DNA of 64,000 nucleotides from the sequence record KC295538; one strand, given 5' to 3'. The position numbers were made by a program, and so were the translations under genes. Below the pieces are notes generated by a model, which did not search any database, was not told the origin of the DNA, and saw nothing but the letters and a program-made list of their open reading frames with translations. Positions 1 through 64,000 of this stretch are shown one piece after another. Within the stretch, counting starts at the first letter, position 1, and each line of letters starts with the position of its first letter. This DNA is from Escherichia phage PBECO4.

Positions 1-10100: not shown

Positions 10101-10743
10101 GAATATTGTACAAAGTGTATGCAGTTATTTTAGAACTCTTTTTAAATTCATCATAGAGAAAATTCAAAATTCTGGAGCATTCAATATACTTTTCAATATC
10201 TTTATGGATTAATGAGTACTGAAACATTAAATCAGATGATATATTGTAGGTACTACCTTTTAAACTGTTTAAAATATCACAGATTTCAGGGTTTACGGGT
10301 ACTTCGTCAAAATTATCATCTAAAACATTTATTTCAAAATCAAAGCCATCTTTGTTTTTGATTAATTTGATAATAGAATCACCATAAACATTATATTGTT
10401 TTAATGGATTTACTACAATGTTAAAAAGATTGGATGTATTACAATCAATATCCATAAAGTATGTATTATCATTGTACTTAATATTGAAACATCCGTACTC
10501 AATAAAATCACCCGGAGTTATTGATGAGTTTCTTCTCGTTTCAACATAAGAAGCTTTAATGTTGTTTTTATGTAAAAGAGTAATAAATTTCTTAGACTGT
10601 TTAGCACCAGCTAAGTAAGTATTATAACTTGGTCTTTTAAAGATTATAGGACTAGACTTCTCTCCAGAGAAATATTTTTTTATAAATTTACGTTGTTTAA
10701 CAAAATAATTTTTATAAAACAAACCTAATTTTGATTTCATCAT
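10081..10743 (-). CDS. hypothetical protein (220 aa)
   Basis: Track ORF; SD AAGGAG 6 nt upstream of ATG 10743. Confidence 0.7.
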   Translation of the reverse strand: MMKSKLGLFYKNYFVKQRKFIKKYFSGEKSSPIIFKRPSYNTYLAGAKQSKKFITLLHKNNIKASYVETRRNSSITPGDFIEYGCFNIKYNDNTYFMDIDCNTSNLFNIVVNPLKQYNVYGDSIIKLIKNKDGFDFEINVLDDNFDEVPVNPEICDILNSLKGSTYNISSDLMFQYSLIHKDIEKYIECSRILNFLYDEFKKSSKITAYTLYNIPKMVNL

Positions 10744-10757
10744 AACTCCTTATACAT

Positions 10758-10777
10758 CCAGTACTTAATAGTACTGG
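10758..10777. terminator. hairpin CCAGTACTTAATAGTACTGG with T-run on plus side (possible terminator)
   Basis: Perfect 8-bp stem, followed by TTTTTT on plus strand. Confidence 0.5.
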
Positions 10778-10785
10778 ATTTTTTA

Positions 10786-11157
10786 TTATGACATACGCTT
10801 ATTATGAATGGAATTATGAATGGATTTTAAATAATTATATAATTTTATCAATCCACTACCAGTAGCTACAAACAGTAGTGCTGTTGGTATCATACATCCA
10901 AACATGGTTATTAATTCATGTATTTCCATACCATCACTATTTGGTCCCACATCAAATATAACAACCAAAACAACACCTAAAATGCTTAGACAATAATATC
11001 CCATAAAGACCATAAAAGTGATATATCCGGCACTTGATTTAATATTACATAACATATTATACACTGGATTAATACAGAAGAAGTATAATAACCATACCAG
11101 TGTTCCAGTACTGAACATAATAATTGAAATAATGGAAAATATCTCACGGTAACTCAT
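10786..11157 (-). CDS. small integral membrane protein (family M)
   Basis: 123-aa hydrophobic ORF in tandem with similar ORFs. Confidence 0.65.
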   Translation of the reverse strand: MSYREIFSIISIIMFSTGTLVWLLYFFCINPVYNMLCNIKSSAGYITFMVFMGYYCLSILGVVLVVIFDVGPNSDGMEIHELITMFGCMIPTALLFVATGSGLIKLYNYLKSIHNSIHNKRMS

Positions 11158-11158
11158 A

Positions 11159-11521
11159 TTATTTCCTCATACCCAAACGTTGGTGGATTTCAGAGATCTT
11201 TATATACAATAGTACCACAAGGTGCAGTACTAAACAACATATAATTACGGCTAATACCAATGAACATATCATAAGACCAAAGGTTATTGTATTCAAAGAG
11301 GATGTGAACAGTCCAATTATTAATACAATAAAACCAAAATTGAATACTGTACCCAACACAGTATATGCTGGACTATATCTCTTTTGGATTACATCATATA
11401 TATTTGATAATGGTCGCTTATGGAAGTACTTCCCAATGCACACGAATGCATTCAGTGAGAAGATAAATGTATACGCCATTACTAGTAATTGACCAACGAA
11501 AGATAATTCTATCCCGTTCAT
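11159..11521 (-). CDS. small integral membrane protein (family M); start set at ATG 11521 with GAGG upstream
   Basis: Track ORF 11159..11584 overlaps upstream gene; internal ATG at 11521 has an SD. Confidence 0.6.
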   Translation of the reverse strand: MNGIELSFVGQLLVMAYTFIFSLNAFVCIGKYFHKRPLSNIYDVIQKRYSPAYTVLGTVFNFGFIVLIIGLFTSSLNTITFGLMICSLVLAVIICCLVLHLVVLLYIKISEIHQRLGMRK

Positions 11522-11522
11522 A

Positions 11523-11891
11523 CTAACCTCGTTTACGTTTTTTAATTGTACTGTGCATCTTTTCGAAATAGGGAACCAAAACATATTGAACAGTTTGCCA
11601 GATAACCATTAGATTATGCACTGCACCACCAAGGATACCAAACACTAGAACAATAATTGCCATAATAGGATCACCGTCTACCATACCCCATTTAAAGATA
11701 TGTAAAATCCAAGCAATGACTAGACAAAATAAACTAAGCCAATACGTAATGAAAAATCCGGCTTGTAATTCATAATCATCAGCAATTTCATCGTATACCG
11801 TTTCTAAAAATGATACACAAAAGAATTTACCAATTATAACCACAGTACTAATAAACAGCATAGCAGTTAAGATAATAAGAGCAATTTCCAT
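11523..11891 (-). CDS. small integral membrane protein (family M)
   Basis: 122-aa ORF, several hydrophobic segments. Confidence 0.65.
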   Translation of the reverse strand: MEIALIILTAMLFISTVVIIGKFFCVSFLETVYDEIADDYELQAGFFITYWLSLFCLVIAWILHIFKWGMVDGDPIMAIIVLVFGILGGAVHNLMVIWQTVQYVLVPYFEKMHSTIKKRKRG

Positions 11892-12205
11892 TACATCCCT
11901 CGTTTACGCTTTTGATTGCGTCTAAATTCTGTTAGTCTACGGCTAATCGGCGGCATCAGACTACATAAAAAAGTAACAGTTGTTGGTAGTAACATCAAGT
12001 CAATCATTGCAGTGTTATTTGGTGGATCAAACACCAAAAAATACACACAAGAAACACTAATAATGGTTGAACCGATAAAAGGAATACAAAATTCTTTTAT
12101 CTGTTTTTCAACATAATCAAACATCTTGAGTACAAATAAAAATCCAACCCAACACATAATGAAATAGAATGAATACAACGTGTAAATCAATGTTACTATA
12201 TCCAT
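11891..12205 (-). CDS. small integral membrane protein (family M)
   Basis: 104-aa hydrophobic ORF ending in a basic tail. Confidence 0.65.
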   Translation of the reverse strand: MDIVTLIYTLYSFYFIMCWVGFLFVLKMFDYVEKQIKEFCIPFIGSTIISVSCVYFLVFDPPNNTAMIDLMLLPTTVTFLCSLMPPISRRLTEFRRNQKRKRGM

Positions 12206-12543
12206 TAGTACCTCGCATCAGGAACTTTAGCACGTAACTTATGAACGACTGGGAACAACAACAAACTTACATATGCAATAGTTGAACCCCAATAGAATAC
12301 TAATACAATTGGTTCACCATTAGAACGGAAACCTCTACTAATCATTGAGTAGTGAATAATAGGCATAATCATCGCCATACCAAACCATGCGTGTAATTTT
12401 AATTGCAGCATGTTATCAGCGATGAATACTGAAATTGGTCGTTTAAAGAACCACATCAGAAAGTAGAATCCAGCACTAATAATATAGTACATGGTACTAA
12501 CTTTCATATACCACGGCAGTAAATCAATAAAGTACTCCATCAT
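12205..12543 (-). CDS. small integral membrane protein (family M)
   Basis: 112-aa hydrophobic ORF. Confidence 0.65.
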   Translation of the reverse strand: MMEYFIDLLPWYMKVSTMYYIISAGFYFLMWFFKRPISVFIADNMLQLKLHAWFGMAMIMPIIHYSMISRGFRSNGEPIVLVFYWGSTIAYVSLLLFPVVHKLRAKVPDARY

Positions 12544-12887
12544 TCCTCCGGTATCTTGTTTCGAAGTTCAATCATAACACAACATAGTTTAATGAACAAG
12601 TAAAAAACTACACATATCATACCCAATGTACCGTAAACTGCGGAAAATGCGGGTAGTACCTTTCCTGTGAGTGTTGCCACAATACATGCCATCAATGTTG
12701 ATGCAAACATCGATTGATTAATGACAGAATTCATAAAATCTTCACCTTTACGTTTATAGAATTGTCTTTTAAAATACCATCCTAGAAACATAACTACCCA
12801 AAATGTTACATAAGTTGTTAAAATAATCCCTGCAAGTGAATGTGCAACTGGACTACTCCTTAAAAACTCAAGATAAGCTTCAAACAT
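12540..12887 (-). CDS. small integral membrane protein (family M)
   Basis: 115-aa ORF, C-terminal ...ELRNKIPEE tail shared with paralogues. Confidence 0.65.
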   Translation of the reverse strand: MFEAYLEFLRSSPVAHSLAGIILTTYVTFWVVMFLGWYFKRQFYKRKGEDFMNSVINQSMFASTLMACIVATLTGKVLPAFSAVYGTLGMICVVFYLFIKLCCVMIELRNKIPEE

Positions 12888-13225
12888 TAGAAGTCTCCGC
12901 GAATTTTATCTCTACCATGAATAATGAGATGGATTAAGTATACACCTAACCAAATGAACAACCCCAAGAATACAATATATTGTGAGATTGAGTTCAAGTG
13001 AGGATTAGCACAATAAATTAAGTGTGCCATAAGACCAACAATTGCAAACAAACCTTGAACAAGTGTGTAAAGAATTAGTGATGAATTCCTTACTGGATAC
13101 AGTTTAAAAACAATTTTCTTTTTAAAATACCATAGTACTACAACTAGTGCATGATAAAAGAAAAAACCAAAAAGATAAATCAAAGTAATACTAATCATTG
13201 TATCTGATTTAAAAAATTCTAACAT
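12887..13225 (-). CDS. small integral membrane protein (family M)
   Basis: 112-aa hydrophobic ORF. Confidence 0.65.
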   Translation of the reverse strand: MLEFFKSDTMISITLIYLFGFFFYHALVVVLWYFKKKIVFKLYPVRNSSLILYTLVQGLFAIVGLMAHLIYCANPHLNSISQYIVFLGLFIWLGVYLIHLIIHGRDKIRGDF

Positions 13226-13254
13226 TGGAAATCCTCTGATATTAAACTTCTGTT

Positions 13255-13283
13255 ATAGTACTACACGTTGTTAGTACTGTCAA
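13255..13283 (-). promoter_or_regulatory. sigma-70-like promoter (TTGACA-17-TACTAT)
   Basis: Minus-strand TTGACA at 13283-13278, -10-like box at 13260-13255. Confidence 0.45.
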
Positions 13284-13290
13284 TATTGAA

Positions 13291-14061
13291 TTAAATTTTT
13301 TCAAGGAACAAGTTTTCGCACTGTTCTTCCCAATCGTATGGGTTGTTGTTATATACTGCCGAAATCAACAGTGGCATACGCAGTGAAGGTGAACGAAGAG
13401 AATCTTCGTGCTTCAACATCCAGTTCAGAATTGCTTTACTACCATTACGGTTAATACCCTTAGATTCTAAAATGTTAGTCTTATTCATCACGTTCTCAAT
13501 GTGAATCATGATATCGCTTTTGGTCTGAATCTGTAAGTCAACGTATACAGAACGAGACATAAGAGCAGCATAGTGAGCAGACATTTTCGTTTTAGCTTTA
13601 GAATCTAATGCTAAATCTTTGTTAGTAATGAATACAATACGACCGTTGAAATCAAAGCTGTTAGGGATACCGTTGGTGCTCAGGTACTTAGAGCTAGTCA
13701 TATAAGACACGGTACGCTTACCACTATCTAGTACTGCTTTGAGCAGGTTCATACCGTCTTCTGAATCAAAGATGCTGTCCATATCATCCAGTACTAATAC
13801 GTTGGTGCTATGACGATTCTTGTACAGAACTTCGTACAGAGCCAGAGTAGTCATTTTACCACTGATGGTAGCTACGTTCCATTCTGCTGCGTCATGAGCT
13901 TTCTGGAGGCGTTTAGACAGGGTGTAAGTCTTACCAACACCAGGAGCACCACTGACAACCATACTTTTTACAGTACTGCTATCGTCGAGCAAACACTCAA
14001 GAGCAACCATCATGGAGTTGAAGTTTTTCTGAATTTGAATGCTACGTGCTTCTCTGGTCAT
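13291..14061 (-). CDS. P-loop NTPase (Walker A GAPGVGKT, Walker B VLVLDDMD), function unknown
   Basis: Motifs read directly in the 256-aa translation; GAGGA SD upstream. Confidence 0.75.
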   Translation of the reverse strand: MTREARSIQIQKNFNSMMVALECLLDDSSTVKSMVVSGAPGVGKTYTLSKRLQKAHDAAEWNVATISGKMTTLALYEVLYKNRHSTNVLVLDDMDSIFDSEDGMNLLKAVLDSGKRTVSYMTSSKYLSTNGIPNSFDFNGRIVFITNKDLALDSKAKTKMSAHYAALMSRSVYVDLQIQTKSDIMIHIENVMNKTNILESKGINRNGSKAILNWMLKHEDSLRSPSLRMPLLISAVYNNNPYDWEEQCENLFLEKI

Positions 14062-14089
14062 TTCGTTATCCTCATCAGTTGATGAAATA

Positions 14090-14122
14090 ATTATAGCAAA
14101 AAGGGCTGACCGAAGTCAACCC
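14090..14122 (-). promoter_or_regulatory. terminator-promoter cassette: hairpin GGGTTGAC-UUCG-GUCAGCCC embedded in TTGACT-18-TATAAT promoter
   Basis: Hairpin 14103-14122; -35 at 14119-14114; -10 at 14095-14090. Confidence 0.7.
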
Positions 14123-14236
14123 TTTTTATAAACATATTTAATACACACAATTACCCATATCAATATTTTTACCATTATAGGTAATAATATATTTTATCTT
14201 ATTAGGTTTAATAACAAAAACTTTTAATTTTTGTAT

Positions 14237-14464
14237 TCAATTTATCATTTGAAAAATAGTATACGAACCACTTCCATCTTTAAATACTTCTTGACTTTCA
14301 AACATAAACTTCTTTCCATCTATTTTTGCTGTTTGTGTTGTTACATCCAAATACAAATTGTAGATAGTGTCAGTTTTTGTGGATTTACATGTTGTTGATG
14401 CTTCAGTTTTTGCATTCACTGTTGTTGATAAACACATTAACAAAACTAACATTAACTTTTTCAT
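14237..14464 (-). CDS. small secreted protein (N-terminal signal peptide)
   Basis: MKKLMLVLLMCLSTTVNAKTEAS... Confidence 0.65.
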   Translation of the reverse strand: MKKLMLVLLMCLSTTVNAKTEASTTCKSTKTDTIYNLYLDVTTQTAKIDGKKFMFESQEVFKDGSGSYTIFQMIN

Positions 14465-14484
14465 TTTAATTAACCTCTTTTGTT

Positions 14485-15624
14485 TTACAAAATTACTTCA
14501 CCAAAAATACCATTGATATCACGTTCAATGATGTATTCACCTTCATGTTCAGCTAAGAACTTTTTAATGGCTTCGTTAACTTTAGGACGATGAATGTTGT
14601 TGAATGTTTCAGTGCAACCATCTCCCTTTTCATAATAACCTTTATTATATAGTTTACCACATAACGCAATTGTATGTATTATTATTTCCAATTCTCTAGC
14701 AAGTTTCCCACCCACATTCTTATGAAATAAAATGGAAATTTCATTACTCCAAAAATTATCTACTTTATATATTTTTTTATAAGATAAGTTTTGTGGACTT
14801 AATCTTGCTTTAATAGTTTTGTTTGTAATACCAGCTTTATCCGAATTTTTTGCATAATCATTGTGAATATAAAATCTTCCAGGCTTGGAAGTTTTAAATC
14901 CTTTTACTGCACACGTGGGACAACCAGAACCAGACAGATGTGAATTTGGTGTTTGTTGAAATTCACCATGTTCTTTGCATATTATAATAGAGGTTACTTG
15001 GTTGTTAATGTAGTCATATAAAGAATAATCATACTTATTTCCGTGTATAAGATGTGATTTTTTTATAAATTCACCTAAAGTTTGTTTTAAAGTTTGTTTC
15101 GTGCATTCTTGACAACCAATTTTACCAGTAGCTAAGTCAGTAATTGTGGGTTTTTTTATATCACCACAATCATTACATACTACTTCAATTTTAGTTCTAC
15201 TAGGAAGTGTAGAGTTAAACGAAGTTATTCCACTATAAGTAAATTTATCATAACCATATTTTTTGTTGATGACACTAATATGATTAATGGTGTAATATGG
15301 AATATTAATAATATTGTAAAAAATCTTCCCATTAAATCCCTGCCTAATAAAATTCGTGCAGGTGGCTCCAATAACTAACATACCATCGTTATTCACTACA
15401 AGTTTGGTTTTTGATTTAGATATATAATCTTGTGATCTATTGATATAGAATCCAAGAACTCTTGGATCATTTATTTCACCCATAATACTAATAGGATCTT
15501 GAGCAATGTTGGATTTTTTTACAAAATTTATATCTTCGGCTTTCATCCACTCAAAAAGCATTCCATGCTCTTCATAAAAATAAACTTTTTCACCATCTTC
15601 ATTAAAATAGTACTGTTCAAACAT
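14485..15624 (-). CDS. Cys/His-rich protein, possibly a zinc-binding nuclease (379 aa)
   Basis: CNDCG..GCQEC and ICKEHGEF...HLSGSGCPTC clusters; AAAGGAG SD. Confidence 0.5.
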   Translation of the reverse strand: MFEQYYFNEDGEKVYFYEEHGMLFEWMKAEDINFVKKSNIAQDPISIMGEINDPRVLGFYINRSQDYISKSKTKLVVNNDGMLVIGATCTNFIRQGFNGKIFYNIINIPYYTINHISVINKKYGYDKFTYSGITSFNSTLPSRTKIEVVCNDCGDIKKPTITDLATGKIGCQECTKQTLKQTLGEFIKKSHLIHGNKYDYSLYDYINNQVTSIIICKEHGEFQQTPNSHLSGSGCPTCAVKGFKTSKPGRFYIHNDYAKNSDKAGITNKTIKARLSPQNLSYKKIYKVDNFWSNEISILFHKNVGGKLARELEIIIHTIALCGKLYNKGYYEKGDGCTETFNNIHRPKVNEAIKKFLAEHEGEYIIERDINGIFGEVIL

Positions 15625-15853
15625 TACTTAAAACTCCTTTCCAGTACTGAACCCGTCCAGCACCATTAATCTTAGCTTGAATCTTATCTTTTTCGACAAG
15701 ACCTTCTTTGAAATCTATGGACGTATTATCGCACTTAATTACATCTAAGTCAAGTACTTCTTGTGTACTTAATGAAGTATTATCTGCAATTTGTTGTAAA
15801 GTAATTACATCAGTACCGAAGAATTCAGCTAATCGTATAAAAGATAGTTTCAT
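15617..15853 (-). CDS. hypothetical protein (78 aa)
   Basis: Track ORF with AGAGG SD; downstream of cassette promoter. Confidence 0.6.
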   Translation of the reverse strand: MKLSFIRLAEFFGTDVITLQQIADNTSLSTQEVLDLDVIKCDNTSIDFKEGLVEKDKIQAKINGAGRVQYWKGVLSNV

Positions 15854-15879
15854 TTGTTACCTCTTGTGTTGATGAAATA

Positions 15880-15912
15880 ATTATAGCAAAAAGGGCTGAC
15901 CGAAGTCAACCC
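15880..15912 (-). promoter_or_regulatory. terminator-promoter cassette (copy 2)
   Basis: gatgaaataattatagcaaaaagggctgaccgaagtcaaccc; -10 at 15885-15880, -35 at 15909-15904. Confidence 0.7.
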
Positions 15913-15918
15913 TTTATG

Positions 15919-16278
15919 TTATTCTAATTCACTCATAGTACTAATAGTTAATCCCATTTCTTCTGCAATGTTGCATAACAGACCAACTGCATTGCGAAGA
16001 ATATCAGTGTTATCCACCGAGAATGATGAGTTTTCATTTACCGTTGAAGACTCAATGTAGTACTCAAAATAACGAGAAGTTGAACGCACAACTTTAACAC
16101 CTTCATACTTCTGTAGTTCAGAGTTGATACGCTCGATGAGCGAATCTTCCAGTACTCGATAGTCACCATTCATTCCACGTTTCCATCCATCAGCAGGACG
16201 GAAATAAAAAGTTTTTGTACGTTGAATTGTTGAGATTGTTAGTGGGTTGTATTCCGCGATTTCACTTAAAGATGCCAT
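15919..16278 (-). CDS. hypothetical protein (119 aa)
   Basis: Track ORF, SD TGAGGA. Confidence 0.65.
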   Translation of the reverse strand: MASLSEIAEYNPLTISTIQRTKTFYFRPADGWKRGMNGDYRVLEDSLIERINSELQKYEGVKVVRSTSRYFEYYIESSTVNENSSFSVDNTDILRNAVGLLCNIAEEMGLTISTMSELE

Positions 16279-16340
16279 ATTGTATTCCTCATTTTCTTTG
16301 TTACATGATACTGAAAGATAAAACTGGTGTCAATGTTTTT

Positions 16341-16775
16341 TTAGATCATAGAACGATAATACTCAGGTAACTCAACATCAGTAAATTTATACCACTTAGG
16401 CTTCATCTGGAGCTTCTCAATCAAACGCTCACGAGAGGTTTTAATTTCTGATTCAGATGGTACGTAATCATTACAAAACTCAGCAGGGAAGCTGCTAATG
16501 TCGTTTACTTCAGTGTTTTGAATCTTCATACCACGACGCAAACATTCGTTGACAATATCGATATGACGCTTCTGTAAGTACAGCAACTTGTCGTAAAAGA
16601 ATGTCACATGACCTGAACCCAACAGATAAGTACTGTTAATTTTGAAATCACGTACACGCTTACGTGCTTGAACGTGTTTTTGTACAGCACCAAATACACG
16701 TGGGAGTTCACGATATTCAGCCATCAGGTGTTGGTCAGCAAGTTCTTTAACGTGTACTAAGTTAATGCGTGTCAT
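16341..16775 (-). CDS. denV: pyrimidine-dimer DNA glycosylase, T4 endonuclease V homologue
   Basis: [49 protein letters not shown] matches T4 DenV as I recall it, over the full 144 aa. Confidence 0.85.
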
Positions 16776-16803
16776 GTATTCATCCTCTCGTTTCGATGAA
16801 ATG

Positions 16804-16836
16804 ATTATAGCAAAAAGGGCTGACCGAAGTCAACCC
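16804..16836 (-). promoter_or_regulatory. terminator-promoter cassette (copy 3), upstream of denV
   Basis: -10 at 16809-16804, hairpin 16817-16836, -35 at 16833-16828. Confidence 0.7.
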
Positions 16837-16842
16837 TTTTCT

Positions 16843-17130
16843 TTATTCAATGATCCCCAACTTCACAATCTCATACCCGTCCAGATAGCCATATGAACAC
16901 TCAGGAGTTTCATAGGATGAACCATCATGGATACCCTGGCATTGACTTTTAGAATTCTCAAGAAGTCGTTGCAGTACTGATACGTCCTCAAGAACGTAAC
17001 ACAAGGATACATCTGGGTCTTCCACGATACAGTACTCCAACATATCAAACGTATCAATCGAAATTTCAACCTTGGCAAATCGTTTCTTTTCTTTATTATA
17101 CAGTGCGTACATATTAATCTCCATAATCAA
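16843..17130 (-). CDS. hypothetical protein (95 aa)
   Basis: Track ORF. Confidence 0.55.
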   Translation of the reverse strand: MIMEINMYALYNKEKKRFAKVEISIDTFDMLEYCIVEDPDVSLCYVLEDVSVLQRLLENSKSQCQGIHDGSSYETPECSYGYLDGYEIVKLGIIE

Positions 17131-17485
17131 GTTTAACTAACTTACCACCCAGATACCCAAAGTTTTCTGGCTTCACATCTGAATAGAAGAAGTCAGTACT
17201 TAACTCTGAATTTAATGCTAAAGCACACAACTCCACCCAAAATAAACCCCTATGTTGCACTGGCTTACAACGTTTCTGTACTGTTATTAAACCAGTGCAT
17301 GATGACCACAAAGTAGGGCAGATACCACTATCACTACGATTGGAGTACTGCATCCATGAACGTTCATTGAGGTTAGCTATCATTCCAGTTAGGAATAACT
17401 TCCAGCTTTTGAAGGTTGGAATCTTAATAGCGTATTCCCCAATGAGGATAACAGTTCGGGTTGCACCTTTCAAGTCTATGTTCAT
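17114..17485 (-). CDS. small protein with protein-kinase-like motifs (YAIK, DVKPEN, DYG)
   Basis: GEYAIKIP ... SDVKPENFGYLGGKLVKLDYGD has the catalytic-loop-to-DFG spacing. Confidence 0.5.
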   Translation of the reverse strand: MNIDLKGATRTVILIGEYAIKIPTFKSWKLFLTGMIANLNERSWMQYSNRSDSGICPTLWSSCTGLITVQKRCKPVQHRGLFWVELCALALNSELSTDFFYSDVKPENFGYLGGKLVKLDYGD

Positions 17486-17674
17486 ATTAATAAGAATCAG
17501 ATTCCCAGTACTCGATTGCTTCTTTCAGCAATTCTTTAGCACGTTGTTTTGCAATGCGAGCGGGAAACTGATATGTGTACATTAACTGACGCTTCACTTC
17601 ATTCAGTGAAAGCTGTTCATGGTACAGTGCATCCATCAGTCGATTACGAGTACGTAGTTTCATATAAGTTATCC

Positions 17675-18229
17675 TTATTTCAAAGAATCATAGTAAGCAG
17701 TGTCAAAGATTGGAGTCATAATAACATAGTCAATACGGTCAATGTAAGTTGAACTCCACATTTCTGGTTTGTCATATAACTGACGCTCGCGTTCATTCAT
17801 ACGAGTCAGTACTTCTTCCAATTTACTACGTGAATCCATCAATGTATTACTCGAACCATAAGTGAAGTACTCAGTCCAATGATATTCATATTCAGTACTG
17901 ATAGATTGAATAGTACCATCTTTGAAATGAGCTAAGGCATAACCTTTCTCTACAAAGTTATCAGGTGGAAGAACACCATCTGGATTAGTTTTCAATGCTT
18001 GTGCTAACTTTTCTTTAATTTCAGTTAACGTGCATACTGAACGAATGTTCTTCAGGTTTGATACTTGAAAATCACTGTACTTTCCAAAGAAAAATACACG
18101 CCAATCTTTAGGTTCATTATCAGATACGGTAGCATCAGGGTGATGGGCGAGTAAACGAAGAAGGCCAGCTTTGTGACCGTTAATGTAGATTTCATGGATG
18201 TGGTTAGCAGTTTTCTTAAAAGTAATCAT
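17675..18229 (-). CDS. hypothetical protein (184 aa)
   Basis: Track ORF, GAGGA SD. Confidence 0.7.
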   Translation of the reverse strand: MITFKKTANHIHEIYINGHKAGLLRLLAHHPDATVSDNEPKDWRVFFFGKYSDFQVSNLKNIRSVCTLTEIKEKLAQALKTNPDGVLPPDNFVEKGYALAHFKDGTIQSISTEYEYHWTEYFTYGSSNTLMDSRSKLEEVLTRMNERERQLYDKPEMWSSTYIDRIDYVIMTPIFDTAYYDSLK

Positions 18230-18276
18230 GGTAGTTCCTCGATTGTAGGGATGAGAAGTTCATCCCCTTGATAAGC

Positions 18277-18304
18277 ATTATACAGTACTGAATGTGTTTG
18301 TCAA
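18277..18304 (-). promoter_or_regulatory. sigma-70-like promoter TTGACA-16-TATAAT with CAGTACTG abutting -10
   Basis: Minus strand TTGACAaacacattCAGTACTGTATAAT. Confidence 0.65.
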
Positions 18305-18305
18305 C

Positions 18306-18701
18306 TCAAAATAAATTCATTTCATGTGCGTATTGTGGTTCAAGATAAGATAAGTTTTTGAAACTGTCTTTCAATTCTGCATCATCTACGTACACAGTAC
18401 CAGGTACATTCCCCATAGTGAAGCCAACCCAAACAGTCATGTTTCCAGTTCCTAAGCGGGGCATTGATAGCGTCCCGTCAGGTGAAACATCAAACGCTAC
18501 ACTAAAGTCATCCGTTACAACTTCCGAACCATTTTCCAGAATAATACAACCACGTTCTTTAAGCTTCTGAATGTGGATAGCAGCCTCTACAGCACGTTTA
18601 AAGTTATAATAAGACTCTTTATCCTCGAACATTGATTGTTTAACCAGACGCTTGTTTAGCTCGGTTACTTTGTGCATTTGACGCATTACTTCAACTCCCA
18701 C
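18306..18701 (-). CDS. hypothetical protein (131 aa)
   Basis: Track ORF. Confidence 0.65.
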   Translation of the reverse strand: MGVEVMRQMHKVTELNKRLVKQSMFEDKESYYNFKRAVEAAIHIQKLKERGCIILENGSEVVTDDFSVAFDVSPDGTLSMPRLGTGNMTVWVGFTMGNVPGTVYVDDAELKDSFKNLSYLEPQYAHEMNLF

Positions 18702-18940
18702 AGTTGTAGAATTTCATAAGAGCCTGGTGGTGCTGGATTGATAATCTCAGGGTATTCAGTACTGTTAGGATTACCACCAGCATTGAACTCAGCAAGTAAT
18801 AATTCGAGTTCATTCCTATCATGTACAACAAACACGCAATATCCAGTTCCTTCTTCAAGAACTGTAGTTGACCCCGCACAATCCCATACGGTATCAATAC
18901 ATAATAATTCTTTAGTGTTTTTATTACGCAACGCAAACAT
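18686..18940 (-). CDS. hypothetical protein (84 aa)
   Basis: Preferred over overlapping 18691..18993 frame on composition. Confidence 0.5.
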   Translation of the reverse strand: MFALRNKNTKELLCIDTVWDCAGSTTVLEEGTGYCVFVVHDRNELELLLAEFNAGGNPNSTEYPEIINPAPPGSYEILQLWELK

Positions 18941-18949
18941 ATATGTCTC

Positions 18950-19318
18950 CTATCGATTCGGCATATTCTTTCGTAGTCGCAAGAGAAATTCAACCACTGA
19001 CCATGTTGTAATGAAGGCTATATAAGTTGCAAGGAATCCAGTAAGAATAAATGCAACCAGCGTACTACCATTTGGGGAATCAGTTTTAATGCCGATGACA
19101 CCATCGGCTACAGTGAAACATGTAGCCATTAATGTGTAACCTACGTACAACACAAAGAAAAACTCATTCTCCATTGAAGGATAGAAACGGTTAAACACTT
19201 TATAAAATTTAAAGTACAGTAGGATTATACCAACAAAGGCATAGAATGTAAACAGTGTTGTTATAATATATGAGATTAGGTTCAAATTATACATATCAAC
19301 GCTCCGGTAGATTATCAC
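18950..19318 (-). CDS. small integral membrane protein (family M)
   Basis: Hydrophobic 122-aa ORF ending ..RLRKNMPNR. Confidence 0.65.
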   Translation of the reverse strand: MIIYRSVDMYNLNLISYIITTLFTFYAFVGIILLYFKFYKVFNRFYPSMENEFFFVLYVGYTLMATCFTVADGVIGIKTDSPNGSTLVAFILTGFLATYIAFITTWSVVEFLLRLRKNMPNR

Positions 19319-19643
19319 GTAATGTTTTAATTCGATGATACATTTTCATACCAATATTACCAAAGATACCATATCCAAGTACTAAAATGTATGCAATAAG
19401 CATAGTAATAATTACTATAGTGCCAAAACTATAATGTACACTACTGATACCCATTGTAGTTTCAACGATTATTTGAGAAACTGAAAGAATCAAAAGTACA
19501 ACTACAATTGGATGATTTGGGTACATTCGGTTGAACAACGTTTTGTACTTAAAGAAGCACAGTACTCCACCGAATAAGAAGTAAACAATGTAAATGCAAG
19601 CAACAGCATAGGCAAACATGTTAGTGTAATAAATCATTACCAA
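19296..19643 (-). CDS. small integral membrane protein (family M)
   Basis: Hydrophobic 115-aa ORF ending ..LRDNLPER. Confidence 0.65.
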   Translation of the reverse strand: MVMIYYTNMFAYAVACIYIVYFLFGGVLCFFKYKTLFNRMYPNHPIVVVLLILSVSQIIVETTMGISSVHYSFGTIVIITMLIAYILVLGYGIFGNIGMKMYHRIKTLRDNLPER

Positions 19644-19646
19644 TCC

Positions 19647-19985
19647 TTACTTTTCAGGGATATTAGAACGCCATATATCAATGCGATGAACTAGTCCAAA
19701 GAACAACCATACTGGAACGGCAGCTATCATAACAACAAATGAAAACCCAGTCAAGACCGATACCAGATTTAATTCATCAGTACTATACCCACATATCAGT
19801 ACTTCTAATATTCCCCACGTACATGCACAAAACATCAAGAATGAAATTGGGGCATCATAGTAGATACGTTCATATAAAGTAGTGTATCGGAAGAATGCAA
19901 TAATGTAGCAAAACATATAATACACCCAAACCAAAGATACTACATAAAATGATACTTTGTTTATTAATTCAAAATATTGTTCCAT
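19647..19985 (-). CDS. small integral membrane protein (family M)
   Basis: Hydrophobic 112-aa ORF ending ..WRSNIPEK. Confidence 0.65.
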   Translation of the reverse strand: MEQYFELINKVSFYVVSLVWVYYMFCYIIAFFRYTTLYERIYYDAPISFLMFCACTWGILEVLICGYSTDELNLVSVLTGFSFVVMIAAVPVWLFFGLVHRIDIWRSNIPEK

Positions 19986-19987
19986 TT

Positions 19988-20269
19988 TTACCCCAATATA
20001 TATTCAGAGAGTAATGTATTAGCTTCATCTTTGTTCTTAAGGTAATACATGTAATATAGATTCGGTTCACCATCTTTAGCACTCAAATCGAAGTACTTTA
20101 AACTATGTACTTTCATAGTAAAAACAAATAATGACTTAAAACCAATCTCACCGTACTTAATAAACAGTTCATCCAAATGAATGTAACTTTTTGATTTGGA
20201 TAATTCTTTAACGTCTGCATCAATTTCAGATAAAAGATGCTTACCTATTAAGTTTTCAAATGAACGCAT
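19988..20269 (-). CDS. hypothetical protein (93 aa)
   Basis: Track ORF. Confidence 0.6.
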   Translation of the reverse strand: MRSFENLIGKHLLSEIDADVKELSKSKSYIHLDELFIKYGEIGFKSLFVFTMKVHSLKYFDLSAKDGEPNLYYMYYLKNKDEANTLLSEYILG

Positions 20270-20331
20270 GATTTTTATCCTTTACCGCAATTTTTATGGT
20301 TTATTAAGAATACACCAGAATATCAGTTCTG

Positions 20332-20973
20332 TCAATAAAAAACTGGATCTTCTTCAGTAATTGGTATTTCTCTACGTACATCACACGAAAGAGGATCAGT
20401 AATGAATACATTCCCATCTTTATCCATCATCACATTACTTGAATGAATGTCTGGTACAAAACGCCCGTGAAACTCTTTCATGATGTTAGCAGCGACCGTC
20501 GCAATAGCAATCTCTTCAGAATTTCCACGCATATCATTCACTGAAGTAGCGTACTGACCAGCATGTGCATAAGAATATAAATCTCCAATTTTAGTACTAA
20601 CAAAGTCATCATAATTATTTTTTTGTTTAATTATAGGATAGTACTTGTCCATCTCATACCATCCAAAGTTTCCTTGTTCGTTTGCACTGTAGATCACTGG
20701 AAGAAACTTGGTTCCTGCGTTTTCAATGCAGTACTTTGCATAAGCACGAAAACCATCCCAGCGTGAAGTGGTTACTTTAAATGCACGCCCAGGATAGTTT
20801 TTATGTTCAACTACTACAGAGTACATCCCCATTCCAAGCAAAGTAAGTCCAGCAGCTTTAACTTGTGGAAAGATTACGCGTTCAGCATAAGGAATATCAA
20901 ACTCCATCGCACAACGAGTTTTTGATGGACGCAAAATGTCAATTAAAGTTTTGAATATTTCTTGCTTAGTCAT
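20332..20973 (-). CDS. protein-kinase-like fold protein (start moved to ATG 20973 with GAGGA SD)
   Basis: C-terminal DIHSSNVMMDKDGNVFITDP resembles the HxDxxxxN...D catalytic motif of atypical kinases; track start 21006 overlaps the promoter -10. Confidence 0.55.
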   Translation of the reverse strand: MTKQEIFKTLIDILRPSKTRCAMEFDIPYAERVIFPQVKAAGLTLLGMGMYSVVVEHKNYPGRAFKVTTSRWDGFRAYAKYCIENAGTKFLPVIYSANEQGNFGWYEMDKYYPIIKQKNNYDDFVSTKIGDLYSYAHAGQYATSVNDMRGNSEEIAIATVAANIMKEFHGRFVPDIHSSNVMMDKDGNVFITDPLSCDVRREIPITEEDPVFY

Positions 20974-21001
20974 TACTTTATCCTCTGTAGTTAATATCAA
21001 C

Positions 21002-21034
21002 ATCATAACAAAAAAGGCTGACCGAAGTCAACCC
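21002..21034 (-). promoter_or_regulatory. terminator-promoter cassette (copy 4; -10 TATGAT)
   Basis: Hairpin ggctgaccgaagtcaacc 21016-21033; -35 TTGACT inside the stem. Confidence 0.6.
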
Positions 21035-21042
21035 TTTTATTA

Positions 21043-21279
21043 TCATTTACAGTTTTCTATAACTATTGCACGTTTTAGTATTTTACTTTCATAAACATAC
21101 TTAAGATGACCTTCTTCACGAATACGATTGAACACATATCCTAGTTTATCTTTTAGTACTGAAGCGGTATCAATGTCAAGATTAACTTCAACCCCTCCTG
21201 TTAATTTAACTTTATATGTAAAGCTAAAAGCATCACCAGATTCAACCAATGGGACTACTTGTTCATACGTATTCAACAT
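21043..21279 (-). CDS. hypothetical protein; may extend upstream to include a signal peptide
   Basis: In-frame upstream region to 21483 encodes KSIFLSIILVLFSFNVYA but has no ATG. Confidence 0.5.
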   Translation of the reverse strand: MLNTYEQVVPLVESGDAFSFTYKVKLTGGVEVNLDIDTASVLKDKLGYVFNRIREEGHLKYVYESKILKRAIVIENCK

Positions 21280-21580
21280 AACTCGTTCATCATTAACTAA
21301 ATTATATATTACTATATCACAAGTTTTTACCCCAATTTCCTCTAATGTAGGAGCATTATCTACTATAACATCTTTTACTGTATTTGCAACCTGTTTAGCA
21401 TCTGCTGCATATACATTAAAACTAAAAAGTACTAAAATAATACTTAAAAAAATACTTTTTCTATTATATATCCTTATTTTATTTTACATGTCATATCGGG
21501 TTGTGCTGGTTTATTATTTTTAAACGGATTAGGTTTTTTATTCTTTCTTTTTATCTTTTAAAGGTTTTTTGTCTTCTTTT

Positions 21581-21799
21581 TTATTCTTTATCTTTGTCTT
21601 TTTTATTTTTATCAGGTTCAGAGGGAGTATTACATTGTGCTGGGGGTTGATTAGTTGGAGTACAGCTATTGTCTGATGGGAGTATTACTTCTTTACAATT
21701 GTAAAATAGTAAACTTTTATTTGTGGTTAAATTATGAAAACGATAGTTACGTTCATTATTATAATAAATTGTTTTAGTACTTTCAATGTCATTGCACAT
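21581..21799 (-). CDS. hypothetical Cys-containing small protein (72 aa)
   Basis: Track ORF. Confidence 0.5.
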   Translation of the reverse strand: MCNDIESTKTIYYNNERNYRFHNLTTNKSLLFYNCKEVILPSDNSCTPTNQPPAQCNTPSEPDKNKKDKDKE

Positions 21800-21809
21800 T
21801 GCTACTGAA

Positions 21810-22061
21810 TCACCGGAACTCTTTTTCTATTCCCATTACATCAGTCTTACGCTCAGATAGTATACCTGAAGTATATGAATCTTTGTTGTCAAACGCATTA
21901 AATCCAATAGTTCTGTCGGTGTCGTGTATTATTCCTTTTGTGTATGAGGTAGTATAGAACTCCCCATTTCTGAAATCCTGCCTTGCTACTGAGCAATGAT
22001 AATCTGCACCATAAGCAGTACTGGAAAATAATACAATTCCAAATATAATATATTTTTTCAT
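21810..22061 (-). CDS. small secreted protein (signal peptide)
   Basis: MKKYIIFGIVLFSSTAYGADY... Confidence 0.65.
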   Translation of the reverse strand: MKKYIIFGIVLFSSTAYGADYHCSVARQDFRNGEFYTTSYTKGIIHDTDRTIGFNAFDNKDSYTSGILSERKTDVMGIEKEFR

Positions 22062-22090
22062 TGTAATCCCTCTTCTTAATTCCTCTTTTG

Positions 22091-22122
22091 TATTTACAAA
22101 AAAAGGCTGACCGAAGTCAACC
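22091..22122 (-). promoter_or_regulatory. terminator-promoter cassette (copy 5; weak -10)
   Basis: Hairpin 22105-22122 with TTGACT in stem. Confidence 0.5.
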
Positions 22123-22132
22123 TTTTAAATGT

Positions 22133-23644
22133 TTATTTTTTATCCTTTCCAACACCACTGTCGTACTCTTTGAATGAGTTATCAAGTGTAGTTAGTGCAT
22201 ACTCATATGCTTCTGGTGATTCAATGTCAACATCATCTGCACCATTTACTAAATCAGCCCACGCCTTTTGAAGTTTACGAGCATTGTTACCAACATTATC
22301 TTTAATCCAACTAATGTTTTTGTTGATACTTTTACGATCAGCACCTGCTTTTTTGCCAATCTCGGATATCCACATCATTAGCTTTTGAAGTTCATGAATT
22401 GATTTATCGGTCATTTCAAGATGTTCTTCTTCCATACCTTCGGAATCAGATGAACCAACGTCAATTCCATGTTTAGCTAATAGTTTACCAAGTTCAAAGA
22501 ATGCAGCTTCAGCAGGGAAGTCATAACCTTTCTCTTTGTAGTTATTCCATGCACTATCAAACTCGTCAACAAAACGGTTAGCATAATCTGGATTTTTAAC
22601 TAATGCTTTATATACTGCAATTGCATGTTCAAAACCTTCTTTATCTGACCCAAACTCTTCCATCTCAGGACGATGAATGTATCCATCCATATCAACGGTA
22701 TCAGGTAGTTCTTCTTGCTCAGGCTCAACATCTTTCTGTTCAACTGCACCCTCTTCATCTGCACGCTTTAGATAACCATCTGGTGTTACCTTCTCACCAT
22801 GTTCTGCTTCATACTTTTTCATAGTGTTGAATGCAGCATCCATAGCTGTTACGAAGCGACTTTTCTCACCTTGTACATAAGATTTAAGTGCACTGTTAAC
22901 TGCATCTGATACGAGCTTAACCTTATCGTCTTTACCTTCTAAACGGTTTTCAAGTTTAGCCAGTACATTCTTGACTTGCTGGGCATTAGCACGGTCCGCT
23001 TTACCAATATTATCAAAAGTTTTAAGAATACCATCAAGACTTGCTTCACCCTGTTCAGGTTCTTTGGAATCTTCTTTGTGTGTACCTTCAAGTGCACGCA
23101 TGATAGTACTGAATACTTCAGTTGGTTCAGTGCTCTTATTACCTTTCATTACATCAAGTACAGCTTGTGCTTTACCTTTGAGTTCTTCTTTAGGAACTGC
23201 CTGTAGTGCTTTGACAATACCCTGAATCAACTGTGGTTTGTTAGCAAAGATCTTACCTAAGTTATCTGATAACTCTTTAACAGGGTTAGCAGCTTTAGGT
23301 ACTTCTGCTTTTGGTTCTTCTTTAGGAACTGCTTGTTCTTTCTCAGCACGTTCCATATCAGCTAGGCGTTGTTTTTGTGTAGCATTAAGAAGTCCCAATG
23401 AATTAACATAACGTAGCTTTTCTAGCTCAGTCATGTTCTCAGTACTCTTAACTTCACCTGCTTCTGCGTTTGCTTTACCAGCTAGACCAGTTCCTTGGTT
23501 ACGTGACCCACGTGAACCTTGACCTGCTTGATAACTATTTGGACGGCGGTTGCGTTCACTCCATTTATCAGAGTGACCAGCCATGTTACCACCATTTTTA
23601 TCAGTAAAATTACTTGGCATTTGATTTCTCTCCATAGATTTCAT
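22133..23644 (-). CDS. large charged (K/E-rich) protein, 503 aa, unknown function
   Basis: Track ORF; low-complexity charged composition; shares a short motif with neighbouring 127-aa ORF. Confidence 0.7.
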   Translation of the reverse strand: MKSMERNQMPSNFTDKNGGNMAGHSDKWSERNRRPNSYQAGQGSRGSRNQGTGLAGKANAEAGEVKSTENMTELEKLRYVNSLGLLNATQKQRLADMERAEKEQAVPKEEPKAEVPKAANPVKELSDNLGKIFANKPQLIQGIVKALQAVPKEELKGKAQAVLDVMKGNKSTEPTEVFSTIMRALEGTHKEDSKEPEQGEASLDGILKTFDNIGKADRANAQQVKNVLAKLENRLEGKDDKVKLVSDAVNSALKSYVQGEKSRFVTAMDAAFNTMKKYEAEHGEKVTPDGYLKRADEEGAVEQKDVEPEQEELPDTVDMDGYIHRPEMEEFGSDKEGFEHAIAVYKALVKNPDYANRFVDEFDSAWNNYKEKGYDFPAEAAFFELGKLLAKHGIDVGSSDSEGMEEEHLEMTDKSIHELQKLMMWISEIGKKAGADRKSINKNISWIKDNVGNNARKLQKAWADLVNGADDVDIESPEAYEYALTTLDNSFKEYDSGVGKDKK

Positions 23645-23668
23645 TTTTTTCTCTATGTCTATATTTAT

Positions 23669-23699
23669 AGTATAAAGAAAAGGCTGACCGAAGTCAACC
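23669..23699 (-). promoter_or_regulatory. terminator-promoter cassette (copy 6; TTGACT-17-TATACT)
   Basis: Hairpin 23682-23699; -10 at 23674-23669. Confidence 0.65.
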
Positions 23700-23707
23700 T
23701 TATTTTG

Positions 23708-23821
23708 TTACTTAGATTGTTCTTGTGCAGGTGGATTTACTTTTTGATCCACTACATAGAATACACCACCAACCAGTACTGCGGCGATGAGTGCAGCAAC
23801 TACAAATTTTAAACCTTGCAT
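23708..23821 (-). CDS. possible small membrane protein (37 aa)
   Basis: ATG with GAGG SD; MQGLKFVVAALIAAVLVGGVFYVV...; below track size cut-off. Confidence 0.4.
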   Translation of the reverse strand: MQGLKFVVAALIAAVLVGGVFYVVDQKVNPPAQEQSK

Positions 23822-23850
23822 ATATGATACCTCAGTTATATTGAGAAGTT

Positions 23851-23883
23851 ATGATACAACAAAGGGCTGACCTTAGTCAACCC
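23851..23883 (-). promoter_or_regulatory. terminator-promoter cassette (copy 7; variant loop CTTA)
   Basis: gggctgaccttagtcaaccc 23864-23883. Confidence 0.55.
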
Positions 23884-23889
23884 TTTTTA

Positions 23890-24273
23890 TTACTTCTTGA
23901 ACTTATGTTTTTCACTTTCGATTGCATTCACGATTTCATCATGAATTTTACGAAGATTGTGAGTTTTCTTGAGAGAATCATGCAATGCACGGAATGCAGA
24001 GTGTACAGTTGCTTTAAAGTGCTCTTTAGGAGTTACTTTAAGTTTCTCGATAATATCACGTACATAGATTGGGTGATCCTCAAACACACGATTAAGCTCA
24101 TGACCTAGTGATTCTAGGCTAAATGCTTTTTCACGGGATGGACGATCATGTGCAAGACTTTGGTCTGGTTTTAGAAGACCTAGTGAATCTAGATACTTGT
24201 GCTTATGTGCATTGTCTAGACCAGAAATATCAACATCATGTGATGGATCTTTCTTATTCCATTTATCAACCAT
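23890..24273 (-). CDS. hypothetical basic protein (127 aa)
   Basis: Track ORF; contains YLDSLGLLKPDQ. Confidence 0.65.
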   Translation of the reverse strand: MVDKWNKKDPSHDVDISGLDNAHKHKYLDSLGLLKPDQSLAHDRPSREKAFSLESLGHELNRVFEDHPIYVRDIIEKLKVTPKEHFKATVHSAFRALHDSLKKTHNLRKIHDEIVNAIESEKHKFKK

Positions 24274-24388
24274 TTTTATAACTCCTATAAGAGATAAATT
24301 TTACTATAATATTTATAGTTCCGTTGTCATTTATATCGAATGACATAAAACATTATATCATAATAAGAATGGTTGTCCCAAAGTTAAA

Positions 24389-24862
24389 TTAGTACTGACC
24401 AAGTTCAGATGTAAAAATAAATGCATCCATGTCTTCCAACGTAAGTTTTAAGTCTGGTACATACTTAAGAATAACGCACTCTGGCTTCTTAATAGCAGCT
24501 TGATAAGCAGCAATGGCAAGGGATTCCAATTGCTGTGCTGTATAATTTTTACGTTCTGCATTAAAAACTTTGTTTTTGATATCACCACCTGGGAGTTTTT
24601 CAAACTCACGCATAACTGCGGTAAGAACATCGTCAGCAGTGTTACTATATACCCATTGGGGTAATTGCATTACATTATAAATCACACCACTATCATCCAT
24701 CAAAGAGATCCATTTGTACCCATCACTAGCACTGAACAAACGCCCTTTTAGTACTGTGTTATTAGTTAAATTTACAAATGCAAAAATATCTTGTTCGTTA
24801 AGTTCAATACTATTAACATTTACCCAACTCATTACGATTCCCCATTCATAAATCACGAACAA
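24389..24862 (-). CDS. hypothetical protein (157 aa)
   Basis: Track ORF. Confidence 0.65.
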   Translation of the reverse strand: MFVIYEWGIVMSWVNVNSIELNEQDIFAFVNLTNNTVLKGRLFSASDGYKWISLMDDSGVIYNVMQLPQWVYSNTADDVLTAVMREFEKLPGGDIKNKVFNAERKNYTAQQLESLAIAAYQAAIKKPECVILKYVPDLKLTLEDMDAFIFTSELGQY

Positions 24863-25442
24863 TATTCATTAAACACAATTTAGGTTTTATAGCATTCAAC
24901 ACCCATATGCATTCTTTGTAAGTAGCTATTATATCATCTAAATGCTCAGTTACAATGCTTTCTTGAAAATATTCTTCATCATTGAGCTTTGCTAATTTAG
25001 TAACATCACACGTAGGCACTATAGGTCTGGATTGTACACCCATTCCATTATTGATATTAGTGAAATGTACAAAATGGTACTTCACTACACCTTTATCTAG
25101 ATTTATTATACATGACAAATTTTCCAACTCAGTTAGTTTTTTATTACAAGTAACATTAATGAAACCAGCATTATAGGCTCTATAATCATCTACTGATATC
25201 TCAAAATCATTACGTTCAAATATAAGTGAAATGAGTTGGTCCAGTGGTTTGACATTCATATATTTTAATGAATTTACGTATGATACTTCAATCTTAGATG
25301 AAATTATCTTTTTACTAAGTGCAGTTAAATCTTTGTTAGATTTAACTGTTAAAACAATAGGTTTAAACCTAGAACTTTTGTTCTTTTTTGATACTTTAAA
25401 ACGACCTTTACGATTCATAATTTCCTCAATTAATAATTTCAC
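24846..25442 (-). CDS. hypothetical protein (198 aa)
   Basis: Track ORF. Confidence 0.65.
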   Translation of the reverse strand: MKLLIEEIMNRKGRFKVSKKNKSSRFKPIVLTVKSNKDLTALSKKIISSKIEVSYVNSLKYMNVKPLDQLISLIFERNDFEISVDDYRAYNAGFINVTCNKKLTELENLSCIINLDKGVVKYHFVHFTNINNGMGVQSRPIVPTCDVTKLAKLNDEEYFQESIVTEHLDDIIATYKECIWVLNAIKPKLCLMNIVRDL

Positions 25443-25647
25443 ATTTAACGTGTGGTTTATATAGCATAATTAACCCATTTTTAAGTACAATGATTGTTGC
25501 TCTGTTAGTAATCGAAACGTTTTTAATTATACTTTTTTTATATGTTTCAACATATTTCTCTTCATAATTTATACATTTAACATATTCTTTTTGTTTAGCA
25601 CTTACAACAGTACTGAATAATATCAGTACAAGTACTATATATTTCAT
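25426..25647 (-). CDS. small secreted protein (signal peptide)
   Basis: MKYIVLVLILFSTVVSAKQ... Confidence 0.6.
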   Translation of the reverse strand: MKYIVLVLILFSTVVSAKQKEYVKCINYEEKYVETYKKSIIKNVSITNRATIIVLKNGLIMLYKPHVKCEIIN

Positions 25648-25699
25648 TACTATACCTTATAAACAAAAAGGAATTCATTTAAGAATTCCTATTTTACAA

Positions 25700-25993
25700 T
25701 CATTTATCTAACATACCATTGTGCAAACGTTCATATACTTCAGTTCGACGCAAATTAACAATATCTTCTGCGTATTTTAATGTAAATGCCCATGCTTTTG
25801 GATGTACGTTAAGCTTCATACGAATTCGATTTTTCATCAACTCTCCACTTAAACGAATAAATTCGTGTACACCACGACTACCGTATTCAGTAATTAAATC
25901 ATTAATGTACATATCACGAAGAGTTTCATCTGCACATTCTTTAACCATTTCTACGTCAGCGACGATGCTTTCATTAACTGAAGTACTGATCAT
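25700..25993 (-). CDS. hypothetical protein (97 aa)
   Basis: Track ORF. Confidence 0.6.
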   Translation of the reverse strand: MISTSVNESIVADVEMVKECADETLRDMYINDLITEYGSRGVHEFIRLSGELMKNRIRMKLNVHPKAWAFTLKYAEDIVNLRRTEVYERLHNGMLDK

Positions 25994-26005
25994 TTTTAAT
26001 TTACC

Positions 26006-26272
26006 TTATTTAAATTCGACTGTAATTTTATCACCTTCAACTACGAACTTACAGTTGTAGCGACGTGCCATATCCATGTACATATGCTCAGAGTACCAAG
26101 GAACATCAATAATCGGATGCTCTGCATATTGTAAAACTTCACGGTCGCCCACTGTAGTAATGATGAAAGGAATGTTCATCTCTCGTAAAAACAGTTCAGC
26201 ACCAGGAGAACGATTAATAAATTCAGTATCATTACGTAAAGTAAATCCATTATATTGTAATTTAAGCTTCAT
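26006..26272 (-). CDS. hypothetical protein (88 aa)
   Basis: Track ORF. Confidence 0.6.
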   Translation of the reverse strand: MKLKLQYNGFTLRNDTEFINRSPGAELFLREMNIPFIITTVGDREVLQYAEHPIIDVPWYSEHMYMDMARRYNCKFVVEGDKITVEFK

Positions 26273-26286
26273 ATGTTATCCTCTAT

Positions 26287-26631
26287 TCAATACCATTCTT
26301 TAAAACCATTAAGTTCGGCTACGTGAGTGATTATAACACATATAACATTCAGGTCAAGTATAATTTGATCATAATTTAATTTTATACGATCATCATTATA
26401 TGCTCTAAAAACTACATCGTAATCAAAGAAATTTGCGTTTTCATCATTCATTGAAACGATTCGGTATCTACGTCTTCCATCTGTATTGAATATAGTTAAA
26501 CACTGTTGAAACTTTCTCATTAACTGTTTAGATAGGATATTATAATATTCAATATCTTTTTGTGAATTACGTGGGTCATCAGGAAGATAGAATGAAACAA
26601 ATTTCTTTAATTCTATTTGAGTTTTATCCAT
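26287..26631 (-). CDS. hypothetical protein (114 aa)
   Basis: Track ORF. Confidence 0.6.
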   Translation of the reverse strand: MDKTQIELKKFVSFYLPDDPRNSQKDIEYYNILSKQLMRKFQQCLTIFNTDGRRRYRIVSMNDENANFFDYDVVFRAYNDDRIKLNYDQIILDLNVICVIITHVAELNGFKEWY

Positions 26632-27064
26632 ATATTACCTCATTTGTTTCTCTTTTACTTTGTCGGAACTCATCCTTTGCTTCCTTAACTGACATGATAC
26701 GAACTAATTTAGCACTACCGCAATAGTACTGAACCTGATTACGACCAATGTCTACATGGTGGTCTGGAACTTCATATACAGATATAGCAAACCCAGCACG
26801 ATGCAATTTACCTAAGTCCATAGTGAAGAATCTGAACAAATCTTTCAAACTTTGACAGCCAAATACCCATCCACTTTTGATTGAATAAATCCCATCCTCA
26901 GTTGGTTCAGGTTGGAATTGAGAAGGTGTAGTCATGAGCAAACGGTCAAATCCATTTTTAGTACTGTATCTGGTTGAATACCGTGCAAACGGACCTACAG
27001 TTCGTGCAGGATCTAAGTTAGGTTCAATGTAACTAAATTTAAGTTCAAAACGATATACATACAT
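26624..27064 (-). CDS. hypothetical protein (146 aa)
   Basis: Track ORF, AGAGGA SD, downstream of cassette promoter. Confidence 0.65.
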   Translation of the reverse strand: MYVYRFELKFSYIEPNLDPARTVGPFARYSTRYSTKNGFDRLLMTTPSQFQPEPTEDGIYSIKSGWVFGCQSLKDLFRFFTMDLGKLHRAGFAISVYEVPDHHVDIGRNQVQYYCGSAKLVRIMSVKEAKDEFRQSKRETNEVIYG

Positions 27065-27092
27065 AATTAAAATCCTCTAATTTATTAAGAGA

Positions 27093-27124
27093 ATTATAAC
27101 AAAAAAGGCTGACCGAAGTCAACC
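27093..27124 (-). promoter_or_regulatory. terminator-promoter cassette (copy 8; TTGACT-18-TATAAT)
   Basis: Hairpin 27107-27124; -10 at 27098-27093. Confidence 0.7.
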
Positions 27125-27364
27125 TTTGTTTTGAAGTTCTTGAACTAATTGTCGTACTTCGTTAATATTTTTACACTGCTTTACAGTGAAGTAATCATAC
27201 TTACGACCATAGGTTCTTGGGTCATCACCTTCCATATACTGCTGCACATCAAAGATTTGTAAGTAGGGATGCTGCATAACACGAATATTATCACTTTGAT
27301 AAATCAACATAATATCAATCCTTATATTTACACAAGCCACCAAAACTAGTTTCTTTAGCACCAC
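27119..27364 (-). CDS. hypothetical protein (81 aa)
   Basis: Track ORF; stop lies inside cassette hairpin. Confidence 0.55.
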   Translation of the reverse strand: MVLKKLVLVACVNIRIDIMLIYQSDNIRVMQHPYLQIFDVQQYMEGDDPRTYGRKYDYFTVKQCKNINEVRQLVQELQNKG

Positions 27365-27665
27365 GACGCATCATAACTAATTTAGCATATTGTGTGCCAT
27401 TACTATCTTCATATACATCTACTTCAATAAACGCTAAGAAGTTAGGGTCTGTGTCGTTAGAAAACTCAGTGAAGCTAATGTCGCCTACTGTATGCTCTTT
27501 AACAAACGTATATGATTGTCCATCAATATATACAATATCTCGATCGTCACTATCACCTTGATAGATATGTTTAATATTACCATCTGTACAAACTAAACCT
27601 TCCAATGGTTCAGCATATGACAATCCACACATTAACATACATACAAAAAATAAAATAATTTTCAT
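27315..27665 (-). CDS. small secreted protein (signal peptide)
   Basis: MKIILFFVCMLMCGLSYAEP... Confidence 0.6.
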   Translation of the reverse strand: MKIILFFVCMLMCGLSYAEPLEGLVCTDGNIKHIYQGDSDDRDIVYIDGQSYTFVKEHTVGDISFTEFSNDTDPNFLAFIEVDVYEDSNGTQYAKLVMMRRGAKETSFGGLCKYKD

Positions 27666-27667
27666 GA

Positions 27668-28045
27668 TTATTTTCCTCCAACGTTAAGTGATTTCTTGTA
27701 CTGATATTCTTTATAAGTACTATACCATATATCACCAACGTAAATCAAGTACCACGTAGCAGGATAAAGAGCCAATCCAGTACTGATGTATACGAACTTT
27801 TGGTCAAGGACATCAAATACATACAGAAGGAAAGTTACTCCCATAATGCAAGAACAAATTAACCACAAGTTATAAGCAATCGAATCGCAAGCAAAAATAG
27901 AATCAAGCTTAGAAATTAGGACATATTTGTTTGTTAAAATGAAATGAATTACTGCAACTAAACAATATCCTGCCATAAAAATAGAAATTAAAAAAGACAG
28001 AATAATTGGAATATTCAACAACAAAAGTAAAATAGTGTTTACCAT
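27668..28045 (-). CDS. small integral membrane protein
   Basis: 125-aa hydrophobic ORF. Confidence 0.6.
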   Translation of the reverse strand: MVNTILLLLLNIPIILSFLISIFMAGYCLVAVIHFILTNKYVLISKLDSIFACDSIAYNLWLICSCIMGVTFLLYVFDVLDQKFVYISTGLALYPATWYLIYVGDIWYSTYKEYQYKKSLNVGGK

Positions 28046-28055
28046 TTTTTAAGTC

Positions 28056-28415
28056 CTATATTTCACAGTGTAAGTTCAATTTATCTATATCTAGGTCACG
28101 GCGTACCGATGAGTCCAAGTAAATTACTATATAGATATCACCATTACCAGTTCTTGGGTCTACAATTAATATTACGTTTGCTAATGTACCAGAATCATCT
28201 CTATAAGTCGAGATTTTTTTATTACCGATAATACTTTCTACTTTAAAACGATAAATCACACCATCAACAACTATATTTTTACCATTTCTAGGGTCGTTAG
28301 TCAATACATGCCACGTTCCCTTAGTACTACGACAATATGTTTCTGCTGCTGCACCATAACTAAAACATGAAAATAATGCACACACAAGTGCTATTAATTT
28401 TATATAACTCTTCAT
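28056..28415 (-). CDS. small secreted protein (signal peptide)
   Basis: MKSYIKLIALVCALFSCFSYGAAAE... Confidence 0.6.
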   Translation of the reverse strand: MKSYIKLIALVCALFSCFSYGAAAETYCRSTKGTWHVLTNDPRNGKNIVVDGVIYRFKVESIIGNKKISTYRDDSGTLANVILIVDPRTGNGDIYIVIYLDSSVRRDLDIDKLNLHCEI

Positions 28416-28493
28416 AACAAACCTCTAACGAGAAATACTTCTGTACTATATATATGTACAGAAGTATTTAATACTATAGAGATATTTTCACTG

Positions 28494-28820
28494 TTACATC
28501 TTATTCGTGAACTTGAATTTGATAATATCAATCCAAATTTTAACATTTCCTGCAAATAGTGCTTTGATTAGCCACATAATTGCAACAAAGTTCTCAACTA
28601 AATCCAAAGTTTTAACTACTGCACCGAGTGGGAAGATAAAACTCAAAACCCATACAATTACTGAAACCACAACGACTGCATAGAAAATACGCACAATCGG
28701 TGAATCAAGCATAAACAACTCAGAGAACTCTTTTTTATCATTATCATCAGTAATAAAGCATTCGTAAACCAGAAGCCAAATCAGAATTAAAGACGGAATT
28801 GAAATTAGTACTGATAGCAT
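28494..28820 (-). CDS. small integral membrane protein
   Basis: 108-aa hydrophobic ORF. Confidence 0.6.
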   Translation of the reverse strand: MLSVLISIPSLILIWLLVYECFITDDNDKKEFSELFMLDSPIVRIFYAVVVVSVIVWVLSFIFPLGAVVKTLDLVENFVAIMWLIKALFAGNVKIWIDIIKFKFTNKM

Positions 28821-28877
28821 ATTTTTTACCTCAAGTTTAAGTGTTAAGTTTCAGACTACAGGAACCATTATACAGTA

Positions 28878-29120
28878 CTACGAACGTTTGTCAACATTTG
28901 TTTCTTCAATAAGCATAAGATAACTTAACACGAAGAGTAATACCGAAATAATATCAATAACCGTAAAGCTCACGGGAATAATAATAGACACTAGAACGAG
29001 TGCCACGTTTAGCAAGAATACAGTAGTGAGATCTACCATCGTTCGTCTAGTGGCTAATGCCACTAGTGTAGGATAGAACATAAACAATAGTGCAACAACA
29101 AAACTTAGTACTAGATACAT
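28878..29120 (-). CDS. small integral membrane protein
   Basis: 80-aa hydrophobic ORF. Confidence 0.55.
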   Translation of the reverse strand: MYLVLSFVVALLFMFYPTLVALATRRTMVDLTTVFLLNVALVLVSIIIPVSFTVIDIISVLLFVLSYLMLIEETNVDKRS

Positions 29121-29791
29121 TTCTTTTTCACCTTAATAAAATTATAACACAAAACCACATCAACATCTGGCTCATCACACAAGTACTCAAAACGTTCTTT
29201 ACTTCGTTTAGTACCGATATACTCACCATTCTTATGCCAACGCCATCCACCATCCTTTGGTTGTTCAGACTTCAGTACTGGGTGATAGCACAAGACAATT
29301 TCTTCTGGACCTTCAATTAGGTTCTTGTACTTCTTCATAATCTGTTCAAGCGTATCTGCTACACCATAAGATGAATGCATAAGATAAGACTCAGGACGTG
29401 GACGTCCACTTGGTAGAATATCATCAGTACTATTAAAGATAGCACGGAAGTCTTCAGATGTGTATAGACTTCCATCTTCATGGATCATTGGGTATTCATC
29501 CACGACATCGTAATCAGTGAAGTGTTCAATTGCATGTGCAGGTCGATAACCTGCAAGGATACCTGCATGTTTAGTCTGGACAATAGTCATAACAGATGTA
29601 TTGTTGTTTACATTTGGATCATGAATTTCAGCCCAAAACGGATGATTTGGATCAAAAGTTGCATTTACCAATGTACACTCACCAATGTAGTCAAACATAG
29701 TTTCCTTGAAGTTTAAAGAAACTCCACGTAATGCCCAGTCAGGTGAAGTGATGAAATTAAGATTAACTAACATAAGTATCCTCAGATGCAA
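29111..29791 (-). CDS. hypothetical protein (226 aa)
   Basis: Track ORF; no motif recognised. Confidence 0.7.
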   Translation of the reverse strand: MHLRILMLVNLNFITSPDWALRGVSLNFKETMFDYIGECTLVNATFDPNHPFWAEIHDPNVNNNTSVMTIVQTKHAGILAGYRPAHAIEHFTDYDVVDEYPMIHEDGSLYTSEDFRAIFNSTDDILPSGRPRPESYLMHSSYGVADTLEQIMKKYKNLIEGPEEIVLCYHPVLKSEQPKDGGWRWHKNGEYIGTKRSKERFEYLCDEPDVDVVLCYNFIKVKKKCI

Positions 29792-29805
29792 TTTTTTTGA
29801 TGTGG

Positions 29806-30021
29806 TTATTGTATCAAAGATGTATCGATTTGTACAACATTTATTGTAACTATTTCGTACATATAGTCAGGTGCATTGAACTCAGCATACCACTCAATGA
29901 TCTCACAAGCAGCATCAACTTGGTTGTTCGCATTAACACGTCTTGCATAGGTACTAGACATTTTATATCTACCATTTACATACACGTTATATACACCATG
30001 ACACCACCACATCTTAGTCAT
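29806..30021 (-). CDS. hypothetical protein (71 aa)
   Basis: Track ORF. Confidence 0.5.
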   Translation of the reverse strand: MTKMWWCHGVYNVYVNGRYKMSSTYARRVNANNQVDAACEIIEWYAEFNAPDYMYEIVTINVVQIDTSLIQ

Positions 30022-30232
30022 TTATACTAGGCCATACTTTGTATTGTAAGTTCTGGTATTGAAATTTACCAATTTCATTTTTCTTACGGAATGATTCATC
30101 TACTTGAATTTCCGCATCGTACTGACCATCAGCCTGTACAACGTACTTAAATTCTTCTACGTGTGAAAAACGTAGACCTTCACCTTCTGGTTTATAGACT
30201 TGTACTAAACCTTCAACTAGATATAAATTCAT
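30014..30232 (-). CDS. hypothetical protein (72 aa)
   Basis: Track ORF. Confidence 0.55.
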   Translation of the reverse strand: MNLYLVEGLVQVYKPEGEGLRFSHVEEFKYVVQADGQYDAEIQVDESFRKKNEIGKFQYQNLQYKVWPSIND

Positions 30233-30235
30233 TTA

Positions 30236-30457
30236 TCATTCCTCATCACTTTCAGTTAGTATAATGCTATGTACAGTTTCCACATAGCGGTGTGTTTTGG
30301 GTGTGTTATACTTTGTAATTTCATCAAACAATTTAAACAGTGCATCTACTTCACTAAGAGCACGAATGAATACATCCATCTTGGTGACTACTCTGGAAAA
30401 CCCGCGTATGTTATTAAATTCAGAGACGTGTTCATACACAACATAGTATCTATTCAT
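30236..30457 (-). CDS. hypothetical protein (73 aa)
   Basis: Track ORF. Confidence 0.55.
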   Translation of the reverse strand: MNRYYVVYEHVSEFNNIRGFSRVVTKMDVFIRALSEVDALFKLFDEITKYNTPKTHRYVETVHSIILTESDEE

Positions 30458-30972
30458 ATATTAAAAAGTTCCATGAATTCATTGAATAAAGAAGTTCTAA
30501 TGCACATAACAAATTCAAAATCAACATCTATGGTGTCAAGTAGTTTGAACAACTTTGGTACTAATGGATCATTCACCTCAAAGTTATGAATCAAACTTTG
30601 TTGAAACACATTTTCTTCAGTACTATAATCAATAACAAAATATTCAGCAATACCAGGTGGTGTGTAAACATCATATAAAATATGGCGGTGATGATTTGTT
30701 TTAGAACTAGGGGAATATATAAGTTCTATTTCATAAGATTTATCAGCACTGCGTGCGTAACAAACAATATCAGTACTCGTTATTTCTGAACCATCACTTC
30801 TCTCTGAAAAACAAACATCAGCATAGCGTTTTCCAGAGAGATTCAAAAGGTCATGAGTTGTTTTACCATAACAGAAATCAGTTTCAATGCGTATCACATC
30901 TTGATATTCAATTGGTCTTGTATCGCGGCGTTCACGATTAAACACTAATTTCAACAACTCATTAATATCCAT
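30454..30972 (-). CDS. hypothetical protein with EExFQxS motif (family FQ)
   Basis: STEENVFQQSLIHNFEVNDP near C-terminus. Confidence 0.65.
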   Translation of the reverse strand: MDINELLKLVFNRERRDTRPIEYQDVIRIETDFCYGKTTHDLLNLSGKRYADVCFSERSDGSEITSTDIVCYARSADKSYEIELIYSPSSKTNHHRHILYDVYTPPGIAEYFVIDYSTEENVFQQSLIHNFEVNDPLVPKLFKLLDTIDVDFEFVMCIRTSLFNEFMELFNI

Positions 30973-31229
30973 TATTTCGCCTCGATAACCTTAAGGTTAA
31001 CAAAATCACCTTTTACTTTCATGCATTTGAATTCAGTGCGAGTTTCATCCCCACTATCGCGAGGCCAATGAGTGGCAGAGTAGCACTGGTCTGGTGTTTT
31101 ATATACACCTTCACCAATAGTACGAGTGATTTCACCATTGGTGAGAACTACTGCGAGATATAAAGTAAACATGATATTCGCCTTAGAATAATTTATTAAT
31201 AATAATAGCACCCAACGCAAGAACTGCAA
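30972..31229 (-). CDS. hypothetical protein with hydrophobic N-terminus (85 aa)
   Basis: Track ORF. Confidence 0.55.
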   Translation of the reverse strand: MQFLRWVLLLLINYSKANIMFTLYLAVVLTNGEITRTIGEGVYKTPDQCYSATHWPRDSGDETRTEFKCMKVKGDFVNLKVIEAK

Positions 31230-31325
31230 TAATTACAGATACCCACATTACTGCATTCACTGTACCAGTAAGTTCTTTATCAAACTCCCTGCACTTCTTG
31301 CGGTAATCTTCCCACTCTTTGTTAT

Positions 31326-31541
31326 TCACACTGCCACTCCTAATAGGTCGGTAGCTTTCTTGAGTACTACGTCAATGGTTTCCAGTACTGCACCTTTGTG
31401 TTCAATTGATACAATATTATTATAAGTATCAAGGTCCAAGTACTCCATATATTCAGTTTTGAATACACGAACATCAGTACTAGTGATTTTAATATCACAA
31501 CCTTTATCCCAAATAACCTGCATCATTTCATTGGTAGTCAT
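31326..31541 (-). CDS. hypothetical protein (71 aa)
   Basis: Track ORF. Confidence 0.55.
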   Translation of the reverse strand: MTTNEMMQVIWDKGCDIKITSTDVRVFKTEYMEYLDLDTYNNIVSIEHKGAVLETIDVVLKKATDLLGVAV

Positions 31542-31816
31542 TATTCAACCTTATCATAAACAAGTTTGTGTGTGCTTAGTACTTTGTTGTGATGTCCAGG
31601 GCATTCATATACATACAATCGCTCCTGTCGTTTTTCCCAACCACCACAGATACGACCTGATTGTGTACATACCTCATACTCGTTAATAAAAGACTTACCT
31701 GTGAATGTACAATCCTGACGAACTAAGTCTTTTGCACTAAACCTGCCGTCATCATTACATGCTGTAAGAAACATTGTACAGAATACAAAGACAACTGTCA
31801 ATAGTTTTTTAATCAT
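31541..31816 (-). CDS. putative lipoprotein (lipobox LTAC)
   Basis: MIKKLLTVVFVFCTMFLTACNDD. Confidence 0.6.
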   Translation of the reverse strand: MIKKLLTVVFVFCTMFLTACNDDGRFSAKDLVRQDCTFTGKSFINEYEVCTQSGRICGGWEKRQERLYVYECPGHHNKVLSTHKLVYDKVE

Positions 31817-32181
31817 TGAACATCACCCCAACGGAAGCCATTCATATAATTCAAATTCACCTCAACGAGTTCATGTGTTTTTGTACACCAAATTGATAGA
31901 GTTTTTGTAACATCACCAGGTGAACTTTCATACTTCACACAATACCCTTCAATGCGAAGAGTTTTGTTAGTCCAATGTTGCCACTCAATCCAAATTTCAT
32001 TAGGATAATAAACCATATCTTCCTTGAACCTATGGTATTGATCCATCGGTAAGTGACCTTCAACTTCAATTACTTCAGCACTTCGAACAAGTTTGTCAAG
32101 CTTGTACTTTATCTCAGCAAGATATTCTTCATCATTCAGACGAGTTAATAAATCTGCTGCACGTGTTGTATCAAGGCTCAT
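31813..32181 (-). CDS. hypothetical protein (122 aa)
   Basis: Track ORF. Confidence 0.6.
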   Translation of the reverse strand: MSLDTTRAADLLTRLNDEEYLAEIKYKLDKLVRSAEVIEVEGHLPMDQYHRFKEDMVYYPNEIWIEWQHWTNKTLRIEGYCVKYESSPGDVTKTLSIWCTKTHELVEVNLNYMNGFRWGDVQ

Positions 32182-32183
32182 TG

Positions 32184-32429
32184 TTATTCTCCATGAATTA
32201 CGGAAGTGTTGATTCGTGTTTTACCGCTAGTGTATCCAGTACTTGTATTTGCATTAGGACAGTACACAGTGTATAAAGTCGCACCAGCACCATCTTGTTG
32301 CATACGATAAATCTTACACCCTGCTTCTTTTAATTCAGCAGGTAGAACAAAATCACTTGTACGTTCTTTGGTAGAAGCATCACATGCAGTGAGTAGAAAT
32401 GCGACGAGTACTGCTACGATATATTTCAT
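32184..32429 (-). CDS. putative lipoprotein (lipobox LTAC)
   Basis: MKYIVAVLVAFLLTACDAS. Confidence 0.6.
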   Translation of the reverse strand: MKYIVAVLVAFLLTACDASTKERTSDFVLPAELKEAGCKIYRMQQDGAGATLYTVYCPNANTSTGYTSGKTRINTSVIHGE

Positions 32430-32737
32430 TAACGAACCTCCACTTCTTGAGAAAGAGCATGAGTCAGTGCATTTGAATTCGAACTATTCATTTCACGCTG
32501 ACATACAAACATAATGGCATCTTGTACTGAACCTGCGATTTCATACTCACGACCTTCTGGATCAGTTACCAGATGTTCAACGATACAACCACCACGCAGT
32601 ACAGAAGCACCAGTACTTACACTAATTCTGTAACCTAAGAAATCAAACTGCATACATGCGTCAGTAGGTTTCATCCAATAACCGCTGTTTTTATTCAAAT
32701 CGATGATTACAAAACCTTGAGTGTTAGTTTGAAACAT
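32429..32737 (-). CDS. hypothetical protein (102 aa)
   Basis: Track ORF. Confidence 0.6.
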   Translation of the reverse strand: MFQTNTQGFVIIDLNKNSGYWMKPTDACMQFDFLGYRISVSTGASVLRGGCIVEHLVTDPEGREYEIAGSVQDAIMFVCQREMNSSNSNALTHALSQEVEVR

Positions 32738-32831
32738 AGTTAATTCCTCATTTAATTTAAAAGGGCGGGAACGCAGTGACGAGTACGATTATGCTGTCTT
32801 TCCTTTCACTGCATTCCCTTTTATATAAAAC

Positions 32832-32860
32832 ATAATACTGCTATTATTCAGTACTGTCAA
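32832..32860 (-). promoter_or_regulatory. sigma-70-like promoter TTGACA-17-TATTAT
   Basis: Minus strand TTGACAgtactgaataatagcagTATTAT. Confidence 0.6.
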
Positions 32861-33150
32861 TCGATATAAGTACCTTTTTTAACATCACAGACTTCTTCCA
32901 TCCAATGTGGATTTTCGTTTTTATCAGTGAAGATTTGTTCTGCTTCTTCTTTTGTTTCAGCTAGGACAATACGATCCCCTTCATCCAAATCACGGATACG
33001 ATACACTTTCAGTTCTTGTTTCTTCTCAAGAATATTACACAGTTCACGTGCTTTTTCTTCATCGCACTTCCCTTCATTAGCATAAAACCAAATTGCTTTT
33101 TTAATAAGGTCACGTTCTTCTTTAGAAAAAGACATAATATTTCCTATCAT
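32857..33150 (-). CDS. hypothetical protein (97 aa)
   Basis: Track ORF. Confidence 0.6.
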   Translation of the reverse strand: MIGNIMSFSKEERDLIKKAIWFYANEGKCDEEKARELCNILEKKQELKVYRIRDLDEGDRIVLAETKEEAEQIFTDKNENPHWMEEVCDVKKGTYID

Positions 33151-33180
33151 TTGTTAAAGTGGATTTCGTTTGATATAAAC

Positions 33181-33208
33181 ATTATACAGTACTGATATCT
33201 TATGTCAA
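33181..33208 (-). promoter_or_regulatory. sigma-70-like promoter TTGACA-16-TATAAT with CAGTACTG abutting -10
   Basis: Minus strand TTGACAtaagatatCAGTACTGTATAAT. Confidence 0.65.
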
Positions 33209-33304
33209 GTATTAATCACCAAAAATCATCAGATACCCAAACCAACCCACACAGACGACTAAGCTAACAATACCAAAGACAATCTCTAAAGTCATGTTGT
33301 ATCC

Positions 33305-33523
33305 TTAATCAATGATTTTATATTCACGATGACCATAGAATCCAGCCTCAAGGATGCGATTGCCATCAGCATCTTCCAAGTCCCAACCACGGGATGTTTC
33401 GGCAATAATAGTCATGATGTGACCTCTTGGGAAAATCCCACTCAGAGTGGATACATCCTCAAGTAATTGAACTTTCTTTCCAACATTGGAATTCGGTTTA
33501 AACATTTTATGGCCCTTATTCAT
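33305..33523 (-). CDS. hypothetical protein (72 aa)
   Basis: Track ORF. Confidence 0.55.
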   Translation of the reverse strand: MNKGHKMFKPNSNVGKKVQLLEDVSTLSGIFPRGHIMTIIAETSRGWDLEDADGNRILEAGFYGHREYKIID

Positions 33524-33698
33524 TGATCACATCAAGTACTTTATCCAGCTTTTTACCAATGCTTTCCTTTGGTTTCTCACCATTCTGGAATACATCAGAA
33601 CTGCAATACTCAGGACGCGTATTAGGAAACTTCTCGTTCATCCAGGAGTGACCGTAAACACCCAGCATGATGCCAACGATAAGAATGATAATTTGCAT
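33516..33698 (-). CDS. small protein with N-terminal membrane segment (60 aa)
   Basis: MQIIILIVGIMLGVYGHSW... Confidence 0.5.
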   Translation of the reverse strand: MQIIILIVGIMLGVYGHSWMNEKFPNTRPEYCSSDVFQNGEKPKESIGKKLDKVLDVINE

Positions 33699-33713
33699 GA
33701 TAATTTCCTCTGA

Positions 33714-34502
33714 TTAAATGTTAGTAGTATAGTACTTGATTTCGTTTTGAATTGCAAGTTCTATTTGTTTATTGAAAAGAATTCCAAACTCTTTGATTGA
33801 TTCACAATCGAATTCAATAGAAAAAGTATACTCTGGTATACGTACATTGTCAATACCCAAATACTCTTTTATGTAAATTTTAATGAGTTCACATAGTGCA
33901 GTACTAAGACATTGAATTTCAAAATGTTTTGCACCTTTGTCAAAATACTTGAATGCATCAATATCACCTACAATAAAACTATTCTTTAATGTAGTGAATA
34001 GGTTCTCAGGAAACACGGTAATAGGTGACATTGATTTAAGAATGTATGTATCTTTGGCATTCTTAATGTACTCAATGAAGCAGTAGTTAACGTCAGGCTC
34101 GATTGAACGATCCGCGTTATGATACCAGTGTTTAAACTCACTGTATTCAGCAAACTTATGCTGGCGTAATGCGTTACAATCTTCACACAGTGCAGTCATG
34201 TTCTCTTTATCATTACCGCCCTGAAGACAGTCAAGTACATTATGGTCTAACGTCATGCGTACAAGGCGTTTCCCTTTAAGTACATAAGGTCTGAATTTAT
34301 AACGTTCTTTAGTACTGTGCTTATGTAAAGTGAATACCACATTGGATTCACCACAACAATCACATTTAAAGCCATCACGTGACATTACATGAATGAGTTT
34401 TCGAGTATTTGGACCAAACTCTGATTTGGTAATGTTACCTACAATTTCTGATGGTTTGTAGTATTTTGAATTCCGGCGAATCAATTCATCTATAGTGCTC
34501 AT
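33714..34502 (-). CDS. HNH endonuclease (free-standing, homing-endonuclease-like)
   Basis: CDCCGE ... TLDHNVLDCLQGGNDKENMTALCEDCNALRQH. Confidence 0.75.
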   Translation of the reverse strand: MSTIDELIRRNSKYYKPSEIVGNITKSEFGPNTRKLIHVMSRDGFKCDCCGESNVVFTLHKHSTKERYKFRPYVLKGKRLVRMTLDHNVLDCLQGGNDKENMTALCEDCNALRQHKFAEYSEFKHWYHNADRSIEPDVNYCFIEYIKNAKDTYILKSMSPITVFPENLFTTLKNSFIVGDIDAFKYFDKGAKHFEIQCLSTALCELIKIYIKEYLGIDNVRIPEYTFSIEFDCESIKEFGILFNKQIELAIQNEIKYYTTNI

Positions 34503-34503
34503 T

Positions 34504-34734
34504 TTATATTATTCCTTCTTTGTTACAACCTATAATTATTTTTGTAACTTCGATAACTCGTACCAAATGATATCCGTGAAAAAAGTTAAAACCATACATT
34601 TGTGCTAATGCATCGGCTTCAGATTTTGCACGGATACATGATAGATATAATTCTCGTATATCACCATCTAATGATGCTTGTTTCTCGTCATTGATAACAA
34701 TAGCACGAATCTCAAAACGAACACCATAACTCAT
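34504..34734 (-). CDS. hypothetical protein (76 aa)
   Basis: Track ORF. Confidence 0.55.
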   Translation of the reverse strand: MSYGVRFEIRAIVINDEKQASLDGDIRELYLSCIRAKSEADALAQMYGFNFFHGYHLVRVIEVTKIIIGCNKEGII

Positions 34735-34940
34735 TTAGTTTGACCCACAATAAGTTTCTCTTTAGTATTACTATTGTAACACCACATTTGTTCTTTACTA
34801 ACTGTAATCCAAATATCTTTGTTTACTTGTTCGTATGTACTATCACGTAATGCAATGCATTGATTCATGGAATTCATTGGGGTTATTTGTACACCGGAAT
34901 TAACAGAAAAAGCTATTACTAAAAAGATTACTGAATTCAT
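34731..34940 (-). CDS. small secreted protein (signal peptide)
   Basis: MNSVIFLVIAFSVNSGVQ...; first gene after promoter at 35006-35034. Confidence 0.55.
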   Translation of the reverse strand: MNSVIFLVIAFSVNSGVQITPMNSMNQCIALRDSTYEQVNKDIWITVSKEQMWCYNSNTKEKLIVGQTK

Positions 34941-35005
34941 TGGATATTCCTTAATGGTTAATCATCCATCTCTTCGAGATGTCTGTTCGCTTCTAATACT
35001 ACGTA

Positions 35006-35034
35006 TTCTACGCGAATGATTAATAACTGTCAAG
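35006..35034 (-). promoter_or_regulatory. consensus sigma-70 promoter TTGACA-17-TAGAAT
   Basis: Minus strand TTGACAgttattaatcattcgcgTAGAAT. Confidence 0.7.
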
Positions 35035-35560
35035 GACTTTTAATATTGACGGGATTTGAGGAAGGGATTTTTCTTCCCCCCCACAAGGAGGGAAATTTGA
35101 CGCTGATGGTATCAGAGCTATTGCATTGAAGATTACTCATAACGAGTGCGAAAGCGGGTCATCCTGTTTCTCTCTACTTCAGTTTCATATGACGGTCTAC
35201 ACTTTTAAACATAGTGTATCTTCATTAAGTATCTATGCAATCAAATACTTAATGTGAGTACTCAAATTCTGGACGCAACTTTCCTGTACAAAATTTGATA
35301 ACTCTCCCTTAGATAATTCGTAAGGTGTTATCCTTATATGTCTATCAAGGAACCACCAGCTATCCTAACGTGGTTCTTTATACAGCCGCATTGCCGTGAG
35401 GGGTTCAAACTATGCCCACATCTAACGGGTTTCTTTTGCTGTTCGCACTGTCGGACTGCTCAACTGCCCTCTACGTTTTCGAGTGGATCAGGTACATGAA
35501 TATCATGCCAACAGAATTGTACAAGATAATTATATCACAAACTTTTACTTCATCCCATAA

Positions 35561-35590
35561 AAAAAGGTTGGCTTATGCCAACCTTTTTTC
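35561..35590 (-). terminator. intrinsic terminator hairpin (AGGTTGGC-loop-GCCAACCT) with flanking A/T runs
   Basis: aaaaaaggttggcttatgccaacctttttt immediately 3' of the sigma-like gene. Confidence 0.7.
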
Positions 35591-35591
35591 T

Positions 35592-36557
35592 TTAGAAATC
35601 TTCGTATTCGTACCCTTTTGCAAGTACTAGCTTCTTAAGCTTTTGCATAGCTTCACTGTACTTTCGGTGTATTGATGAACGGGATTTAACATATTTTCCA
35701 TTATCATCAACAAAACCATTATCAGCAATCTCACGAAGCGTTTCAGGTTCATATTCACCTAGACCATGAACACGCTGGATAATCTCACGTTCTTTAGTAC
35801 TCAATTCGTTGGTCAGTTCATTGATAGCATAACGCAAAGGTGCACGGATACTATCAACATTGAGGTTAAAATCAGAAGCAGGTGAATGAATAATGTCACC
35901 TAATGTACCATCTGTAACACCGTCTAATGGTGCATCCAGCGAAGTGTATTCGCTTTGAAATAACAAACAATTATTAACATGCTGAATCTCAATCCCAGTA
36001 CCCTCTGAGATTATTTCAGGAGTTGGGCGAACACCATGTTTACGCATATATTCCTGACAGAATCTTTTTACTTTGATCTTATGAACACTCATATAACGTG
36101 GGAAGTGTACCATATAGTTAGCGTCAGAACTTTCGTTATAGACTGTCATGTAAATACTAGAAGAAGCATAGGTAATGAACTTAACATTCTTATTAAGATC
36201 AAAGGTTTTTAGTGCTCTCATGAACCCCTCAACACCATATGAAATCTTATCTTCAAATGGGATATAACAAGTACATTTACTTGCTACATCAATAATCAGT
36301 CCATAATTGTAACGAACTAACAGTTCAGTGTTTTTCTTTACATTGATACCAGCTTGAATATCACGAATTAGATCTTCATTGGAAACATTTGGTGGTCGCT
36401 TAAGTGTAATATTATATTTGAAACTGCTTTGTACTTTACCTTCATTTTCATCTTTATCTTCAACGAAATCTAAGGCTTCTAGTGTGTTGACTTCTTCATT
36501 AGCAAAACATTCATCCAGAACTTCTTCGGCAATTGTATTTAAATCAAGCTTTTTCAC
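35592..36557 (-). CDS. sigma-70-family RNA polymerase sigma factor-like protein (GTG start)
   Basis: C-terminal LSTKEREIIQRVHGLG..EPETLREIADNG..SRSSIHRKYSEAMQKLKK resembles region 4; AGGAG SD 6 nt before GTG. Confidence 0.65.
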   Translation of the reverse strand: MKKLDLNTIAEEVLDECFANEEVNTLEALDFVEDKDENEGKVQSSFKYNITLKRPPNVSNEDLIRDIQAGINVKKNTELLVRYNYGLIIDVASKCTCYIPFEDKISYGVEGFMRALKTFDLNKNVKFITYASSSIYMTVYNESSDANYMVHFPRYMSVHKIKVKRFCQEYMRKHGVRPTPEIISEGTGIEIQHVNNCLLFQSEYTSLDAPLDGVTDGTLGDIIHSPASDFNLNVDSIRAPLRYAINELTNELSTKEREIIQRVHGLGEYEPETLREIADNGFVDDNGKYVKSRSSIHRKYSEAMQKLKKLVLAKGYEYEDF

Positions 36558-36578
36558 TTACATCTCCTAATGACGAAA

Positions 36579-37076
36579 TCAAAATCGATATACATTAATA
36601 TTATCATCTGTGAAGCAATCATGGTTGTGCACATCCATGAAAGTACTAAACACTTTATCATATAAAGTTGTATGTTCTTCATGAATAGCAGCATCTAGCA
36701 TGTATTCTCCACCACTTCCCATAAAGAAAGTGTAGTCTTCATGTAGATATTCAAGTTTTTTAATAAACTTTCCTTTAGTTAAAATCATATGAATAACATA
36801 ATCTTTAGAAAGAAGCACACAATGGCAACTTAACTTTCTGTCAGGTATAACTGGTACTTTATTAATTAACCAATCCAGTACTTTATCAATTTCACTTACT
36901 ACCCCACTAGCACTGAATAAACGGTCATGTACATATAAAGTTTTTTGATTAACAACTCCATATTGATATTTTGGTCTTAGTGGGAAAAAACCAAATAAGT
37001 TTCGTGGTATAGTTGACGTAACTCTAGAATCGGTAATCAATAAATTTAATCGTTTATCAATATAAACAGTTGTCAT
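36579..37076 (-). CDS. hypothetical protein (165 aa)
   Basis: Track ORF. Confidence 0.65.
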   Translation of the reverse strand: MTTVYIDKRLNLLITDSRVTSTIPRNLFGFFPLRPKYQYGVVNQKTLYVHDRLFSASGVVSEIDKVLDWLINKVPVIPDRKLSCHCVLLSKDYVIHMILTKGKFIKKLEYLHEDYTFFMGSGGEYMLDAAIHEEHTTLYDKVFSTFMDVHNHDCFTDDNINVYRF

Positions 37077-37077
37077 A

Positions 37078-37497
37078 TTAAACCTTATCTAAGAATTTAT
37101 CGTATATATAAAATTCTTTATCGGTGAATACATTAATTCTAGTATCGAATCTTTGCATTGTGTTCATATACAATGAACTTTTTAAATAAAAATACAAAGC
37201 AACAAATTCTGATATATGCATATTCTTTTTATTGTTACATAAATTCTTAAGCATTTTGATGCTATCAAATTCTTTTTCATCAAATCTGTATTGGTAAAAA
37301 TTGTATCTATTGGAACGGCACTCATAGATACGAAGTGCCATTATATCAATACATGCTTTAGATTTACAGTACTTATTCAATACGTCATAATCACCCGTAC
37401 ATAATGCTACAAAGATTTTATGTGCGAGTGTAGCTTTGCCTTCAATCGTATAATAGCCAAAAAATTTAATGATTAAGTACTGAATGAATGTAATCAT
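37078..37497 (-). CDS. hypothetical protein (139 aa)
   Basis: Track ORF. Confidence 0.65.
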   Translation of the reverse strand: MITFIQYLIIKFFGYYTIEGKATLAHKIFVALCTGDYDVLNKYCKSKACIDIMALRIYECRSNRYNFYQYRFDEKEFDSIKMLKNLCNNKKNMHISEFVALYFYLKSSLYMNTMQRFDTRINVFTDKEFYIYDKFLDKV

Positions 37498-37502
37498 TTG
37501 AT

Positions 37503-37763
37503 TTAGAATTTCTCCGAAATTACTAGAGTGTCATCATAATCTTCTGCAATATCATGAAGAACTTTTAAGTTACTTTCACCAGAAACGCTTTTTACTTCGT
37601 TCAAAAGATAGTTTAGATCAACTTTAGTTACTTTTTCTGAATCAAACACACAGAAAGTTAATTCAGCGTTTGGACAGATCTTCTTCAGATTATCAGCAAC
37701 AACTTGTTTGAAGTTGAAAGATGGGGAAGCAACCAGGTTAACTGCAACGAGAATAGATTTCAT
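37503..37763 (-). CDS. hypothetical protein (86 aa)
   Basis: Track ORF. Confidence 0.6.
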   Translation of the reverse strand: MKSILVAVNLVASPSFNFKQVVADNLKKICPNAELTFCVFDSEKVTKVDLNYLLNEVKSVSGESNLKVLHDIAEDYDDTLVISEKF

Positions 37764-37837
37764 AATGTTTTCCTTTTTAGCTGATAATTAAATTAGGAGC
37801 ACATTGTACTCCATATTATTTGTTATGTCAAATACTT

Positions 37838-38089
37838 TTAGATACCAAGTGCAGTAGATAACTCTTTACGTTTGTTATATGAATCAGATTCAATCTTACT
37901 TTTCTTGTTGAAAAGGGATTCGATATCCTTATAGATTGCTTCGATAGATTTAGTTACTACCCATTCTGATTCTTGAAGCATACATTGGAGTCGTGTGTAC
38001 TCAACTTTGATAGTACTGCGAAGTTCTTCACAAACTTCTTCATTCTTAATTAGTGCAGCACTAAGTTCTTTGACCTTATCGATGTTCAT
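37838..38089 (-). CDS. hypothetical protein (83 aa)
   Basis: Track ORF. Confidence 0.6.
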   Translation of the reverse strand: MNIDKVKELSAALIKNEEVCEELRSTIKVEYTRLQCMLQESEWVVTKSIEAIYKDIESLFNKKSKIESDSYNKRKELSTALGI

Positions 38090-38148
38090 AAGTTCCTTAC
38101 TCTAATTTGTTTTTAACAAAATAATTATATATAACATACTAAATTATG

Positions 38149-38574
38149 TCAAGTATTTTTAGTACCTTCTTCTGCCATTTTTGTGATATACCAATTAAGT
38201 ACTGATTTGTGTACCATAAAAAATGTGAATGCAAATATAGCAATAGCTGCTGATGTAACACTATTAGATAATGACCCAAGTTGGATGTTAGTACCTAAAA
38301 TAACAATAAATGGATACAACACAATCAATCTACTGTAAGGTTCGTCTCCAGTATCACGGAGAAATCCAAGCCTTTCATGATCAGTATCCATAGTGACAAT
38401 TGGACAGAACATAAGTGCAGACATAAGAGCAATACCAATTTGTGCTACATTGGAAATTGTAAACCACAAAGGATTTAAACCATATGAAATATTATTTTCT
38501 GTACAGTAGTAACCAAACGAATTGAATGCACAAACTAAAAATACAAAAATACAAATCTTATTATAGCCTCTCAT
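38149..38574 (-). CDS. integral membrane protein (141 aa)
   Basis: Multiple hydrophobic segments. Confidence 0.65.
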   Translation of the reverse strand: MRGYNKICIFVFLVCAFNSFGYYCTENNISYGLNPLWFTISNVAQIGIALMSALMFCPIVTMDTDHERLGFLRDTGDEPYSRLIVLYPFIVILGTNIQLGSLSNSVTSAAIAIFAFTFFMVHKSVLNWYITKMAEEGTKNT

Positions 38575-38993
38575 TTGTTTAGCTCCGTTAATTTTCGTTT
38601 AACTTCTAGATCATGAAACTCATCGGCATATGAGTTTTGAACAGTTCTGATGTATTCCAACATAACAAACATAGTTCCACATACCCATAGATATGTATAG
38701 TAATCAAATACAAATGCATATAACATACACGGTACTAAAATGAAAGTGTAAACAAAACTATATCGTGTAGTTCCAAATACTTTCAGATATAACAAACGTC
38801 GATAATCACGGGCAAATGTATTGATGCACACTGAAAATGTAATTAATGTATACCATGAAATACCCTGAATTAAACCTGAAACATTTAAAAGTTTATGTTC
38901 ATCGGAAAACCCCAGTGCATTTAGCACTGGAGCCATAACCCAACCAATAATACTAATAAGAAAAAGATATTTTGCATTACTTAGTGTGAACAT
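38571..38993 (-). CDS. integral membrane protein (140 aa)
   Basis: Multiple hydrophobic segments. Confidence 0.65.
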   Translation of the reverse strand: MFTLSNAKYLFLISIIGWVMAPVLNALGFSDEHKLLNVSGLIQGISWYTLITFSVCINTFARDYRRLLYLKVFGTTRYSFVYTFILVPCMLYAFVFDYYTYLWVCGTMFVMLEYIRTVQNSYADEFHDLEVKRKLTELNK

Positions 38994-38994
38994 A

Positions 38995-39453
38995 TTACTT
39001 TAGTCCCCATGCTTTTTTGATTGCATCAACAGAGTTTTGGTCCACTACTTCCTTTTTTTCTGATGTAGTTTGAAGTTTATTAATTACATATTCCTTTGCA
39101 TCTTTTTCTATCATAAATTTACCATCAACCAACACACCAAAAACTTTAGAATTTCGGGCTGGATATGGATTAATTTCATCAAGAGTACGGACTTTCTTAT
39201 CAACTATAATGGCTTTGATGTAACCAGTTTCAAGTACTGTTGTAATCACAGTCATTTCAATTGCAACTGGTGAATCTTCCCAATACGCAATCCATTTAGT
39301 AAAGCTACGATCAGGTGAATCTTTTGTGCATTTTAATTTAATTGCACTATTAAAAATGTATTGTTTAAAATTGTCATCGACAACTTCACTAATACTAAAA
39401 TAACCTTCACGCTCTTCAACATTACGTTTGAAATTTGTAGCTAATACATCCAT
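38995..39453 (-). CDS. hypothetical protein (152 aa)
   Basis: Track ORF. Confidence 0.65.
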   Translation of the reverse strand: MDVLATNFKRNVEEREGYFSISEVVDDNFKQYIFNSAIKLKCTKDSPDRSFTKWIAYWEDSPVAIEMTVITTVLETGYIKAIIVDKKVRTLDEINPYPARNSKVFGVLVDGKFMIEKDAKEYVINKLQTTSEKKEVVDQNSVDAIKKAWGLK

Positions 39454-39494
39454 TTTCCATCCCCCTTGGGTTACTTGGTGTGTTAATTATAATA

Positions 39495-39971
39495 CTAAGA
39501 ATCTTTGTTGTCAAACTTTTCCCTCAAATATTTTTCTATTAATCTAATTTGTGTTGGTGGTAAGATAAAGTAATCGTACATAGATTTACTACCATGTATC
39601 GAACAACCTACACTAATACTATAATCATATGGATATAAGTATATTGGATCTTGTATATCAGGTATGAAAACTATTCTTGATATATTACCATTTCCTATTC
39701 TTACTTGGACGTTATCATTATTATTAAGATAATTTCTTATACAGTACTCAATTATACCATTTACTTTAGAATCATAACCATAATTTTTATATTCAGGAAA
39801 AATGAAATAGCGTTCATGGTATAGATATGAGCATAGTAATGCTGGGAAAAAATTCCAAAAACCTTCATGCTTTGCAATTGTTTGTGCATATTTAAAATGA
39901 TTAGCATTACTAAAAATATTATACAGCACAAAATACACAAATGGACTTACCAATAACACTATTGTTAACAT
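39495..39971 (-). CDS. membrane-anchored protein (158 aa)
   Basis: Hydrophobic N-terminus MLTIVLLVSPFVYFVLYNIF. Confidence 0.6.
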   Translation of the reverse strand: MLTIVLLVSPFVYFVLYNIFSNANHFKYAQTIAKHEGFWNFFPALLCSYLYHERYFIFPEYKNYGYDSKVNGIIEYCIRNYLNNNDNVQVRIGNGNISRIVFIPDIQDPIYLYPYDYSISVGCSIHGSKSMYDYFILPPTQIRLIEKYLREKFDNKDS

Positions 39972-40432
39972 CAGAAGCCTCTGTATTTTTCATACACTTC
40001 AACGCATTCCATGATTTTGTCATCGTCCATCATATCATAGCCTTGTAGAAATTCTTCTTTATCAACCTTCCCTGCCATCATATCTGTGTCAGAAATTCTG
40101 GAGTCATAGAAGAAATACATATCTTTATAGTACTGGTTTTTGTGCTGCTCAATCTTTACTTTAGCATATCCAGCACAAAATGAAGGAGATTTAACAACTT
40201 CCCATTTATGCTTCTTGATGGGTTTATCATTAGCATGTTTTTCCCTGTATGTCTGACGATAACGTTCACGCATTTCAGGCATGTATTCTTCAGCAGTACG
40301 TTTAGGGGGAGTTTTACCAGTCCCAATAGTTTTAATAGTTTGACGTTGTTCTTCTGCGTGTACTGGGGAAATAAAACATGATGTACCAAACAGTACTGCT
40401 ACGATAACCATAAAATTCTTAAACATAATCAA
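39971..40432 (-). CDS. secreted protein (signal peptide, 153 aa)
   Basis: MIMFKNFMVIVAVLFGTSCFISPVHAEEQ. Confidence 0.6.
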   Translation of the reverse strand: MIMFKNFMVIVAVLFGTSCFISPVHAEEQRQTIKTIGTGKTPPKRTAEEYMPEMRERYRQTYREKHANDKPIKKHKWEVVKSPSFCAGYAKVKIEQHKNQYYKDMYFFYDSRISDTDMMAGKVDKEEFLQGYDMMDDDKIMECVEVYEKYRGF

Positions 40433-40656
40433 ACCTCTTTTACAATAATATCGATTGATACTGGAATTGCAATTTCACTATTACATGAATATACATCAGC
40501 ACAGTACTCAATATCTAGAACTTTATAATATTTCTCAAACCCACAAATGGTAAGATTCAACGTTGACCCAACTACTGGGAGTACAGGAAATGATAAGAAC
40601 GCAATTTTAGAATGAAATTCTTCATTGATATCTTGATATAGAGTTGCAGTAATCAC
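40429..40656 (-). CDS. hypothetical protein (75 aa)
   Basis: Track ORF. Confidence 0.55.
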   Translation of the reverse strand: MITATLYQDINEEFHSKIAFLSFPVLPVVGSTLNLTICGFEKYYKVLDIEYCADVYSCNSEIAIPVSIDIIVKEV

Positions 40657-41237
40657 AATGGTAACTCCTGTAGTGGTTTCATAATACCGAGTACTGGGTG
40701 ATTTTCAATCATTGGTCGCCCTGGTACACCAGTGAGGATAACTGGGATAGAACTAATATCTTTTACATAGTTGAATCCCTCAAACGTGAACTCTTGTTTT
40801 TTCTCATTATACAATACCCATAGTATTACGTCAGCTTTTTTCTGGATATTTTTTAACTGTCGAGTACTAACACATGGTCCAAAGTCAGTCCATGATTTAT
40901 ACTTGATACCTTTTACTTCAATACGAAGGTTGTTTACCTTAATATCACATTCACCGTCACGTGCTTCATTTTGGAATGCTGGATCGATATTAAGTTTAAT
41001 ACCAGTATTGTTTTCAATTTCATTAAAAAGTACTAAAGATGCGTGCTCACACACCATACCAACAAAATGACTATGTGCATGATTAAAACCATATGGCGAT
41101 TTACTTGCTGGAGCCAAAAGTTTATATCGTTCTGATTTTTCAATCGCTTTTGCCATAAAAGAATCAGCTTCATCTTTATATAACTTAACAGTCATTTTTC
41201 CATTTTTCAGTACTAATCTATTATCAATAACATTCAT
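40653..41237 (-). CDS. hypothetical protein (194 aa), possible nuclease-like D...E.K motif
   Basis: GECDIKVNNLRIEVKG segment; otherwise no recognised motif. Confidence 0.6.
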   Translation of the reverse strand: MNVIDNRLVLKNGKMTVKLYKDEADSFMAKAIEKSERYKLLAPASKSPYGFNHAHSHFVGMVCEHASLVLFNEIENNTGIKLNIDPAFQNEARDGECDIKVNNLRIEVKGIKYKSWTDFGPCVSTRQLKNIQKKADVILWVLYNEKKQEFTFEGFNYVKDISSIPVILTGVPGRPMIENHPVLGIMKPLQELPL

Positions 41238-41302
41238 AAAAACACCTCATTATTCATTCACTACATGATAACACCAAATCATACACCAGTCAAGCTCATT
41301 TT

Positions 41303-41331
41303 TTGGATATGCATAATAAATACGTTATAAT
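41303..41331 (+). promoter_or_regulatory. sigma-70-like promoter TTGGAT-17-TATAAT for the plus-strand gene
   Basis: ttggatatgcataataaatacgttataat upstream of ATG 41354. Confidence 0.5.
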
Positions 41332-41353
41332 AATTATACCAATGGAGGGATAA

Positions 41354-42508
41354 ATGTCAAGGTCAATTGCTGCGGCTGGACGCTATAAGTTTGGTGAATG
41401 TGGTTATGTTGTTGATGGTGCAATCCTCAATGATGGAACTAGACTAAAAAATATTAGAATCTATCGCCAAAGAAGCCATAGATTATATGATTTAGTTGAT
41501 CCAAGAACTAATATAATATATCGTAAAGTACAAATAACAACTAAAGATAATAAAGGTTATCTATTAAATTACAATAAAACTAATGACCAACTATTAAGTG
41601 AAATTAATAAAAATTGTTTCTTTGTTCGTGGATATTCTGAAGAGCCACAAGAAACTGATACTGGATTTGTATATAAATTCATGCTACATAAAACAATTTT
41701 AGGTAGTTCACAAACCTTGTATCATATGTATACACCTGAATGTGGTATTATAGATCGTGATATAGATAATATTCTCATTTCACCAGTATTTGTTGGTAAT
41801 GACTCAATTAGTGGTAAATTATTCAATACTGGTTCAGAAATTGATACTAACGGTATGGTAATAACAATCGTATTACCAGACGGAACAGAATACTTTACTA
41901 CCCAATTTGTTAATGATGCATTTACAATTCCAGTTGATGTTATCACACAATCAGGAAAAGGTACTGCTACACTCACTTCTCCATATTATAACACTAAAGT
42001 GGTGGAATTTGATGTTCTTGAAAGTGGTGAGGATATTGATTTTGTTACATCAGTTCTTCTATCCCAATTTGAACCTGTTTCGGAAGGTGTATTTTCTGCG
42101 GTTGTTCCATTTGATGTTCATGATCGTGGACAGTACTTAGCACTTCAAGCATACAGTGGTGACTTATATCAAGTTGGTGTAGATCTTTCTGTAGACGCAG
42201 AAGGTAATATTACTGTGTATCAAACTGATAATTTACCTGTTTCTTTGAGTATAATCGGAAAAACACTGCATACTACTCCTTTCCATAAAGAATATACTTT
42301 AAGTGAGTGGGTTCTCGGTGAAGACTCTATGTACTCTATCTCGGTTCCAGTAACTGAACATGGTAAAGCACTACCACAAGTTCAATTATATTCTTCAGAC
42401 AATCATGTAGTTCATAGTGAAATACAAGTGGATGAAGATGATAATGTAATTCTTAAAGTAGTAGAACCGCTTGACTGCTCAGTCGTAATAGTTGGTTACA
42501 ACGCATAA
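41354..42508 (+). CDS. hypothetical protein (384 aa), beta-rich, possibly structural
   Basis: Only plus-strand gene in this region; GGAGGG SD; bidirectional terminator downstream. Confidence 0.7.
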   Translation: MSRSIAAAGRYKFGECGYVVDGAILNDGTRLKNIRIYRQRSHRLYDLVDPRTNIIYRKVQITTKDNKGYLLNYNKTNDQLLSEINKNCFFVRGYSEEPQETDTGFVYKFMLHKTILGSSQTLYHMYTPECGIIDRDIDNILISPVFVGNDSISGKLFNTGSEIDTNGMVITIVLPDGTEYFTTQFVNDAFTIPVDVITQSGKGTATLTSPYYNTKVVEFDVLESGEDIDFVTSVLLSQFEPVSEGVFSAVVPFDVHDRGQYLALQAYSGDLYQVGVDLSVDAEGNITVYQTDNLPVSLSIIGKTLHTTPFHKEYTLSEWVLGEDSMYSISVPVTEHGKALPQVQLYSSDNHVVHSEIQVDEDDNVILKVVEPLDCSVVIVGYNA

Positions 42509-42515
42509 TAAAAAA

Positions 42516-42540
42516 GCCACTACATTGTAGTGGCTTTAAT
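42516..42540. terminator. bidirectional intrinsic terminator hairpin GCCACTACA-T-TGTAGTGGC
   Basis: Between convergent genes, flanked by A-run and T-run. Confidence 0.7.
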
Positions 42541-42549
42541 TTTATCTAA

Positions 42550-43362
42550 TTATTTGAAATTGTCACGTAGAACTTCTTCAAGTGTTTTATCTGGATTGCT
42601 AATGGCTACATTATAAATCAATTCTTTAAATGCAGTTAGTGCCTGTTCAGTTGCTTCTGGACCAAAGTTCTCACTAATGCTTTTAAACATACTTTGTGCA
42701 CGTTCTGATTTGATACAACTAGTTACAAACTTGTCAATTTCATTACGAAGCTGCTTAGTTGTCATGTCACCAATGAGCATCTCACTAATTTCTTTTGGTT
42801 CATCTGCACTTGTTCGGACATTCGTAAAACCAAACACATCATCACCTGAGCCAAAGCTACGTTTTTCTTTTTTAGTTTCTTTTACTGGTTCTTCTTCAAC
42901 TTCTTGTTCGTATTCTTTAGTAAAGAGATGAGATAGTACATCATCAAGATTTTTAACCATACCGTCAATACGAGATTCAGCATTCTTGGATACATGTTTG
43001 AATGCTTGCTCTAGTGCTTTTTCTTGAATCTGGTCACGAACATTATTAACTACATTACGAAGTTTTTCATTACAGTTGTCTAAAATTTCTAATACTTCAC
43101 CAGTTTTGATTTTTTCCAAAAGTACATCTAAATCAGATTTTACATGTTGTTTTTGACTTACTTCACCATTAAGAATTGAATTCAATTCTTTAGCACCTTC
43201 AACTGCTTCTTCATGTGTTTTAAATTCAACTGGTACGTCAACACCATCCAGTACAATATTAAGCACTTTACCATCAACGTAGGCGTAGGAGTAAGATGCT
43301 TTTTTGAAAGAAATAGTTTTGAAGAAAATGTTGCTCATATTGATATACTCCTTAATGCCCAC
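42550..43362 (-). CDS. hypothetical protein (270 aa)
   Basis: Track ORF. Confidence 0.7.
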   Translation of the reverse strand: MGIKEYINMSNIFFKTISFKKASYSYAYVDGKVLNIVLDGVDVPVEFKTHEEAVEGAKELNSILNGEVSQKQHVKSDLDVLLEKIKTGEVLEILDNCNEKLRNVVNNVRDQIQEKALEQAFKHVSKNAESRIDGMVKNLDDVLSHLFTKEYEQEVEEEPVKETKKEKRSFGSGDDVFGFTNVRTSADEPKEISEMLIGDMTTKQLRNEIDKFVTSCIKSERAQSMFKSISENFGPEATEQALTAFKELIYNVAISNPDKTLEEVLRDNFK

Positions 43363-43693
43363 TAGCTGGGAAGGTTTTAAACATATAGTGACATTGTACT
43401 AAATCATCGAACTTCAAGCCGAAGTCTTTAGTACCCATCAGTGTGTGGTAAAAATAATGCGAAATTGTATTAGTTTCAGCGTCTTTAATATAGATACCAA
43501 ATTCGGTACAGCAAAACTGGACAACTTCATTATAACTTTCTAACTTGGAAATTACAAGTACTTGATCATAAGAATTTTTATCAAATCCAATGATGTACAT
43601 TTCCTCTGTTTCTGGGTGTACAATCATCCCACCGCGAGAAATAATTTTCTCGAAGTTACTGCTCAAGTACTGAATTGTTGAACTTAAGTTCAT
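43352..43693 (-). CDS. hypothetical protein (113 aa)
   Basis: Track ORF. Confidence 0.6.
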   Translation of the reverse strand: MNLSSTIQYLSSNFEKIISRGGMIVHPETEEMYIIGFDKNSYDQVLVISKLESYNEVVQFCCTEFGIYIKDAETNTISHYFYHTLMGTKDFGLKFDDLVQCHYMFKTFPASGH

Positions 43694-43897
43694 TTACAAC
43701 TCCTTACGTATTACTCGTCCGGTAAGATGTTCATCTGTACAGAACTTCATTATAAATGCTTTTAGATGGAAGTCTTCTAAAATTCTATATGCTTGCTTTT
43801 TCATAACGACTTCCTTCTTCTCCACATCAACAATTATATCATGTTTCTCGTGAAGTTCCTGGATCATTTGATATGAATTCAAACTTAGTACGCTCAT
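43694..43897 (-). CDS. hypothetical small protein (start uncertain; track start 43906 is TTG)
   Basis: First ATG at 43897; overlaps upstream ORF. Confidence 0.4.
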   Translation of the reverse strand: MSVLSLNSYQMIQELHEKHDIIVDVEKKEVVMKKQAYRILEDFHLKAFIMKFCTDEHLTGRVIRKEL

Positions 43898-44213
43898 AAC
43901 CACCAATGTCCTCCATCTCCCACAAAATTTGAACTGCCACTTCTAATTCGTGGTGAATTTGAAAATAACCATTACTTGCAGTATAGATGTAGCCATTTTT
44001 AGTAATTGCATAACCCCACTTTTTACTTTGAGAATGCATCTCACGTTTCAACCCATAAGGTGATGGTGGCTTCTTGACTGGTTCTGGTTCTCGGTTTTCG
44101 TTGTAAATCTCTTGTTCGATTCGCAACGCTTTATGATATGAGTATACATGAATCAGGCGACAAAGTACAATAGTAATGCAACAAATAATTGTAAATGTTA
44201 TCAAGCTCATCAA
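43839..44213 (-). CDS. hypothetical protein with N-terminal membrane anchor (124 aa)
   Basis: MMSLITFTIICCITIVLC... Confidence 0.6.
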   Translation of the reverse strand: MMSLITFTIICCITIVLCRLIHVYSYHKALRIEQEIYNENREPEPVKKPPSPYGLKREMHSQSKKWGYAITKNGYIYTASNGYFQIHHELEVAVQILWEMEDIGGYERTKFEFISNDPGTSRET

Positions 44214-44629
44214 TTTGCCCTCTGCCTAGATACATATTCATTAATTGCATCTTCCAAATCATACCCTGACATTTTTACATTATCAATTGAAACATGATAT
44301 TTTTTCAGCACTTTTTGTCCAGCAGTGTTCTCCCATATAGACCCATCAGGCTCAATATGAACTTTATGGTTCAGGATGAAATCGAACATTTCTTCTTTTG
44401 ATAAGTTTGCTTTACGGGTTTCAATGTGATTGGTATTAAGTAATTCACGAGTATGTTTAATGCCATATTCAGTGTGCACACCAACACTACGATGCAAAAC
44501 TTTTAACTGCTCGGAAGCAGTCTCTTCATCATAAACATGAATAGTTTCAGTACTATATAAAATATCCTGAATATTACCAGTACTTACTTCTGTCCAAGTG
44601 TCTTTGAAATGAATTTTGATTGTTTTCAT
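44210..44629 (-). CDS. hypothetical protein (139 aa)
   Basis: Track ORF. Confidence 0.65.
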   Translation of the reverse strand: MKTIKIHFKDTWTEVSTGNIQDILYSTETIHVYDEETASEQLKVLHRSVGVHTEYGIKHTRELLNTNHIETRKANLSKEEMFDFILNHKVHIEPDGSIWENTAGQKVLKKYHVSIDNVKMSGYDLEDAINEYVSRQRAN

Positions 44630-44640
44630 GGAAGCTCGTA

Positions 44641-45087
44641 TTAGTTATATGCTGTGAATAGGTCAATGTTTTTATCATCTACACTGATTAATTTACCAGT
44701 TGAACTAACAAACACAATATTACCACCAGGGGTGATTTGAACACGCTGGTTTACTGAATATTGATCACTAAGGTTATAATTAGCCCATTCAACTACATAA
44801 CGCTGTTCAACACCGTTAGTATCATATAGATAAACGTGTGTAACGTCACGCATTTTTAAACGGTCTAACAGTGTAGAGTTGTCCATGAAATCCGATGGTG
44901 TATTGCTGCGTAATGCAATACCGAACTCACCGATAACAGTACTAATTGTCAGTCCGTTTGAAAAACGGCTACAAAGAGTTTTCTCATCAGCAATATGCAT
45001 CCATAAAACATTCTTTACATCAATATCAACAAATTCACAGTTTTCAAAAACTAAACCTACTTTGGAAACTTTACCATTAAATTGCAT
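44641..45087 (-). CDS. hypothetical protein (148 aa)
   Basis: Track ORF. Confidence 0.65.
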   Translation of the reverse strand: MQFNGKVSKVGLVFENCEFVDIDVKNVLWMHIADEKTLCSRFSNGLTISTVIGEFGIALRSNTPSDFMDNSTLLDRLKMRDVTHVYLYDTNGVEQRYVVEWANYNLSDQYSVNQRVQITPGGNIVFVSSTGKLISVDDKNIDLFTAYN

Positions 45088-45487
45088 TAGTAACTCCTAT
45101 TTTTTTATATTTTAAAATTAAATCACTCACGGCTTTCATTAGCTTATATGGAATAGCTAACTCTTGAACAGTACTTTCCATAAAATGTTCTTCTTCTGTA
45201 TCATAAAATGTTGAACTATAGTGTTCACAATCATCTATACTATCATAAAAAGAAGACGTAAGTTTATCAACAATGACAGTGATTTGTTTGTCAGTTTTGG
45301 CACATCCTACCTGAACGGTTAATCCAATATCATCAGCCTCTACACGAATTATAAACGAATTATTAGTATAGTTCAGCCAACAATCTTCACCAAAGTATAC
45401 AACACTGTGTTTCTTCTGAAATGAAGTTGCGGTGTTAAGAACACCAATAACAACATCAACTGTTTTTTCATTTAAAATATTAGACAT
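45077..45487 (-). CDS. hypothetical protein, family FQ (start set at ATG 45487 with AGGA SD)
   Basis: C-terminal EEEHFMESTVQEL motif. Confidence 0.6.
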   Translation of the reverse strand: MSNILNEKTVDVVIGVLNTATSFQKKHSVVYFGEDCWLNYTNNSFIIRVEADDIGLTVQVGCAKTDKQITVIVDKLTSSFYDSIDDCEHYSSTFYDTEEEHFMESTVQELAIPYKLMKAVSDLILKYKKIGVTNAI

Positions 45488-45908
45488 TTTTATTCCTGCT
45501 TCGTATGTTTCGTGAAATCTCAAATATTCCATTCAACTGCTCAACAGTTAAACCCTGTAAATCGTAAACTGTTGATAGTTGAAAGAACATCTCTGAATCT
45601 ATAGTATCATGTTCAATTGGAAGACTCAAGAGGTCTTTATTAATAAAATAATCATATGTTCGAATTGTCAAAGAATCACCAAAGATATCAATGTAAAATT
45701 TCGGAACATTATGTAACGAAACATCTATTAATATGTTTTCAGCATATCTACACGAAATTTTAGAATTATTTTTATAAGATTGGTATGAAAAATTATAAGG
45801 TTCATCGACCAATGTGTATGATGAGGTATCACCTTCGGAAAATATTACACCACATTCAATAAGATGTGTTAACGACTTAGGTGGAATTTTTAACATTTCA
45901 CTTCCCAT
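45480..45908 (-). CDS. hypothetical protein, family FQ
   Basis: SEMFFQLSTVYDLQGLTVEQL. Confidence 0.65.
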   Translation of the reverse strand: MGSEMLKIPPKSLTHLIECGVIFSEGDTSSYTLVDEPYNFSYQSYKNNSKISCRYAENILIDVSLHNVPKFYIDIFGDSLTIRTYDYFINKDLLSLPIEHDTIDSEMFFQLSTVYDLQGLTVEQLNGIFEISRNIRSRNKNV

Positions 45909-46326
45909 CCTTACTCATATTACTACGGATCACCCCACTAAGAAAACATATTTTCCTTAATGTATCATAACTGATATTTGTAAGATCATGTACAAAATTC
46001 AACTGCAAGTACATTTCTTCAGTTAATTGATTAAATGTATCATCAACATGAATGTTAGTATGTTCCGTTATATCTATTTCTATATTATTTTCCCAAATAT
46101 CAATGCTAACAGCATAGTCTGATGTATGTCTGGATTGAACTGAAATAAAAATATTATTACTGTTGTATAATGTCTCTGTGTATCCATTCAAAAATGATCC
46201 AACGACAACATCAAAAATGCCATCTCTAATTGGGTTTTTTGTTTCAAACGTATCACTACAAACTTGACGGTATACAATGTCAACATACTTATCAATTAAA
46301 GTAAACAAATAACTCATTGCATTCAC
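45898..46326 (-). CDS. hypothetical protein, family FQ
   Basis: TEEMYLQLNFVHDL. Confidence 0.6.
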   Translation of the reverse strand: MNAMSYLFTLIDKYVDIVYRQVCSDTFETKNPIRDGIFDVVVGSFLNGYTETLYNSNNIFISVQSRHTSDYAVSIDIWENNIEIDITEHTNIHVDDTFNQLTEEMYLQLNFVHDLTNISYDTLRKICFLSGVIRSNMSKDGK

Positions 46327-46551
46327 CTATATAAGAAAAAAGGCCGATTCATCGAATCAGCCTTAAGTATAACACAGTAGAAGTTAAAAAGTCAACTTCT
46401 AAATTACAGCATCCAAGAGGAATAAAAAGATACTGTTAGAGGGTAACGAATATAATGAATTTGAGGGTAATATCATTATACGTAAAAAAGTGATAGCTTC
46501 TATACATAAGGAGGAATCAGTACTGACTAGAAGCTATCGGGTTAAACGATT

Positions 46552-46836
46552 TCAGTACTGAGTGTTTAGTTTAGGATGAGTATTTCCATCTTCGATTTGT
46601 TTTATAATCGAGTCACGAATTTCTACTGCCCCTTGATAACTATATTTATCTTTTGGGAACACCCATGTATATTCGCCATCAGTGGTTTTAAAATCAATAC
46701 ATGGATTATCCCTGTATTCAGATGCAATGATTGCAATAACATGTAATGAATTCAATGAATGATTTGTATAAGGATAATTATTATTATCTCTGAACGTGAA
46801 TGTTTTAAGTTCATCAGGTGCAACAATGAATTCCAT
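46552..46836 (-). CDS. hypothetical protein (94 aa)
   Basis: Track ORF. Confidence 0.6.
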   Translation of the reverse strand: MEFIVAPDELKTFTFRDNNNYPYTNHSLNSLHVIAIIASEYRDNPCIDFKTTDGEYTWVFPKDKYSYQGAVEIRDSIIKQIEDGNTHPKLNTQY

Positions 46837-47027
46837 TATTCATCCTCGTACTTCTTGAATGGTGGAACATCTACCTTGAAGTCTTTGCACATCTTAGTTG
46901 TACGAACTTCAGTATTGTTGTGATAATTTTTCTTAAATTCATAAGAAACATAATTACGAATACCAGGTGTATGAATAATAGCAAGAACCAATGTACGACC
47001 AAACAAGCATAATAAATTCCAGAACAT
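46836..47027 (-). CDS. small protein with hydrophobic N-terminus (63 aa)
   Basis: Track ORF. Confidence 0.5.
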   Translation of the reverse strand: MFWNLLCLFGRTLVLAIIHTPGIRNYVSYEFKKNYHNNTEVRTTKMCKDFKVDVPPFKKYEDE

Positions 47028-47036
47028 ATGAATCTC

Positions 47037-47402
47037 CTAATTGTGGGTTTTAACCAAACGTGAGACAGCTAGTATAGCATTAACCTCATCCAATGTCAAC
47101 CCACCAATGTCATTAATCATTGAGTACTGAAATAGTGATTCTTCAGTGTAATGGTAATCATGAGAAGCAATAAAGATTGCTGGTTTAGAGGCATCCAAAA
47201 TTATCTTTGTCATTGTACTATATATATCAAATTGATATAATAGATTTTCACCTGTATATGCTACGTAGATATTATTTGAATAGGCTGGATGTACCATTGT
47301 AAAACCATCATAACATAATATTTTTATGTTCGGATCGTCAAAATTGCCTGTATAAAGGTTATTACAAACATCTTGCATTATACGTACTATTAGACTAGTC
47401 AT
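47037..47402 (-). CDS. hypothetical protein, family FQ
   Basis: TEESLFQYSMINDIGGLTLDEV. Confidence 0.65.
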   Translation of the reverse strand: MTSLIVRIMQDVCNNLYTGNFDDPNIKILCYDGFTMVHPAYSNNIYVAYTGENLLYQFDIYSTMTKIILDASKPAIFIASHDYHYTEESLFQYSMINDIGGLTLDEVNAILAVSRLVKTHN

Positions 47403-47820
47403 TTAATGGATTTAGTACCTCTTCTGGAATCAACTTTTGAACTTTAAGTATAGCTTTAATGTCCTCAAATGTTAATCCTAATGTGTCGTTAAGGAGGCAG
47501 TACTGGAAGAATTTTTCTTCAGTATCAATATCGTTAACATTCAATTCAATTGATTCATCATCATAATCATAATCTTCATTATCACATTCATAACTTCTGA
47601 ATATAACTTTTTCAAAATACACATCAAATGAATAAAAATGATTATTGAATTCATAACCAAGAAAAATATTAAAACATTTACTCAAATCTGTGGTTTGATT
47701 CAAATCTGGATCATAGCAAAATACTCTAACTTCACCAATATCTTCTAATTGTACATCATGCAGTGACCATGCGTTGTTTTTTAATACATAGTTCACCATT
47801 TTAACAATGTTGTATGTCAT
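47395..47820 (-). CDS. hypothetical protein, family FQ
   Basis: TEEKFFQYCLLNDTLGLTFEDI. Confidence 0.65.
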   Translation of the reverse strand: MTYNIVKMVNYVLKNNAWSLHDVQLEDIGEVRVFCYDPDLNQTTDLSKCFNIFLGYEFNNHFYSFDVYFEKVIFRSYECDNEDYDYDDESIELNVNDIDTEEKFFQYCLLNDTLGLTFEDIKAILKVQKLIPEEVLNPLND

Positions 47821-47826
47821 AGTGTA

Positions 47827-47916
<90 letters not shown>

Positions 47917-47928
47917 AGAAGTAAGATA

Positions 47929-48101
<173 letters not shown>

Positions 48102-48144
48102 ATTGACCTCGTTAGATTAAAACCCCCAGTTTTCTTCTTGAACC

Positions 48145-48204
<60 letters not shown>

Positions 48205-48261
48205 GTATTCTACAGCGACCATTTTAGCTAAAGGTGAACTGAGCATACTCGAAGTACCTCT

Positions 48262-48929
<668 letters not shown>

Positions 48930-48944
48930 TTATACCTCGCATTG

Positions 48945-49104
<160 letters not shown>

Positions 49105-49107
49105 GTA

Positions 49108-49207
<100 letters not shown>

Positions 49208-49242
49208 ATATCAGTACTGAAAACTATTGTCCAGTAGTATTT

Positions 49243-49602
49243 TCAGAAAAAAACCTTATTCAACACTTTAATTATCACAGAATTTAATTCATGTGGGAAC
49301 ACATTTTCATATACTGTGCGTTTCTGAAATTCATCTTCTTCATCAGCACTTAGCTGGAAGGTAATGTATTGAGCATTTATACTATTTATTATATCACGTA
49401 AAGTGTTATTTGTCCTTTTTATTTCTTCAAATGATTCAAAAACAATTACATCGTCATTTATAATAAATGATTCACCATATTCATTGAAAATGCGAATTCC
49501 AGGATTATCTTTACACCAGTTATTGGTATGGTCTGTTGTTAATTTTGAATTCAAAAATGATTTAAGAAACTCTTCATACTTTGAAATGTCTTTAACACTC
49601 AT
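49243..49602 (-). CDS. hypothetical protein with EDEFQKRT motif (family FQ-like)
   Basis: Track ORF. Confidence 0.6.
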   Translation of the reverse strand: MSVKDISKYEEFLKSFLNSKLTTDHTNNWCKDNPGIRIFNEYGESFIINDDVIVFESFEEIKRTNNTLRDIINSINAQYITFQLSADEEDEFQKRTVYENVFPHELNSVIIKVLNKVFF

Positions 49603-49679
49603 ATCACCAACTTTAATTAAAAAAATGGATGGTGACGCTTTTAAACGCCGCTGTTAATTCAGCTTTATAACCACCCGTT

Positions 49680-49889
49680 TTAACTTACCTTTCGGCTACC
49701 TTGACGTGGGGCGTACAGGCTACTAAAAGCAACTTCTGTAAACATATTTCCACGCCTTACCCTTTTAAATAAAAGTCCATCCGGTTTTCCAGTTTGGTGA
49801 AGGACTTTCACCTCTAGTTTCAACCTGCTAGTCAAGTAATAATTGCCTATCGTCCAATTATCAAACCCGTCTAGGTTAACATTCACCAC
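49680..49889 (-). CDS. questionable 69-aa ORF inside GC-richer structured region (alternatively part of an ncRNA)
   Basis: AGGAAG SD-like upstream, but codon usage atypical for this genome. Confidence 0.3.
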   Translation of the reverse strand: MVNVNLDGFDNWTIGNYYLTSRLKLEVKVLHQTGKPDGLLFKRVRRGNMFTEVAFSSLYAPRQGSRKVS

Positions 49890-49964
49890 TTCCTAGAGTA
49901 CCAGAGATCTTGTTCTGGTTAGCATCGACGTAACTTACACCATATACGTCTGATTGTGGAATTC

Positions 49965-50002
<38 letters not shown>

Positions 50003-50059
50003 ACAAATCTGGACGTTCATCTTTAAACATATTAATATCCTCAGTACTGAATTATTTAG

Positions 50060-50473
<414 letters not shown>

Positions 50474-50483
50474 CTTTTTTTTT

Positions 50484-50645
<162 letters not shown>

Positions 50646-50649
<4 letters not shown>

Positions 50650-50810
50650 GTTCGTACCATTATTTCAATAAAGAACCACGGATACGCTTCATGGTTTATA
50701 AGTTTATCGTATTCTGCTGGGTCTGACATGATTTCCCAATGATACTTTCTCCAGTTACCGAAACCTGCATATCTAAAATTAATGTCATTCATCCATTCTT
50801 CATGCGTCAT
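50646..50810 (-). CDS. small protein, MTHEEW family (54 aa)
   Basis: MTHEEWMNDINFRYAGFGNW... Confidence 0.55.
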
Positions 50811-50814
50811 GGTT

Positions 50815-50916
<102 letters not shown>

Positions 50917-50920
50917 ATTT

Positions 50921-51036
<116 letters not shown>

Positions 51037-51053
51037 ATGTGATGTCCCATTAT

Positions 51054-51326
51054 TTATGATTCAGTTTGAGGATTAAATTTGATAAATTCATCTTTATGTT
51101 CATCTTCAAACGCAATATCTTCTACGTATTCAGGCCAAATCGTAGTGTCTCCTTGATAAAAGCGATAATTATCAAATACTGCACTACGCGTTCTTCCCTG
51201 TTCCCAGCCAATCGTACAGTCATGATATACATCCCCACTACTTGTACGAATACTAATGGTGTCTTGAGTTTCATAAAGAACTTCAATGCGTGTGTTACGA
51301 TTTACGTTGAATTTTTCAAAATGCAT
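51054..51326 (-). CDS. hypothetical protein (90 aa)
   Basis: Track ORF. Confidence 0.6.
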   Translation of the reverse strand: MHFEKFNVNRNTRIEVLYETQDTISIRTSSGDVYHDCTIGWEQGRTRSAVFDNYRFYQGDTTIWPEYVEDIAFEDEHKDEFIKFNPQTES

Positions 51327-51379
51327 AATATTATCCTCATCTAGAACCAGTGATAATCATTATATAATGAATTAATGAT

Positions 51380-51706
51380 TTATGCAAGTGTTTTAGATAC
51401 ACCGACACCAATAATTCCAGTGATATCGATATGGATATTGGCAAGTTGATTACTATCATATGGGTTTGTTTCTGTAATAACCAATGTTGTATCATTGACT
51501 AAAACCACAGTACCTTTTACACGATAACCATGTAGTAGTACTTGAACCTCATCTTCAGGTTTTAATGATTGAATAACTTCAAATAAAGTTGTTTCCATTT
51601 TTTGTATTCCTTGTTTAGTTTTGATTATTTGACTTTCTAAATGCCAGTTCGCATATAAACCAGGGTTTTCTGGTATCCAAAACATATGACCTGAAAAGAT
51701 TTTCAT
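51380..51706 (-). CDS. hypothetical protein (start uncertain, possibly internal ATG ~51598)
   Basis: Track ORF overlaps next gene by 92 nt. Confidence 0.5.
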   Translation of the reverse strand: MKIFSGHMFWIPENPGLYANWHLESQIIKTKQGIQKMETTLFEVIQSLKPEDEVQVLLHGYRVKGTVVLVNDTTLVITETNPYDSNQLANIHIDITGIIGVGVSKTLA

Positions 51707-51815
51707 CTCTTAATATATCATAATGTACCTGACGAATGCCATTCCCAAAGCAGTCATGTTCTTTATGCTGTTTGGACATCCATTCTTCGTGTGTCATTTT
51801 ATGTATCCAGTACAA
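51615..51815 (-). CDS. small protein, MTHEEW family
   Basis: MYWIHKMTHEEWMSKQ...FGNGIRQVHYDILRD. Confidence 0.6.
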   Translation of the reverse strand: MYWIHKMTHEEWMSKQHKEHDCFGNGIRQVHYDILRDENLFRSYVLDTRKPWFICELAFRKSNNQN

Positions 51816-52014
51816 TTAAGTGCTGCATCTCTTCTTTTGTAAAGAAAGCACTGTCATGAACAATAGAACCAGTCTTATCAACTACATAGTACAGGTTTCC
51901 ATATTGTTGAACATCAATTCCGTCAATTTCAATTCGTGGAAAATTTTGGACAATACAGTCTGCACCGAAAACCTCACCAAAAAAGTTTCCTGCTGGATTG
52001 ATAATGACTTTCAT
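51799..52014 (-). CDS. hypothetical protein (71 aa)
   Basis: Track ORF. Confidence 0.55.
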   Translation of the reverse strand: MKVIINPAGNFFGEVFGADCIVQNFPRIEIDGIDVQQYGNLYYVVDKTGSIVHDSAFFTKEEMQHLIVLDT

Positions 52015-52032
52015 ATTAAATCACCTTTATTG

Positions 52033-52114
<82 letters not shown>

Positions 52115-52138
52115 GTAATAACTATTATATTTATCTTA

Positions 52139-52333
52139 CTATTTTTTGTCTCTAATAGCAAGCTCGTAGATGAACCAGTGGTTGGAATCTTCGTCCAAAA
52201 CCAATGATTCGAACGTTTTTTTATCGTTCAAAACATCATAATGGCCTTGGCGTATACCAAATCCAAAATGATCATGTTTATATTTTAGTGACTCTATCCA
52301 TTCTTCATGTGTCATTTTATGTATCCAGTTCAA
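52139..52333 (-). CDS. small protein, MTHEEW family
   Basis: MNWIHKMTHEEWIESLKYKHDHFGFGIRQGHYDVLND. Confidence 0.6.
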   Translation of the reverse strand: MNWIHKMTHEEWIESLKYKHDHFGFGIRQGHYDVLNDKKTFESLVLDEDSNHWFIYELAIRDKK

Positions 52334-52394
52334 TTAAGTGTTTCATTTATTCTTCTGTAAAGAAAGCATTGCAATGGACAATGGAAAAGGTTAT

Positions 52395-52574
52395 TATATT
52401 TTTTTGTCTCTAACCGCAAGCTCATAGATGAACCAACGATTTCCATTCTCATCTAGTACATATGATTCGAACTTATATTTGTCTCGTAAAATATCGAAAT
52501 GACCATCAATAAATCCATTTCCAAACTGGTCATAACGTTTTTTCATCATTGCCATCCATTCTTCATGTGTCATC
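52395..52574 (-). CDS. small protein, MTHEEW family (59 aa)
   Basis: MTHEEWMAMMKKRYDQFGNGFIDGHFDILRD; below track size cut-off. Confidence 0.55.
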
Positions 52575-52755
52575 TCTTAATATCCATAACGGCTATACTA
52601 AAATATGTACCAAAATCATCACAATTGATAATGTTGTTATAGTACTCAATTGGGTTACGCAATGATATATACAATTCAAGCTTAAAATAGTATATATCTG
52701 CTGCATTTATATTATAGTGTAGATTAAACCACTCATCAAATGTCTTAGGCTGCAT
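52570..52755 (-). CDS. hypothetical protein (61 aa)
   Basis: Track ORF. Confidence 0.5.
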   Translation of the reverse strand: MQPKTFDEWFNLHYNINAADIYYFKLELYISLRNPIEYYNNIINCDDFGTYFSIAVMDIKR

Positions 52756-53149
52756 TATATTTATCTTTATAAAAATCCATGATTTTAGTCAACAGTACTG
52801 CAATCGTATAATCTAAATCAGGATAAAGTAAATTGTACTGAAATTCTTCCTCAACACTATAGTTAGTGGTACAGTACTGGTAATCTTTATAACCTATTGA
52901 AAAATAATTCGGATACAATGTACAACGGAAGCGATAAGCTTCATCTGTCATATAATCATTGTATTCAACACAGAAGTATAGTGATTTTGAATTTAATTCG
53001 ATAAGCTCCACGAAACCATCTGGTAATGAATGGTTATAAATTACTGAATCTTCATTAAACCATTCATAGTATTTTTCCAAAAAATCACTAATGGATACAT
53101 CCAGACTTTGTATAGGTGGAGTTATGATAATTTGAACTTCTTTATTCAT
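52745..53149 (-). CDS. hypothetical protein, family FQ
   Basis: VEEEFQYNLLYPDLDYTIAVLL. Confidence 0.6.
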   Translation of the reverse strand: MNKEVQIIITPPIQSLDVSISDFLEKYYEWFNEDSVIYNHSLPDGFVELIELNSKSLYFCVEYNDYMTDEAYRFRCTLYPNYFSIGYKDYQYCTTNYSVEEEFQYNLLYPDLDYTIAVLLTKIMDFYKDKYNAA

Positions 53150-53649
53150 TTCGACCCCTTACTATATTTCACGTATGGGCTATCATACAGATCATAACTT
53201 TTTTGTGCACGTTCTTTTCGGCGTTCATACATGATTCTATCATACTCTTTAGCTTTCTGATTTGCTTCATTATACAATTTTAAAATTAGCAAAAATGCAT
53301 CAAGATCGGGATAGTTTGCTGGATTGATAGTACTCAGCATAAATCGTTCTTCTTCAGTTCTAGCTAAGTCAAATTCATACTTAATAGTTTTATACCCACT
53401 CCATTTATATATATGCGTTACTTTATTAGTAAGTACATTATATTCAACGAAGTCAGTACTACCATCAAGTACACGAGTAATCTTAATAGATGTACCAATG
53501 ACAATCTGCACAGAACTCATTTCTGAAGTTTTAAAGTAATAAATGTTATTACGGCGAAGATTAACTTCTCGATCTCCAATGCGAACATGCTTAATAACTT
53601 CCATTAATGGTTCTGGGACACCACGAATCGGCATGTTAGTATTCCTCAA
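53146..53649 (-). CDS. hypothetical protein, family FQ-like
   Basis: TEEERFMLSTINPANYPDLDAF. Confidence 0.6.
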   Translation of the reverse strand: MRNTNMPIRGVPEPLMEVIKHVRIGDREVNLRRNNIYYFKTSEMSSVQIVIGTSIKITRVLDGSTDFVEYNVLTNKVTHIYKWSGYKTIKYEFDLARTEEERFMLSTINPANYPDLDAFLLILKLYNEANQKAKEYDRIMYERRKERAQKSYDLYDSPYVKYSKGSK

Positions 53650-54205
53650 TAACGGTTAGGAATCTATCCCAACCAGTATAAGTGAAATGATCAAAGTATT
53701 GTTTTTCGCCACCTACCATATATACTTCAATTAAACCGTGGTCGAAATAATTTTTTGGTTTTTTAACTTCAGTTACGATTGCTTTATGTCTGAAACCATT
53801 ATAATCAGTATATGTTACAATATCGTGAATTTTGATATTATCAGGTGTATAAGTGTTGGCGTTATTATTGAGAACATGAAGATGATGGTCTACGATTTCT
53901 TTACTGGAAATTACTCCAAATATGTTACCAGAAAATACTTTATTACCATTACAGGTCAATGCCCAGCCATCACCAACTTCAATAGATTCAAATACATAAT
54001 GTGTGCAAATTTTAGATACATCTGACGTATCCCAGTAATCACCATCAAGATTGGTGAATTTATAAACAGTTTTGAGTTTTTCGCCATCAAATGAAAGCAA
54101 TGATACTCCGATAACAACCGTTCCGTCTTTAAGAATAATATTAAATTTATTATTTGTATTAAAGTATGCTTCTGACTCATATGTGTTGAATTTAATAAAG
54201 TTCAT
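53636..54205 (-). CDS. hypothetical protein (189 aa)
   Basis: Track ORF. Confidence 0.65.
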   Translation of the reverse strand: MNFIKFNTYESEAYFNTNNKFNIILKDGTVVIGVSLLSFDGEKLKTVYKFTNLDGDYWDTSDVSKICTHYVFESIEVGDGWALTCNGNKVFSGNIFGVISSKEIVDHHLHVLNNNANTYTPDNIKIHDIVTYTDYNGFRHKAIVTEVKKPKNYFDHGLIEVYMVGGEKQYFDHFTYTGWDRFLTVIEEY

Positions 54206-54252
54206 ATGTTCTCCTTAGTAAGTCATAGTATTATATCAGAGTTTCATTGCAC

Positions 54253-54645
54253 TTACCAGCATGTTTTCATAACTTCTGTGATGTAAATCATTTTATCTTT
54301 TAGTGTGTAAGGGATGCAAATTTCACCTGGGCTTAACGTTGTGTTCTTTTGAAACTCATCTTCTTCGGAATCAGCCAGGTAAAATGGGTGTGTCACAAAG
54401 GTATCATCAACTGGACGATTATGTGGTTTCATTAATGCATCATGATTGACAAAATAATAAGCATCAATATCAGGACGGAAATACAAACAATCAACCTTAA
54501 TGCACGGGTGTAACCATAAGGACAAAGAATATGTTATTTGGTTACCAATTTGTCTTGGGCCTGATGCAATTGTATTGATGTTATTTTTATCTTGTACCAT
54601 TTCATAAATGAAATCTATCATTTCGTGTAGTTCTGATTCAGTCAT
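54253..54645 (-). CDS. hypothetical protein, family FQ-like
   Basis: SEEDEFQKNTTLSPGE. Confidence 0.6.
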   Translation of the reverse strand: MTESELHEMIDFIYEMVQDKNNINTIASGPRQIGNQITYSLSLWLHPCIKVDCLYFRPDIDAYYFVNHDALMKPHNRPVDDTFVTHPFYLADSEEDEFQKNTTLSPGEICIPYTLKDKMIYITEVMKTCW

Positions 54646-54664
54646 TTTATTTCCTTAAAAAAAT

Positions 54665-54685
54665 ACCCAGTACTTGACTGGGTAT
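54665..54685 (-). terminator. hairpin ACCCAGT-ACTTG-ACTGGGT (probable terminator)
   Basis: Perfect 7-bp stem flanked by A/T runs. Confidence 0.5.
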
Positions 54686-54699
54686 TTACAAAGTAACGT

Positions 54700-54849
54700 T
54701 TAATCAGATTTCTTTTCGTAATCTGTAAAAACTGTCAGGATTGTTGCACATAGTGAATCAACTACTGATGCACGTGTGTTATCAAGGTCTTTAGCTAGTG
54801 CTTGAATCTCTTGAAGTTTTACTACTAAGTCGATTTTTTGATTACTCAT
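54700..54849 (-). CDS. possible small protein (49 aa)
   Basis: ATG with GGAGAAG SD; MSNQKIDLVVKLQEIQALAKDL...; followed by hairpin. Confidence 0.45.
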   Translation of the reverse strand: MSNQKIDLVVKLQEIQALAKDLDNTRASVVDSLCATILTVFTDYEKKSD

Positions 54850-54871
54850 TACTTCTCCTATTGGATGTTTT

Positions 54872-55162
54872 TTAGATATTAATTTTTATACCACTAAGGT
54901 CTAGAACTTTTTTATTAGATACTGTTTCTGATTCTAATTTAGTTTCTTTTACCTCAGTGTTAATATTTACGTCATCTTTGAGAATATCAGGGATAATACC
55001 ATGTTGAATATCATCGTACATAGAAACAACGGTTTCGGCACAAGATAACATTTCACGAACTTTGTACTGATAACCCTGTGGTAACTCATTGATGATTTCC
55101 ATAATATCTAGTAATTTAGTTTGGACATCAATAAGAATTTTTCTTGATTTTTCTGGTTCCAT
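54872..55162 (-). CDS. hypothetical protein (96 aa)
   Basis: Track ORF. Confidence 0.6.
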   Translation of the reverse strand: MEPEKSRKILIDVQTKLLDIMEIINELPQGYQYKVREMLSCAETVVSMYDDIQHGIIPDILKDDVNINTEVKETKLESETVSNKKVLDLSGIKINI

Positions 55163-55668
55163 TACTCCAACTCCACAACATTACTTTTTTTGGATTTAAT
55201 CACTGATGGTGGCTCATTAACGCTTGTTTGACCACGAAGTGATTTTTCCAACGCAATGATGCGTTTTAAAGTTTTTATTGATGGTCGCTTCTTCGTCAAC
55301 TCAGCTTTTGCTTCTGAATAATATTTTCTTACATATCCATAGGCATAATATTTTGAACCAATGAAAATTTCAGCAACTACTGGATTTGAGTATTGTGTAT
55401 CAATTCCATCTAGATCCGTGTCTACCGAGTAGAATGAAATATTTGTATCACATGCTGAAATTTTAGCCACCAAAAGATTTGCATCGAACTTATCTAAAAT
55501 TAGAGAAATTGTTTTTTCGGCATCAGCACTATATGGCATAGCAGACATTAAAAGTTGGAATGTCTTAAAGTACTTACTTCCACTAATCATGGTATTGAAA
55601 ATCAATCCAATGGTGATTAATGCAAGTGTACCAATACACACAAACAAAAACCAATATTCAACACTCAT
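55162..55668 (-). CDS. membrane-anchored protein (168 aa)
   Basis: N-terminal hydrophobic segment WFLFVCIGTLALITIGLIF. Confidence 0.65.
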   Translation of the reverse strand: MSVEYWFLFVCIGTLALITIGLIFNTMISGSKYFKTFQLLMSAMPYSADAEKTISLILDKFDANLLVAKISACDTNISFYSVDTDLDGIDTQYSNPVVAEIFIGSKYYAYGYVRKYYSEAKAELTKKRPSIKTLKRIIALEKSLRGQTSVNEPPSVIKSKKSNVVELE

Positions 55669-55733
55669 TTATAAATCCTCTTACTTTATATGATTAAAAT
55701 GCCCCATCAAAAATGATGAGGCGGTAAGATAAA

Positions 55734-55943
55734 TTACTTACGATTTGCTTTACGCAGTTCAGATAGTTCTTCTTGAAGACTTTTCTTCCATGCAATCAAG
55801 TGAGCAAAACGGATTGGCCTTGCACCAGTACCGTGGAATACTGCTAGAGCTTCTTCTGCTTGATGAATCTGGAATTGAATGTAGTTCACAGTGCGGTCGA
55901 AGTCGGTGATATCTAGTACTTGTGCGTTAGTTTCTTTAGCCAT
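55734..55943 (-). CDS. hypothetical protein (69 aa)
   Basis: Track ORF. Confidence 0.55.
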   Translation of the reverse strand: MAKETNAQVLDITDFDRTVNYIQFQIHQAEEALAVFHGTGARPIRFAHLIAWKKSLQEELSELRKANRK

Positions 55944-56058
55944 TTTAATACCCTTTTATTTCTTTTTTATGAAAAACCCTCATCATTGAGGAATGGTTTG
56001 CATTTTAATATCTGCCGATAACAAACATTATATCACAATATCTGTTCTTGTCCAATTT

Positions 56059-56355
56059 TTAATTATTAGAAAGAACAATTTTTGAAACTGGTAAATCTGT
56101 ATCATTTACACGTTGTTCATTATATCCATTCTGTACAAGAATGTCAATAACTTTAGACTTATCAATTGTAAATGATTCTAACATATCATATCGGTAATAA
56201 CCAATAGTCTGACTGAACTCATATTTTCCTGGCTGTTGACGACAACACGTATTTGTTTCAGCCATAATCTTATTGATTAGGTAATATGTTTCAGTACTAT
56301 CAATATTTGGAATATAGATCTTATCATCAAAATGAATTACTTCATGTTTATTCAT
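56059..56355 (-). CDS. hypothetical protein (start set at ATG 56355; track start 56418 overlaps upstream gene)
   Basis: MNKHEVIHFDDKIYIP... Confidence 0.5.
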   Translation of the reverse strand: MNKHEVIHFDDKIYIPNIDSTETYYLINKIMAETNTCCRQQPGKYEFSQTIGYYRYDMLESFTIDKSKVIDILVQNGYNEQRVNDTDLPVSKIVLSNN

Positions 56356-56617
56356 AGAGTGATTCAATCTCCGCTTTAAGAATGGAAATGATCTCTTTCT
56401 GAAGGCCAGTAATTTCACTGTTCAAAGATGATAGTCGCTTCGATAATGCCATGAATTGCTTTGCATCTTCTTTAGAACGGTCATTTCGTACTTTATCAGA
56501 ACTCCAGTTAGCATATGATTGCTCATCTTTCCTGTTAAGGATATCCCAGTCTAAACGTACTAGTTTACGTTCTTTCTTCAGTTCGCTTAAGCGAGATTTC
56601 ATTTCGTCTTTAGTCAT
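56348..56617 (-). CDS. hypothetical coiled-coil-like protein (89 aa)
   Basis: Track ORF. Confidence 0.6.
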   Translation of the reverse strand: MTKDEMKSRLSELKKERKLVRLDWDILNRKDEQSYANWSSDKVRNDRSKEDAKQFMALSKRLSSLNSEITGLQKEIISILKAEIESLYE

Positions 56618-56907
56618 TAGATTGTTCCTTTCATGAAGTCTGGAATAACGATTACGATAGGAGGATTATACTCTACATAACCATTTTTTGTCAATAGACT
56701 TTTAATATCTGAAATCACATTATCATGCTGTTCAATATCTTTATCACAAAAGATTTCTAATTCTTTCTGAAACGGTTTTTTAACCGAGATGTTTTGAGTC
56801 AGTGTTTGGATTCTCTGTAACATATCAATTGGATCTGGACTGAACTCATTACCAACATAAAGAGTACCAGATGCATCTTTTTCTAGCAAGACTTCTAAAA
56901 TTTTCAT
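56617..56907 (-). CDS. hypothetical protein (96 aa)
   Basis: Track ORF. Confidence 0.6.
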   Translation of the reverse strand: MKILEVLLEKDASGTLYVGNEFSPDPIDMLQRIQTLTQNISVKKPFQKELEIFCDKDIEQHDNVISDIKSLLTKNGYVEYNPPIVIVIPDFMKGTI

Positions 56908-57740
56908 TTCGTATCCTTCAATTTACTAAAGTTTTCTCGTGTAAATCCAGGAACTGGAAAATATACATCACAGTCAACATCAGGATTCATAATTACCATG
57001 TCATTACATATTATATCACGAATTTTACTGCCGTCCACGATTTTTTGCATTAAATCATTCCATTTTTTACGAGAAATAACGAATGTACTAATTATACATA
57101 AATCATGTCCACGTTTTGAAATATATCCTAGTACTTCATTATCGTAAACAACACGTATGGTAACTTTTCCAATTGTAACCCCTCTTACTGGATTAATACT
57201 AGTATCTTCAAAAATTAATTCTAATTTAAGTTTACCATTCGAAATAAGTGATGAAGTATATTTAGAAACCATTTTATCAATTTCTTGAGTCAAATCATCT
57301 CTACCTAGATATTCAAATACAGAATAAGTTAATTCGTCTGCACCTAGCTGTTGGATAGTTGGAAGCTGTGCAACCATATCTAAAGATACAGGTTCGATAT
57401 ATATTCTTTCAATATCAGAAGATTGTACAAATAGACAACCATCAGGTGTCGTATCTCTAACAATTTCGGCATAATATGTATAAAGATAAAAAACATTAGA
57501 CTCGGATGAGTCAGTTTCTACCCAAATCTCAGATTGTTTCATTTCATCTTTATGAAGAATTCGTTGAGTAAATCCTATGTAAAAACCAAGATATAAATCA
57601 TCATCAGTTTCAAACGGATTAAACATCAAATACGGATATTTGTCAAGGTACTCATTGAACTTACGCTGTACATCTCTATCACAATCCATGATATACTTTC
57701 GGAATTCAGAAATGATTATTTTTTCTAATGACATAATCAA
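56904..57740 (-). CDS. hypothetical protein (278 aa)
   Basis: Track ORF. Confidence 0.7.
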   Translation of the reverse strand: MIMSLEKIIISEFRKYIMDCDRDVQRKFNEYLDKYPYLMFNPFETDDDLYLGFYIGFTQRILHKDEMKQSEIWVETDSSESNVFYLYTYYAEIVRDTTPDGCLFVQSSDIERIYIEPVSLDMVAQLPTIQQLGADELTYSVFEYLGRDDLTQEIDKMVSKYTSSLISNGKLKLELIFEDTSINPVRGVTIGKVTIRVVYDNEVLGYISKRGHDLCIISTFVISRKKWNDLMQKIVDGSKIRDIICNDMVIMNPDVDCDVYFPVPGFTRENFSKLKDTK

Positions 57741-57934
57741 TCCTCAAGATGCATGTAGTACATAAACATCGCCAACCATATAAAAAACCCGAAACAACGA
57801 AGTAAAATATCAATTGTTGGATCTGTCCCACCATTAACTTGGTAAACGATTACTGGGATTGAAGAAATAGCAATAGACACTGTACATAAGATGAATGCAA
57901 CAAACACCTCAAACATAAACTTAATCGTTTCCAT
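57737..57934 (-). CDS. small integral membrane protein (65 aa)
   Basis: Two hydrophobic segments. Confidence 0.55.
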   Translation of the reverse strand: METIKFMFEVFVAFILCTVSIAISSIPVIVYQVNGGTDPTIDILLRCFGFFIWLAMFMYYMHLED

Positions 57935-58493
57935 TATTATCCTTCAATGTGTAGTGTAGTACATCTAAAAAGTTATACATTGATTCATTACGCACAACCT
58001 TGATTGTTAAATTACGACAACCCAACATACGTTTGAGGCGACGCTTCACCGCAGTTAAATCATGTGTACTATTCGTATACAGACCATTAACCTGACCTGG
58101 AACAGTTGGCACATGAAGAATGTAATCATAATTCATTAGTAAGCGTTGATTATATTTCTTTAATGCTTGCTTGTATTCTGAAATATTTTCAAAGAATGTA
58201 CAATAACGGTCGTAACGATTCATTTTATTCAAAATTGAAATACGAAAAGCGTTACCACTATTCCAATCATCTTCAGTTGGGTTTGGGTTGATATGTGCCA
58301 TGTTAGCTGTACTGTACCCACCACTTGTGAAAACTTCAGAATATCCATTCTCAAAAACATACAATGTTGCTTTGTGGCCTCTGAATTTTTTACGGTACTT
58401 TGACAGTACTTGAATGTGATTACGCTTGGACTTGTACATCTCGTAACCTTCATAATCTGAACTGAATTCACAAATTTTATCAACACCAGCCAT
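57921..58493 (-). CDS. hypothetical protein (190 aa)
   Basis: Track ORF. Confidence 0.65.
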   Translation of the reverse strand: MAGVDKICEFSSDYEGYEMYKSKRNHIQVLSKYRKKFRGHKATLYVFENGYSEVFTSGGYSTANMAHINPNPTEDDWNSGNAFRISILNKMNRYDRYCTFFENISEYKQALKKYNQRLLMNYDYILHVPTVPGQVNGLYTNSTHDLTAVKRRLKRMLGCRNLTIKVVRNESMYNFLDVLHYTLKDNNGND

Positions 58494-58693
58494 TTCGTAT
58501 ATCCTCGTTTAATTAATATAGGAGTATTATACATACTCCATTTTCATGTGTCAAGCTTTATAATACGGAAGACTTTTTACTAAAGATTCAGACGTATTAT
58601 TTTTTACCCATGTACTACCGTTGTCATTAGATACGTATCCAGTACCATTAATAAATTTACGCATAATACCAGTAAAAATATTAGTATACACCA

Positions 58694-58891
58694 TTACTCA
58701 GTATCCTTTGGTTTAGAATGTAAACCATACTTTTCATCATAACGATCATAGGTAGTACCATTAGTACTAGCTTTGATGCTTTCAGTACGATTGATTGGTT
58801 CAATCTTAACACCACGATAACCAATCTCTTCTTTAAATTGTTCCCATGATTCACGTAGACTCATTTTAGCCCCTTTTGTTATTTCATACAC
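58694..58891 (-). CDS. hypothetical protein (65 aa)
   Basis: Track ORF. Confidence 0.55.
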   Translation of the reverse strand: MYEITKGAKMSLRESWEQFKEEIGYRGVKIEPINRTESIKASTNGTTYDRYDEKYGLHSKPKDTE

Positions 58892-59022
58892 TCACGTAGG
58901 TCAATCTTTTCTACTGACCCACCGAGCACTAGATAGTGAAAATTAGAATCTTTGTTTGCCATATTCAAAAGATCTGCTTTCTGTTGAAGCGTAAAGCGTG
59001 AAGTACTGTTACGTACTGGCAT
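58879..59022 (-). CDS. possible small protein (47 aa)
   Basis: ATG with GGAG SD; MPVRNSTSRFTLQQKADLLNMANK... Confidence 0.4.
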   Translation of the reverse strand: MPVRNSTSRFTLQQKADLLNMANKDSNFHYLVLGGSVEKIDLRECMK

Positions 59023-59024
59023 AG

Positions 59025-59468
59025 TTACTCCTTAAAGTAGATATCACGAATTTGTTTAATCATCTCTAACTCTTGAAGTCCTATCATACCAAAGTCTTCT
59101 TGTATTGTCAACTGCTGAAAGTACATTTCTTCTAAATTATTGTACGGAATCTCAACAAGATTCAAAGGCTCACTTTCCACACGATAAATTGTATCTTGTA
59201 CATCATGTTTTTCGATATGAATACTAAATGTATCTTTTTGAATTCTAAATTTATAAAATGTTTGATTTGTTGTAAACAAACCAACTTTAGGATGGAATCC
59301 CATTTGAATACACAAACAATCTTCATCCTTATATTTCAAGTATATAGCTTTTGACGTTGCTAGTACTTTAGATTTTGGGAAATAAAAATCACCCATCAGC
59401 TTCTGACGTTTCCAGTCCTCATATACAACTGGATGCTTAACCTTCTTCAATTGGTGCAGTACTGTCAT
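59025..59468 (-). CDS. hypothetical protein, family FQ
   Basis: NLEEMYFQQLTIQEDFGMIGLQEL. Confidence 0.65.
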   Translation of the reverse strand: MTVLHQLKKVKHPVVYEDWKRQKLMGDFYFPKSKVLATSKAIYLKYKDEDCLCIQMGFHPKVGLFTTNQTFYKFRIQKDTFSIHIEKHDVQDTIYRVESEPLNLVEIPYNNLEEMYFQQLTIQEDFGMIGLQELEMIKQIRDIYFKE

Positions 59469-59848
59469 AGTTTTTTCCAGTCCAATGAATCGAAATCGAT
59501 TTGTTCAGGATTATCAACAGCGACAACTCGTGCATTATGAAGAGTTTCAAAGTAGCCGTTCCACGGTGTACGTACTGGAATTTTTTCATCTCCAATTTTT
59601 ACAAAGAAAGAGAATTCACATGACATTGGATCAAACCATTCTTTATGTTTGGCTTCATCGATTATTGTCGCACGTTCGTTACTATATGCATCATCGAGTT
59701 TCTTAAAGAATACCCAATGCTCTTTCAAAGACTGTAATGCTACAACTGCCTCATCCTTTGATTCCCATTGAACATCCAATGTATTGGTAACTGAATCTTC
59801 AGTTTCAGTGTCCCCTGTAGTGTAATGTACTTCAATGCTGTATTTCAT
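59465..59848 (-). CDS. hypothetical protein (127 aa)
   Basis: Track ORF. Confidence 0.65.
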   Translation of the reverse strand: MKYSIEVHYTTGDTETEDSVTNTLDVQWESKDEAVVALQSLKEHWVFFKKLDDAYSNERATIIDEAKHKEWFDPMSCEFSFFVKIGDEKIPVRTPWNGYFETLHNARVVAVDNPEQIDFDSLDWKKL

Positions 59849-60303
59849 TAATCATCGCCTTTTAGTAATTTACAAATTTCAATCATATGATAATAACATG
59901 TATTCCAAAATTGTCCATTAGTACTTCCAACATCATGCACAGTACTTTGTTGGAAAACATATTCATCGTTGAACATCATTTTAATATCATCAATGTAAAA
60001 TTCTGGTTTTGAATCATTATTGTATTCAATACTCGTTTCACCATCTGGATCAAGTGAAATTGATGATATGTCGTGAATTCCTCTCGGATTTGTTGGATAA
60101 ATTCTCAACGTAAGAGGATAGAAGTCTGGATCGGTTTCATAAGTATATTCGATTATGTAATAACCATCACCAGTAATTGATTGATATTTAAATGTAGTTT
60201 CAATTGAATTTGAGATGTTAAATCCCAGTTTCTTTATCTCATCTACATGAGATAATATTTTATGTAAAGTTCCTAAAACATGAATCAAATTATCAATTTT
60301 CAT
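59848..60303 (-). CDS. hypothetical protein, family FQ
   Basis: NDEYVFQQSTVHDVG. Confidence 0.65.
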   Translation of the reverse strand: MKIDNLIHVLGTLHKILSHVDEIKKLGFNISNSIETTFKYQSITGDGYYIIEYTYETDPDFYPLTLRIYPTNPRGIHDISSISLDPDGETSIEYNNDSKPEFYIDDIKMMFNDEYVFQQSTVHDVGSTNGQFWNTCYYHMIEICKLLKGDD

Positions 60304-60842
60304 TTACGAACCTTTGAAAAGTTTAGTTTAAAAGATTTACCAAATTCCATTGTAGCTTTACCCAGATTGTTAATATTTTCCTTTAACATTTCTTGCATCT
60401 TATTCATACTTTCAATCCAAGCTTCTTCTTCGATACGAAGAATTGGTCGCAATCGTTCCTGAATATCGATAAAACGTGTATTGAGTTCTACTAATGATTC
60501 ATATGTGAAATCTTTCATGTCGATAATAGTACTTCGTTGAAAGAATTCTTCTTCGGATAAATTACTTAAAATGATTTTATCACGACCAATAGATAATGTC
60601 AATTCATCATCTTTATTTTTTTTAATTACAATACTAACAGGTGTTTTTAATGTAATGCAAATATCATGATTATTAAATGTTTCAGTTTGGTTTGACATTC
60701 TGAATTGAAGTTTCCCAGATAAAGCATGTACTGGTGATGGTTTCTTTTTACCAGTAATAACATCTTCCCATGAATCGAGAATATTATTAATAATTTTAAC
60801 ATAAGGAATTGGCATATATGCACCTATGAAAAATCCACGCAA
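60300..60842 (-). CDS. hypothetical protein, family FQ
   Basis: SEEEFFQRSTIIDMKDFTYESL. Confidence 0.65.
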   Translation of the reverse strand: MRGFFIGAYMPIPYVKIINNILDSWEDVITGKKKPSPVHALSGKLQFRMSNQTETFNNHDICITLKTPVSIVIKKNKDDELTLSIGRDKIILSNLSEEEFFQRSTIIDMKDFTYESLVELNTRFIDIQERLRPILRIEEEAWIESMNKMQEMLKENINNLGKATMEFGKSFKLNFSKVRK

Positions 60843-60857
60843 TGCGTGGATTTGTAA

Positions 60858-64000: not shown

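Follow-up and report, generated by a model that had tools for sequence, protein, structure and literature searches.

The window analysed here, a 64,000-nt stretch of Escherichia phage PBECO4 (KC295538), comes from an Asteriusvirus, a jumbo coliphage of the 121Q/PBECO4 type with a genome of about 350 kb. Ten ORFs of 104 to 123 aa, all on the minus strand, were found in an array of seven (A7 to A1) and a cluster of three (B3 to B1) set apart by approximately 6 kb, at the positions where an earlier note on the sequence had placed seven and three genes for small membrane proteins. The genes and their flanking features are listed below, with TM for transmembrane helix and types I and II for the two classes of C-terminal tail.

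20307..20335, minus strand: sigma-70-type promoter match upstream of the gene for a 93-aa protein (o93, 19988-20269) that heads the run o93-B3-B2-B1
19647..19985, minus strand: B3, 112 aa; AFFRY after TM1; tail RSNIPEK (type I); PHROG 19285; protein modelled with AlphaFold
19296..19637, minus strand: B2, 113 aa (start ATG at 19637), with the type I tail RDNLPER
18950..19294, minus strand: B1, 114 aa (start ATG at 19294), with the type I tail RKNMPNR
14090..14119, minus strand: TTGACT-18-TATAAT with extended TG, a sigma-70-type promoter match that precedes the ATPase gene; a consensus match
13291..14061, minus strand: NrdC.10-like P-loop ATPase, 256 aa, directly upstream of the A array; PHROG 1250
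13255..13283, minus strand: TTGACA-17-TACTAT, a sigma-70-type promoter match within the 65 nt that separate the ATPase gene from A7; consensus match only
12887..13225, minus strand: A7, heading the array, 112 aa, three TM; LWYFKK after TM1; tail RDKIRGDF (type I variant); PHROG 19454
12540..12887, minus strand: A6, 115 aa; GWYFKR after TM1; tail RNKIPEE (type I)
12205..12543, minus strand: A5, 112 aa; MWFFKR after TM1; tail RAKVPDARY (near type I)
11891..12205, minus strand: A4, 104 aa, three TM; basic type II tail FRRNQKRKRGM; the most divergent of the ten
11523..11891, minus strand: A3, 122 aa, three TM; tail MHSTIKKRKRG (type II)
11159..11521, minus strand: A2, 120 aa (start ATG at 11521), with the type II tail IHQRLGMRK
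10786..11157, minus strand: A1, closing the array, 123 aa, three TM; tail IHNSIHNKRMS (type II)
10756..10779, no strand assigned: 10-bp hairpin of two AGTACT sites just past the A1 stop codon
10081..10743, minus strand: 220-aa soluble ORF, next after the array in Asteriusviruses; PHROG 34359, unknown function

Stop-to-start gaps ranged from -4 to +9 nt overall and, for the A array, from -4 to +1 nt, with a Shine-Dalgarno sequence for each gene. A5 and A6 overlap by 4 nt (ATGA), and the tail codons of A6 (CCGGAGGA) double as the Shine-Dalgarno sequence of A5. The A2 start at 11521 agrees with the annotation of phages 121Q and ph0011, and a longer ORF from 11584 runs into A3. This spacing suggests two tightly packed, probably translationally coupled runs, one from the ATPase gene through A7 to A1 and the other, o93-B3-B2-B1, after a gp0.7-like kinase gene. 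The 220-aa ORF is probably the last gene of the array transcript. The hairpin before it is not a minus-strand terminator because a T-run on that strand is missing, and the Shine-Dalgarno sequence and ATG of the 220-aa ORF follow. The promoter calls are consensus matches alone, with 68 matches in the region compared to 56 expected from shuffles; from such matches we infer that both runs would be transcribed early by the host RNA polymerase from sigma-70-type promoters.

Small membrane ORFs abound in the early regions of T4-related phages, and the neighbourhood resembles the T4 early region in its gp0.7-like kinase upstream of the B cluster, denV and NrdC.10 homologue. Other membrane, secreted and lipobox proteins are encoded in the same early region. 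The family proteins are absent from the virion proteome of phage phAPEC6, whose table lists none of gp011c-gp031c (PMC7247149). Across about 80% of its length, the ATPase of the window has about 40% identity to NrdC.10 of T4-like phages, an AAA-type ATPase that is uncharacterised in T4 (PMC1524935). In the T4-like phage Bp7, NrdC.10 is followed by unrelated nrdC.x ORFs, whereas in the window the NrdC.10-like ATPase is followed by the array.

Kinship of the ten genes and architecture of their proteins

Pairwise identity among the ten proteins was 10-25%. Plain BLASTP gave weak and mostly insignificant E-values, with clear kinship for B1-B3 alone (B2-B3, E 2e-9), as would be expected if unrelated hydrophobic ORFs or non-genes were alike through composition only. 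However, alignment of orthologue groups with hhalign joined B1-B2-B3, A5-A6, A6-B2, A2-A3, A7-B2, A6-A7 and A1-A3, with probabilities of 97% for B1-B2, 96% for A5-A6 and 90% for A2-A3. Searches with jackhmmer from five different seeds reached essentially the same 79-80 ORFs, and a search seeded with the divergent A4 retrieved the entire family. In a leave-group-out test, each gene was scored with an HMM built without its own orthologue group against a background of 482 non-family ORFs, including five control membrane ORFs. All ten scored 19-49 bits (E 3e-5 to 2e-14; A3 49, A1 41 and A4 24 bits) while the best of the background ORFs reached no more than 15.6 bits. In addition, dN/dS against phage ph0011 was 0.13-0.36 for the ten genes, thus below 0.4 in all, which indicates real coding genes under purifying selection, and orthologues were present in at least five lineages. 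A merely compositional likeness of unrelated ORFs or non-genes is refuted by these results and retains a negligible probability.

The paralogy proposed in the earlier note is thus borne out, and its ten hydrophobic ORFs do align as one family at the profile level. Profile comparison, iterative search and leave-group-out HMMs all recovered exactly these ten members in the window. The further small membrane ORFs that the note had added at 27668-29120 and 38149-38993 do encode membrane proteins but were never recovered as family members. Overall, the ten neighbouring genes are very probably paralogous members of a single ancient and rapidly evolving family that is specific to RaK2-like jumbo myoviruses, and each encodes a protein of about 110 aa with three transmembrane helices.

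A 19-residue hydropathy scan showed three separate hydrophobic segments in eight of the ten proteins. A5 and A6 had one and two segments above threshold, respectively, and family alignment gives both the same three-segment profile. The AlphaFold model of B3 (pLDDT 82) has three long helices at residues 2-31, 45-65 and 74-107. Its best structural match in BFVD was a 120-aa protein of 121Q (TM-score 0.62) which, judged by its length, is probably gp231, the orthologue of A2. The family-wide profile of hydropathy and K+R content showed three hydrophobic blocks, with positive charge gathered behind TM1 and within the tail. The proteins are predicted to lie in the inner membrane, in an N-out/C-in topology consisting of a short periplasmic N-terminus, a basic cytoplasmic loop 1, a short periplasmic loop 2 and a basic cytoplasmic C-terminal tail. 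Periplasmic exposure in this topology amounts to about nine N-terminal residues and a loop of 8-11 residues.

A conserved W-[FY]-F-K-[KR] motif follows TM1, strongest in A5-A7 and B1-B3 and degenerate in A1 and A4. The tail R-x-(N/K)-(I/M/L)-P-(E/D/N), which the earlier note had given as the ending of these proteins, was exact in A6, B1, B2 and B3 only, always one residue from the C-terminus, and in no other of the 264 long reading frames of the window. A5 (RAKVPD) and A7 (RDKIRGDF) carry near variants of this type I tail, while A1-A4 have a different, basic type II tail of [IMF]-[HR]-x-x-hydrophobic followed by K/R residues. The motif therefore marks a subfamily and not the whole family. The P-E/D of the tail is written with 13 different codon pairs, which indicates conservation at the protein level. 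Identity among orthologues was 0.51-0.60 in the N-terminus, TM1 and loop 1 compared to 0.38-0.44 in TM2, loop 2 and TM3; among paralogues the same parts gave 0.15-0.26 and 0.09-0.12.

Distribution, gene order and copy number

The family was found in RaK2-like jumbo phages only, as 21 clusters among 1.84 billion representatives, and no matching entry was found in Pfam, NCBIfam or PDB. Nine of the ten proteins belong to PHROGs 27618, 26405, 33258, 27396, 19046, 19454 and 19285 (weakly 16874, "membrane protein"), and A2 had no PHROG match. These groups are kept as separate families in PHROGs, all annotated as of unknown function, whereas here they form one superfamily with two tail classes, a unity that emerges from sequence comparison in the present analysis only.

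The number of related small membrane proteins, which the earlier note had called unusual, is indeed so, with ten copies within 10 kb here and 7-11 per array in each related lineage examined. The array lay directly downstream of the NrdC.10-like ATPase in all seven lineages examined, including RaK2, Erwinia phage Hallingskeid and the metagenomic contig L008, and the gap between ATPase and array was only 1-4 nt in the latter two. Gene order and 1:1 orthology were largely kept between Asteriusvirus and RaK2, with best matches in the order A6, A6', A7, A5, A4, A3 and A1; A7 is the orthologue of RaK2 ORF311 and A1 that of ORF315 (E 1.5e-22). The polarity from promoter-proximal type I tails to distal type II tails was kept in Asteriusvirus, RaK2, Hallingskeid and L008. 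Copy number varied, with A7 duplicated in 121Q and ph0011, the A4 gene in JNE01 and A6 in RaK2, and with one to three copies in the B cluster. The 121Q orthologue of the A4 gene was split by a 1-nt frameshifting insertion. In Hallingskeid, an Imm-like gene lies downstream of the kinase, in the slot that the B cluster occupies here; no relative of the Imm-like protein was found in the window.

Candidate functions

The function that we prefer, tentatively and as one possibility among several, is early takeover of the inner membrane or superinfection exclusion. The family proteins would be neither virion components nor a lysis system and would become inserted in the inner membrane of the host within minutes after infection. 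The constant part, consisting of TM1, the juxtamembrane W-F-F-K-K/R and the amphipathic basic tail that ends in R-x-K-hydrophobic-P-E or in a K/R run, would provide a common cytoplasmic face for anchoring or partner binding, and the more variable hairpin of TM2, periplasmic loop and TM3 would direct each copy to its own intramembrane target. The net effect may be an inner membrane that is taken over or sealed in the manner of T4 Imm, with foreign phage DNA blocked and/or host membrane proteins neutralised. Copy-number turnover, the envelope-rich region, the position of the Hallingskeid Imm-like gene and the split into constant and variable parts were counted for this reading.

T4 Imm is similarly small (about 80-120 aa), mostly membrane-embedded and non-virion, with its gene in a T4-related myovirus early region, and the Imm-like gene of Hallingskeid occupies the equivalent of the B slot. 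However, Imm is a single gene compared to ten paralogues here and does not have the conserved cytoplasmic motifs of the family. Imm has fewer than three helices. None of the ten proteins matched Imm_superinfect (PF14373) even at E ≤ 1, and no link in sequence or fold was found between the family and Imm, Sp, Cor, Sie or other known exclusion proteins. The tiny periplasmic exposure leaves little room for direct contact with incoming phage proteins, and the variable hairpin may reflect mere weak constraint since TM segments tolerate substitution. The largely colinear gene order across genera does not fit the rapid turnover commonly expected of exclusion or arms-race genes and suits a multi-subunit complex equally well. 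The compatibility with superinfection exclusion or envelope remodelling suggested in the earlier note is thus circumstantial, through the promoter matches, kinase neighbour, non-virion status and predicted inner-membrane location, and is weakened by the largely colinear order, the absence of any likeness found to Imm or other known exclusion proteins and the unrelatedness of the extra ORFs that the note had grouped with the family.

The main rival, to which we give a rather limited chance, is that the paralogues are subunits of one early hetero-oligomeric inner-membrane assembly (channel, pore or scaffold), possibly with the NrdC.10-like ATPase. Near-stoichiometric co-expression is expected from the -4 to +1 nt stop/start spacing of the A array, and together with the stable order such apparently stoichiometric co-translation favours a multi-subunit assembly over independent arms-race effectors. 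The retained positional orthologues and tail polarity, the constant position after the ATPase, the purifying selection on each paralogue and the conserved cytoplasmic face as a possible common contact surface all point the same way. However, the histories of ATPase and array are discordant, as the window ATPase shares 98% identity with its counterpart in phage A4 and 58% with the one in ph0011 while A7 has 47% and 78%, respectively, which argues against tight co-evolution. NrdC.10 also occurs in more than 1,000 T4-like phage records, and Bp7, the sole T4-like locus examined, is without the array. The varying copy number, the frameshifted A4 gene of 121Q and the placement of three members in a separate cluster also speak against one assembly. 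It is unlikely, in our estimate, that the 7-11 paralogues, colinear and of two tail classes, constitute one phage-built inner-membrane machine, possibly energised or organised by the ATPase, which would be specific to RaK2-like phages and without described counterpart.

Jumbo phages carry large counter-defence repertoires, and the family may serve to inhibit host defence or stress systems associated with the membrane, with each copy directed at a different membrane effector or sensor of the host, a reading to which we assign a small chance. The conflict systems of jumbo phages have been reviewed (PMC7824862). The early host-takeover setting and the many diverged copies with a constant and a variable part are consistent with such inhibitors, but nine of the ten proteins (the scan left out B2) had no match to PADLOC models at E ≤ 0.01, and no likeness to known anti-defence proteins was found. 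Moreover, the orthologue set is stable over phages of Escherichia, Klebsiella and Erwinia, hosts with differing defence repertoires.

Finally, control of lysis timing by proteins of the holin/antiholin kind is very unlikely despite a build shared with class I holins of the lambda S type (about 105-125 aa, three TM helices, predicted N-out/C-in topology and a highly charged basic C-terminal tail), since those are late and endolysin-linked while here the promoter matches are of the early sigma-70 type, ten copies are present per genome, no endolysin adjoins, no lysis gene was found among the neighbours, no holin model of Pfam (even at E ≤ 1) or NCBIfam matched, and the predicted endolysin of 121Q, gp532, lies far from gp224-232 (PMC5259590).

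The present result is a well-delimited uncharacterised family. Phages of the RaK2/121Q type are under development for therapy, and no function has been assigned to more than 80% of their genes. At least seven PHROG families annotated as unknown are merged here into one superfamily that has a defined topology, a pair of conserved cytoplasmic motifs and a conserved address directly after NrdC.10, and about ten hypothetical genes per genome can now be tested as a unit. Should the proteins act in the exclusion of other phages or in blocking host membrane functions, they would be relevant to the design of phage cocktails and to the way in which a giant phage secures its host cell soon after infection; if they form one complex, it would be a new virus-built membrane structure.

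Paralogy of the ten small membrane proteins

All ten ORFs proposed by the earlier note were present in the window on the minus strand at the coordinates claimed, seven in a tandem main array (13225-10786; A7, promoter-proximal, to A1, distal) and three in the B cluster (19985-18950; B3 to B1). Comparison of positions 10000-20500 with GenBank phages by megablast retrieved Asteriusvirus genomes of approximately 350 kb (121Q, phAPEC6, ph0011, WPEC3 and others) which aligned piecewise at 87-99% identity. The gene order in the annotated ph0011 and 121Q regions was the same as in the window, which accordingly belongs to a 121Q/PBECO4-like jumbo coliphage; the 121Q counterparts (gp232-gp225 with an extra copy, gp224, and gp209-gp207) were all annotated as 'hypothetical protein'. 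A2 preferably starts with the ATG at 11521, which gives 120 aa and agrees with the 121Q and ph0011 annotations; an alternative longer ORF from 11584 overlapped the preceding gene by 62 nt. The most likely starts of B1 and B2 are the ATGs at 19294 and 19637, respectively. Against ph0011 (amino-acid identity 73-88%), the ten genes showed dN/dS of 0.13-0.36 and most soluble neighbours 0.05-0.18, which indicates that the ten are genuinely coding and under purifying selection somewhat weaker than in most of those neighbours.

BLASTP among the ten showed clear similarity only for B1, B2 and B3. The other pairs (E 0.002-10) were too weak to decide, and profile methods were therefore used instead, with comparison loci from ph0011, 121Q, A4, JNE01, Klebsiella phage RaK2, Erwinia phage Hallingskeid and a metagenomic contig (L008). 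Five further membrane ORFs of the window (27668-28045, 28494-28820, 28878-29120, 38149-38574 and 38571-38993) served as controls. Alignment of orthologue groups with hhalign gave 97% for B1-B2, 96% for A5-A6 and B1-B3, 91% for A6-B2 and 90% for A2-A3, with lower values for A7-B2 (80%), A6-A7 (73%), A1-A3 (57%), A2-A6 (48%) and A4-A6 (22%); the controls gave at most 7% against every A or B group. Separate jackhmmer searches of 562 ORFs with B3, A6, A3, A4 and A1 as seeds each recovered essentially the same 79-80 ORFs, namely the ten window genes and the other phages' arrays, without any control. In a non-circular test, the family HMM was rebuilt ten times with the protein's own orthologue group omitted (all B genes for the B cluster). 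The omitted window protein scored 19-49 bits and the best of 482 non-family ORFs at most 15.6 bits. The full-family HMM matched ten and only ten ORFs of the 64-kb window (53-82 bits), with the next ORF at 6 bits.

Overall, the hhalign, jackhmmer and leave-group-out results bore out the proposed relatedness of the ten as paralogues and placed the other membrane ORFs outside the family. The small membrane ORFs at 27668-29120 and 38149-38993, which had been grouped with the ten, were thus refuted as members. These five ORFs were also not clearly related among themselves (hhalign 9.5% for the pair C1-C2 and 1.3% for D1-D2); four fell into separate PHROGs of unknown function and the 80-aa ORF at 28878-29120 had no PHROG match. 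The top 'non-family' scores in the leave-one-out tests (9-16 bits) came from two Hallingskeid ORFs (3724-4038 and 13743-14111 of locus L007), one just past the array end and the other downstream of the kinase and adjoining an Imm-like gene; both may be very diverged family members.

Comparison of the ten with Pfam gave nothing above threshold (best O-ag_pol_Wzy, SUR7 and DUF350, 14-16 bits against cut-offs of 26-30). No match was found in NCBIfam, in PADLOC (nine of the ten scanned, all except B2) or in a PDB sequence search at E ≤ 1. Nine of the proteins were spread over seven PHROGs, all of 'unknown function', and A6 showed a weak cross-match to PHROG 16874 'membrane protein'. Literature searches on membrane paralogues of 121Q, RaK2 or Asteriusvirus, on small membrane proteins in tandem and on NrdC.10 found no account of the family and no expression data.

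Predicted membrane topology and C-terminal tails

A hydropathy scan resolved three separate hydrophobic segments in eight proteins of the set. In A5 and A6, one or two segments were below the hydropathy threshold, and both had the same three-segment profile in the family alignment (75 sequences, three hydrophobic blocks). Lysine and arginine were concentrated directly after the first transmembrane helix (TM1), where the consensus is L-W-F-F-K-x-x-x-f-x-k-x-Y, and within the 15 C-terminal residues, where it is L-x-k-l-R-x-K-I-P-e-r; the TM2-TM3 loop was short and neutral to acidic. Under the positive-inside rule, this pattern predicts proteins inserted in the inner membrane with the N-terminus out, loop 1 in, loop 2 out and the C-terminus in. 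The AlphaFold2 model of B3 (28-sequence alignment, mean pLDDT 82, pTM 0.61) had helices at residues 2-31, 45-65 and 74-107 and a short one at 35-41 within loop 1, and its terminal I-P-E-K was disordered. Orthologue identity was 0.51-0.60 from the N-terminus through TM1 to loop 1 versus 0.38-0.44 in TM2, loop 2 and TM3, with the same regional ranking among paralogues.

The tail R-x-[NK]-[IML]-P-[EDN], which the earlier note had ascribed to the whole set, was exact in A6, B1, B2 and B3 and not in the other six. It was always one residue from the C-terminus, with no further case in the window's 264 long reading frames.

C-terminal tails of the six remaining proteins
A5: RAKVPDARY, variant of the exact pattern
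A7: RDKIRGDF, variant of the exact pattern
A1: IHNSIHNKRMS, differs from the exact pattern
A2: IHQRLGMRK, differs from the exact pattern
A3: MHSTIKKRKRG, differs from the exact pattern
A4: FRRNQKRKRGM, differs from the exact pattern

The motif marks a subfamily and not the whole family. The split was systematic in every lineage, with P-E/D or I-x-G-D-F tails in the promoter-proximal genes and H/R-x-x-hydrophobic-basic tails in the distal genes. A second constraint on the tail was that CCGGAG, which coded for P-E in 7 of 25 tails, doubles as the Shine-Dalgarno sequence of the next gene; the next start was within -4 to +1 nt in all but one. A mere by-product of this Shine-Dalgarno sequence was rejected as the sole cause of the P-E tail, since 18 of the 25 P-[EDN] tails used 12 other codon pairs, which indicates selection on the motif at the protein level.

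Distribution and genomic setting

Scanned with HMMER, a profile that combined the six window proteins of type I (those with the exact tail and its variants) with six close relatives matched only 21 of 1.84 billion cluster representatives at E ≤ 0.001. Eighteen of these clusters were retrieved (89-124 aa) and had recognisable versions of the post-TM1 and C-terminal motifs. A word-indexed homologue search gave 18 proteins, all close Asteriusvirus-like relatives. The exhaustive HMM scan extended this set by a few diverged clusters, each roughly 110 aa long and lacking any functional annotation. Relatives of A7 in tblastn were only from Escherichia and Salmonella Asteriusvirus-like records and Klebsiella RaK2-like phages, and the viral predicted structures closest to the B3 model were paralogues from 121Q, Pectobacterium phage CBB and Cronobacter phage GAP32. 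No bacterial homologues were seen; the source of one cluster labelled 'Escherichia coli' was a 347,819-bp contig, as long as an Asteriusvirus genome. The family is restricted to one phage clade, the RaK2-like jumbo phages.

The best matches of RaK2 ORF309-315 were, in order, A6, A6, A7, A5, A4, A3/A2 and A1, and this clear positional orthology indicates that the duplications are older than the split between Asteriusvirus and the RaK2 genus. Copy turnover was modest, with A7 present once more in 121Q and ph0011, A4 duplicated in JNE01, A6 duplicated in RaK2 and a B cluster of one to three genes. In 121Q, the A4 orthologue (7536-7851 of locus L002) was split into gp228 and gp229 by one extra T at position 165 relative to the window gene; the gene is a true pseudogene or the sequence is in error.

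The location of the main array was conserved, directly after a P-loop ATPase of 254-258 aa in all seven lineages examined (57-98% identity to the window ATPase, 13291-14061, minus strand). The window ATPase was about 40% identical to NrdC.10 homologues of T4-like phages (PHROG 1250), and an IMG/VR search for related loci seeded with it found only 121Q and RaK2. The locus around nrdC.10 in Bp7, the only T4-like locus examined, had no family member (best score 10 bits). The window ATPase shared 98% identity with its phage A4 counterpart but 58% with the ph0011 one (58-59% for ph0011 and JNE01 together), whereas for A7 the relationship was reversed (47% to phage A4 and 78% to ph0011). A recombination breakpoint must separate the ATPase from A7, and the ATPase occurs as two deeply diverged alleles shuffled among Asteriusviruses. 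The 'Phi92_gp231', 'Phi92_gp233' and 'Phi92_gp234' notes placed on the ATPase, the A7 orthologue and one neighbouring gene in the ph0011 record (OP557969.1) were treated as annotation artefacts; the phi92 namesakes were unrelated short ORFs and phi92 gave no match to the family HMM.

Promoters were consensus matches only, with 68 in the region compared to 56 expected from shuffles.

Sigma-70-type promoter matches from the consensus scan
14119-14090, minus strand, before the ATPase
13283-13255, minus strand, in the 65-nt gap before A7
20335-20307, minus strand, before the 93-aa gene heading the B run

Stop-to-start distances were -1, -4, -1, -1, +1 and +1 nt in the main array and +2, +9 and +1 nt in the B run, with a recognisable Shine-Dalgarno sequence at every start, which implies transcription as a unit and, probably, translational coupling. 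The hairpin that follows A1 (10756-10779) is not a minus-strand terminator, as it had no minus-strand T-run and was directly followed by the Shine-Dalgarno sequence and ATG of a 220-aa ORF. The neighbourhood of gp0.7-like kinase, denV and NrdC.10 resembled the T4 early region, and the ten genes are probably transcribed early. Mass spectrometry readily misses small membrane proteins, which bears on their absence from the phAPEC6 virion proteome. The phAPEC6 orthologues (gp012c-gp017c, gp028c and gp029c) are not among its 62 proteins (PMC7247149, Table 1).

Several neighbours were also observed. Three small minus-strand proteins with N-terminal signal peptides (14237-14464, 27315-27665 and 28056-28415) appeared weakly paralogous (BLASTP E 1.5e-5 for the 116-aa/119-aa pair and 0.025 for the 75-aa/119-aa pair) and fell into PHROGs 27330 and 25709, neither with a known function; they may form a second set of paralogues directed to the envelope and interspersed among membrane ORFs. 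Translations of two small minus-strand ORFs (31541-31816 and 32184-32429) had lipoprotein-like signals ending L-T-A-C (MIKKLLTVVFVFCTMFLTAC and MKYIVAVLVAFLLTAC) and enlarge the envelope-targeted share of the early region. A 379-aa HNH/homing-endonuclease-like ORF (14485-15624, minus strand, PHROGs 681 and 559) was located between the denV region and the ATPase. This slot was variable (gp221 in 121Q; gp019c, annotated 'exonuclease ABC C subunit', in phAPEC6) and looks like a mobile-element insertion hotspot. On the plus strand (1-10100), a series of proteins with RCC1-like repeats, which 121Q lists as 'DNA condensation protein', converged on the array end; their phAPEC6 homologues (gp003-gp010) are virion proteins (PMC7247149).

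Finally, AGTACT was the most over-represented hexamer of the window (176 sites versus 18.4 ± 4.4 in dinucleotide-preserving shuffles) and the extended palindrome CAGTACTG had 35 sites versus about 0.8 expected. AGTACT sites were present in each of the three codon phases (64/31/45), and 36 of the 176 were intergenic, which argues for selection on DNA and not on codons. The palindrome AGTACT was also strongly over-represented at loci L001, L003, L004, L005, L007 and L008. An excess of 8-21-fold was common to RaK2, Hallingskeid and L008 and absent in T4-like Bp7 and in phi92, and a literature search found no mention of it. The palindrome may serve across the clade as a signal for binding, modification or packaging, and its excess is possibly more unusual than the membrane-protein family itself. 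The hairpin after A1 was a pair of AGTACT sites, and in the promoter match before A7 another pair (13257-13278; cAGTACTaacaacgtgtAGTACTat) occupied the spacer and -10 element; there were 13 close pairs in the window.

Possible roles of the family

The molecular target of the family proteins is a matter of speculation. The tentatively preferred reading is that they are early effectors that work in the inner membrane much as T4 Imm does. All copies would share the conserved cytoplasmic face, and each would owe its own specificity to the variable TM2-loop-TM3 hairpin, so that other phages would be excluded or host membrane proteins blocked. The superinfection-exclusion or envelope-remodelling interpretation of the earlier note is plausible for the ten genes.

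The main rival, a single hetero-oligomeric complex built from the paralogues, is a lesser but still appreciable possibility. It is favoured by the gene order conserved between genera, by the fixed polarity of the two tail classes and by the apparent stoichiometric co-translation. A tight partnership with the ATPase is made less likely by the discordant histories of the ATPase and A7 (98%/58% versus 47%/78% for phage A4/ph0011). An anti-defence role was judged rather improbable, and a holin-like role very improbable; the generic architecture fits it, but the promoter type, copy number and distance from the endolysin do not.

Overall, the ten proteins are a new and sharply delimited family within a known kind, the small early phage membrane proteins, which is moderately interesting and readily testable.

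Follow-up and report, generated by a model that had tools for sequence, protein, structure and literature searches.

Repeated stem-loop and promoter modules in the early region of a 121Q-like jumbo coliphage as probable PeSL-type regulatory cassettes

Can one short piece of DNA, repeated between small phage genes, both end the transcript of the gene before it and start that of the gene behind it? The question is raised by a hairpin that recurs in Escherichia phage PBECO4 (KC295538), of which a stretch of 64,000 nucleotides, here called the window, was analysed. The window matched 121Q and CRJP21 (genus Asteriusvirus) at 97.9% identity over 76% of the query, and by sequence it is that of a 121Q-like jumbo coliphage (Asteriusvirus, RaK2-like). 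On the plus strand, CTGACCGAAGTCAAC was found as exact matches at 14106, 15896, 16820, 21018, 22107, 23684 and 27109, and an eighth copy at 23867, CTGACCTTAGTCAAC, differs from it at two loop positions. The eight hairpin copies reported in an earlier note on this DNA were recovered against an expectation of 0.05 in the 64-kb window, none of 100 shuffles reaching eight, and a profile HMM and a covariance model run over the same 64 kb found no copy beyond them. The modules are about 45 bases long, near-identical and situated in the early-gene region of this giant E. coli phage, eight within 13 kb amid about 45 small, mostly hypothetical genes. We consider it highly probable that they are composite regulatory cassettes of the PeSL (promoter-early stem-loop) type, placed where this 121Q-like jumbo phage keeps its early, host-takeover genes.

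All eight copies lie on the minus strand, which is the gene strand, between 14.1 and 27.1 kb; the promoters, described previously as outward-facing, all point the same way, co-directionally with the genes. Seven copies are wholly intergenic, bounded by a stop codon and the next Shine-Dalgarno/ATG. The copy at 27109 overlaps the stop of the upstream ORF by 5 nt, this stop being the TGA within TTGAC, and beyond that overlap no element falls inside coding sequence, the placement that had been named as an objection to a regulatory reading. The order is stop codon, A-run, GGGUUGAC-UUCG-GUCAGCCC, U-run, TGn-TATAAT, Shine-Dalgarno and ATG. The hairpin lies 8-11 nt behind the upstream stop codon in six copies, and the distance from the -35 to the downstream ATG, with its Shine-Dalgarno, is constant at 53-59 nt.

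Copy 1 (14090..14127) carries the hairpin GGGTTGAC-TTCG-GTCAGCCC at 14122-14103 (-19.5 kcal/mol), with the -35 TTGACT at 14119-14114 followed by a T-run, TGC and the -10 TATAAT at 14095-14090; it is predicted to drive an AAA-ATPase-like gene (ATG 14061). Copy 2 (15880..15917), of the same GGG..CCC type, has its -35 at 15909-15904 and TATAAT at 15885-15880, with an upstream stop codon (TAA) 8 nt 5' of its hairpin and a 78-aa ORF (ATG 15853) as predicted target. Copy 3 (16804..16841; -35 at 16833-16828, TATAAT at 16809-16804) is predicted to drive denV, the pyrimidine-dimer glycosylase gene (ATG 16775), and copy 4 (21002..21039), a GGG..CC variant with its -35 at 21031-21026 and TATGAT at 21007-21002, a gene annotated in relatives as a protein kinase (ATG 20973). 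Copy 5 (22091..22128), the match at 22107, follows a 503-aa gene annotated in relatives as a virion structural protein. It has a GG..CC hairpin with 7 T, and TAAATA only at the -10 position, where the last position is not T and no usable -10 is left; this copy is probably a terminator only. Copy 6 (23669..23705), again GG..CC, has its -35 at 23697-23692, a spacer of 17 nt and the -10 TATACT at 23674-23669, and would drive this 503-aa ORF (ATG 23644). Copy 7 (23851..23888) is of the GGG..CCC type with the loop TAAG replacing TTCG, its -35 at 23880-23875 and TATCAT at 23856-23851, and its predicted target is a 37-aa mini-ORF (ATG 23821). Copy 8 (27093..27130), the GG..CC copy that overlaps the upstream stop, has its -35 at 27122-27117 and TATAAT at 27098-27093, with a 146-aa ORF (ATG 27064) as predicted target.

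The hairpin was claimed to form, with its U-run, on the minus-strand transcript, and folding agrees: minus-sense hairpins reached -14 to -20 kcal/mol (z -4.7 to -6.9) with the U-tract adjoining, and plus-sense ones were weaker (-9 to -13.5 kcal/mol), because U-G pairs turn into A-C there. The stem core of 8 bp (3-4 G-C pairs plus U-G) closes a loop of 4 nt and is directly followed by 3-7 U, so each copy has the G+C-rich stem-loop, adjoining U-tract and position 3' of a gene that define an intrinsic (Rho-independent) terminator. Among 109 distinct related sequences, stem pairing was kept in 97.8% of cells; one-sided variants of the 3' arm (GTCAA, GTCGG, GTTGG, GTTAG) keep it through wobble, and GATTGAC..GTCAGTC is a double compensatory change. 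The 5'-arm TTGAC is invariant and the 3' arm variable, and the loops are UUCG or GNRA-type (GAAA, GAGA, GTAA, GCAA, GCGA). UUCG and GNRA are families of stable RNA tetraloops. The pattern of substitutions suggests selection at the level of RNA, on the sense strand. The same hairpins are annotated independently as ARNOLD terminators in the GenBank record of G17 and as terminators in that of UE-S1. Termination at them could be partial rather than full.

The promoter side uses the same letters. The -35 TTGACT lies within the 5' arm of the transcript hairpin, and the U-tract doubles as promoter spacer; the placement of TTGACT in the 3' stem, as first described, holds only for a plus-strand reading. 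TTGACT, a spacer of 17-18 nt and TAnnnT were present in 7 of the 8 copies; every copy has an upstream A-run. The spacing first given for the -10 boxes was right, but the boxes are not confined to TATAAT and TATACT and do not occur in every copy: TATAAT is found in four, TATGAT, TATACT and TATCAT in one each, and copy 5 has none. Six copies have an 18-nt spacer, a little over the 17-nt optimum, and TG precedes the -10 (extended -10) in five. The strongest promoter matches in the window include the repeat sites, with TG before the -10, and near-consensus promoters number 32 on the minus strand against one on the plus strand; the total of promoter-like sites in the window showed no excess over shuffles. 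In the record of fHe-Yen9-03, -35/-10 signals are annotated at the matching site.

These features fit a scheme in which host RNA polymerase, arriving from the upstream gene, would transcribe GGGUUGAC-UUCG-GUCAGCCC and the U-tract and undergo intrinsic termination. The same DNA would also be a strong promoter of the sigma-70 type: its A-run and GGG would act as an UP-like sequence, the hairpin 5' arm as -35 TTGACT, the 3' arm with the T-run as a spacer of 17-18 nt, and the G after the T-run would provide an extended -10 (TGnTATAAT). A new transcript would begin about 7 nt past the -10 and therefore carry no hairpin, only a short leader with a Shine-Dalgarno, so each small gene or gene group would become an insulated early transcription unit. 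The proposal that each module terminates one gene and re-initiates the next is supported by the strand-specific fold, the U-tract, the seven promoters, the constant ATG distance and the coupling of the hairpin to a -10 in phages (below), and further by the terminators (G17, UE-S1) and -35/-10 signals (fHe-Yen9-03) marked in the records of relatives. Each prediction that this proposal makes for the sequence was borne out. What the sequences show is the anatomy, the strand-specific fold, the pattern of conservation, the coupling to a -10 in phages, and the breakpoints and chimeric copies described below; that transcripts really stop and start at the modules, and the way in which copies recombine, is inferred. 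A literature search found no transcript 5' or 3' ends and no transcriptome for any Asteriusvirus.

Copies may also serve as homology patches, since many intergenic sites share some 45-60 nt of near-identical sequence: recombination between two would delete the intervening cassette and the reverse would insert one, and free-standing homing-endonuclease genes would land at the hairpin edge. When synteny was compared with eight relatives, 8-9 of about 33 distinct breakpoints fell at most 35 nt from a hairpin centre against about one expected (binomial 4e-6), a figure for breakpoints clustered by hand in relatives that are not mutually independent, and one that is confounded both because viable indels end between genes, where the elements occupy the larger gaps, and because many insertions are homing-endonuclease genes moving by their own mechanism. 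Seven of the eight copies were hit. Immediately upstream of copy 1, a variable cassette (14131..15623, minus strand) encodes a 379-aa endonuclease (phrog_681 / HNH phrog_559) and a 75-aa ORF; it is missing from SD-15_S21, UE-S1 and fEgEco12 and swapped for other endonuclease genes in 121Q, G17, JP4, phAPEC6 and WPEC3, and its 3' junction lies at 14125-14130, the hairpin edge, in all these relatives except 121Q (14763). Between copies 6 and 7, a mini-cassette (23706..23850, minus strand) holds the 37-aa ORF; at this site WPEC3 and fEgEco12 have 730 bp of different genes. UE-S1 has a single chimeric copy in place of copies 1 and 2 and another in place of 6 and 7, the latter with its crossover inside the 5' arm. 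Breakpoints and chimeric copies support the view that the elements are points of recombination, as far as genome comparison can indicate.

The related genomes whose search had been proposed do contain the element. It precedes the orthologues of denV, the kinase gene and the ATPase gene in RaK2, CBB and RaK2-like UViGs, and at these junctions leaders and synonymous sites have diverged. The combination of GGGTTGACTTCGGTCAGCCC, T-run and -10 is common to Asteriusvirus, other RaK2-like phages and Vibrio/Aeromonas Straboviridae, and is also present in Vequintavirinae-like phages and in Herelleviridae A9, which has a Gram-positive host. All of these are large, virulent phages, and their lineages are unrelated. 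A more speculative and less likely reading makes this module of 33-45 nt a pan-phage mobile regulatory cassette, spread horizontally with the genes it flanks and not convergent; in that event it might serve as a homology arm that travels with its genes, or as a landing pad, for homing endonucleases among others.

The repeats could instead be plain intrinsic terminators, with the TTGAC of the stem and a TATAAT-like hexamer incidental in AT-rich DNA and the downstream genes expressed through read-through or other promoters. The identical hairpin without a promoter is present in genomes of Acinetobacter, Exiguobacterium, Vibrio and Bacteroidetes, where it looks like an ordinary terminator after genes; copy 5 and the unremarkable total of promoter-like sites also fit. 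We nevertheless find this improbable. Of 52 phage instances of the same 18-mer hairpin, 46 have a -10 at a spacing of 16-19 nt, as does only 1 of 16 bacterial instances (Fisher p = 1.7e-9), and on these counts the coupling of hairpin and promoter is phage-specific. The TG before five -10 boxes, the invariant TTGAC arm facing a variable 3' arm, the constant distance to Shine-Dalgarno and ATG, and the fHe-Yen9-03 annotation argue in the same direction.

Equally improbable is a selfish, MITE-like repeat of 26-45 nt, or a recognition or landing site of the adjacent homing endonucleases, whose regulatory look is secondary. At copies 1 and 3 the hairpin edge is indeed abutted by endonuclease genes of several families, which vary from relative to relative, JP4 retains a degraded half-copy beyond the far end of an inserted gene, and a near-identical module occurs in Straboviridae, RaK2-like phages, Vequintavirinae and one Herelleviridae phage (Brochothrix phage A9). 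Against mobility, the copies are kept at orthologous gene junctions across genera, indicating retention rather than recent spread, and convergence is plausible because promoter and terminator constraints together specify the sequence almost fully. As a MITE-like element the repeat was rejected: at the eight sites the only inverted repeat is the hairpin, no flanks are duplicated as target sites, and every copy is oriented with the genes. Last, the inverted repeat could be the palindromic operator of a promoter, bound by a dimeric repressor of phage or host that switches early transcription off, with the RNA hairpin playing no role. This would explain why the repeat covers the -35, the very place at which a bound repressor would keep RNA polymerase out, and why all copies lie in an early region that needs later shut-off, but it is very unlikely, as substitutions preserve sense-strand RNA pairing (U-G wobble, A-C opposite) and not half-site identity, the loops belong to the tetraloop families, a T-run always follows, the hairpin stands alone as a terminator-like site in bacteria, and the module is found in unrelated lineages and hosts, Brochothrix phage A9 included, for which a common repressor is hard to imagine.

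The composite-cassette reading has a precedent in the PeSLs of the T4-like phages RB49/phi1, PST/T4 and nt-1/KVP40 (Arbiol et al. 2010, PMC2839356; Comeau et al. 2014, PMC4122927). In RB49/phi1, one PeSL stem-loop stopped transcription with about the efficiency of rrnB T1, the promoters were too strong for intact cloning, and mini-circles formed with crossovers mapped within the stem-loop (PMC2839356). Judged by its sequence, the repeat matches this class, and within it the phi1/RB49 subclass whose stem-loop overlaps the -35. As in PeSLs, a sigma-70-like early promoter (with A/T-rich upstream sequence, in seven of eight copies) and a terminator stem-loop, here stable by folding and conservation and apt to terminate or attenuate, occupy the intergenic space from upstream stop to downstream Shine-Dalgarno/ATG, wholly so in seven copies. 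The motif is repeated in a hyperplastic region of small ORFs, and indels and replacements among close relatives end at the elements (the 8-9 of about 33 breakpoints), with chimeric copies in UE-S1. PeSLs were described from T4-type genomes, whereas the host here is a 350-kb RaK2-like jumbo phage (Asteriusvirus); this is not disqualifying, because it concerns where the class was found and not how it works. The hairpin is one fixed sequence, far more uniform than RB49's G(n)-loop-C(n) stems; its 5' arm contains the -35, and its loop is C(UUCG)G. The core of the repeat is about 45-60 nt against about 100 nt, and the repeat is known from sequence, whereas the promoter, terminator and mini-circle activities of PeSLs were shown in vivo. 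Relative to the earlier note, it is new that the class had already been described, that one copy lacks a -10 and that the elements also appear to be recombination points.

C(UUCG)G hairpins in intercistronic regions of phage T4 were reportedly linked by Tuerk and colleagues in 1988 to termination and mRNA 3'-end stability. They share the exceptionally stable, C-G closed UUCG tetraloop and the position between phage genes, but are individual hairpins with no repeated module and no fusion to a -35. Lambdoid morons resemble the present units as autonomous insertions of promoter, one or a few small genes and terminator amid resident genes; their regulatory parts are separate, not conserved across sites and not thought to mediate insertion (PMC2839356), whereas here a single shared module provides both signals plus homology. 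Bacterial intrinsic terminators with the identical GGUUGAC-UUCG-GUCAGCC stem-loop, A-run/U-run flanks and position after genes differ in the rarity of a -10 at promoter spacing (the 1 of 16), in being single-copy and in having no association with cassette exchange.

Current understanding is not overturned by this finding, the kind of element being known already from T4-like phages. For engineering, an insulator-plus-promoter part can hardly be made more compact than this 45-nt module, and its copies would offer natural safe insertion points for cargo genes. For the 121Q-like jumbo phages, which are phage-therapy candidates with more than 80% of their genes unknown, the elements give a ready, predicted transcription map of the early region, in which the genes between copies would be independent early units. 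They would also extend the PeSL mechanism of modular shuffling beyond T4-type phages and may account for the differing gene content of this region among isolates that are otherwise 95-99% identical.

The core of the repeat, CTGACCGAAGTCAAC, was found on the plus strand at 14106, 15896, 16820, 21018, 22107, 23684 and 27109 and, with two changes in the loop, at 23867. Dinucleotide shuffles gave 0.05 matches against these eight, so that the eight-copy repeat described in the earlier note is real. No further or degenerate copies were found in the 64-kb window with either a covariance model or a profile HMM (nhmmer) for which the eight copies served as input. The coding strand of the whole repeat region is the minus strand, and on that strand all copies show the same order of parts: the stop codon of the upstream ORF, an A-run, (G)GGTTGAC-TTCG-GTCAGCC(C), a T-run, G(C/T), a TATAAT-like hexamer, a leader of ~20 nt containing GAGG, and ATG. 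The distance from stop codon to hairpin is 8-11 nt in six copies and 116 nt in copy 14106, and that from the start of TTGAC to ATG is 53-59 nt. An element inside coding sequence would have spoken against the reading in the earlier note; the stop codon does precede the hairpin, with the exception of copy 27109, where the upstream stop is the TGA inside TTGAC itself. Copy 21018 (GGG..CC) was considered as a recombinant of two subtypes, and this was rejected because the same sequence would result from one C-to-T transition, with a G-U pair preserved. The best megablast relatives were the 121Q/PBECO4 group of ~350-kb coliphages (genus Asteriusvirus, RaK2-like), the top matches having 97.9% identity but covering 76% of the 11-kb query, split into several pieces. 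Most genes of the region encode small hypothetical proteins; those identifiable are a protein kinase named T7 gp0.7-like in relatives, denV, an AAA-type ATPase, endonuclease genes and a gene named virion structural protein in relatives. The region looks like an early, host-takeover region.

The promoter half is recognizable in nearly all copies. TTGACT would serve well as the proposed -35 box within the stem, only on the minus strand it spans the 5' arm plus the base that opens the loop, and not the 3' arm, where it had been placed. A -10 hexamer lies at the proposed distance in seven copies (spacer of 18 nt in six, 17 nt in one), reading TATAAT in four and otherwise TATGAT, TATACT or TATCAT; copy 22107 has merely TAAATA at this position. 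Five copies carry TG one base before the hexamer, which is the extended -10 motif of E. coli promoters. The A-run plus GGG ahead of the -35 box resembles the proximal UP-element consensus, AAAAAARNR. UP-like sequence ahead of RpoD-like promoters was also described in the CBB genome paper. Each part of the 45-nt module thus appears to have a role in terminator and promoter alike: the A-run as stem extension and UP-like sequence, the 5' arm as the -35 box, the 3' arm with the U-tract as terminator and promoter spacer, and the G after the U-tract as part of the extended -10.

Of the near-consensus promoter matches in the window (11 or more of 12 positions), 32 are on the minus strand and a single one is on the plus strand; weaker sigma-70 matches were in total no more numerous than in shuffles. 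The strand bias of near-consensus promoters fits a long early region read by host polymerase, and ~10 to 64 kb looks like one such region. A second conserved early-promoter family (TTGACA, ~8 nt, (C)AGTACTG-TATAAT-G), with a palindromic AGTACT inside the spacer and a TG forming an extended -10, was also observed. On the minus strand it is exact at 18277-18289, 28867-28879, 33181-33193 and 50445-50457 and has one mismatch at 32843-32855 and 39736-39748; a seventh match lies on the plus strand (25609-25621). These seven matches at no more than one mismatch, six of them on the minus strand, compare with 0.39 expected.

A search of related genomes, suggested in the earlier note, detected the exact 18-mer GGTTGACTTCGGTCAGCC in 39 IMG/VR stretches, with 56 instances in all; in 54 of them the surroundings run, as in the window, from a stop codon through A-run, hairpin and T-run to a TAT-rich hexamer. 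The contigs include 121Q, those presumed to be RaK2, GAP32, CBB, fHe-Yen9-04 and Brochothrix phage A9, a presumed Aeromonas T4-like phage and a presumed Vibrio phage, and UViGs of 110-366 kb. The module stands ahead of denV (MTRINLV...) in RaK2 and CBB, ahead of a kinase (MTK.EIFKTLI) in a 359,777-bp UViG, and ahead of an ATPase (MTRE...IQI) in two UViGs. At these orthologous junctions the leaders and synonymous sites have diverged while the module is kept, so that the element was retained, or kept uniform, over deep divergence. In a bacterial scan with one genome per species, the hairpin with flanking runs was found 17 times, in Acinetobacter, Exiguobacterium, Vibrio, Bacteroidetes and a Clostridia MAG. 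These 17 matches, compared with 0.14 expected in random sequence, were discarded as a sign of spread, since they should rather be set against the great number of UUCG terminators that exist, and since some are orthologous loci of one genus. The bacterial copies are placed after genes and appear to be ordinary terminators. TAnnnT was found 16-19 nt past TTGACT in 46 of 52 distinct phage contexts, whereas the bacterial contexts have it in 1 of 16 (Fisher p = 1.7e-9), so the hairpin by itself would behave as a terminator, and it is the fusion to a -10 box that is specific to phages.

The module is near-identical among unrelated phages; a 33-nt stretch, GGGTTGACTTCGGTCAGCCCTTTTGTTATTATA, is identical in Brochothrix phage A9 and at two loci of a 345,809-bp contig presumed to be Klebsiella phage RaK2. 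This similarity could be explained by convergence, as the joint promoter and terminator constraints leave the sequence nearly fixed: TTGAC is required as the -35 box, UUCG is the loop that suits the closing C-G pair best, a spacer of 17-18 nt holds the stem to ~8 bp plus 4-6 U, and purines are required at the UP-like positions. We also infer that GTCAG is preferred over GTCAA since it creates no TTGAC on the other strand. An independent origin of the hairpin in bacteria is moreover clear. Given these constraints and the independent bacterial origin, convergence and horizontal spread would look alike, and the reading of the module as a mobile cassette passing horizontally among unrelated phages is in our judgment rather unlikely.

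The fold proposed for the minus-strand transcript was borne out. Sense RNA segments of 46 nt fold at -14.1 to -20.4 kcal/mol (z -4.7 to -6.9), with the T-run after the hairpin. The stem consists of G-C, G-C, G-C, U-G, U-A, G-C, A-U and C-G pairs closed by a UUCG loop and lengthened by A-U pairs. The opposite-sense RNA folds more weakly (-9.3 and -13.5), because U-G turns into an A-C mismatch and the loop into CGAA. A covariance model made from 14 copies was used to search both strands of the window, of eight relatives and of 37 IMG/VR loci, giving 250 matches at E ≤ 0.1, many of the weaker ones being opposite-strand or overlapping matches at the same sites. In an alignment of the best 150 of the 250, reduced to 109 distinct sequences, standard pairs occupy 97.8% of pair cells, a share that falls to 24-60% with the partner column offset by 1 to 3 positions. 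The TTGAC of the 5' arm is essentially invariant, as would be expected of a -35 box. The 3' arm varies (GTCAG, GTCAA, GTCGG, GTTGG, GTTAG), and all these variants pair by wobble in the sense RNA only; the sole pair-breaking variant is GTCAT, and a two-sided compensation is seen in GATTGAC...GTCAGTC. Loops other than UUCG are largely of GNRA type (GAAA, GAGA, GTAA, GCAA, GCGA); GNRA and UUCG are the two classic kinds of stable tetraloop in RNA. An operator bound by a protein on DNA is argued against by this pattern of sense-only pairing and stable tetraloops, which argues instead for an RNA hairpin that would act on sense transcripts.

Window 11001-30000 was aligned with eight relatives (121Q, G17, WPEC3, SD-15_S21, JP4, phAPEC6, UE-S1 and fEgEco12), and ~33 distinct homology breakpoints were clustered by hand, the relatives being of shared ancestry. 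Eight or nine of the ~33 lie within 35 nt of a hairpin centre versus ~1 expected (binomial 4e-6), an excess to be read in the light of the need for viable indels to end between genes, of homing endonucleases moving by their own route, and of breakpoints in other promoter-bearing gaps (16296-16372 and 13230). Numbering the copies by position, seven of the eight have a breakpoint: copy 1 at 14125-14130 (seven relatives, 121Q excepted), copy 2 at 15902/15924 and 15849 (JP4, UE-S1), copy 3 at 16842-16851 (four relatives), copy 4 at 21050 (UE-S1), copy 5 at 22126 (SD-15_S21), and copies 6 and 7 at 23706-23713 and 23841-23854 (WPEC3, fEgEco12, UE-S1). In UE-S1 a single chimeric element is flanked upstream like copy 2 of the window and downstream like copy 1, 1.79 kb being absent. 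A second single element there is flanked upstream like copy 7 and downstream like copy 6, two copies that lie 183 bp apart in the window; it joins GGG of copy 7 to TTCG...GCC-TTTT of copy 6, which places the crossover in the 5' arm. A 1.49-kb endonuclease cassette, lacking in SD-15_S21, sits exactly between the stop codon and the hairpin of copy 1, and this slot holds a different endonuclease gene (phrog_681, phrog_559 HNH, phrog_9084 homing endonuclease) or none in almost every relative. At copy 3, a 414-bp HNH gene lies between stop codon and hairpin in JP4, WPEC3 and fEgEco12, and phAPEC6 retains a decayed 86-nt remnant of it. JP4 has a degraded half-copy, CATCAAGGATTCACTTCC, beyond a 612-bp gene inserted at copy 2. 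The cassette proteins belong to endonuclease or HNH families by PHROGs; Pfam gave little information.

Several other changes were seen. Four paralogous genes of 315-348 bp stand in tandem at 11891-13225 (minus), their number varying among relatives, and breakpoints 13094-13097 and 13230-13238 would fit unequal recombination between them. Between copies 4 and 5 (21043-21800, minus), the genes homologous to 121Q gp204 and gp203 seem to be disrupted, the first by loss of its start codon, leaving a 78-aa internal ORF, and the second by a frameshift in an A-rich Lys/Asp-coding stretch; this could be due either to pseudogenisation or to homopolymer sequencing error. In the Salmonella phage SD-15_S21 (L004, 6215-6994), a CDS named 'endonuclease' joins the denV N-terminus to the C-terminal part of the adjacent 119-aa ORF through a deletion equal to window 16296-16372; this record also has several small deletions within the structural-protein gene.

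Related elements were noted as well. The only extra match in the copy search was an unrelated terminator-like hairpin, AAAAAAGGTTGGCATAAGCCAACCTTTTTTT, right after a stop codon at 35601-35535 (minus), followed ~25 nt on by an extended -10 promoter, TGTGATATAAT. At 1965, 5659 and 8957 of a 121Q locus outside the window (L014) and in four UViG loci (L027, L037, L038, L047), the hairpin-promoter has no Shine-Dalgarno sequence or ATG after it and is followed instead by a conserved stretch, ..(A/G)CCCAYAGGGTGC.., which in some loci is one arm of a long inverted repeat; most loci also contain a second promoter-like sequence. This arrangement is a candidate for a small structured RNA. No tRNA and no Rfam family match was found in these downstream sequences of the 121Q and UViG loci. 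The motif (C)ATCGAAAC(GA) lies ~7 nt past the -10 box, at the predicted transcript start, at 16803-16780 of the window and in loci L011, L021, L022, L030, L037, L040, L041, L045, L046 and L050. It was present in 28 of 92 hairpin-promoters versus a background of 6%, is common to Asteriusvirus, RaK2-like, CR3-like and Vibrio phages, and may be a conserved initial transcribed sequence or leader. Around the hairpin, the ~120 nt of flank compared are identical in the chromosome record of Bdellovibrio bacteriovorus NZ_CP102930.1 (L054) and Stenotrophomonas phage CM1 (L010, an unverified record), which suggests one phage-like DNA filed under two very different organisms.

The combination of parts is that of the promoter-early stem-loops (PeSLs), a class known since 2010 and 2014. 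In RB49 and phi1, Arbiol et al. 2010 (PMC2839356) described intergenic cassettes that recur and combine strong sigma-70-like early promoters with stem-loops, and sorted them into five subclasses by stem-loop position, one overlapping the -35 box. In that work a PeSL stem-loop lowered lacZ expression to an extent similar to that of the rrnB T1 terminator, the strength of the promoters caused clones to gain -35 or -10 mutations, and adjacent PeSLs recombined into mini-circles with crossovers in or beside the stem-loop. Comeau et al. 2014 (PMC4122927) added PST/T4 and nt-1/KVP40. The window elements have every defining feature of sequence and comparison; among the traits compared, only the host group departs from the class, being a RaK2-like jumbo phage and not a T4-type phage. 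Two minus-strand hairpins over the -10 box of strong promoters, GGAGTATGTATAATACTCC at 58539-58521 (TATAAT in the loop) and GGAGTACAATGTGCTCC at 37812-37796, seem to correspond to other RB49/phi1 subclasses. The mechanism put forward in the earlier note, in which a terminator fused into the next promoter would end one transcript and start another, has the support of both sequence and comparison. The searchable literature gave no account of PeSLs for Asteriusvirus or RaK2-like phages, a jumbo-phage review naming them in its reference list alone; the exact repeat sequence gave no relevant match there, and a literature search for Asteriusvirus transcriptome data found none. The RaK2 genome paper says nothing on promoters, and the CBB paper predicted RpoD-like promoters and terminators, but separately. 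GenBank records of relatives likewise annotate the halves apart: those of G17 and UE-S1 have terminators, and that of fHe-Yen9-03 has -35/-10 signals at the matching site. New here are the host lineage, the very uniform form whose UUCG stem contains the -35 box, and the evidence on breakpoints and chimeras from Asteriusvirus.

Follow-up and report, generated by a model that had tools for sequence, protein, structure and literature searches.

The locus analysed here raises the question of why one stretch of a phage genome should encode so many small proteins that appear to be sent to the cell envelope, and what they might do there. The window (the whole 64,000-nucleotide stretch of Escherichia phage PBECO4, record KC295538) matches Salmonella phage SD-6_S16 at 99.7% identity and Asteriusvirus phages of E. 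coli at 97-99%, and by this comparison its source is Asteriusvirus, a 121Q/PBECO4-like jumbo myovirus of E. coli/Salmonella. A preliminary description listed nine small open reading frames (ORFs) with classical signal peptides or a lipobox, and took these signals as an argument for a Gram-negative host. The host assignment holds through identity to known phages; however, export signals alone do not give it, because signal peptides and lipoboxes are also used by Gram-positive bacteria. All nine ORFs lie on the minus strand and the coordinates by which they were named (14237, 21810 and so on, retained below as names) are the low, stop-codon ends; therefore each signal peptide is encoded at the opposite, high end of its ORF.

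Export signals were sought with a rule-based scan, which asked for positive charge in the n-region, a hydrophobic core free of charge, small -3/-1 residues or a lipobox, and no further transmembrane (TM) segment. Of 11 control sequences, the scan picked out all nine signal peptides known from E. coli and turned down both LacZ and RecA. Eight of the nine ORFs were recovered with Sec signal peptides of the textbook type, six of them for signal peptidase I (SPase I) and two with an L-T-A-C lipobox; the sole failure was 34731, whose N-terminus is atypical rather than classical. The lipobox had been read correctly in both 31541 (FLTA/CNDD) and 32184 (LLTA/CDAS; a slash marks the cleavage site throughout). 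Shine-Dalgarno sequences or translational coupling are present at the predicted starts, and export of the eight proteins (Table 1) is predicted with high confidence. A further call, 37503, was rejected as a false positive, as its Muenster ortholog begins MKDILIAVDGS and has no signal peptide.

Table 1. Predicted exported proteins, accompanying membrane proteins and transcription signals, in window coordinates
Feature	Coordinates	Strand	Basis or remark
Predicted secreted protein, 75 aa, SPase I type, cleavage after VNA	14237..14464	-	scan; Shine-Dalgarno GAGG upstream
Predicted secreted protein, 83 aa, orphan family phrog_28901	21810..22061	-	rule-based scan
Terminator/promoter hairpin	22105..22122		immediately upstream of 21810 gene
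Predicted secreted protein, 73 aa, phrog_31284	25426..25647	-	rule-based scan
Intrinsic terminator hairpin with embedded -35 box, ends cassette transcription unit	27104..27127	-	terminator also annotated there in G17
Predicted secreted protein, 116 aa, predicted periplasmic eight-stranded beta-barrel, last barrel gene	27315..27665	-	scan and model
Membrane protein, 125 aa, 2 TM, between both barrel genes	27668..28045	-	TM scan
Predicted secreted protein, 119 aa, predicted eight-stranded beta-barrel	28056..28415	-	rule-based scan and model
Membrane protein, 108 aa, 3 TM, first cassette gene	28494..28820	-	TM scan
Sigma-70 promoter, perfect consensus (TTGACA, 16 nt, TATAAT)	28867..28894	-	47 nt upstream of cassette
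Extra candidate beyond the nine, 66 aa, two invariant Cys	30972..31172	-	start as in G17 annotation
Predicted lipoprotein, 91 aa, lipobox LTA/C, +2 Asn, four further invariant Cys	31541..31816	-	rule-based scan
Predicted lipoprotein, 81 aa, lipobox LTA/C, +2 Asp, two invariant Cys	32184..32429	-	rule-based scan; phrog_902
Hydrophobic-N-terminus protein, 69 aa, uncharged there, two invariant Cys	34731..34940	-	fails signal-peptide rules
Promoter, 11/12 consensus matches	35005..35033		near 34731 gene
Predicted secreted protein, 151/153 aa, cleavage after VHA, two invariant Cys	39971..40432	-	rule-based scan

The nine scan matches observed compare with a mean of 0.25 and a maximum of 3 in residue-shuffled proteins (1000 composition-preserving shuffles), and neither reversed sequences nor internal-Met pseudo-N-termini (n=172) gave any. 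Matches made up 9/56 ORFs within 14237-40432, a count that includes the false positive 37503 and leaves out 34731, vs 0/67 outside (Fisher p = 6e-4). When a relative of 98.9% identity was scanned over its whole genome, 8/14 matches fell within 25 kb (p = 1.6e-5; one false positive), a bin of ~7% of that genome which corresponds to 21.8-40.4 kb of the window. Envelope-directed ORFs amount to 37% in this bin vs 12% overall (p = 2e-7). Many small membrane proteins accompany the exported-protein genes in the bin. Interspersed among the exported-protein genes are ~13-17 genes for small multi-pass inner-membrane proteins. The unusually dense set of small proteins, predicted to be periplasmic or lipid-anchored, in one jumbo-phage stretch is real. 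It is also ordinary in kind, such sets being expected in large lytic phages, and the leads that it offers are modest.

Among the SPase I-type proteins, 14237 begins MKKLMLVLLMCLSTTVNA/KTE and has one Cys in its mature part. By tblastn it was found only in 121Q and UB and was absent from G17, and on sequence comparison it is a variable accessory gene. A weak resemblance links it to the 27315/28056 family over the N-terminal half of the latter (hhalign E 4e-4, probability 35%). 21810 begins MKKYIIFGIVLFSSTAYG/ADY, continuing ADYHC, and its ortholog in fEgEco12 and vB_Ec-M-J (67-69% identity) likewise has a signal peptide (MFKYVLFSLVLFTDIVYS/TEYQC) and retains the Cys. The mature part of 25426 (MKYIVLVLILFSTVVSA/KQK) has an N- and C-terminal Cys pair; both Cys are retained in its JNE01 ortholog, which at 29% identity has a different canonical signal peptide (MKKIALGLAFLALSASSFA/GQ). 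For 39971, which reads (MI)MFKNFMVIVAVLFGTSCFISPVHA/EEQ, the true start is likely the ATG two codons in, at 40426, and the stop overlaps the start of a membrane-protein gene (39495-39971). Its JNE01 ortholog (62% identity) has a signal peptide ending SNPVYA/S; the family, phrog_36332, is an orphan, and no PDB sequence relative was found.

In 34731 (MNSVIFLVIAFSVNSG...), the N-terminal hydrophobic stretch is preceded by neither Lys nor Arg and followed by no convincing -3/-1 site. Four orthologs retain this stretch and both Cys, and the Klebsiella-phage ortholog CPT_Muenster_492 bears the annotation 'putative secreted protein', which was drawn from SignalP regions in InterPro. The N-terminus may be a signal peptide of atypical form or stay in place as a membrane anchor. 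The periplasm-directed set that had been proposed is upheld for eight of the nine by signals, conservation, Cys pairs and even Cys counts, with 34731 possibly remaining in the membrane, and envelope-level functions can reasonably be supposed for the exported set. A further protein, 30972, whose N-terminus (MFTLYLAVVLTNG...) is hydrophobic but carries no charge, has orthologs of 62% identity in JNE01 and Muenster; because it fails the strict signal-peptide rules, its export is considered only possible.

27315 (MKIILFFVCMLMCGLSYA/EPL) and 28056 (MKSYIKLIALVCALFSCFSYG(AA)/AET) are clade-restricted paralogs and were modelled as eight-stranded beta-barrels with a beta1-beta8 Cys pair (in 28056, the invariant C28 in beta1 and C117 in beta8 of the predicted barrel). 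The signal peptide and both Cys of 27315 are conserved in JNE01 (57% identity) and Klebsiella phage Muenster (40%). Between the two barrel genes, 27668 is separated from 27315 by 2 nt and from 28056 by 10 nt, and gene and position are kept in both phages, as is the cassette order of 3TM, barrel, 2TM, barrel (JNE01, L004 16507-15328; Muenster, L005 17411-15954). The Muenster annotation (TMHMM) gives the 27315 ortholog as a 1-TMD membrane protein and does not flag the 28056 ortholog as secreted.

31541 was found in 40 phage records, all of RaK2-like jumbo phages, and its JNE01 ortholog (36% identity) has the lipobox LTG/C followed by DED. 32184 matches phrog_902 (E 1.5e-13), and its family spans 570 phage records, with Felixounavirus, Vequintavirinae, Eneladusvirus and 114-kb Vibrio phages among them. 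The family conserves the lipobox, two Cys and a VVRCPN motif (pattern LP.E...C.IY...VVRCPN...GK). The precomputed label PF16225 is carried by 85 of the 87 homolog clusters; a local Pfam-A search did not return PF16225 for any family member. An 86-aa coliphage protein is named 'DUF4884 domain-containing protein' by NCBI (PMC12210894), and from this and the accession numbering PF16225/phrog_902 is probably DUF4884. Membership of phrog_902 gives no mechanistic explanation for 32184, the model of which was poor (pLDDT 63) and had no fold match; its family profile found no PDB chain. In E. coli lipoproteins, Asp at +2 normally means retention in the inner membrane. Inner-membrane retention is therefore implied for 32184, which argues against outer-membrane receptor masking of the Llp/Cor type. 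Neither lipoprotein had an ortholog in the Muenster syntenic region that was retrieved. In GenBank records of relatives, 32184 orthologs are labelled 'Cor superinfection exclusion protein', and those of 21810, 31541 and 32184 'lytic conversion lipoprotein'. The latter label is wrong for 21810, because it has no lipobox at all.

[quoted passage not shown] Seven of the nine proteins have 2 or 4 Cys in their mature domains, and such an even, non-zero count was found in only 19/63 small cytosolic ORFs (p = 0.009). PADLOC, NCBIfam and Pfam returned nothing meaningful for the exported proteins, and PHROGs returned orphan or unknown families only, beside a weak Cor match (E 0.008, residues 1-48 including the signal peptide). 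None of gp043c-gp060c, 27315 (gp047c) included, is present in the phAPEC6 virion proteome, and the exported proteins of this range are not virion parts.

On its coding strand the region contains 33 sigma-70 promoters close to the consensus, vs 1 on the opposite strand (shuffles, ~5 for both strands together). Because consensus sigma-70 promoters are so many, we infer that the region would be expressed early.

The best explanation of the cluster as a whole, held with moderate confidence, is that it consists of early accessory genes of an Asteriusvirus jumbo phage whose products go to the host envelope. Host RNA polymerase would transcribe them from the strong sigma-70 promoters. Six proteins would be exported through Sec and cut by SPase I, two would be lipid-modified on the lipobox Cys and cut by signal peptidase II, and in the oxidising periplasm most would form one or two disulfide bonds. 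The products would modify the envelope of the infected cell to the phage's advantage, and their main purpose would be to shut out competing or superinfecting phages and avoid wasteful adsorption, as with T4 Imm and Spackle, T5 Llp, Cor and Rtp45. The 27315 and 28056 barrels could block a tail lysozyme, because their size, predicted fold and Cys pair match peptidoglycan-hydrolase inhibitors; T4 Spackle does so with a different fold. No sequence link was found from the cluster to any characterised exclusion or lysis protein. We infer that the products most likely serve in superinfection exclusion or in remodelling of the envelope, and a role in exclusion or competition as such is proposed tentatively. 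Two sub-modules stand out, namely the cross-genus barrel cassette and the 32184 lipoprotein, whose family is common to many unrelated virulent phages.

Host takeover or counter-defence directed at the envelope is an unlikely alternative, in which the products would act against abortive-infection or defence proteins at the membrane, change transport or envelope stress responses, or adapt the periplasm to the long infection cycle of a jumbo phage. The signs of early expression and envelope targeting fit this as they fit exclusion, and the present data do not separate the two. Moreover, several families are clade-specific and single genes are gained or lost among close relatives in a pattern typical of arms-race accessory genes, as seen for 14237 and for the lipoproteins that were missing from the Muenster region. 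However, no similarity to known anti-defence proteins and no PADLOC or PHROG functional match was found.

Less likely still is lysis control, with the products acting as periplasmic antiholin-like sensors of the T4 RI type, spanin subunits of the small outer-membrane lipoprotein kind or inhibitors that restrain the phage's own muralytic enzymes until lysis. RI and o-spanins are typically small periplasmic proteins or lipoproteins with conserved Cys, a type that the cluster fits, and inhibitor-like barrels might just as well target the endolysin of the phage itself. Against this, the genes lie behind sigma-70 consensus promoters among early-type genes with no adjoining endolysin or holin. Neither lipoprotein gene lies in or next to a gene resembling an i-spanin (those just upstream, 32429-32737 and 31813-32181, encode no TM segment), and the Asp at +2 of 32184 points to the inner membrane. 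Another small lipoprotein is encoded elsewhere in the genome (ECO103 226656-226889), though its neighbours are not i-spanin-like either. The least probable reading is that, for some or all of the proteins, the N-terminus is an anchor that stays uncleaved or owes its hydrophobicity to chance, the genome being AT-rich; the proteins would then be bitopic membrane proteins or not be exported. In its favour, 34731 and 30972 lack n-region charge and a good cleavage site, the predictor is a set of home-made rules with 11 control sequences only, and the Muenster annotation points the same way. However, signal peptides are a known source of false TM calls by TMHMM, and the shuffles, the -3/-1 sites surviving in orthologs with diverged signal peptides, the invariant lipoboxes and the Cys pairs, invariant and even in number as periplasmic disulfides would be, all speak for export.

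Under the preferred reading of early, envelope-directed accessory genes, several known systems can be compared. Size, predicted fold and the beta1-beta8 Cys pair are shared by 27315/28056 with inhibitors of the MliC/PliC/ACP type, which act in the periplasm on lysozymes and peptidoglycan hydrolases. However, E. coli MliC has no sequence homology to the barrel family (hhalign probability 0.4%; no Pfam MliC match), and the MliC-type motifs SxSGAxY and YxxxTKG are missing. The fold match to MliC, PliC, ACP and PhiA is not specific, as many eight-stranded barrels score alike, and 27315 and 28056 differ from these proteins in that a phage encodes them, as a duplicated pair in which each gene follows one for a small membrane protein.

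T5 Llp, Cor (phi80/T1/N15) and Rtp45 are superinfection-exclusion lipoproteins of 6-8 kDa when mature, which are made soon after infection, stabilised by disulfides and active at the periplasmic face of the envelope (PMC12685063). The predicted lipoproteins of the cluster are likewise small, phage-encoded and Cys-bearing, and their timing is presumably early. The Cor match in PHROGs is weak and limited to residues 1-48, and the cluster genes, unlike those of Llp, Cor and Rtp45, lie in an early-type region and not beside receptor-binding or tail genes. Further, the site of action of Llp, Cor and Rtp45 is the outer membrane, whereas 32184 would be held at the inner membrane.

In T4, a large virulent myovirus, two small early gene products bring about superinfection exclusion, the membrane protein Imm and Spackle (gp61.3). 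Spackle, which is directed to the periplasm by a signal that is cleaved off and which contains a disulfide, inhibits the tail lysozyme gp5 there (PMC7677548). No sequence similarity of either protein to the cluster and no annotated PHROG match was found; Spackle folds as an alpha-helical bundle, in contrast to the all-beta barrels predicted for 27315 and 28056. In its mix of predicted secreted disulfide proteins and small membrane proteins behind promoters that are probably early, the cluster follows the design of the T4 pair.

All nine ORFs that the preliminary description had listed as small secreted or lipobox-containing proteins are present in the window and lie on the minus strand. The coordinates quoted for them (14237, 21810, 25426, 27315, 28056, 31541, 32184, 34731, and 39971) mark the stop codon, at the low end of each ORF; the leader peptides are thus encoded at the opposite, high-coordinate ends. 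Their N-termini were examined with a rule-based scan. To pass, a protein had to have a net positive charge in the n-region, a hydrophobic core free of charged residues, and either a lipobox or small residues at -3/-1, and to lack any additional TM segment; type I signals had to contain a hydrophobic, uncharged h-region of about 8-15 residues. Nine of nine known E. coli signal peptides were called by the scan, and LacZ and RecA were rejected. On this basis the signal-peptide claim held for eight of the nine ORFs. Sec/SPase I signals were found in 14237, 21810, 25426, 27315, 28056, and 39971, and are retained in their orthologs. In the case of 39971, the likely start is an ATG two codons past the TTG, with a GAGG Shine-Dalgarno sequence. 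The L-T-A-C motifs of 31541 (FLTA/C) and 32184 (LLTA/C) had been read correctly and fit the SPase II lipobox [LVI][ASTVI][GAS]C following a positive n-region.

The exception is 34731, whose hydrophobic N-terminus, MNSVIFLVIAFSVNSG, has neither K/R in the n-region nor a good -3/-1 site and is negative in the scan. Its ortholog in Klebsiella phage Muenster is labelled 'putative secreted protein' (InterPro SignalP regions), and 34731 therefore is still plausible, though atypical, as an exported protein. An ORF of 66 aa at 30972 likewise begins with a hydrophobic stretch free of charge and contains two invariant cysteines, making it a weaker additional candidate for export. It is possible that these leaders serve as uncleaved anchors, an explanation that would apply to 34731 and 30972 only.

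The ninth strict match of the scan, 37503, is a false positive: its Muenster ortholog starts MKDILIAVDGS, without a hydrophobic leader, a start which we take to resemble universal-stress-protein N-termini. Within-protein residue shuffles gave a mean of 0.25 matches (maximum 3 in 1000) versus the nine observed, and there were no matches among reversed sequences or 172 internal-Met pseudo-N-termini. The signal-peptide set thus exceeds chance. No hidden signal peptide was found via alternative start codons in any other ORF of the window. As further secreted candidates, 23708 (37 aa, one TM) was rejected as a membrane protein, and 38149 and 38571 as multi-TM membrane proteins.

Conservation was assessed in the syntenic regions of G17 (97%), fEgEco12 and vB_Ec-M-J (85%), JNE01 (74%), and Muenster (Alcyoneusvirus). 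Orthologs were found to retain the signal peptide despite changed leader sequences and mature parts of just 29-40% identity. For example, the JNE01 ortholog of 25426 carries the signal peptide MKKIALGLAFLALSASSFA followed by GQ, while those of 31541 (36% identity) and 32184 have the lipoboxes LTG/C and LSA/C. The mature-domain cysteines are all invariant in every protein across orthologs. With the lipid-modified residue excluded, two or four cysteines are present in seven of nine mature domains; among small cytosolic ORFs the figure is 19 of 63 (p = 0.009). Such counts fit the pattern expected of periplasmic disulfide proteins.

From 25000 to 33000 the window shares 99.7% identity with Salmonella phage SD-6_S16 and 97-99% with the Escherichia phages slurp01, SP27, phAPEC6, 121Q, and G17, all of them Asteriusvirus, which are RaK2-related jumbo myoviruses of ~350 kb. 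Scan matches are confined to 14237-40432, where 9 of 56 ORFs pass as opposed to 0 of 67 outside (p = 6e-4). The comparison was extended genome-wide with the assembled, unannotated relative ECO103 4-12-1 (OR844650.1; 98.9% identical). Here 14 of 576 ORFs pass the scan, and eight of the 14 fall in the 25 kb equivalent to window 21.8-40.4 kb (p = 1.6e-5). Of the 55 TM-protein ORFs in this genome, 13 lie in the same bin, where 37% of the ORFs are envelope-directed versus 12% genome-wide (p = 2e-7). Outside the cluster, ECO103 4-12-1 encodes a small lipoprotein (77 aa, ...IILCG/CAPK), whose neighbours are not i-spanin-like, and a secreted protein of 99 aa. Two tandem arrays of small membrane proteins (104-141 aa, mostly three predicted TM) were also seen in the window; BLAST detects paralogy among the genes of the second array, and similar arrays occur in JNE01.

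From ~10 kb to 64 kb nearly every gene is on the minus strand. Between 14090 and 62913, the promoter sequence TTGACA-N16-18-TATAAT with at most one mismatch was found 33 times on this coding strand, nine times perfectly, and once on the plus strand; shuffled sequence gave ~5 matches for both strands combined. Moreover, the hairpin GGTTGAC-TTCG-GTCAGCC with a T-run occurs in eight copies, where none is expected by chance. Its stem includes the -35 box TTGACT, and five of the eight copies have TATAAT 18 nt downstream; the hairpin thus seems to be a combined terminator and promoter. The 27.1-kb copy also matches a 'redundant repeat' of Pectobacterium phage CBB and a 'terminator' of Cronobacter phage GAP32. 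Given the sigma-70 promoters and terminator hairpins, the region appears to be a succession of short, early units for host RNA polymerase, the enzyme that seems to transcribe the whole leftward region. None of the region's small proteins (gp043c-gp060c) was found in the phAPEC6 virion proteome. Many early genes of large lytic phages reshape the infected cell, most of them without known function; the exported set could instead consist of host-takeover or counter-defence factors, a reading that agrees with the same data but was judged less likely than superinfection exclusion.

Several other features were noted. Recognisable early genes lie amid the exported set according to the annotation of relatives. 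A cluster of six tRNA genes was detected with ARAGORN, and Rfam added a borderline seventh. On the plus strand, seven to nine paralogous genes of ~300-430 aa, many beginning MLPF(A/P/V/G)R, probably correspond by gene numbering and matching sizes to the phAPEC6 virion 'DNA condensation proteins' gp003-gp010. A stretch of 650 bp without a minus-strand ORF separates the sigma-factor terminator from a promoter; it has no Rfam match above threshold, and its folding energy is ordinary (z = -1.2).

Coordinates of features in the window and in relatives
Feature	Coordinates	Strand	Description
Paralogous genes	88-10100	plus	seven to nine genes
First tandem array	10786-13225	minus	six genes
Second tandem array	18950-19985	minus	three genes
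Early genes	35592-36557, 36579-37076, 16341-16775, 20332-21006		RpoD-like sigma factor, HslV-like protease subunit, T4 DenV-like endonuclease V, protein kinase
Hairpin copy 1	14104-14121	minus	
Hairpin copy 2	15894-15911	minus	
Hairpin copy 3	16818-16835	minus	
Hairpin copy 4	21016-21033	minus	
Hairpin copy 5	22105-22122	minus	
Hairpin copy 6	23682-23699	minus	
Hairpin copy 7	23865-23882	minus	
Hairpin copy 8	27107-27124	minus	
Cassette promoter	28894-28867	minus	start of unit
Cassette gene	28494	minus	3 TM
Cassette gene	28056	minus	barrel
Cassette gene	27668	minus	2 TM
Cassette gene	27315	minus	barrel
Cassette ORF		minus	64 aa
Cassette terminator	27127-27104	minus	end of unit
Weaker export candidate	30972-31172		66 aa
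False positive of scan	37503-37763		
Region without minus-strand ORF	34941-35591		650 bp
Promoter in this region	35005-35033		
Sigma-factor terminator	~35555-35582		
tRNA cluster	47837-52112	minus	Thr, Asn, Met, Ser, Ser, Gly
Borderline seventh tRNA	50838-50916		Rfam
ECO103 4-12-1 lipoprotein	226656-226889		77 aa
ECO103 4-12-1 secreted protein	315720-316019		99 aa
CRJP21 ortholog of 27315 (L018)	1316-1666		'structural protein'
phAPEC6 orthologs of 28056, 31541, 32184 (L019, MK817115.1)	2046-2495, 5541-5813, 6181-6429		unannotated

Most of the nine proteins belong to orphan families of unknown function in PHROGs. Pfam, NCBIfam, and PADLOC searches with them returned nothing meaningful, the weak TrbK, LvhB7, Lysis_col, and LPAM_1 matches covering lipoprotein leaders only, and PDB sequence searches with 39971, 31541, and the profiles of both families (barrel and 32184) found nothing. 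Automated GenBank labels exist in relatives: Muenster has 'putative secreted protein', fEgEco12 has 'lytic conversion lipoprotein', and vB_Ec-M-J has 'Cor superinfection exclusion protein'. The fEgEco12 label is wrong for the 21810 ortholog, which has no lipobox. The 'structural protein' label on the CRJP21 ortholog of 27315 is unsupported by phAPEC6 virion mass spectrometry, since the small proteins of the region are missing from that proteome. For two additional vB_Ec-M-J genes labelled 'immunity to superinfection', PHROGs did not reproduce the label. The fEgEco12 and Sharanji papers mention neither signal peptides nor lipoproteins nor exclusion. As relatives already carry labels of this type, the feature adds a new, well-supported example to a type of phage gene set already known, and the new leads are modest: a PliC/ACP-like barrel cassette and a widespread lipoprotein family with Asp at +2.

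The latter family is represented by 32184, which matches phrog_902 (E 1.5e-13, residues 1-73). Homologs were found in 570 phage records from Felixounavirus, Vequintavirinae, Eneladusvirus, and 114-kb Vibrio phages, where they sit amid early/replication genes, next to those for DNA polymerase, ligase or helicase. The members share a lipobox, two cysteines, and the pattern LP.E...C.IY...VVRCPN...GK, and the lipobox cysteine is invariant in 37 aligned sequences. A profile search of the family gave 87 clusters, 85 of which carry the precomputed label PF16225, probably DUF4884; an 86-aa coliphage protein has been named DUF4884 domain-containing by NCBI (PMC12210894). Pfam-A gave no PF16225 match for 32184 or five homologs at E up to 10, and the model may be missing from the copy searched. 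The AF2 model of 32184 is poor (pLDDT 63) and had no fold match. The second lipoprotein, 31541, has four further cysteines and is restricted to RaK2-like jumbo phages. Neither lipoprotein has an ortholog within the fetched Muenster region, while their neighbours do, and both therefore look like lineage-specific additions.

Under the Lol-avoidance rule of E. coli, Asp at +2 leads to inner-membrane retention. Asp is found at this position in 32184, most members of its family, and the JNE01 ortholog of 31541, with Asn in 31541 itself; retention of 32184 in the inner membrane would follow. This differs from the outer-membrane sorting of Cor, Llp, and Rtp45. Unlike the genes for these proteins, 32184 is flanked by small early genes rather than by receptor-binding or tail-fibre genes. 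Nor does 32184 belong to the Cor family (phrog_1119): the match (E 0.0079, 17.6 bits) is limited to residues 1-48, signal peptide included, and the Cor label in vB_Ec-M-J rests on such a weak match within the first 48 residues. For likeness to T5 Llp, no relevant PDB chain was found at E up to 10 with the 32184-family profile or the single sequence of 31541, assuming that the FhuA-Llp entry is present. Lysis control or spanins as a role for the exported set is disfavoured by location, neighbours, and promoters, and an o-spanin reading of the two lipoproteins was rejected because there is no i-spanin neighbour, the genes upstream of both lacking a TM segment; the annotations of relatives show neither an endolysin nor a holin in this region.

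The paralogs 27315 and 28056 belong to a family whose members come only from RaK2-like phages: one search gave 20 clusters, and another, covering 1.84 billion proteins, gave 12 representatives. Nine distant representatives were retrieved; eight possess a signal peptide together with both terminal cysteines, and the ninth (P0115) is N-terminally truncated. A weak resemblance links 14237 to the family's N-terminal half; by tblastn, 14237 was found in 121Q and UB only. In the AF2 model of 28056 (pLDDT 75), eight β-strands are predicted, with invariant cysteines in the first and last: C28 (strand 26-30) and C117 (strand 112-118). The two residues do not vary among 19 aligned sequences and also occur in the distant representatives, except for the N-terminal one in the truncated P0115. 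The two barrel genes alternate with membrane-protein genes in a single predicted unit, and JNE01 and Muenster keep the four genes in the same order, even though identity to Muenster is 24-41%.

The observation in the preliminary description is confirmed, and its interpretation is supported in part: it stands as regards conserved export signals, and the envelope-level role is so far inferred. As read from sequence and comparison, the export signals are canonical and conserved, the cysteine pairs are conserved too, the genes cluster, and their promoters are strong and of host type. The proteins would be exported by Sec, processed by SPase I or II, and acquire DsbA-dependent disulfides; they might then alter the envelope of the infected cell. 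By analogy, exclusion of superinfecting or competing phages is the most plausible version of such a role, for which T4 Spackle (PMC7677548) and the lipoproteins Llp and Rtp45 (PMC12685063) are precedents. The region holds most of the phage's exported proteins, and this concentration yields a small, clearly bounded set of candidates for exclusion, receptor masking, and cell-wall-enzyme control in jumbo coliphages under consideration for therapy. If the barrels inhibit lysozymes, or the lipoprotein blocks entry, they would be reusable tools and would help to explain phage interference in cocktails. The set is also a sound improvement in annotation and no surprise, several of the genes being unannotated or mislabelled in GenBank relatives.

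The barrels can be compared with the MliC/PliC/ACP lysozyme inhibitors, to whose eight-stranded antiparallel β-barrel of ~100 residues the model of 28056 conforms. A β1-β8 disulfide is preserved across ACP and MliC/PliC (PMC5507604), and the cysteine positions in 28056 would allow the same bond (C28-C117). There is no sequence homology to MliC by Pfam, and hhalign against E. coli MliC (a sequence verified against PDB 2f09) gave a probability of 0.4%. The SxSGAxY and YxxxTKG motifs of MliC/PliC proper are absent or unconserved in the barrel family; a YxxxTKG-like string, YCRSTKG, at the N-terminus of mature 28056 was dismissed because orthologs do not conserve it. ACP is likewise without the MliC motifs, yet is a lysozyme inhibitor (PMC5507604). 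In T4, the early periplasmic disulfide protein Spackle inhibits the gp5 tail lysozyme (PMC7677548), and the barrel pair is the strongest specific candidate for an activity like that of Spackle but in another fold. It is conceivable, though quite improbable, that the cassette constitutes a novel two-component system by which RaK2-like jumbo phages exclude superinfecting phages, alongside an inner-membrane-anchored block to DNA entry by the 32184 family that would be common to many unrelated virulent phages. The MliC/PliC/ACP-fold barrels of such a system would inhibit the tail-associated lysozyme of incoming phages, with the partner membrane proteins perhaps holding or regulating them, and would represent an independently arisen β-barrel counterpart of T4 Spackle.

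Follow-up and report, generated by a model that had tools for sequence, protein, structure and literature searches.

A phage protein family with a kinase-like active site that ends at the DFG motif, encoded alongside a T7K-type kinase in Escherichia phage PBECO4

We propose that Escherichia phage PBECO4 encodes a stand-alone, half-size protein-kinase-like phosphotransferase and, as a separate protein, a kinase domain of the T7K type, a reading that we consider reasonably probable. The two genes, here called ORF1 (17114..17485) and ORF2 (20332..20973), lie on the minus strand of a 64,000-nucleotide stretch of sequence record KC295538, hereafter the window. The window comes from a 121Q/G17-like jumbo phage of the genus Asteriusvirus. 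Positions 16300-21100 are 97-99% identical in DNA sequence to Escherichia phages phAPEC6, slurp01, 121Q and vB_EcoM_G17 and to several Salmonella 'SD' phages, all of them jumbo phages of ~350 kb in this genus. The 121Q orthologue of ORF1 is gp215, annotated as a 'hypothetical protein', while that of ORF2 is gp205, annotated as a 'protein kinase'. The ORF1 product is a minimal kinase-like protein of 123 aa that belongs to phrog_4301 ('unknown function') in PHROGs with an E-value of 5e-44; the ORF2 product, at 213 aa, is a kinase domain like that of T7 gp0.7 (T7K).

The first-pass annotation had singled out these two ORFs for their kinase-like motifs, and both are indeed present on the minus strand with the motifs in place. 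The ORF1 protein, MNIDLKGATRTVILIGEYAIKIPTFKSWKLFLTGMIANLNERSW...FFYSDVKPENFGYLGGKLVKLDYGD, reads ...GEYAIKIP...SDVKPENFGYLGGKLVKLDYGD. Its YAIK, DVKPEN and DYG motifs have the canonical spacing claimed for them, with distances of 20 residues for K21-E41, 82 for K21-D103 and 17 for D103-D120; the corresponding distances in PKA are 19 (K72-E91), 94 (K72-D166) and 18 (D166-D184). The protein had been described as ending 5 residues past the DFG-like motif, but the end is actually 1 residue after DYG, or 3 after the Asp. A regular expression for the motif (AIK-like...DxKxxN...D[FYLW]G) is expected to match 0.015 times per shuffled window. The motif by itself proves nothing, since the same expression also matches an unrelated ORF in the window (40653..41237). 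As a candidate third kinase-motif gene this ORF was rejected, as its match appears coincidental: it has a weak Pfam match to NOV_C (PD-(D/E)xK-like), no HMM relation to the ORF1 or ORF2 family and no kinase match in the PDB. Judged from the alignment, it is the conservation of the exact motif residues across the family that is the decisive evidence for the ORF1 motifs.

Conservation was examined by aligning 147 diverse representatives of the ORF1 family. The β3 lysine of the AIK motif (K21; codon 17423..17425, minus strand) and the αC glutamate (E41; codon 17363..17365, minus strand) are invariant in all 147, and so is D120, the Asp of the DFG motif. The β3 Lys and αC Glu pair is thereby present, with K21 in predicted strand 18-23 and E41 in predicted helix 28-43. 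The segment that runs from the catalytic loop, D103-V-K105-P-E-N108, through two short strands to D120-Y-G122 (17120..17179, minus strand) is in register with HSDLKPANF...IDFG of TTK and supplies both the D-x-K-x-x-N pattern and the Mg-binding DFG motif. The Tyr and Gly that follow D120 are found in 134 and 130 of the 147 sequences, respectively, and G7, R10, P23, G34, N38 and G110 are conserved in at least 98%. Other hallmarks of kinases are absent. The His-Arg of HRD is missing, with Y-S-D in its place. The loop K-G7-A-T9-R10-T-V holds one Gly and is not a Gly-rich GxGxxG loop; its Arg10, within G-x-T-R-x-V, is conserved in 145/147. There is no activation segment/APE, no P+1 loop and none of the helices αF-αI (subdomains VIII-XI), and curated kinase HMMs (Pfam Pkinase and others) do not recognize the protein.

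The size and spread of the family were explored by tblastn and by running a family profile exhaustively against 1.84 billion cluster representatives (clusters at 50% identity). The profile search returned 1,213 clusters at E<=1e-3, of which 643 reached E<=1e-10. With tblastn, homologues turned up in 116 records from myo-, sipho- and podophages, among them Asteriusvirus, T4-like Tequatro- and Dhakavirus, Aeromonas and Shewanella phages, the N4-like phi G17, Pseudomonas siphophages of the PaMx11/Ab19 type and jumbo phages of the OBP, Kc263, AH04 and RP12 type. Nearly all matches listed are 110-135 aa long and are aligned to the C-terminus. The median length of the 147 representatives is 123 aa, with a median tail after the DFG Asp of 3 residues (Y-G plus one more), and across more than 1,200 clusters the members finish 0-3 residues past DYG at a length of ~120 aa. 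Because both length and end point are constant across the family, the stop at DYG is, on this comparative evidence, an architecture of the family and not a lesion or decay of the PBECO4 gene. The first-pass annotation had offered 'kinases or degenerate kinase folds' for the two proteins. The kinase-like part of this description holds, with the motif residues invariant in both families, whereas 'degenerate' does not apply to ORF1 given its conserved ~120-aa architecture.

Departures from the common length occur in both directions. Longer relatives with C-terminal extensions include OBP_197 (273 aa), Kc263 gp027 (267 aa) and RP12 ORF186 (209 aa); P0125, P0151, P0156 and others are also longer. 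The extensions contain no Pfam domains, such that the fusions provide no functional clue, and those of the OBP, Kc263 and RP12 versions are unlike a kinase C-lobe. Some close relatives carry shortened copies (P0006 with 102 aa; TH47 matching residues 44-123 only) and ORF1 is therefore dispensable for propagation. Existing annotation says little about the family. ORF1 has no match in Pfam, NCBIfam or PADLOC, while two of the 147 members weakly match ABC1 or PIP49_C in Pfam. The homologues returned from a large protein database are all named 'hypothetical' and carry no precomputed Pfam domain; automatic annotation has labeled a few of the longer jumbo-phage versions as Ser/Thr kinases.

The fold of ORF1 was modelled with AlphaFold2 from a 15-sequence alignment, yielding a model with a pLDDT of 89.7 and a pTM of 0.79. 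Its N-terminal part comprises strands 2-4, 10-15 and 18-23 (with K21), helix 28-43 (with E41) and strands 58-61 and 68-71. Its C-terminal part comprises helix 79-92, a short helix 97-101, the D103-N108 loop, strands 109-112 and 115-118 and the DYG motif. In order, these elements are β1-3, αC, β4-5, αE and β7-8. The model is a kinase N-lobe followed by the αE, catalytic-loop, β7-8 and DFG part of the C-lobe, and the predicted protein is bilobal in the manner of kinases, with an N-lobe β-sheet plus αC and with catalytic and Mg loops from the C-lobe. In fold comparisons, 100-116 of the 123 residues aligned with known kinases, and the scores were 8.8 for JAK, 8.2 for TTK, 8.1 for BRAF, 8.1 for APH(2''), 7.9 for PknB, 7.8 for Rio2, 7.5 for Bud32, 7.2 for OspG, 6.9 for Ark1 and 6.6 for HopBF1. 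A profile search of the PDB with the family returned TTK as the sole match, and a marginal one (E 0.016-0.06), even with a profile of the D-K-N subgroup. This alignment is in register from αE through the catalytic loop to DFG, pairing 'sDaKpeNFG' with 'SDLKPANFL' and 'iDYG' with 'IDFG'. A Foldseek search of viral predicted structures (BFVD) recovered the longer members of the family itself, including the RP12 member, which carries the UniProt name 'Protein kinase domain-containing protein'; kinases of giant viruses and poxviruses stood lower in the list. By fold and active site, ORF1 is a protein of the protein-kinase-like superfamily that lacks the C-lobe and Gly-loop features of membership. 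According to the first-pass annotation, its reading would fail if no kinase-like fold were predicted and the motifs were coincidental; a kinase-like fold is predicted and the motif columns are invariant.

Comparison with known kinases sets ORF1 apart in size and in sequence. Hanks-type Ser/Thr kinases such as TTK/Mps1 and PknB have roughly 250-300 aa compared to 123 for ORF1, which differs from them in having no activation segment/APE, αF-αI, HRD His-Arg, GxGxxG or Pfam Pkinase match. The minimal effector kinases OspG/NleH and HopBF1, with crystal chains of 169 and 176 residues, are also larger than ORF1. Their chains continue with helices beyond the Mg-binding Asp, and ORF1 shows no sequence or profile homology to them. 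Bud32/PRPK, RIO1/2 and archaeal Ark1/TkArkI have 173-270 residues, C-terminal helices of their own and catalytic-loop signatures different from that of ORF1, and the ORF1 profile does not match them. T7K, whose kinase domain spans residues 1-242 with the ITDP motif starting at about 211 and ending at 214-216, is a precedent in architecture only, being active although it has no classical C-lobe. The two have no detectable sequence relation, and ORF1 lacks both the N-terminal helical bundle and the long αD/αE region of T7K.

ORF1 keeps all of the residues for ATP/Mg binding and γ-phosphate transfer, namely the Lys-Glu pair, the catalytic Asp, Lys and Asn and the DFG Asp. We propose that the protein, predicted to consist of a five-stranded N-lobe with αC, one αE-like helix, the D-x-K-P-x-N loop and D-Y-G at which it ends, would accommodate ATP-Mg between its β-sheet and catalytic loop and transfer the γ-phosphate. 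In a full kinase, peptide-substrate binding and anchoring of the fold normally fall to the activation segment and αF-αI, both of which ORF1 lacks. Since the substrate-binding lobe is absent, specificity may come from docking of a target on the exposed hydrophobic face of αE or from self-association, or it may be low. The catalytic-loop Lys is a signature of Ser/Thr protein kinases. As ORF1 has this Lys in its D-x-K-P-x-N loop, a protein substrate is our first guess and ORF1 is most likely a Ser/Thr protein kinase. Its targets may be of host or phage origin, in an accessory function in takeover, defense or anti-defense.

αF is regarded as the organizing scaffold of kinase cores, so that a protein ending at DFG, like ORF1, might bind nucleotide without turnover. 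In one rival reading ORF1 is a nucleotide-binding pseudoenzyme, acting as a binder or sponge of ATP or of a signaling nucleotide, as a scaffold or as an ATPase switch, the role of Bud32 in KEOPS. Pure nucleotide binders usually lose the residues that serve phosphotransfer only, yet in the ORF1 family these are kept or co-vary. Position 103 is Asp in 96 and Glu in 50 of the 147 representatives (146/147 for the two together), position 105 is Lys in 128/147, and position 108 is Asn in 100 and Ser in 46 (again 146/147 together). In about one third of the family, Glu and Ser replace the catalytic Asp and Asn. The catalytic loop has two coupled forms, D-K-N in 77 members and E-K-S in 44, with mixed forms almost nil, as selection on active-site geometry would be expected to produce, and we infer from this covariation that compensation has probably taken place inside a working active site. 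We consider the pseudoenzyme rather unlikely.

The substrate of a phosphotransferase need not be a protein. A small molecule, a lipid, a nucleotide or an RNA hydroxyl could be phosphorylated instead, for which aminoglycoside phosphotransferases and the archaeal RNA kinase Ark1 would be models. The loop of ORF1 is the D-x-K-P-x-N of Ser/Thr kinases, however, and not the D-x-H-x-x-N of the APH/ChoK type. Some relatives of ORF1 do have RNA-ligase and tRNA neighborhoods, but these are not conserved across lineages. Altogether a non-protein substrate appears unlikely to us.

The genomic context of ORF1 was examined for clues to its expression and its partners. Four closely spaced genes on the minus strand form a putative early transcription unit (16843..18229), in the order ORF 17675..18229, ORF 17487..17663, ORF1 and ORF 16843..17112. 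From the second gene onward, the stop codon of one gene and the start codon of the next overlap in TAATATG. The unit is headed by a sigma-70 promoter sequence of perfect consensus (12/12; TTGACA-16-TATAAT; 18277..18304, minus strand), whose function is inferred from its consensus match and position. It is closed by a hairpin with a T-run (16812..16836, minus strand), a terminator/promoter cassette in which the 5' arm of the hairpin doubles as the TTGACT -35 box of the next unit. This arrangement suggests that ORF1 would be expressed early by host RNA polymerase with sigma-70, as its sequence context predicts. Promoter-like sites in the region number 21 against 20.6 expected, a total not above chance, and the case for early timing therefore lies with the few strong sites. 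No gene neighbor of ORF1 is conserved across ten loci, and the neighborhood differs in every lineage examined. In Salmonella lambdoid prophages, the ORF1 homologue is a solitary gene flanked by the lysis gene Rz and the terminase gene Nu1, which is a classic moron position. Given the absence of a conserved neighbor and this moron position, ORF1 most likely has an accessory function that it performs alone or together with a factor of the host.

These observations bear on a split-kinase reading, in which ORF1 would be inactive alone and another phage protein, a host protein or a second copy of ORF1 would give the C-lobe in trans. The αE-like helix 79-92 (GLFWVELCALALNS) is strongly hydrophobic, and its equivalent in full kinases would pack against αF. 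There is a parallel in OspG (4q5h), a minimal kinase that needs binding of E2~Ub for activity. ORF1 also overlaps the start of a ~90-aa ORF. This downstream ORF (16843..17112, 89 aa) is found only in Asteriusvirus, in 32 records that are all at least 80% identical, whereas ORF1 has homologues in 116. Similar-sized ORFs follow the ORF1 relatives in T4-like G10400 and N4-like phi G17 but are not homologous to it, and elsewhere there is no conserved neighbor. Its restriction to Asteriusvirus and the non-homologous equivalents elsewhere rule out ORF 16843..17112 as the C-lobe half. Fused forms do not supply such a half either, as the OBP-like C-terminal extensions neither resemble a kinase C-lobe nor match Pfam. 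We regard a split kinase as distinctly unlikely, though a host protein may serve as partner. Finally, the reading of ORF1 as a chance occurrence of motifs or as the decaying remnant of a longer kinase is effectively refuted: an unrelated ORF does match the motif expression by chance and Pfam does not recognize ORF1, but more than 1,200 clusters share its length and end point, the motif residues are invariant columns and its high-confidence model matches kinases.

If ORF1 is a phosphotransferase as we propose, a bolder reading is that its family represents the smallest self-sufficient protein kinase known, with a core that ends at DFG and perhaps promiscuous like T7K. We consider this to be possible but doubtful. 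Such an enzyme would phosphorylate proteins with no activation loop, αF scaffold or substrate-binding lobe, and if the bolder reading is true, roughly half of the canonical kinase domain would be dispensable for catalysis.

ORF2 presents a more familiar picture. Its longest frame starts at 21006 and would encode 224 aa, whereas its homologues begin at MTK, which corresponds to the ATG at 20973. A sigma-70-like -10 box (21007..21002) lies downstream of the 21006 ATG, which is thereby excluded as the start, and the coordinates first given for ORF2, 20332..20973, are correct. This TATGAT box belongs to a hairpin/promoter cassette directly upstream of ORF2 (21002..21034, minus strand), from which we infer early expression from a promoter of its own, as would match T7 gene 0.7. 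The cassette is of the same type as the one at 16812..16836; such cassettes flank both ORF1 and ORF2. The DIHSSN...ITD segment reported earlier is present, with the catalytic loop through the metal-binding ITD at 20395..20451 (minus strand) and DPL replacing the DPV of T7K. ORF2 matches phrog_15752 ('protein kinase; inhibitor of host transcription...') with an E-value of 1e-98 and phrog_2828 with 9e-17. It has no match in our local copy of Pfam; PF27024 is precomputed on all of its homologues.

By BLASTP, ORF2 is 27% identical to T7 gp0.7 over 164 aa from the G-loop to ITDP (E 6e-9), with LGMGMYS, AFKV, DIHSSN and FITDP paired with LGNGHFS, VIKV, DMHSGN and YITDP. The invariant columns of its family, counted from the 21006 ATG, are G58 and G60 of the G-loop, K77, D186, H188 and N191 of the D-x-H-x-x-N loop and D204 of I-T-D; P205 is conserved in at least 90%. 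The AlphaFold2 model (pLDDT 91.0) is built of a three-helix bundle at the N-terminus, an N-lobe, a pair of long helices and the catalytic strands; past ITD there is only a poorly ordered tail of ~20 aa. ORF2 thus has the homology, the conserved G-loop, Lys, D-x-H-x-x-N and metal motif and the predicted kinase-like fold of the T7K family. The two proteins are alike in the G-loop, the VIKV/AFKV Lys, D-x-H-S-x-N, I-T-D-P and an end ~20 aa after the metal-binding Asp, and they are unlike in that ORF2 has no C-terminal shut-off (SO) DNA-binding domain and has DPL in place of DPV. T7K is a hyperactive, promiscuous kinase of host takeover and anti-defense, and the 2026 Nature paper on it lists jumbophage homologues, including one from Escherichia phage G17, that have lost the SO domain and in which the Val of DPV is less conserved (PMC13645617). 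Phage G17 is an Asteriusvirus 97.8% identical to PBECO4 in this region, and its homologue in that list would be the orthologue of ORF2. ORF2 is in this sense already annotated and published as a T7K-type kinase and is ordinary by itself; presumably it phosphorylates host proteins as T7K does. ORF1 and ORF2 were considered as paralogues and rejected: the hhalign probability is 0.7%, and each family HMM matches only its own ORF in the window.

In kinase structural biology, αF and the C-lobe are treated as an indispensable scaffold of the catalytic core. The ORF1 family, in more than 1,200 clusters and in T4-like, N4-like, siphophage, jumbo and lambdoid phages, keeps the catalytic residues and stops at DFG. 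We found no description of the family or of its constant stop at DFG in the open-access full-text literature, an absence that does not amount to proof. To kinase specialists the architecture would be surprising; its activity and its role are predicted from sequence and model. The family lends itself to testing how little phosphotransfer requires, and engineering may gain from it a new kinase scaffold of the smallest size. Many bacterial defenses are disarmed through phosphorylation by T7K (PMC13645617). PBECO4 carries a kinase of this type, ORF2, together with the candidate mini-kinase ORF1. Known phage kinases are few, and the ORF1 family adds to them a candidate enzyme that is widespread and unannotated. 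If the bolder reading is true, many unrelated phage lineages and prophages would deploy ORF1 as a portable module for host manipulation or for defense or anti-defense.

The kinase-motif regular expression, which searches for an AIK-like segment followed by DxKxxN and D[FYLW]G, was also matched by an ORF on the minus strand at 40653-41237, through DIKVNN...TDFG. This ORF encodes a 194-aa protein of phrog_16175 that is kept across the RaK2-like jumbo phages. HMM comparison revealed no relation between this protein and either of the two kinase families, namely that of ORF1, the minimal kinase-like protein, and that of ORF2, the T7 gp0.7-type kinase. Its only Pfam match was a weak one to NOV_C, which is PD-(D/E)xK-like, and CDIKVNNLRIEVKG within the protein can be read as a nuclease D...ExK motif. 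As judged from its sequence, the kinase motif of this ORF is probably a chance match. A Foldseek search of BFVD with the ORF1 model returned similar uncharacterised proteins of RaK2-like jumbo phages with E values from 6e-6 to 1e-4: two from phage CBB, A0A1L2CVG3 (168 aa) and A0A1L2CVI5 (194 aa), and one from phage RaK2, H6X4G3 (194 aa). These predicted similarities hint that RaK2-like jumbo phages may have more small kinase-like proteins.

The region around the two kinase genes contains a 25-nt element, GGGTTGAC-TTCG-GTCAGCCC-TTTTT, which is present in eight copies in the window against a chance expectation of 0. All copies are on the minus strand (14098-14122, 15888-15912, 16812-16836, 21010-21034, 22099-22123, 23676-23700, 23859-23883 and 27101-27125). 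The element consists of a GC-rich hairpin followed by a T-run, and a TTGACT -35 box lies inside the 5' arm of the hairpin. In the two copies checked, a TATAAT-like -10 box is found 18 nt after this -35 box. The element looks like a terminator and a promoter combined in one cassette that would punctuate this small-gene region. Immediately downstream of the ORF1 unit, a putative four-gene transcription unit, is a minus-strand gene (16341-16775) whose product is a pyrimidine-dimer glycosylase of the T4 endonuclease V (DenV) type, with matches to Pfam Pyr_excise (E 8e-15) and phrog_1183 (E 2e-59).

Between ORF1 and ORF2, three small minus-strand ORFs of 122, 115 and 112 aa follow one another at 18950-19985. 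Their sequences are hydrophobic and membrane-like, and BLASTP of adjacent pairs (E 3e-6 and 4e-10) identified them as paralogues. A gene for a putative small membrane protein has been triplicated in tandem here. The plus strand at the left end of the window carries eight consecutive ORFs (88-10100), 298-433 aa in length, that are homologous to each other, with 22-39% identity and E values as low as 1e-40, and that by these alignments constitute an array of tandem paralogues.

A homologue of ORF1, P0014, with 45% identity, was found in Salmonella lambdoid prophages (6001-6372 in loci L013 and L014). In both loci it is flanked by an Rz-type lysis gene and the terminase gene Nu1, a position that corresponds to a moron slot. 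The presence of P0014 in these prophages indicates that the mini-kinase family, comprising ORF1 and its homologues, is carried by temperate phages as well.

What the first reader, a model, noticed from the sequence alone, without database searches (positions are those of the whole stretch)
21280..21486. Signal-peptide-encoding reading frame without an ATG start upstream of ORF 21043..21279
In-frame with the ORF and bounded by a stop at 21486-21484, the upstream region encodes ...KSIFLSIILVLFSFNVYAADA..., a textbook signal peptide, but has no ATG, GTG or TTG. A heptameric T-run lies in the region. Either a non-canonical start, a frameshift or indel at the T-run, or a sequencing error.
Basis: seen in the sequence. 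Interest (0 to 1): 0.45.

Follow-up and report, generated by a model that had tools for sequence, protein, structure and literature searches.

The report
Start codon broken by sequencing-type insertions
The signal-peptide frame with no start codon is a small secreted-protein gene of a jumbo E. coli phage whose ATG is split by an extra base, most likely a sequencing error in this record, so it is ordinary.

Summary
On the minus strand, the frame upstream of ORF 21043..21279 encodes a Sec-type signal peptide and has no ATG, GTG or TTG back to the stop at 21486-21484.

The window is an Asteriusvirus jumbo phage, almost certainly PBECO4. Relatives such as 121Q, G17, UB and phAPEC6 carry an intact 139-aa gene here (121Q gp204). 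It starts ATG AAA AAG ATT TTT TTA, 6 nt after TAAGGA.

The window differs by two one-base insertions: ATG to ATAG (base 21462) and AAG|ATT to AAGTATT (base 21454). Two more (21541/2 and 21584/5) truncate the upstream gene from 107 to 72 aa. Deleting the four bases restores both proteins at 100% identity to relatives.

The T7 run (21446-21452) is unchanged, so it is not the lesion.

Each inserted base lies one base ahead of a 5-7 nt homopolymer of the same base. That is the published signature of 454 carry-forward errors. The cluster sits in the most homopolymer-dense, lowest-GC part of the window.

The only other records that share the insertions (Salmonella phage SD-*) look like reference-guided copies of this genome.

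Verdict: most likely a sequence artefact, less likely a very recent pseudogene. Interest is low.

Side note: a T6 frameshift allele of the T-run does occur in 12 independent assemblies of related phages.

The parts
21043..21464 (-). Whole reading frame homologous to 121Q gp204 / G17_00109, a 139-aa secreted hypothetical protein. It is 422 nt here: 420 nt plus two inserted bases.
   Evidence: Alignment to 121Q, G17, UB, phAPEC6 and others. Removing bases 21462 and 21454 gives a protein 100% identical to P0001.
21043..21279 (-). The 78-aa ORF as callable or annotated (PBECO4 gp320). It is the C-terminal remnant, starting at an internal Met (residue 62 of the intact protein).
21406..21464 (-). 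Signal-peptide coding part (MKKIFLSIILVLFSFNVYA | ADA in relatives): KK n-region, 12-residue hydrophobic core, V at -3 and A at -1.
   Evidence: Translations. The signal-peptide call is by inspection against the von Heijne -3/-1 rule; no predictor was available.
21461..21464 (-). Disrupted start codon, A-T-[A]-G. The inserted base is 21462 (A on the gene strand, T on the + strand).
21454..21454 (-). Second inserted base (T on the gene strand): AAG|ATT becomes AAGTATT, one base ahead of the T7 run.
21446..21452 (-). T7 run. It has the same length as in intact homologues and is not the lesion here. It is T6 in a natural frameshift allele found in other assemblies.
21471..21476 (-). TAAGGA: the Shine-Dalgarno sequence of the gp204 homologue, 6 nt before the original ATG. 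Its TAA (21474-21476) is the original stop of the upstream gene.
   Evidence: Sequence. The corrected translation ends the gene-203 homologue at ...MTCKIK*.
21474..21799 (-). Homologue of 121Q gp203 / G17_00110 (107 aa, Lys-rich tail). Here it is cut to 72 aa (ORF 21581..21799) by the first of two insertions.
21584..21585 (-). Insertion 1: GAT AAA becomes GAA TAA (one extra A, ahead of T + A6). It creates the premature stop at 21583-21581.
21541..21542 (-). Insertion 2: GAT AAA becomes GAA TAA (one extra A, ahead of T + A6).
21010..21033 (-). Hairpin plus T6 (GGTTGAC-TTCG-GTCAGCC-TTTTTT) after the gene. It is probably the intrinsic terminator of the 202-203-204 unit.
   Evidence: Sequence. The homologous site is annotated as a terminator in G17. 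The simple scan did not list it.

Best explanation
The window carries an ordinary small phage gene, the homologue of 121Q gp204. It encodes a 139-aa protein with a cleavable Sec signal peptide, function unknown. As written in this record, the gene has lost its start. One extra base splits the ATG (ATAG), and a second extra base 7 nt downstream shifts the frame. Two further extra bases 80-130 nt upstream truncate the neighbouring gene, the gp203 homologue. The four extra bases are most likely base-calling artefacts of pyrosequencing (454 carry-forward insertions) that survived into the consensus of the deposited genome, very probably PBECO4, NC_027364. They fall in its most homopolymer-rich, AT-rich stretch. 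In the real phage both genes are then intact and translated normally from ATG. The 78-aa ORF at 21043..21279 is an annotation remnant. What is shown: the four insertions, their effect on both genes, their absence from independent relatives, and their context signature. What is inferred: that they are errors rather than real mutations, and that the platform was 454.
For: 1. Intact homologues exist. 121Q gp204, G17_00109, UB and phAPEC6 all have a 420-nt ORF starting ATG AAA AAG ATT TTT TTA. The 139-aa protein P0001 is on record in 63 contigs and 119 index blocks.

2. The window differs from its nearest independent relative, phAPEC6, by only the four inserted bases and no substitutions over 451 nt. 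Deleting them restores proteins 100% identical to P0017 (107 aa, 25 contigs) and P0001. There is no further decay of the supposed pseudogenes.

3. All four insertions have the same form on the gene strand: [A]G-A5, [T]A-T7, [A]AT-A6 and [A]AT-A6. In each, the inserted base lies ahead of an upcoming homopolymer of the same base, with one intervening base, and the homopolymer lengths themselves are unchanged. Huse et al. [quoted passage not shown] The chance that four random insertions all fit is about 1e-7 even within the local region (the signature was defined after seeing the data).

4. The cluster lies in the most homopolymer-dense 161 nt of the window (8 runs of 5 nt or more; top 3 of 3192 windows). 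GC is 21%, in the lowest 0.3%.

5. The other isolated window-private indels checked against several references are also +1 homopolymer over-calls: 20272 (T4 to T5) and 35076 (C6 to C7), checked against three or four independent references, and 10779 (T5 to T6), confirmed against G17 with UB agreeing. No isolated private deletion was seen.

6. The truncated 72-aa product exists in exactly one contig of a 15-billion-protein collection, that of PBECO4.

7. The only other records with these insertions are the Salmonella phage SD-* records. They carry them as a mosaic of 4, 3, 2 or 0 of the four. SD-6_S16 differs from the window by 5,958 window-only bases but only 27 bases of its own, while UB and G17 have about 10 kb of their own. 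That is the pattern of a reference-guided consensus built on this genome, so the SD records are not independent support.
Against: No reads or flowgrams of the source genome could be inspected. The sequencing platform of PBECO4 could not be verified here because the 2013 paper is not held; that it was 454 is my recollection only. A consensus-level carry-forward error needs most reads at four nearby sites to be wrong, which is unusual unless coverage was low and one-directional. The rest of the window is clean, with few frame-breaking private indels in about 36 kb, so the record is not generally error-ridden. The gene is demonstrably dispensable or breakable in nature, as the T6 allele in 12 assemblies shows, which makes a real loss in this isolate less implausible. 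That the SD records are reference-guided is inferred from sequence pattern, not documented.
Confidence: 0.7

Rival explanations
1. The four insertions are real mutations in this isolate. Both the gp203 and gp204 homologues are then very recent pseudogenes, lost for example during laboratory propagation, and no secreted protein is made.
For: The gene is inactivated by a different lesion (T7 to T6) in 12 independent Illumina-based assemblies, so its loss is tolerated in nature. The window as a whole has few frame-breaking private indels. The presence patterns in the SD records ({}, {2,4}, {2,3,4}, {1,2,3,4}) are nested, which stepwise accumulation would also produce.
Against: There are four insertions and zero substitutions in 451 nt relative to phAPEC6. 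Each gene is hit twice, although one hit is enough to inactivate it. Real slippage changes the length of a run, but here every run is unchanged and the extra base sits one position ahead of it, four times in the same orientation. No independent assembly shares any of the four. SD-6_S16 looks reference-guided.
Confidence: 0.23
2. The sequence is correct and the protein is still made, either by initiation at a non-canonical codon (in-frame ATT at 21453 or ATA at 21471/21477) or by programmed recoding near the T7 run.
For: The frame stays open from 21483 to 21043 and still encodes the hydrophobic core and the cleavage site. ATT and ATA can initiate at very low efficiency in E. coli (established knowledge, not tested here).
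Against: Relatives use a plain ATG 6 nt after TAAGGA and need no recoding. In the window the ATA codons overlap or precede the Shine-Dalgarno sequence, and the ATT is 17 nt from it. Starting at ATT would drop the positively charged n-region. No relative conserves any such arrangement. The upstream gene is broken in the same way, which recoding of gp204 would not explain.
Confidence: 0.04
3. The 78-aa ORF starting at ATG 21279 is the true gene, and the upstream signal-peptide-like frame is non-coding by chance.
For: It is what is annotated in PBECO4 (gp320) and in the SD-2 and SD-6 records.
Against: Independent genomes with the wild-type start region all have the 139-aa ORF. The extension is identical at the protein level once the two bases are removed. 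Every other 78-aa call traces to a frameshift (T6), not to a shorter gene.
Confidence: 0.02

Closest known systems
121Q gp204 (AIT14094.1) = G17_00109 (QBO61605.1) = UB AXC36579.1: Asteriusvirus 139-aa hypothetical protein
   Same: Same position, between the gp203 homologue and the T7-type protein kinase. The protein is identical after the two extra bases are removed. The Shine-Dalgarno sequence, T7 run, signal peptide and downstream terminator are the same.
   Different: The window has ATAG instead of ATG, plus an extra T 7 nt downstream. No start codon remains and only 78 aa are callable.
454/pyrosequencing carry-forward (CAFIE) insertion errors, as defined by Huse et al. 2007 (PMC2323236) and discussed by Gilles et al. 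2011 (PMC3116506)
   Same: Each is a single-base insertion of the same base as an upcoming homopolymer, with one intervening base. All four fit, and they share one orientation.
   Different: Those errors are described at read level. Here they would have to have reached the consensus at four neighbouring sites. The platform of this record could not be checked.
Natural T6 frameshift allele of the same gene, in E. coli WGS and metagenome assemblies (e.g. OTE92201.1, WP_368979732.1; SRR5371479; ERZ27302875)
   Same: The same gene is interrupted within its first six codons, leaving the same kind of 78-aa remnant ORF.
   Different: The lesion is a one-base contraction of the T7 run itself (ATG AAA AAG ATT TTT TAA). 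The ATG and the gp203 homologue are intact. It is seen in many independent Illumina assemblies, so it is real.

Membership tests
121Q gp204 / G17_00109 protein family (Asteriusvirus-specific secreted ORFan) | Full-length sequence similarity to the 139-aa protein | tested here: met
   100% identity to P0001 after deleting bases 21462 and 21454. The C-terminal 78 aa are identical as written.
121Q gp204 / G17_00109 protein family (Asteriusvirus-specific secreted ORFan) | Conserved position between the gp203 homologue and the T7-like protein kinase, followed by a terminator hairpin | tested here: met
121Q gp204 / G17_00109 protein family (Asteriusvirus-specific secreted ORFan) | Intact ATG start 6 nt after TAAGGA, giving one uninterrupted ORF | tested here: not met
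   ATG reads ATAG and there is a further +1 insertion. As written, the window therefore holds a broken copy.
121Q gp204 / G17_00109 protein family (Asteriusvirus-specific secreted ORFan) | N-terminal Sec signal peptide | tested here: inconclusive
   By inspection: KK, a 12-residue hydrophobic core, and VYA|A. No signal-peptide predictor or experiment was available.
454 carry-forward sequencing error | [quoted passage not shown] | tested here: met
   4 of 4 insertions fit, all in the same orientation. Local chance is about 1e-7. The definition is quoted from PMC2323236.
454 carry-forward sequencing error | The record was produced by flow-based pyrosequencing | not testable with these tools
That it was 454 is my recollection only.
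454 carry-forward sequencing error | The insertion is absent when the same template is re-read independently | not testable with these tools
   No reads of the source phage were available. Independent relatives all lack the insertions. The SD-* records that share them appear reference-guided.
Programmed ribosomal frameshift / recoding site | The two-frame arrangement and slippery site are conserved in relatives | tested here: not met
   Relatives encode the protein in one frame from ATG.
Non-canonical (ATT/ATA) start codon | A near-cognate codon at functional spacing from a Shine-Dalgarno sequence, conserved in relatives | tested here: not met
   The spacing is 17 nt or overlapping. Relatives have ATG.
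Phase-variable homopolymer (contingency) locus | Run-length variation that switches the ORF on and off, arising recurrently on different backgrounds | tested here: inconclusive
   T7 versus T6 variation exists among relatives. All T6 haplotypes share the nearest SNP, which is compatible with a single origin. The window itself has the 'on' length, T7.

The most novel reading that the evidence does not exclude
The first 20 nt of this gene may be a genuine mutational hot spot through which Asteriusviruses repeatedly switch off, or down-tune, a secreted protein. The T7/T6 alleles would do this in nature, and the window's insertions would be real. The T6 allele could still yield wild-type protein through a -1 P-site slip on TTT with the TAA stop in the A site.
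Probability: 0.07. Interest if true: 0.4.

Novelty: not a real feature. Interest (0 to 1): 0.08.

Why it matters
It matters mainly for curation. Two genes of a RefSeq reference jumbo phage, the species exemplar of Asteriusvirus PBECO4, are probably mis-represented: gp320 as a 78-aa stub and gp321 as a 72-aa stub. The errors appear to have been copied into later reference-guided assemblies (the SD-* Salmonella phage records). Anyone using this record for pan-genome or core-gene counts, or as a mapping reference, inherits them. Biologically, the underlying gene is an ordinary, lineage-restricted secreted protein of unknown function. The only mildly interesting biology is the natural T6 frameshift allele in relatives.

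Tried and rejected
- Exact-pattern scans for all four start-region variants found only 121Q in IMG/VR and nothing in metagenome or genome contigs. They gave no extra independent copies.
- PHROG and Pfam scans of the intact protein and its neighbours gave only sub-threshold noise: phrog_28136 at E=0.007, DUF7408 at E=0.012 and 16 bits against a cutoff of 27.
- A single-sequence AlphaFold model had pLDDT 49, so no fold search was attempted.
- Homologue search found only two clusters, the 139-aa and the 78-aa forms. The family is confined to Asteriusvirus.
- Literature searches found no paper describing how the SD-* phages were sequenced or assembled.
- The PBECO4 paper is not held, and one broad search was uninformative.
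- The Sharanji and slurp01 papers do not discuss PBECO4 indels.
- I considered a motif-specific artefact at GAT/ATC (a methylation-type error). I dropped it for the homopolymer-ahead signature, which fits all four sites.
- I considered recurrent phase variation at the T-run. The haplotype table is compatible with a single origin.
- The promoter and terminator scan added nothing.

Full report
**1. Observation**

On the minus strand, the frame of ORF 21043..21279 stays open upstream to the TAA at 21486-21484. It reads NKIRIYNRKSIFLSIILVLFSFNVYAADAKQ.... There is no ATG, GTG or TTG in this stretch, so the ORF listing reports only the 78-aa ORF that starts at the internal ATG 21279. A T7 run lies at 21446-21452.

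**2. What the locus is**

- The window is an Asteriusvirus, a 121Q/PBECO4-like jumbo coliphage.
- The downstream gene is the T7-type protein kinase.
- In 121Q, G17, UB and phAPEC6, the region between a virion structural gene and the kinase holds three small genes: 202 (83 aa), 203 (107 aa) and 204 (139 aa).
- Gene 204 starts ATG AAA AAG ATT TTT TTA AGT..., 6 nt after TAAGGA. It encodes MKKIFLSIILVLFSFNVYA|ADA..., a classic Sec signal peptide by inspection.
- The 139-aa protein (P0001) is on record in 63 contigs and 119 index blocks. The family has no Pfam or PHROG assignment and no relatives outside the genus.

**3. What is different in the window**

Alignments show four single-base insertions within 131 nt and no other change in that stretch. 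On the gene strand they are:

| Insertion | Change | Window position | Effect |
|---|---|---|---|
| 1 | GAT AAA to GAA TAA | 21585/4 | Creates an in-frame stop in the gene-203 homologue |
| 2 | GAT AAA to GAA TAA | 21542/1 | Creates an in-frame stop in the gene-203 homologue |
| 3 | ATG to ATAG | 21462 | Destroys the start of the gene-204 homologue |
| 4 | AAG ATT to AAG T ATT | 21454 | Shifts the frame 7 nt after the start |

- Insertions 1 and 2 leave the 72-aa ORF 21581..21799.
- The T7 run is T7, as in all intact homologues, so it is not the lesion.
- Deleting the four bases restores a 107-aa and a 139-aa ORF. Their products are 100% identical to P0017 (25 contigs) and P0001.
- Over 451 nt, the window differs from phAPEC6 by these four bases only, with no substitutions.

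**4. Source of the window and independence of the other carriers**

- The truncated 72-aa product occurs in exactly one contig of the protein collection, PBECO4 gp321 (348,113 bp).
- The 78-aa and 83-aa neighbours are PBECO4 gp320 and gp322.
- The window is therefore almost certainly PBECO4 (NC_027364; its size is confirmed). That genome is absent from the phage collection searched.
They carry them as a mosaic: all 4 (SD-6_S16); 2+3+4 plus a 30-nt deletion over site 1 (SD-1_S14); 2+4 (SD-2_S15); none (SD-15_S21).
- SD-6_S16 differs from the window by 14 deletions totalling 5,958 bases but has only 27 bases of its own. The independent relatives UB and G17 each have about 10 kb of their own sequence over the same span.
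- One of those deletions removes exactly the segment of the structural gene where the window diverges from other phages.
- This is the pattern of a consensus built by mapping reads onto this genome. The SD records are therefore not independent evidence. Where they deviate, they revert to wild type.

**5. Nature of the insertions**

- Read on the gene strand, the four contexts are [A]G-AAAAA, [T]A-TTTTTTT, [A]AT-AAAAAA and [A]AT-AAAAAA. Each inserted base lies ahead of a homopolymer of the same base, with one other base between.
- The homopolymer lengths themselves are unchanged.
- Huse et al. [quoted passage not shown] Gilles et al. 2011 give the chemistry (PMC3116506).
- Only 1.4% of all possible single-base insertions in 21400-21650 fit this pattern in one orientation. 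Four of four by chance is about 1e-7. The pattern was defined after seeing the data, but the margin is large.
- The cluster sits in the most homopolymer-dense 161 nt of the whole 64-kb window: 8 runs of 5 nt or more against a mean of 1, top 3 of 3192 windows. GC is 21%, in the lowest 0.3%.
- The other isolated window-private indels that could be checked are also +1 homopolymer over-calls: 20272 and 35076 against three or four independent references, and 10779 against G17 with UB agreeing. No isolated private deletions were seen.
- Natural slippage would change run lengths and would produce deletions as well as insertions.

**6. Interpretation**

- *Best explanation (about 0.7).* The four bases are pyrosequencing carry-forward artefacts fixed in the consensus of the deposited genome. 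In the phage, both genes are intact and gp204 is translated from its ATG and exported. The 78-aa ORF is an annotation remnant.
- *Caveats.* I could not see reads or verify the platform. The 2013 paper is not held, and '454' is from memory. Four consensus-level errors require locally poor, one-directional coverage.
- *Main rival (about 0.23).* These are real, very recent pseudogenising mutations. The rival is supported by the fact that the gene is broken naturally in other phages.
- *Evidence against the rival.* Each gene is hit twice, there are no accompanying substitutions, the orientation-specific context signature fits all four, and no independent carrier exists.
- *Other readings.* A non-canonical start or recoding (about 0.04) and 'the 78-aa ORF is the real gene' (about 0.02) are contradicted by the homologues.

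**7. Side finding**

- Every other assembly in which a 78-aa product was called has a wild-type ATG and a wild-type gene 203, but T6 instead of T7. That gives ATG AAA AAG ATT TTT TAA. These are 12 loci from Logan and ENA contigs, covering 24 contigs read (7 carrying P0002 and 17 carrying P0003); NCBI E. coli WGS accessions are also listed for P0003.
- All T6 haplotypes share the nearest SNP (ACG, 35 nt upstream). A single origin followed by recombination is therefore sufficient, and recurrent phase variation is not shown.
- A -1 P-site slip on TTT, with TAA in the A site, would regenerate the wild-type protein. This is an untested idea.

**8. Verdict**

The missing start is most likely not a real biological feature. 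Interest is low. The value is in flagging two probably mis-annotated genes in a reference genome and their propagation into derived records.

Noticed in passing
Window 21446-21452 (T7 run); loci L014-L025: Twelve independent Illumina-based assemblies of related phages carry T6 instead of T7. This frameshifts the gp204 homologue after codon 5 (ATG AAA AAG ATT TTT TAA). All T6 haplotypes share the nearest upstream SNP, so a single origin is enough to explain them. A -1 slip on TTT|TAA could in principle restore the wild-type protein.
   Followed up: partly
Window 21474-21799 (minus strand): The upstream gene, the homologue of 121Q gp203 (107 aa, Lys-rich tail), is also truncated, to 72 aa. Two insertions of the same type (GAT AAA to GAA TAA) are responsible. 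The 72-aa product exists in only one contig on record, that of PBECO4.
   Followed up: yes
Records OR699181-OR699183 and OR699188 (loci L002, L004, L006-L008): The Salmonella phage SD-* genomes look like reference-guided consensus sequences built on this genome. SD-6_S16 has 5,958 bases missing but only 27 bases of its own relative to the window. The SD records carry the window's private insertions as a mosaic. Conserved genes, such as the structural protein, are fragmented in them.
   Followed up: partly
Window 20272, 35076, 10779 (+ strand): These are further window-private +1 homopolymer insertions: T4 to T5 (intergenic), C6 to C7, and T5 to T6. 20272 and 35076 are absent from G17, UB and 121Q; 10779 was checked only against G17 and UB. 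Isolated private indels are all insertions, with none being deletions.
   Followed up: partly
Window 20332-21006 (minus strand): The T7-type protein kinase ORF is 224 aa if started at ATG 21006, which lies immediately after the terminator's T-tract. Most relatives annotate 213 aa from the ATG at 20973, which is preceded by GAGGA. The shorter start looks more plausible.
   Followed up: no
Window 22127-23345: The virion structural gene (ORF 22133..23644) has a segment strongly divergent from G17 and UB (about 84% identity or unalignable). This looks like a mosaic or recombinant patch. The same segment is the one missing from SD-6_S16.
   Followed up: no
Window 21810-22061 (minus strand): The neighbouring 83-aa gene, the 121Q gp202 homologue (phrog_28901), also begins with a signal peptide (MKKYIIFGIVLFSSTAYG). 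In some relatives it is called as 108 aa from an upstream start that overlaps the structural gene.
   Followed up: no
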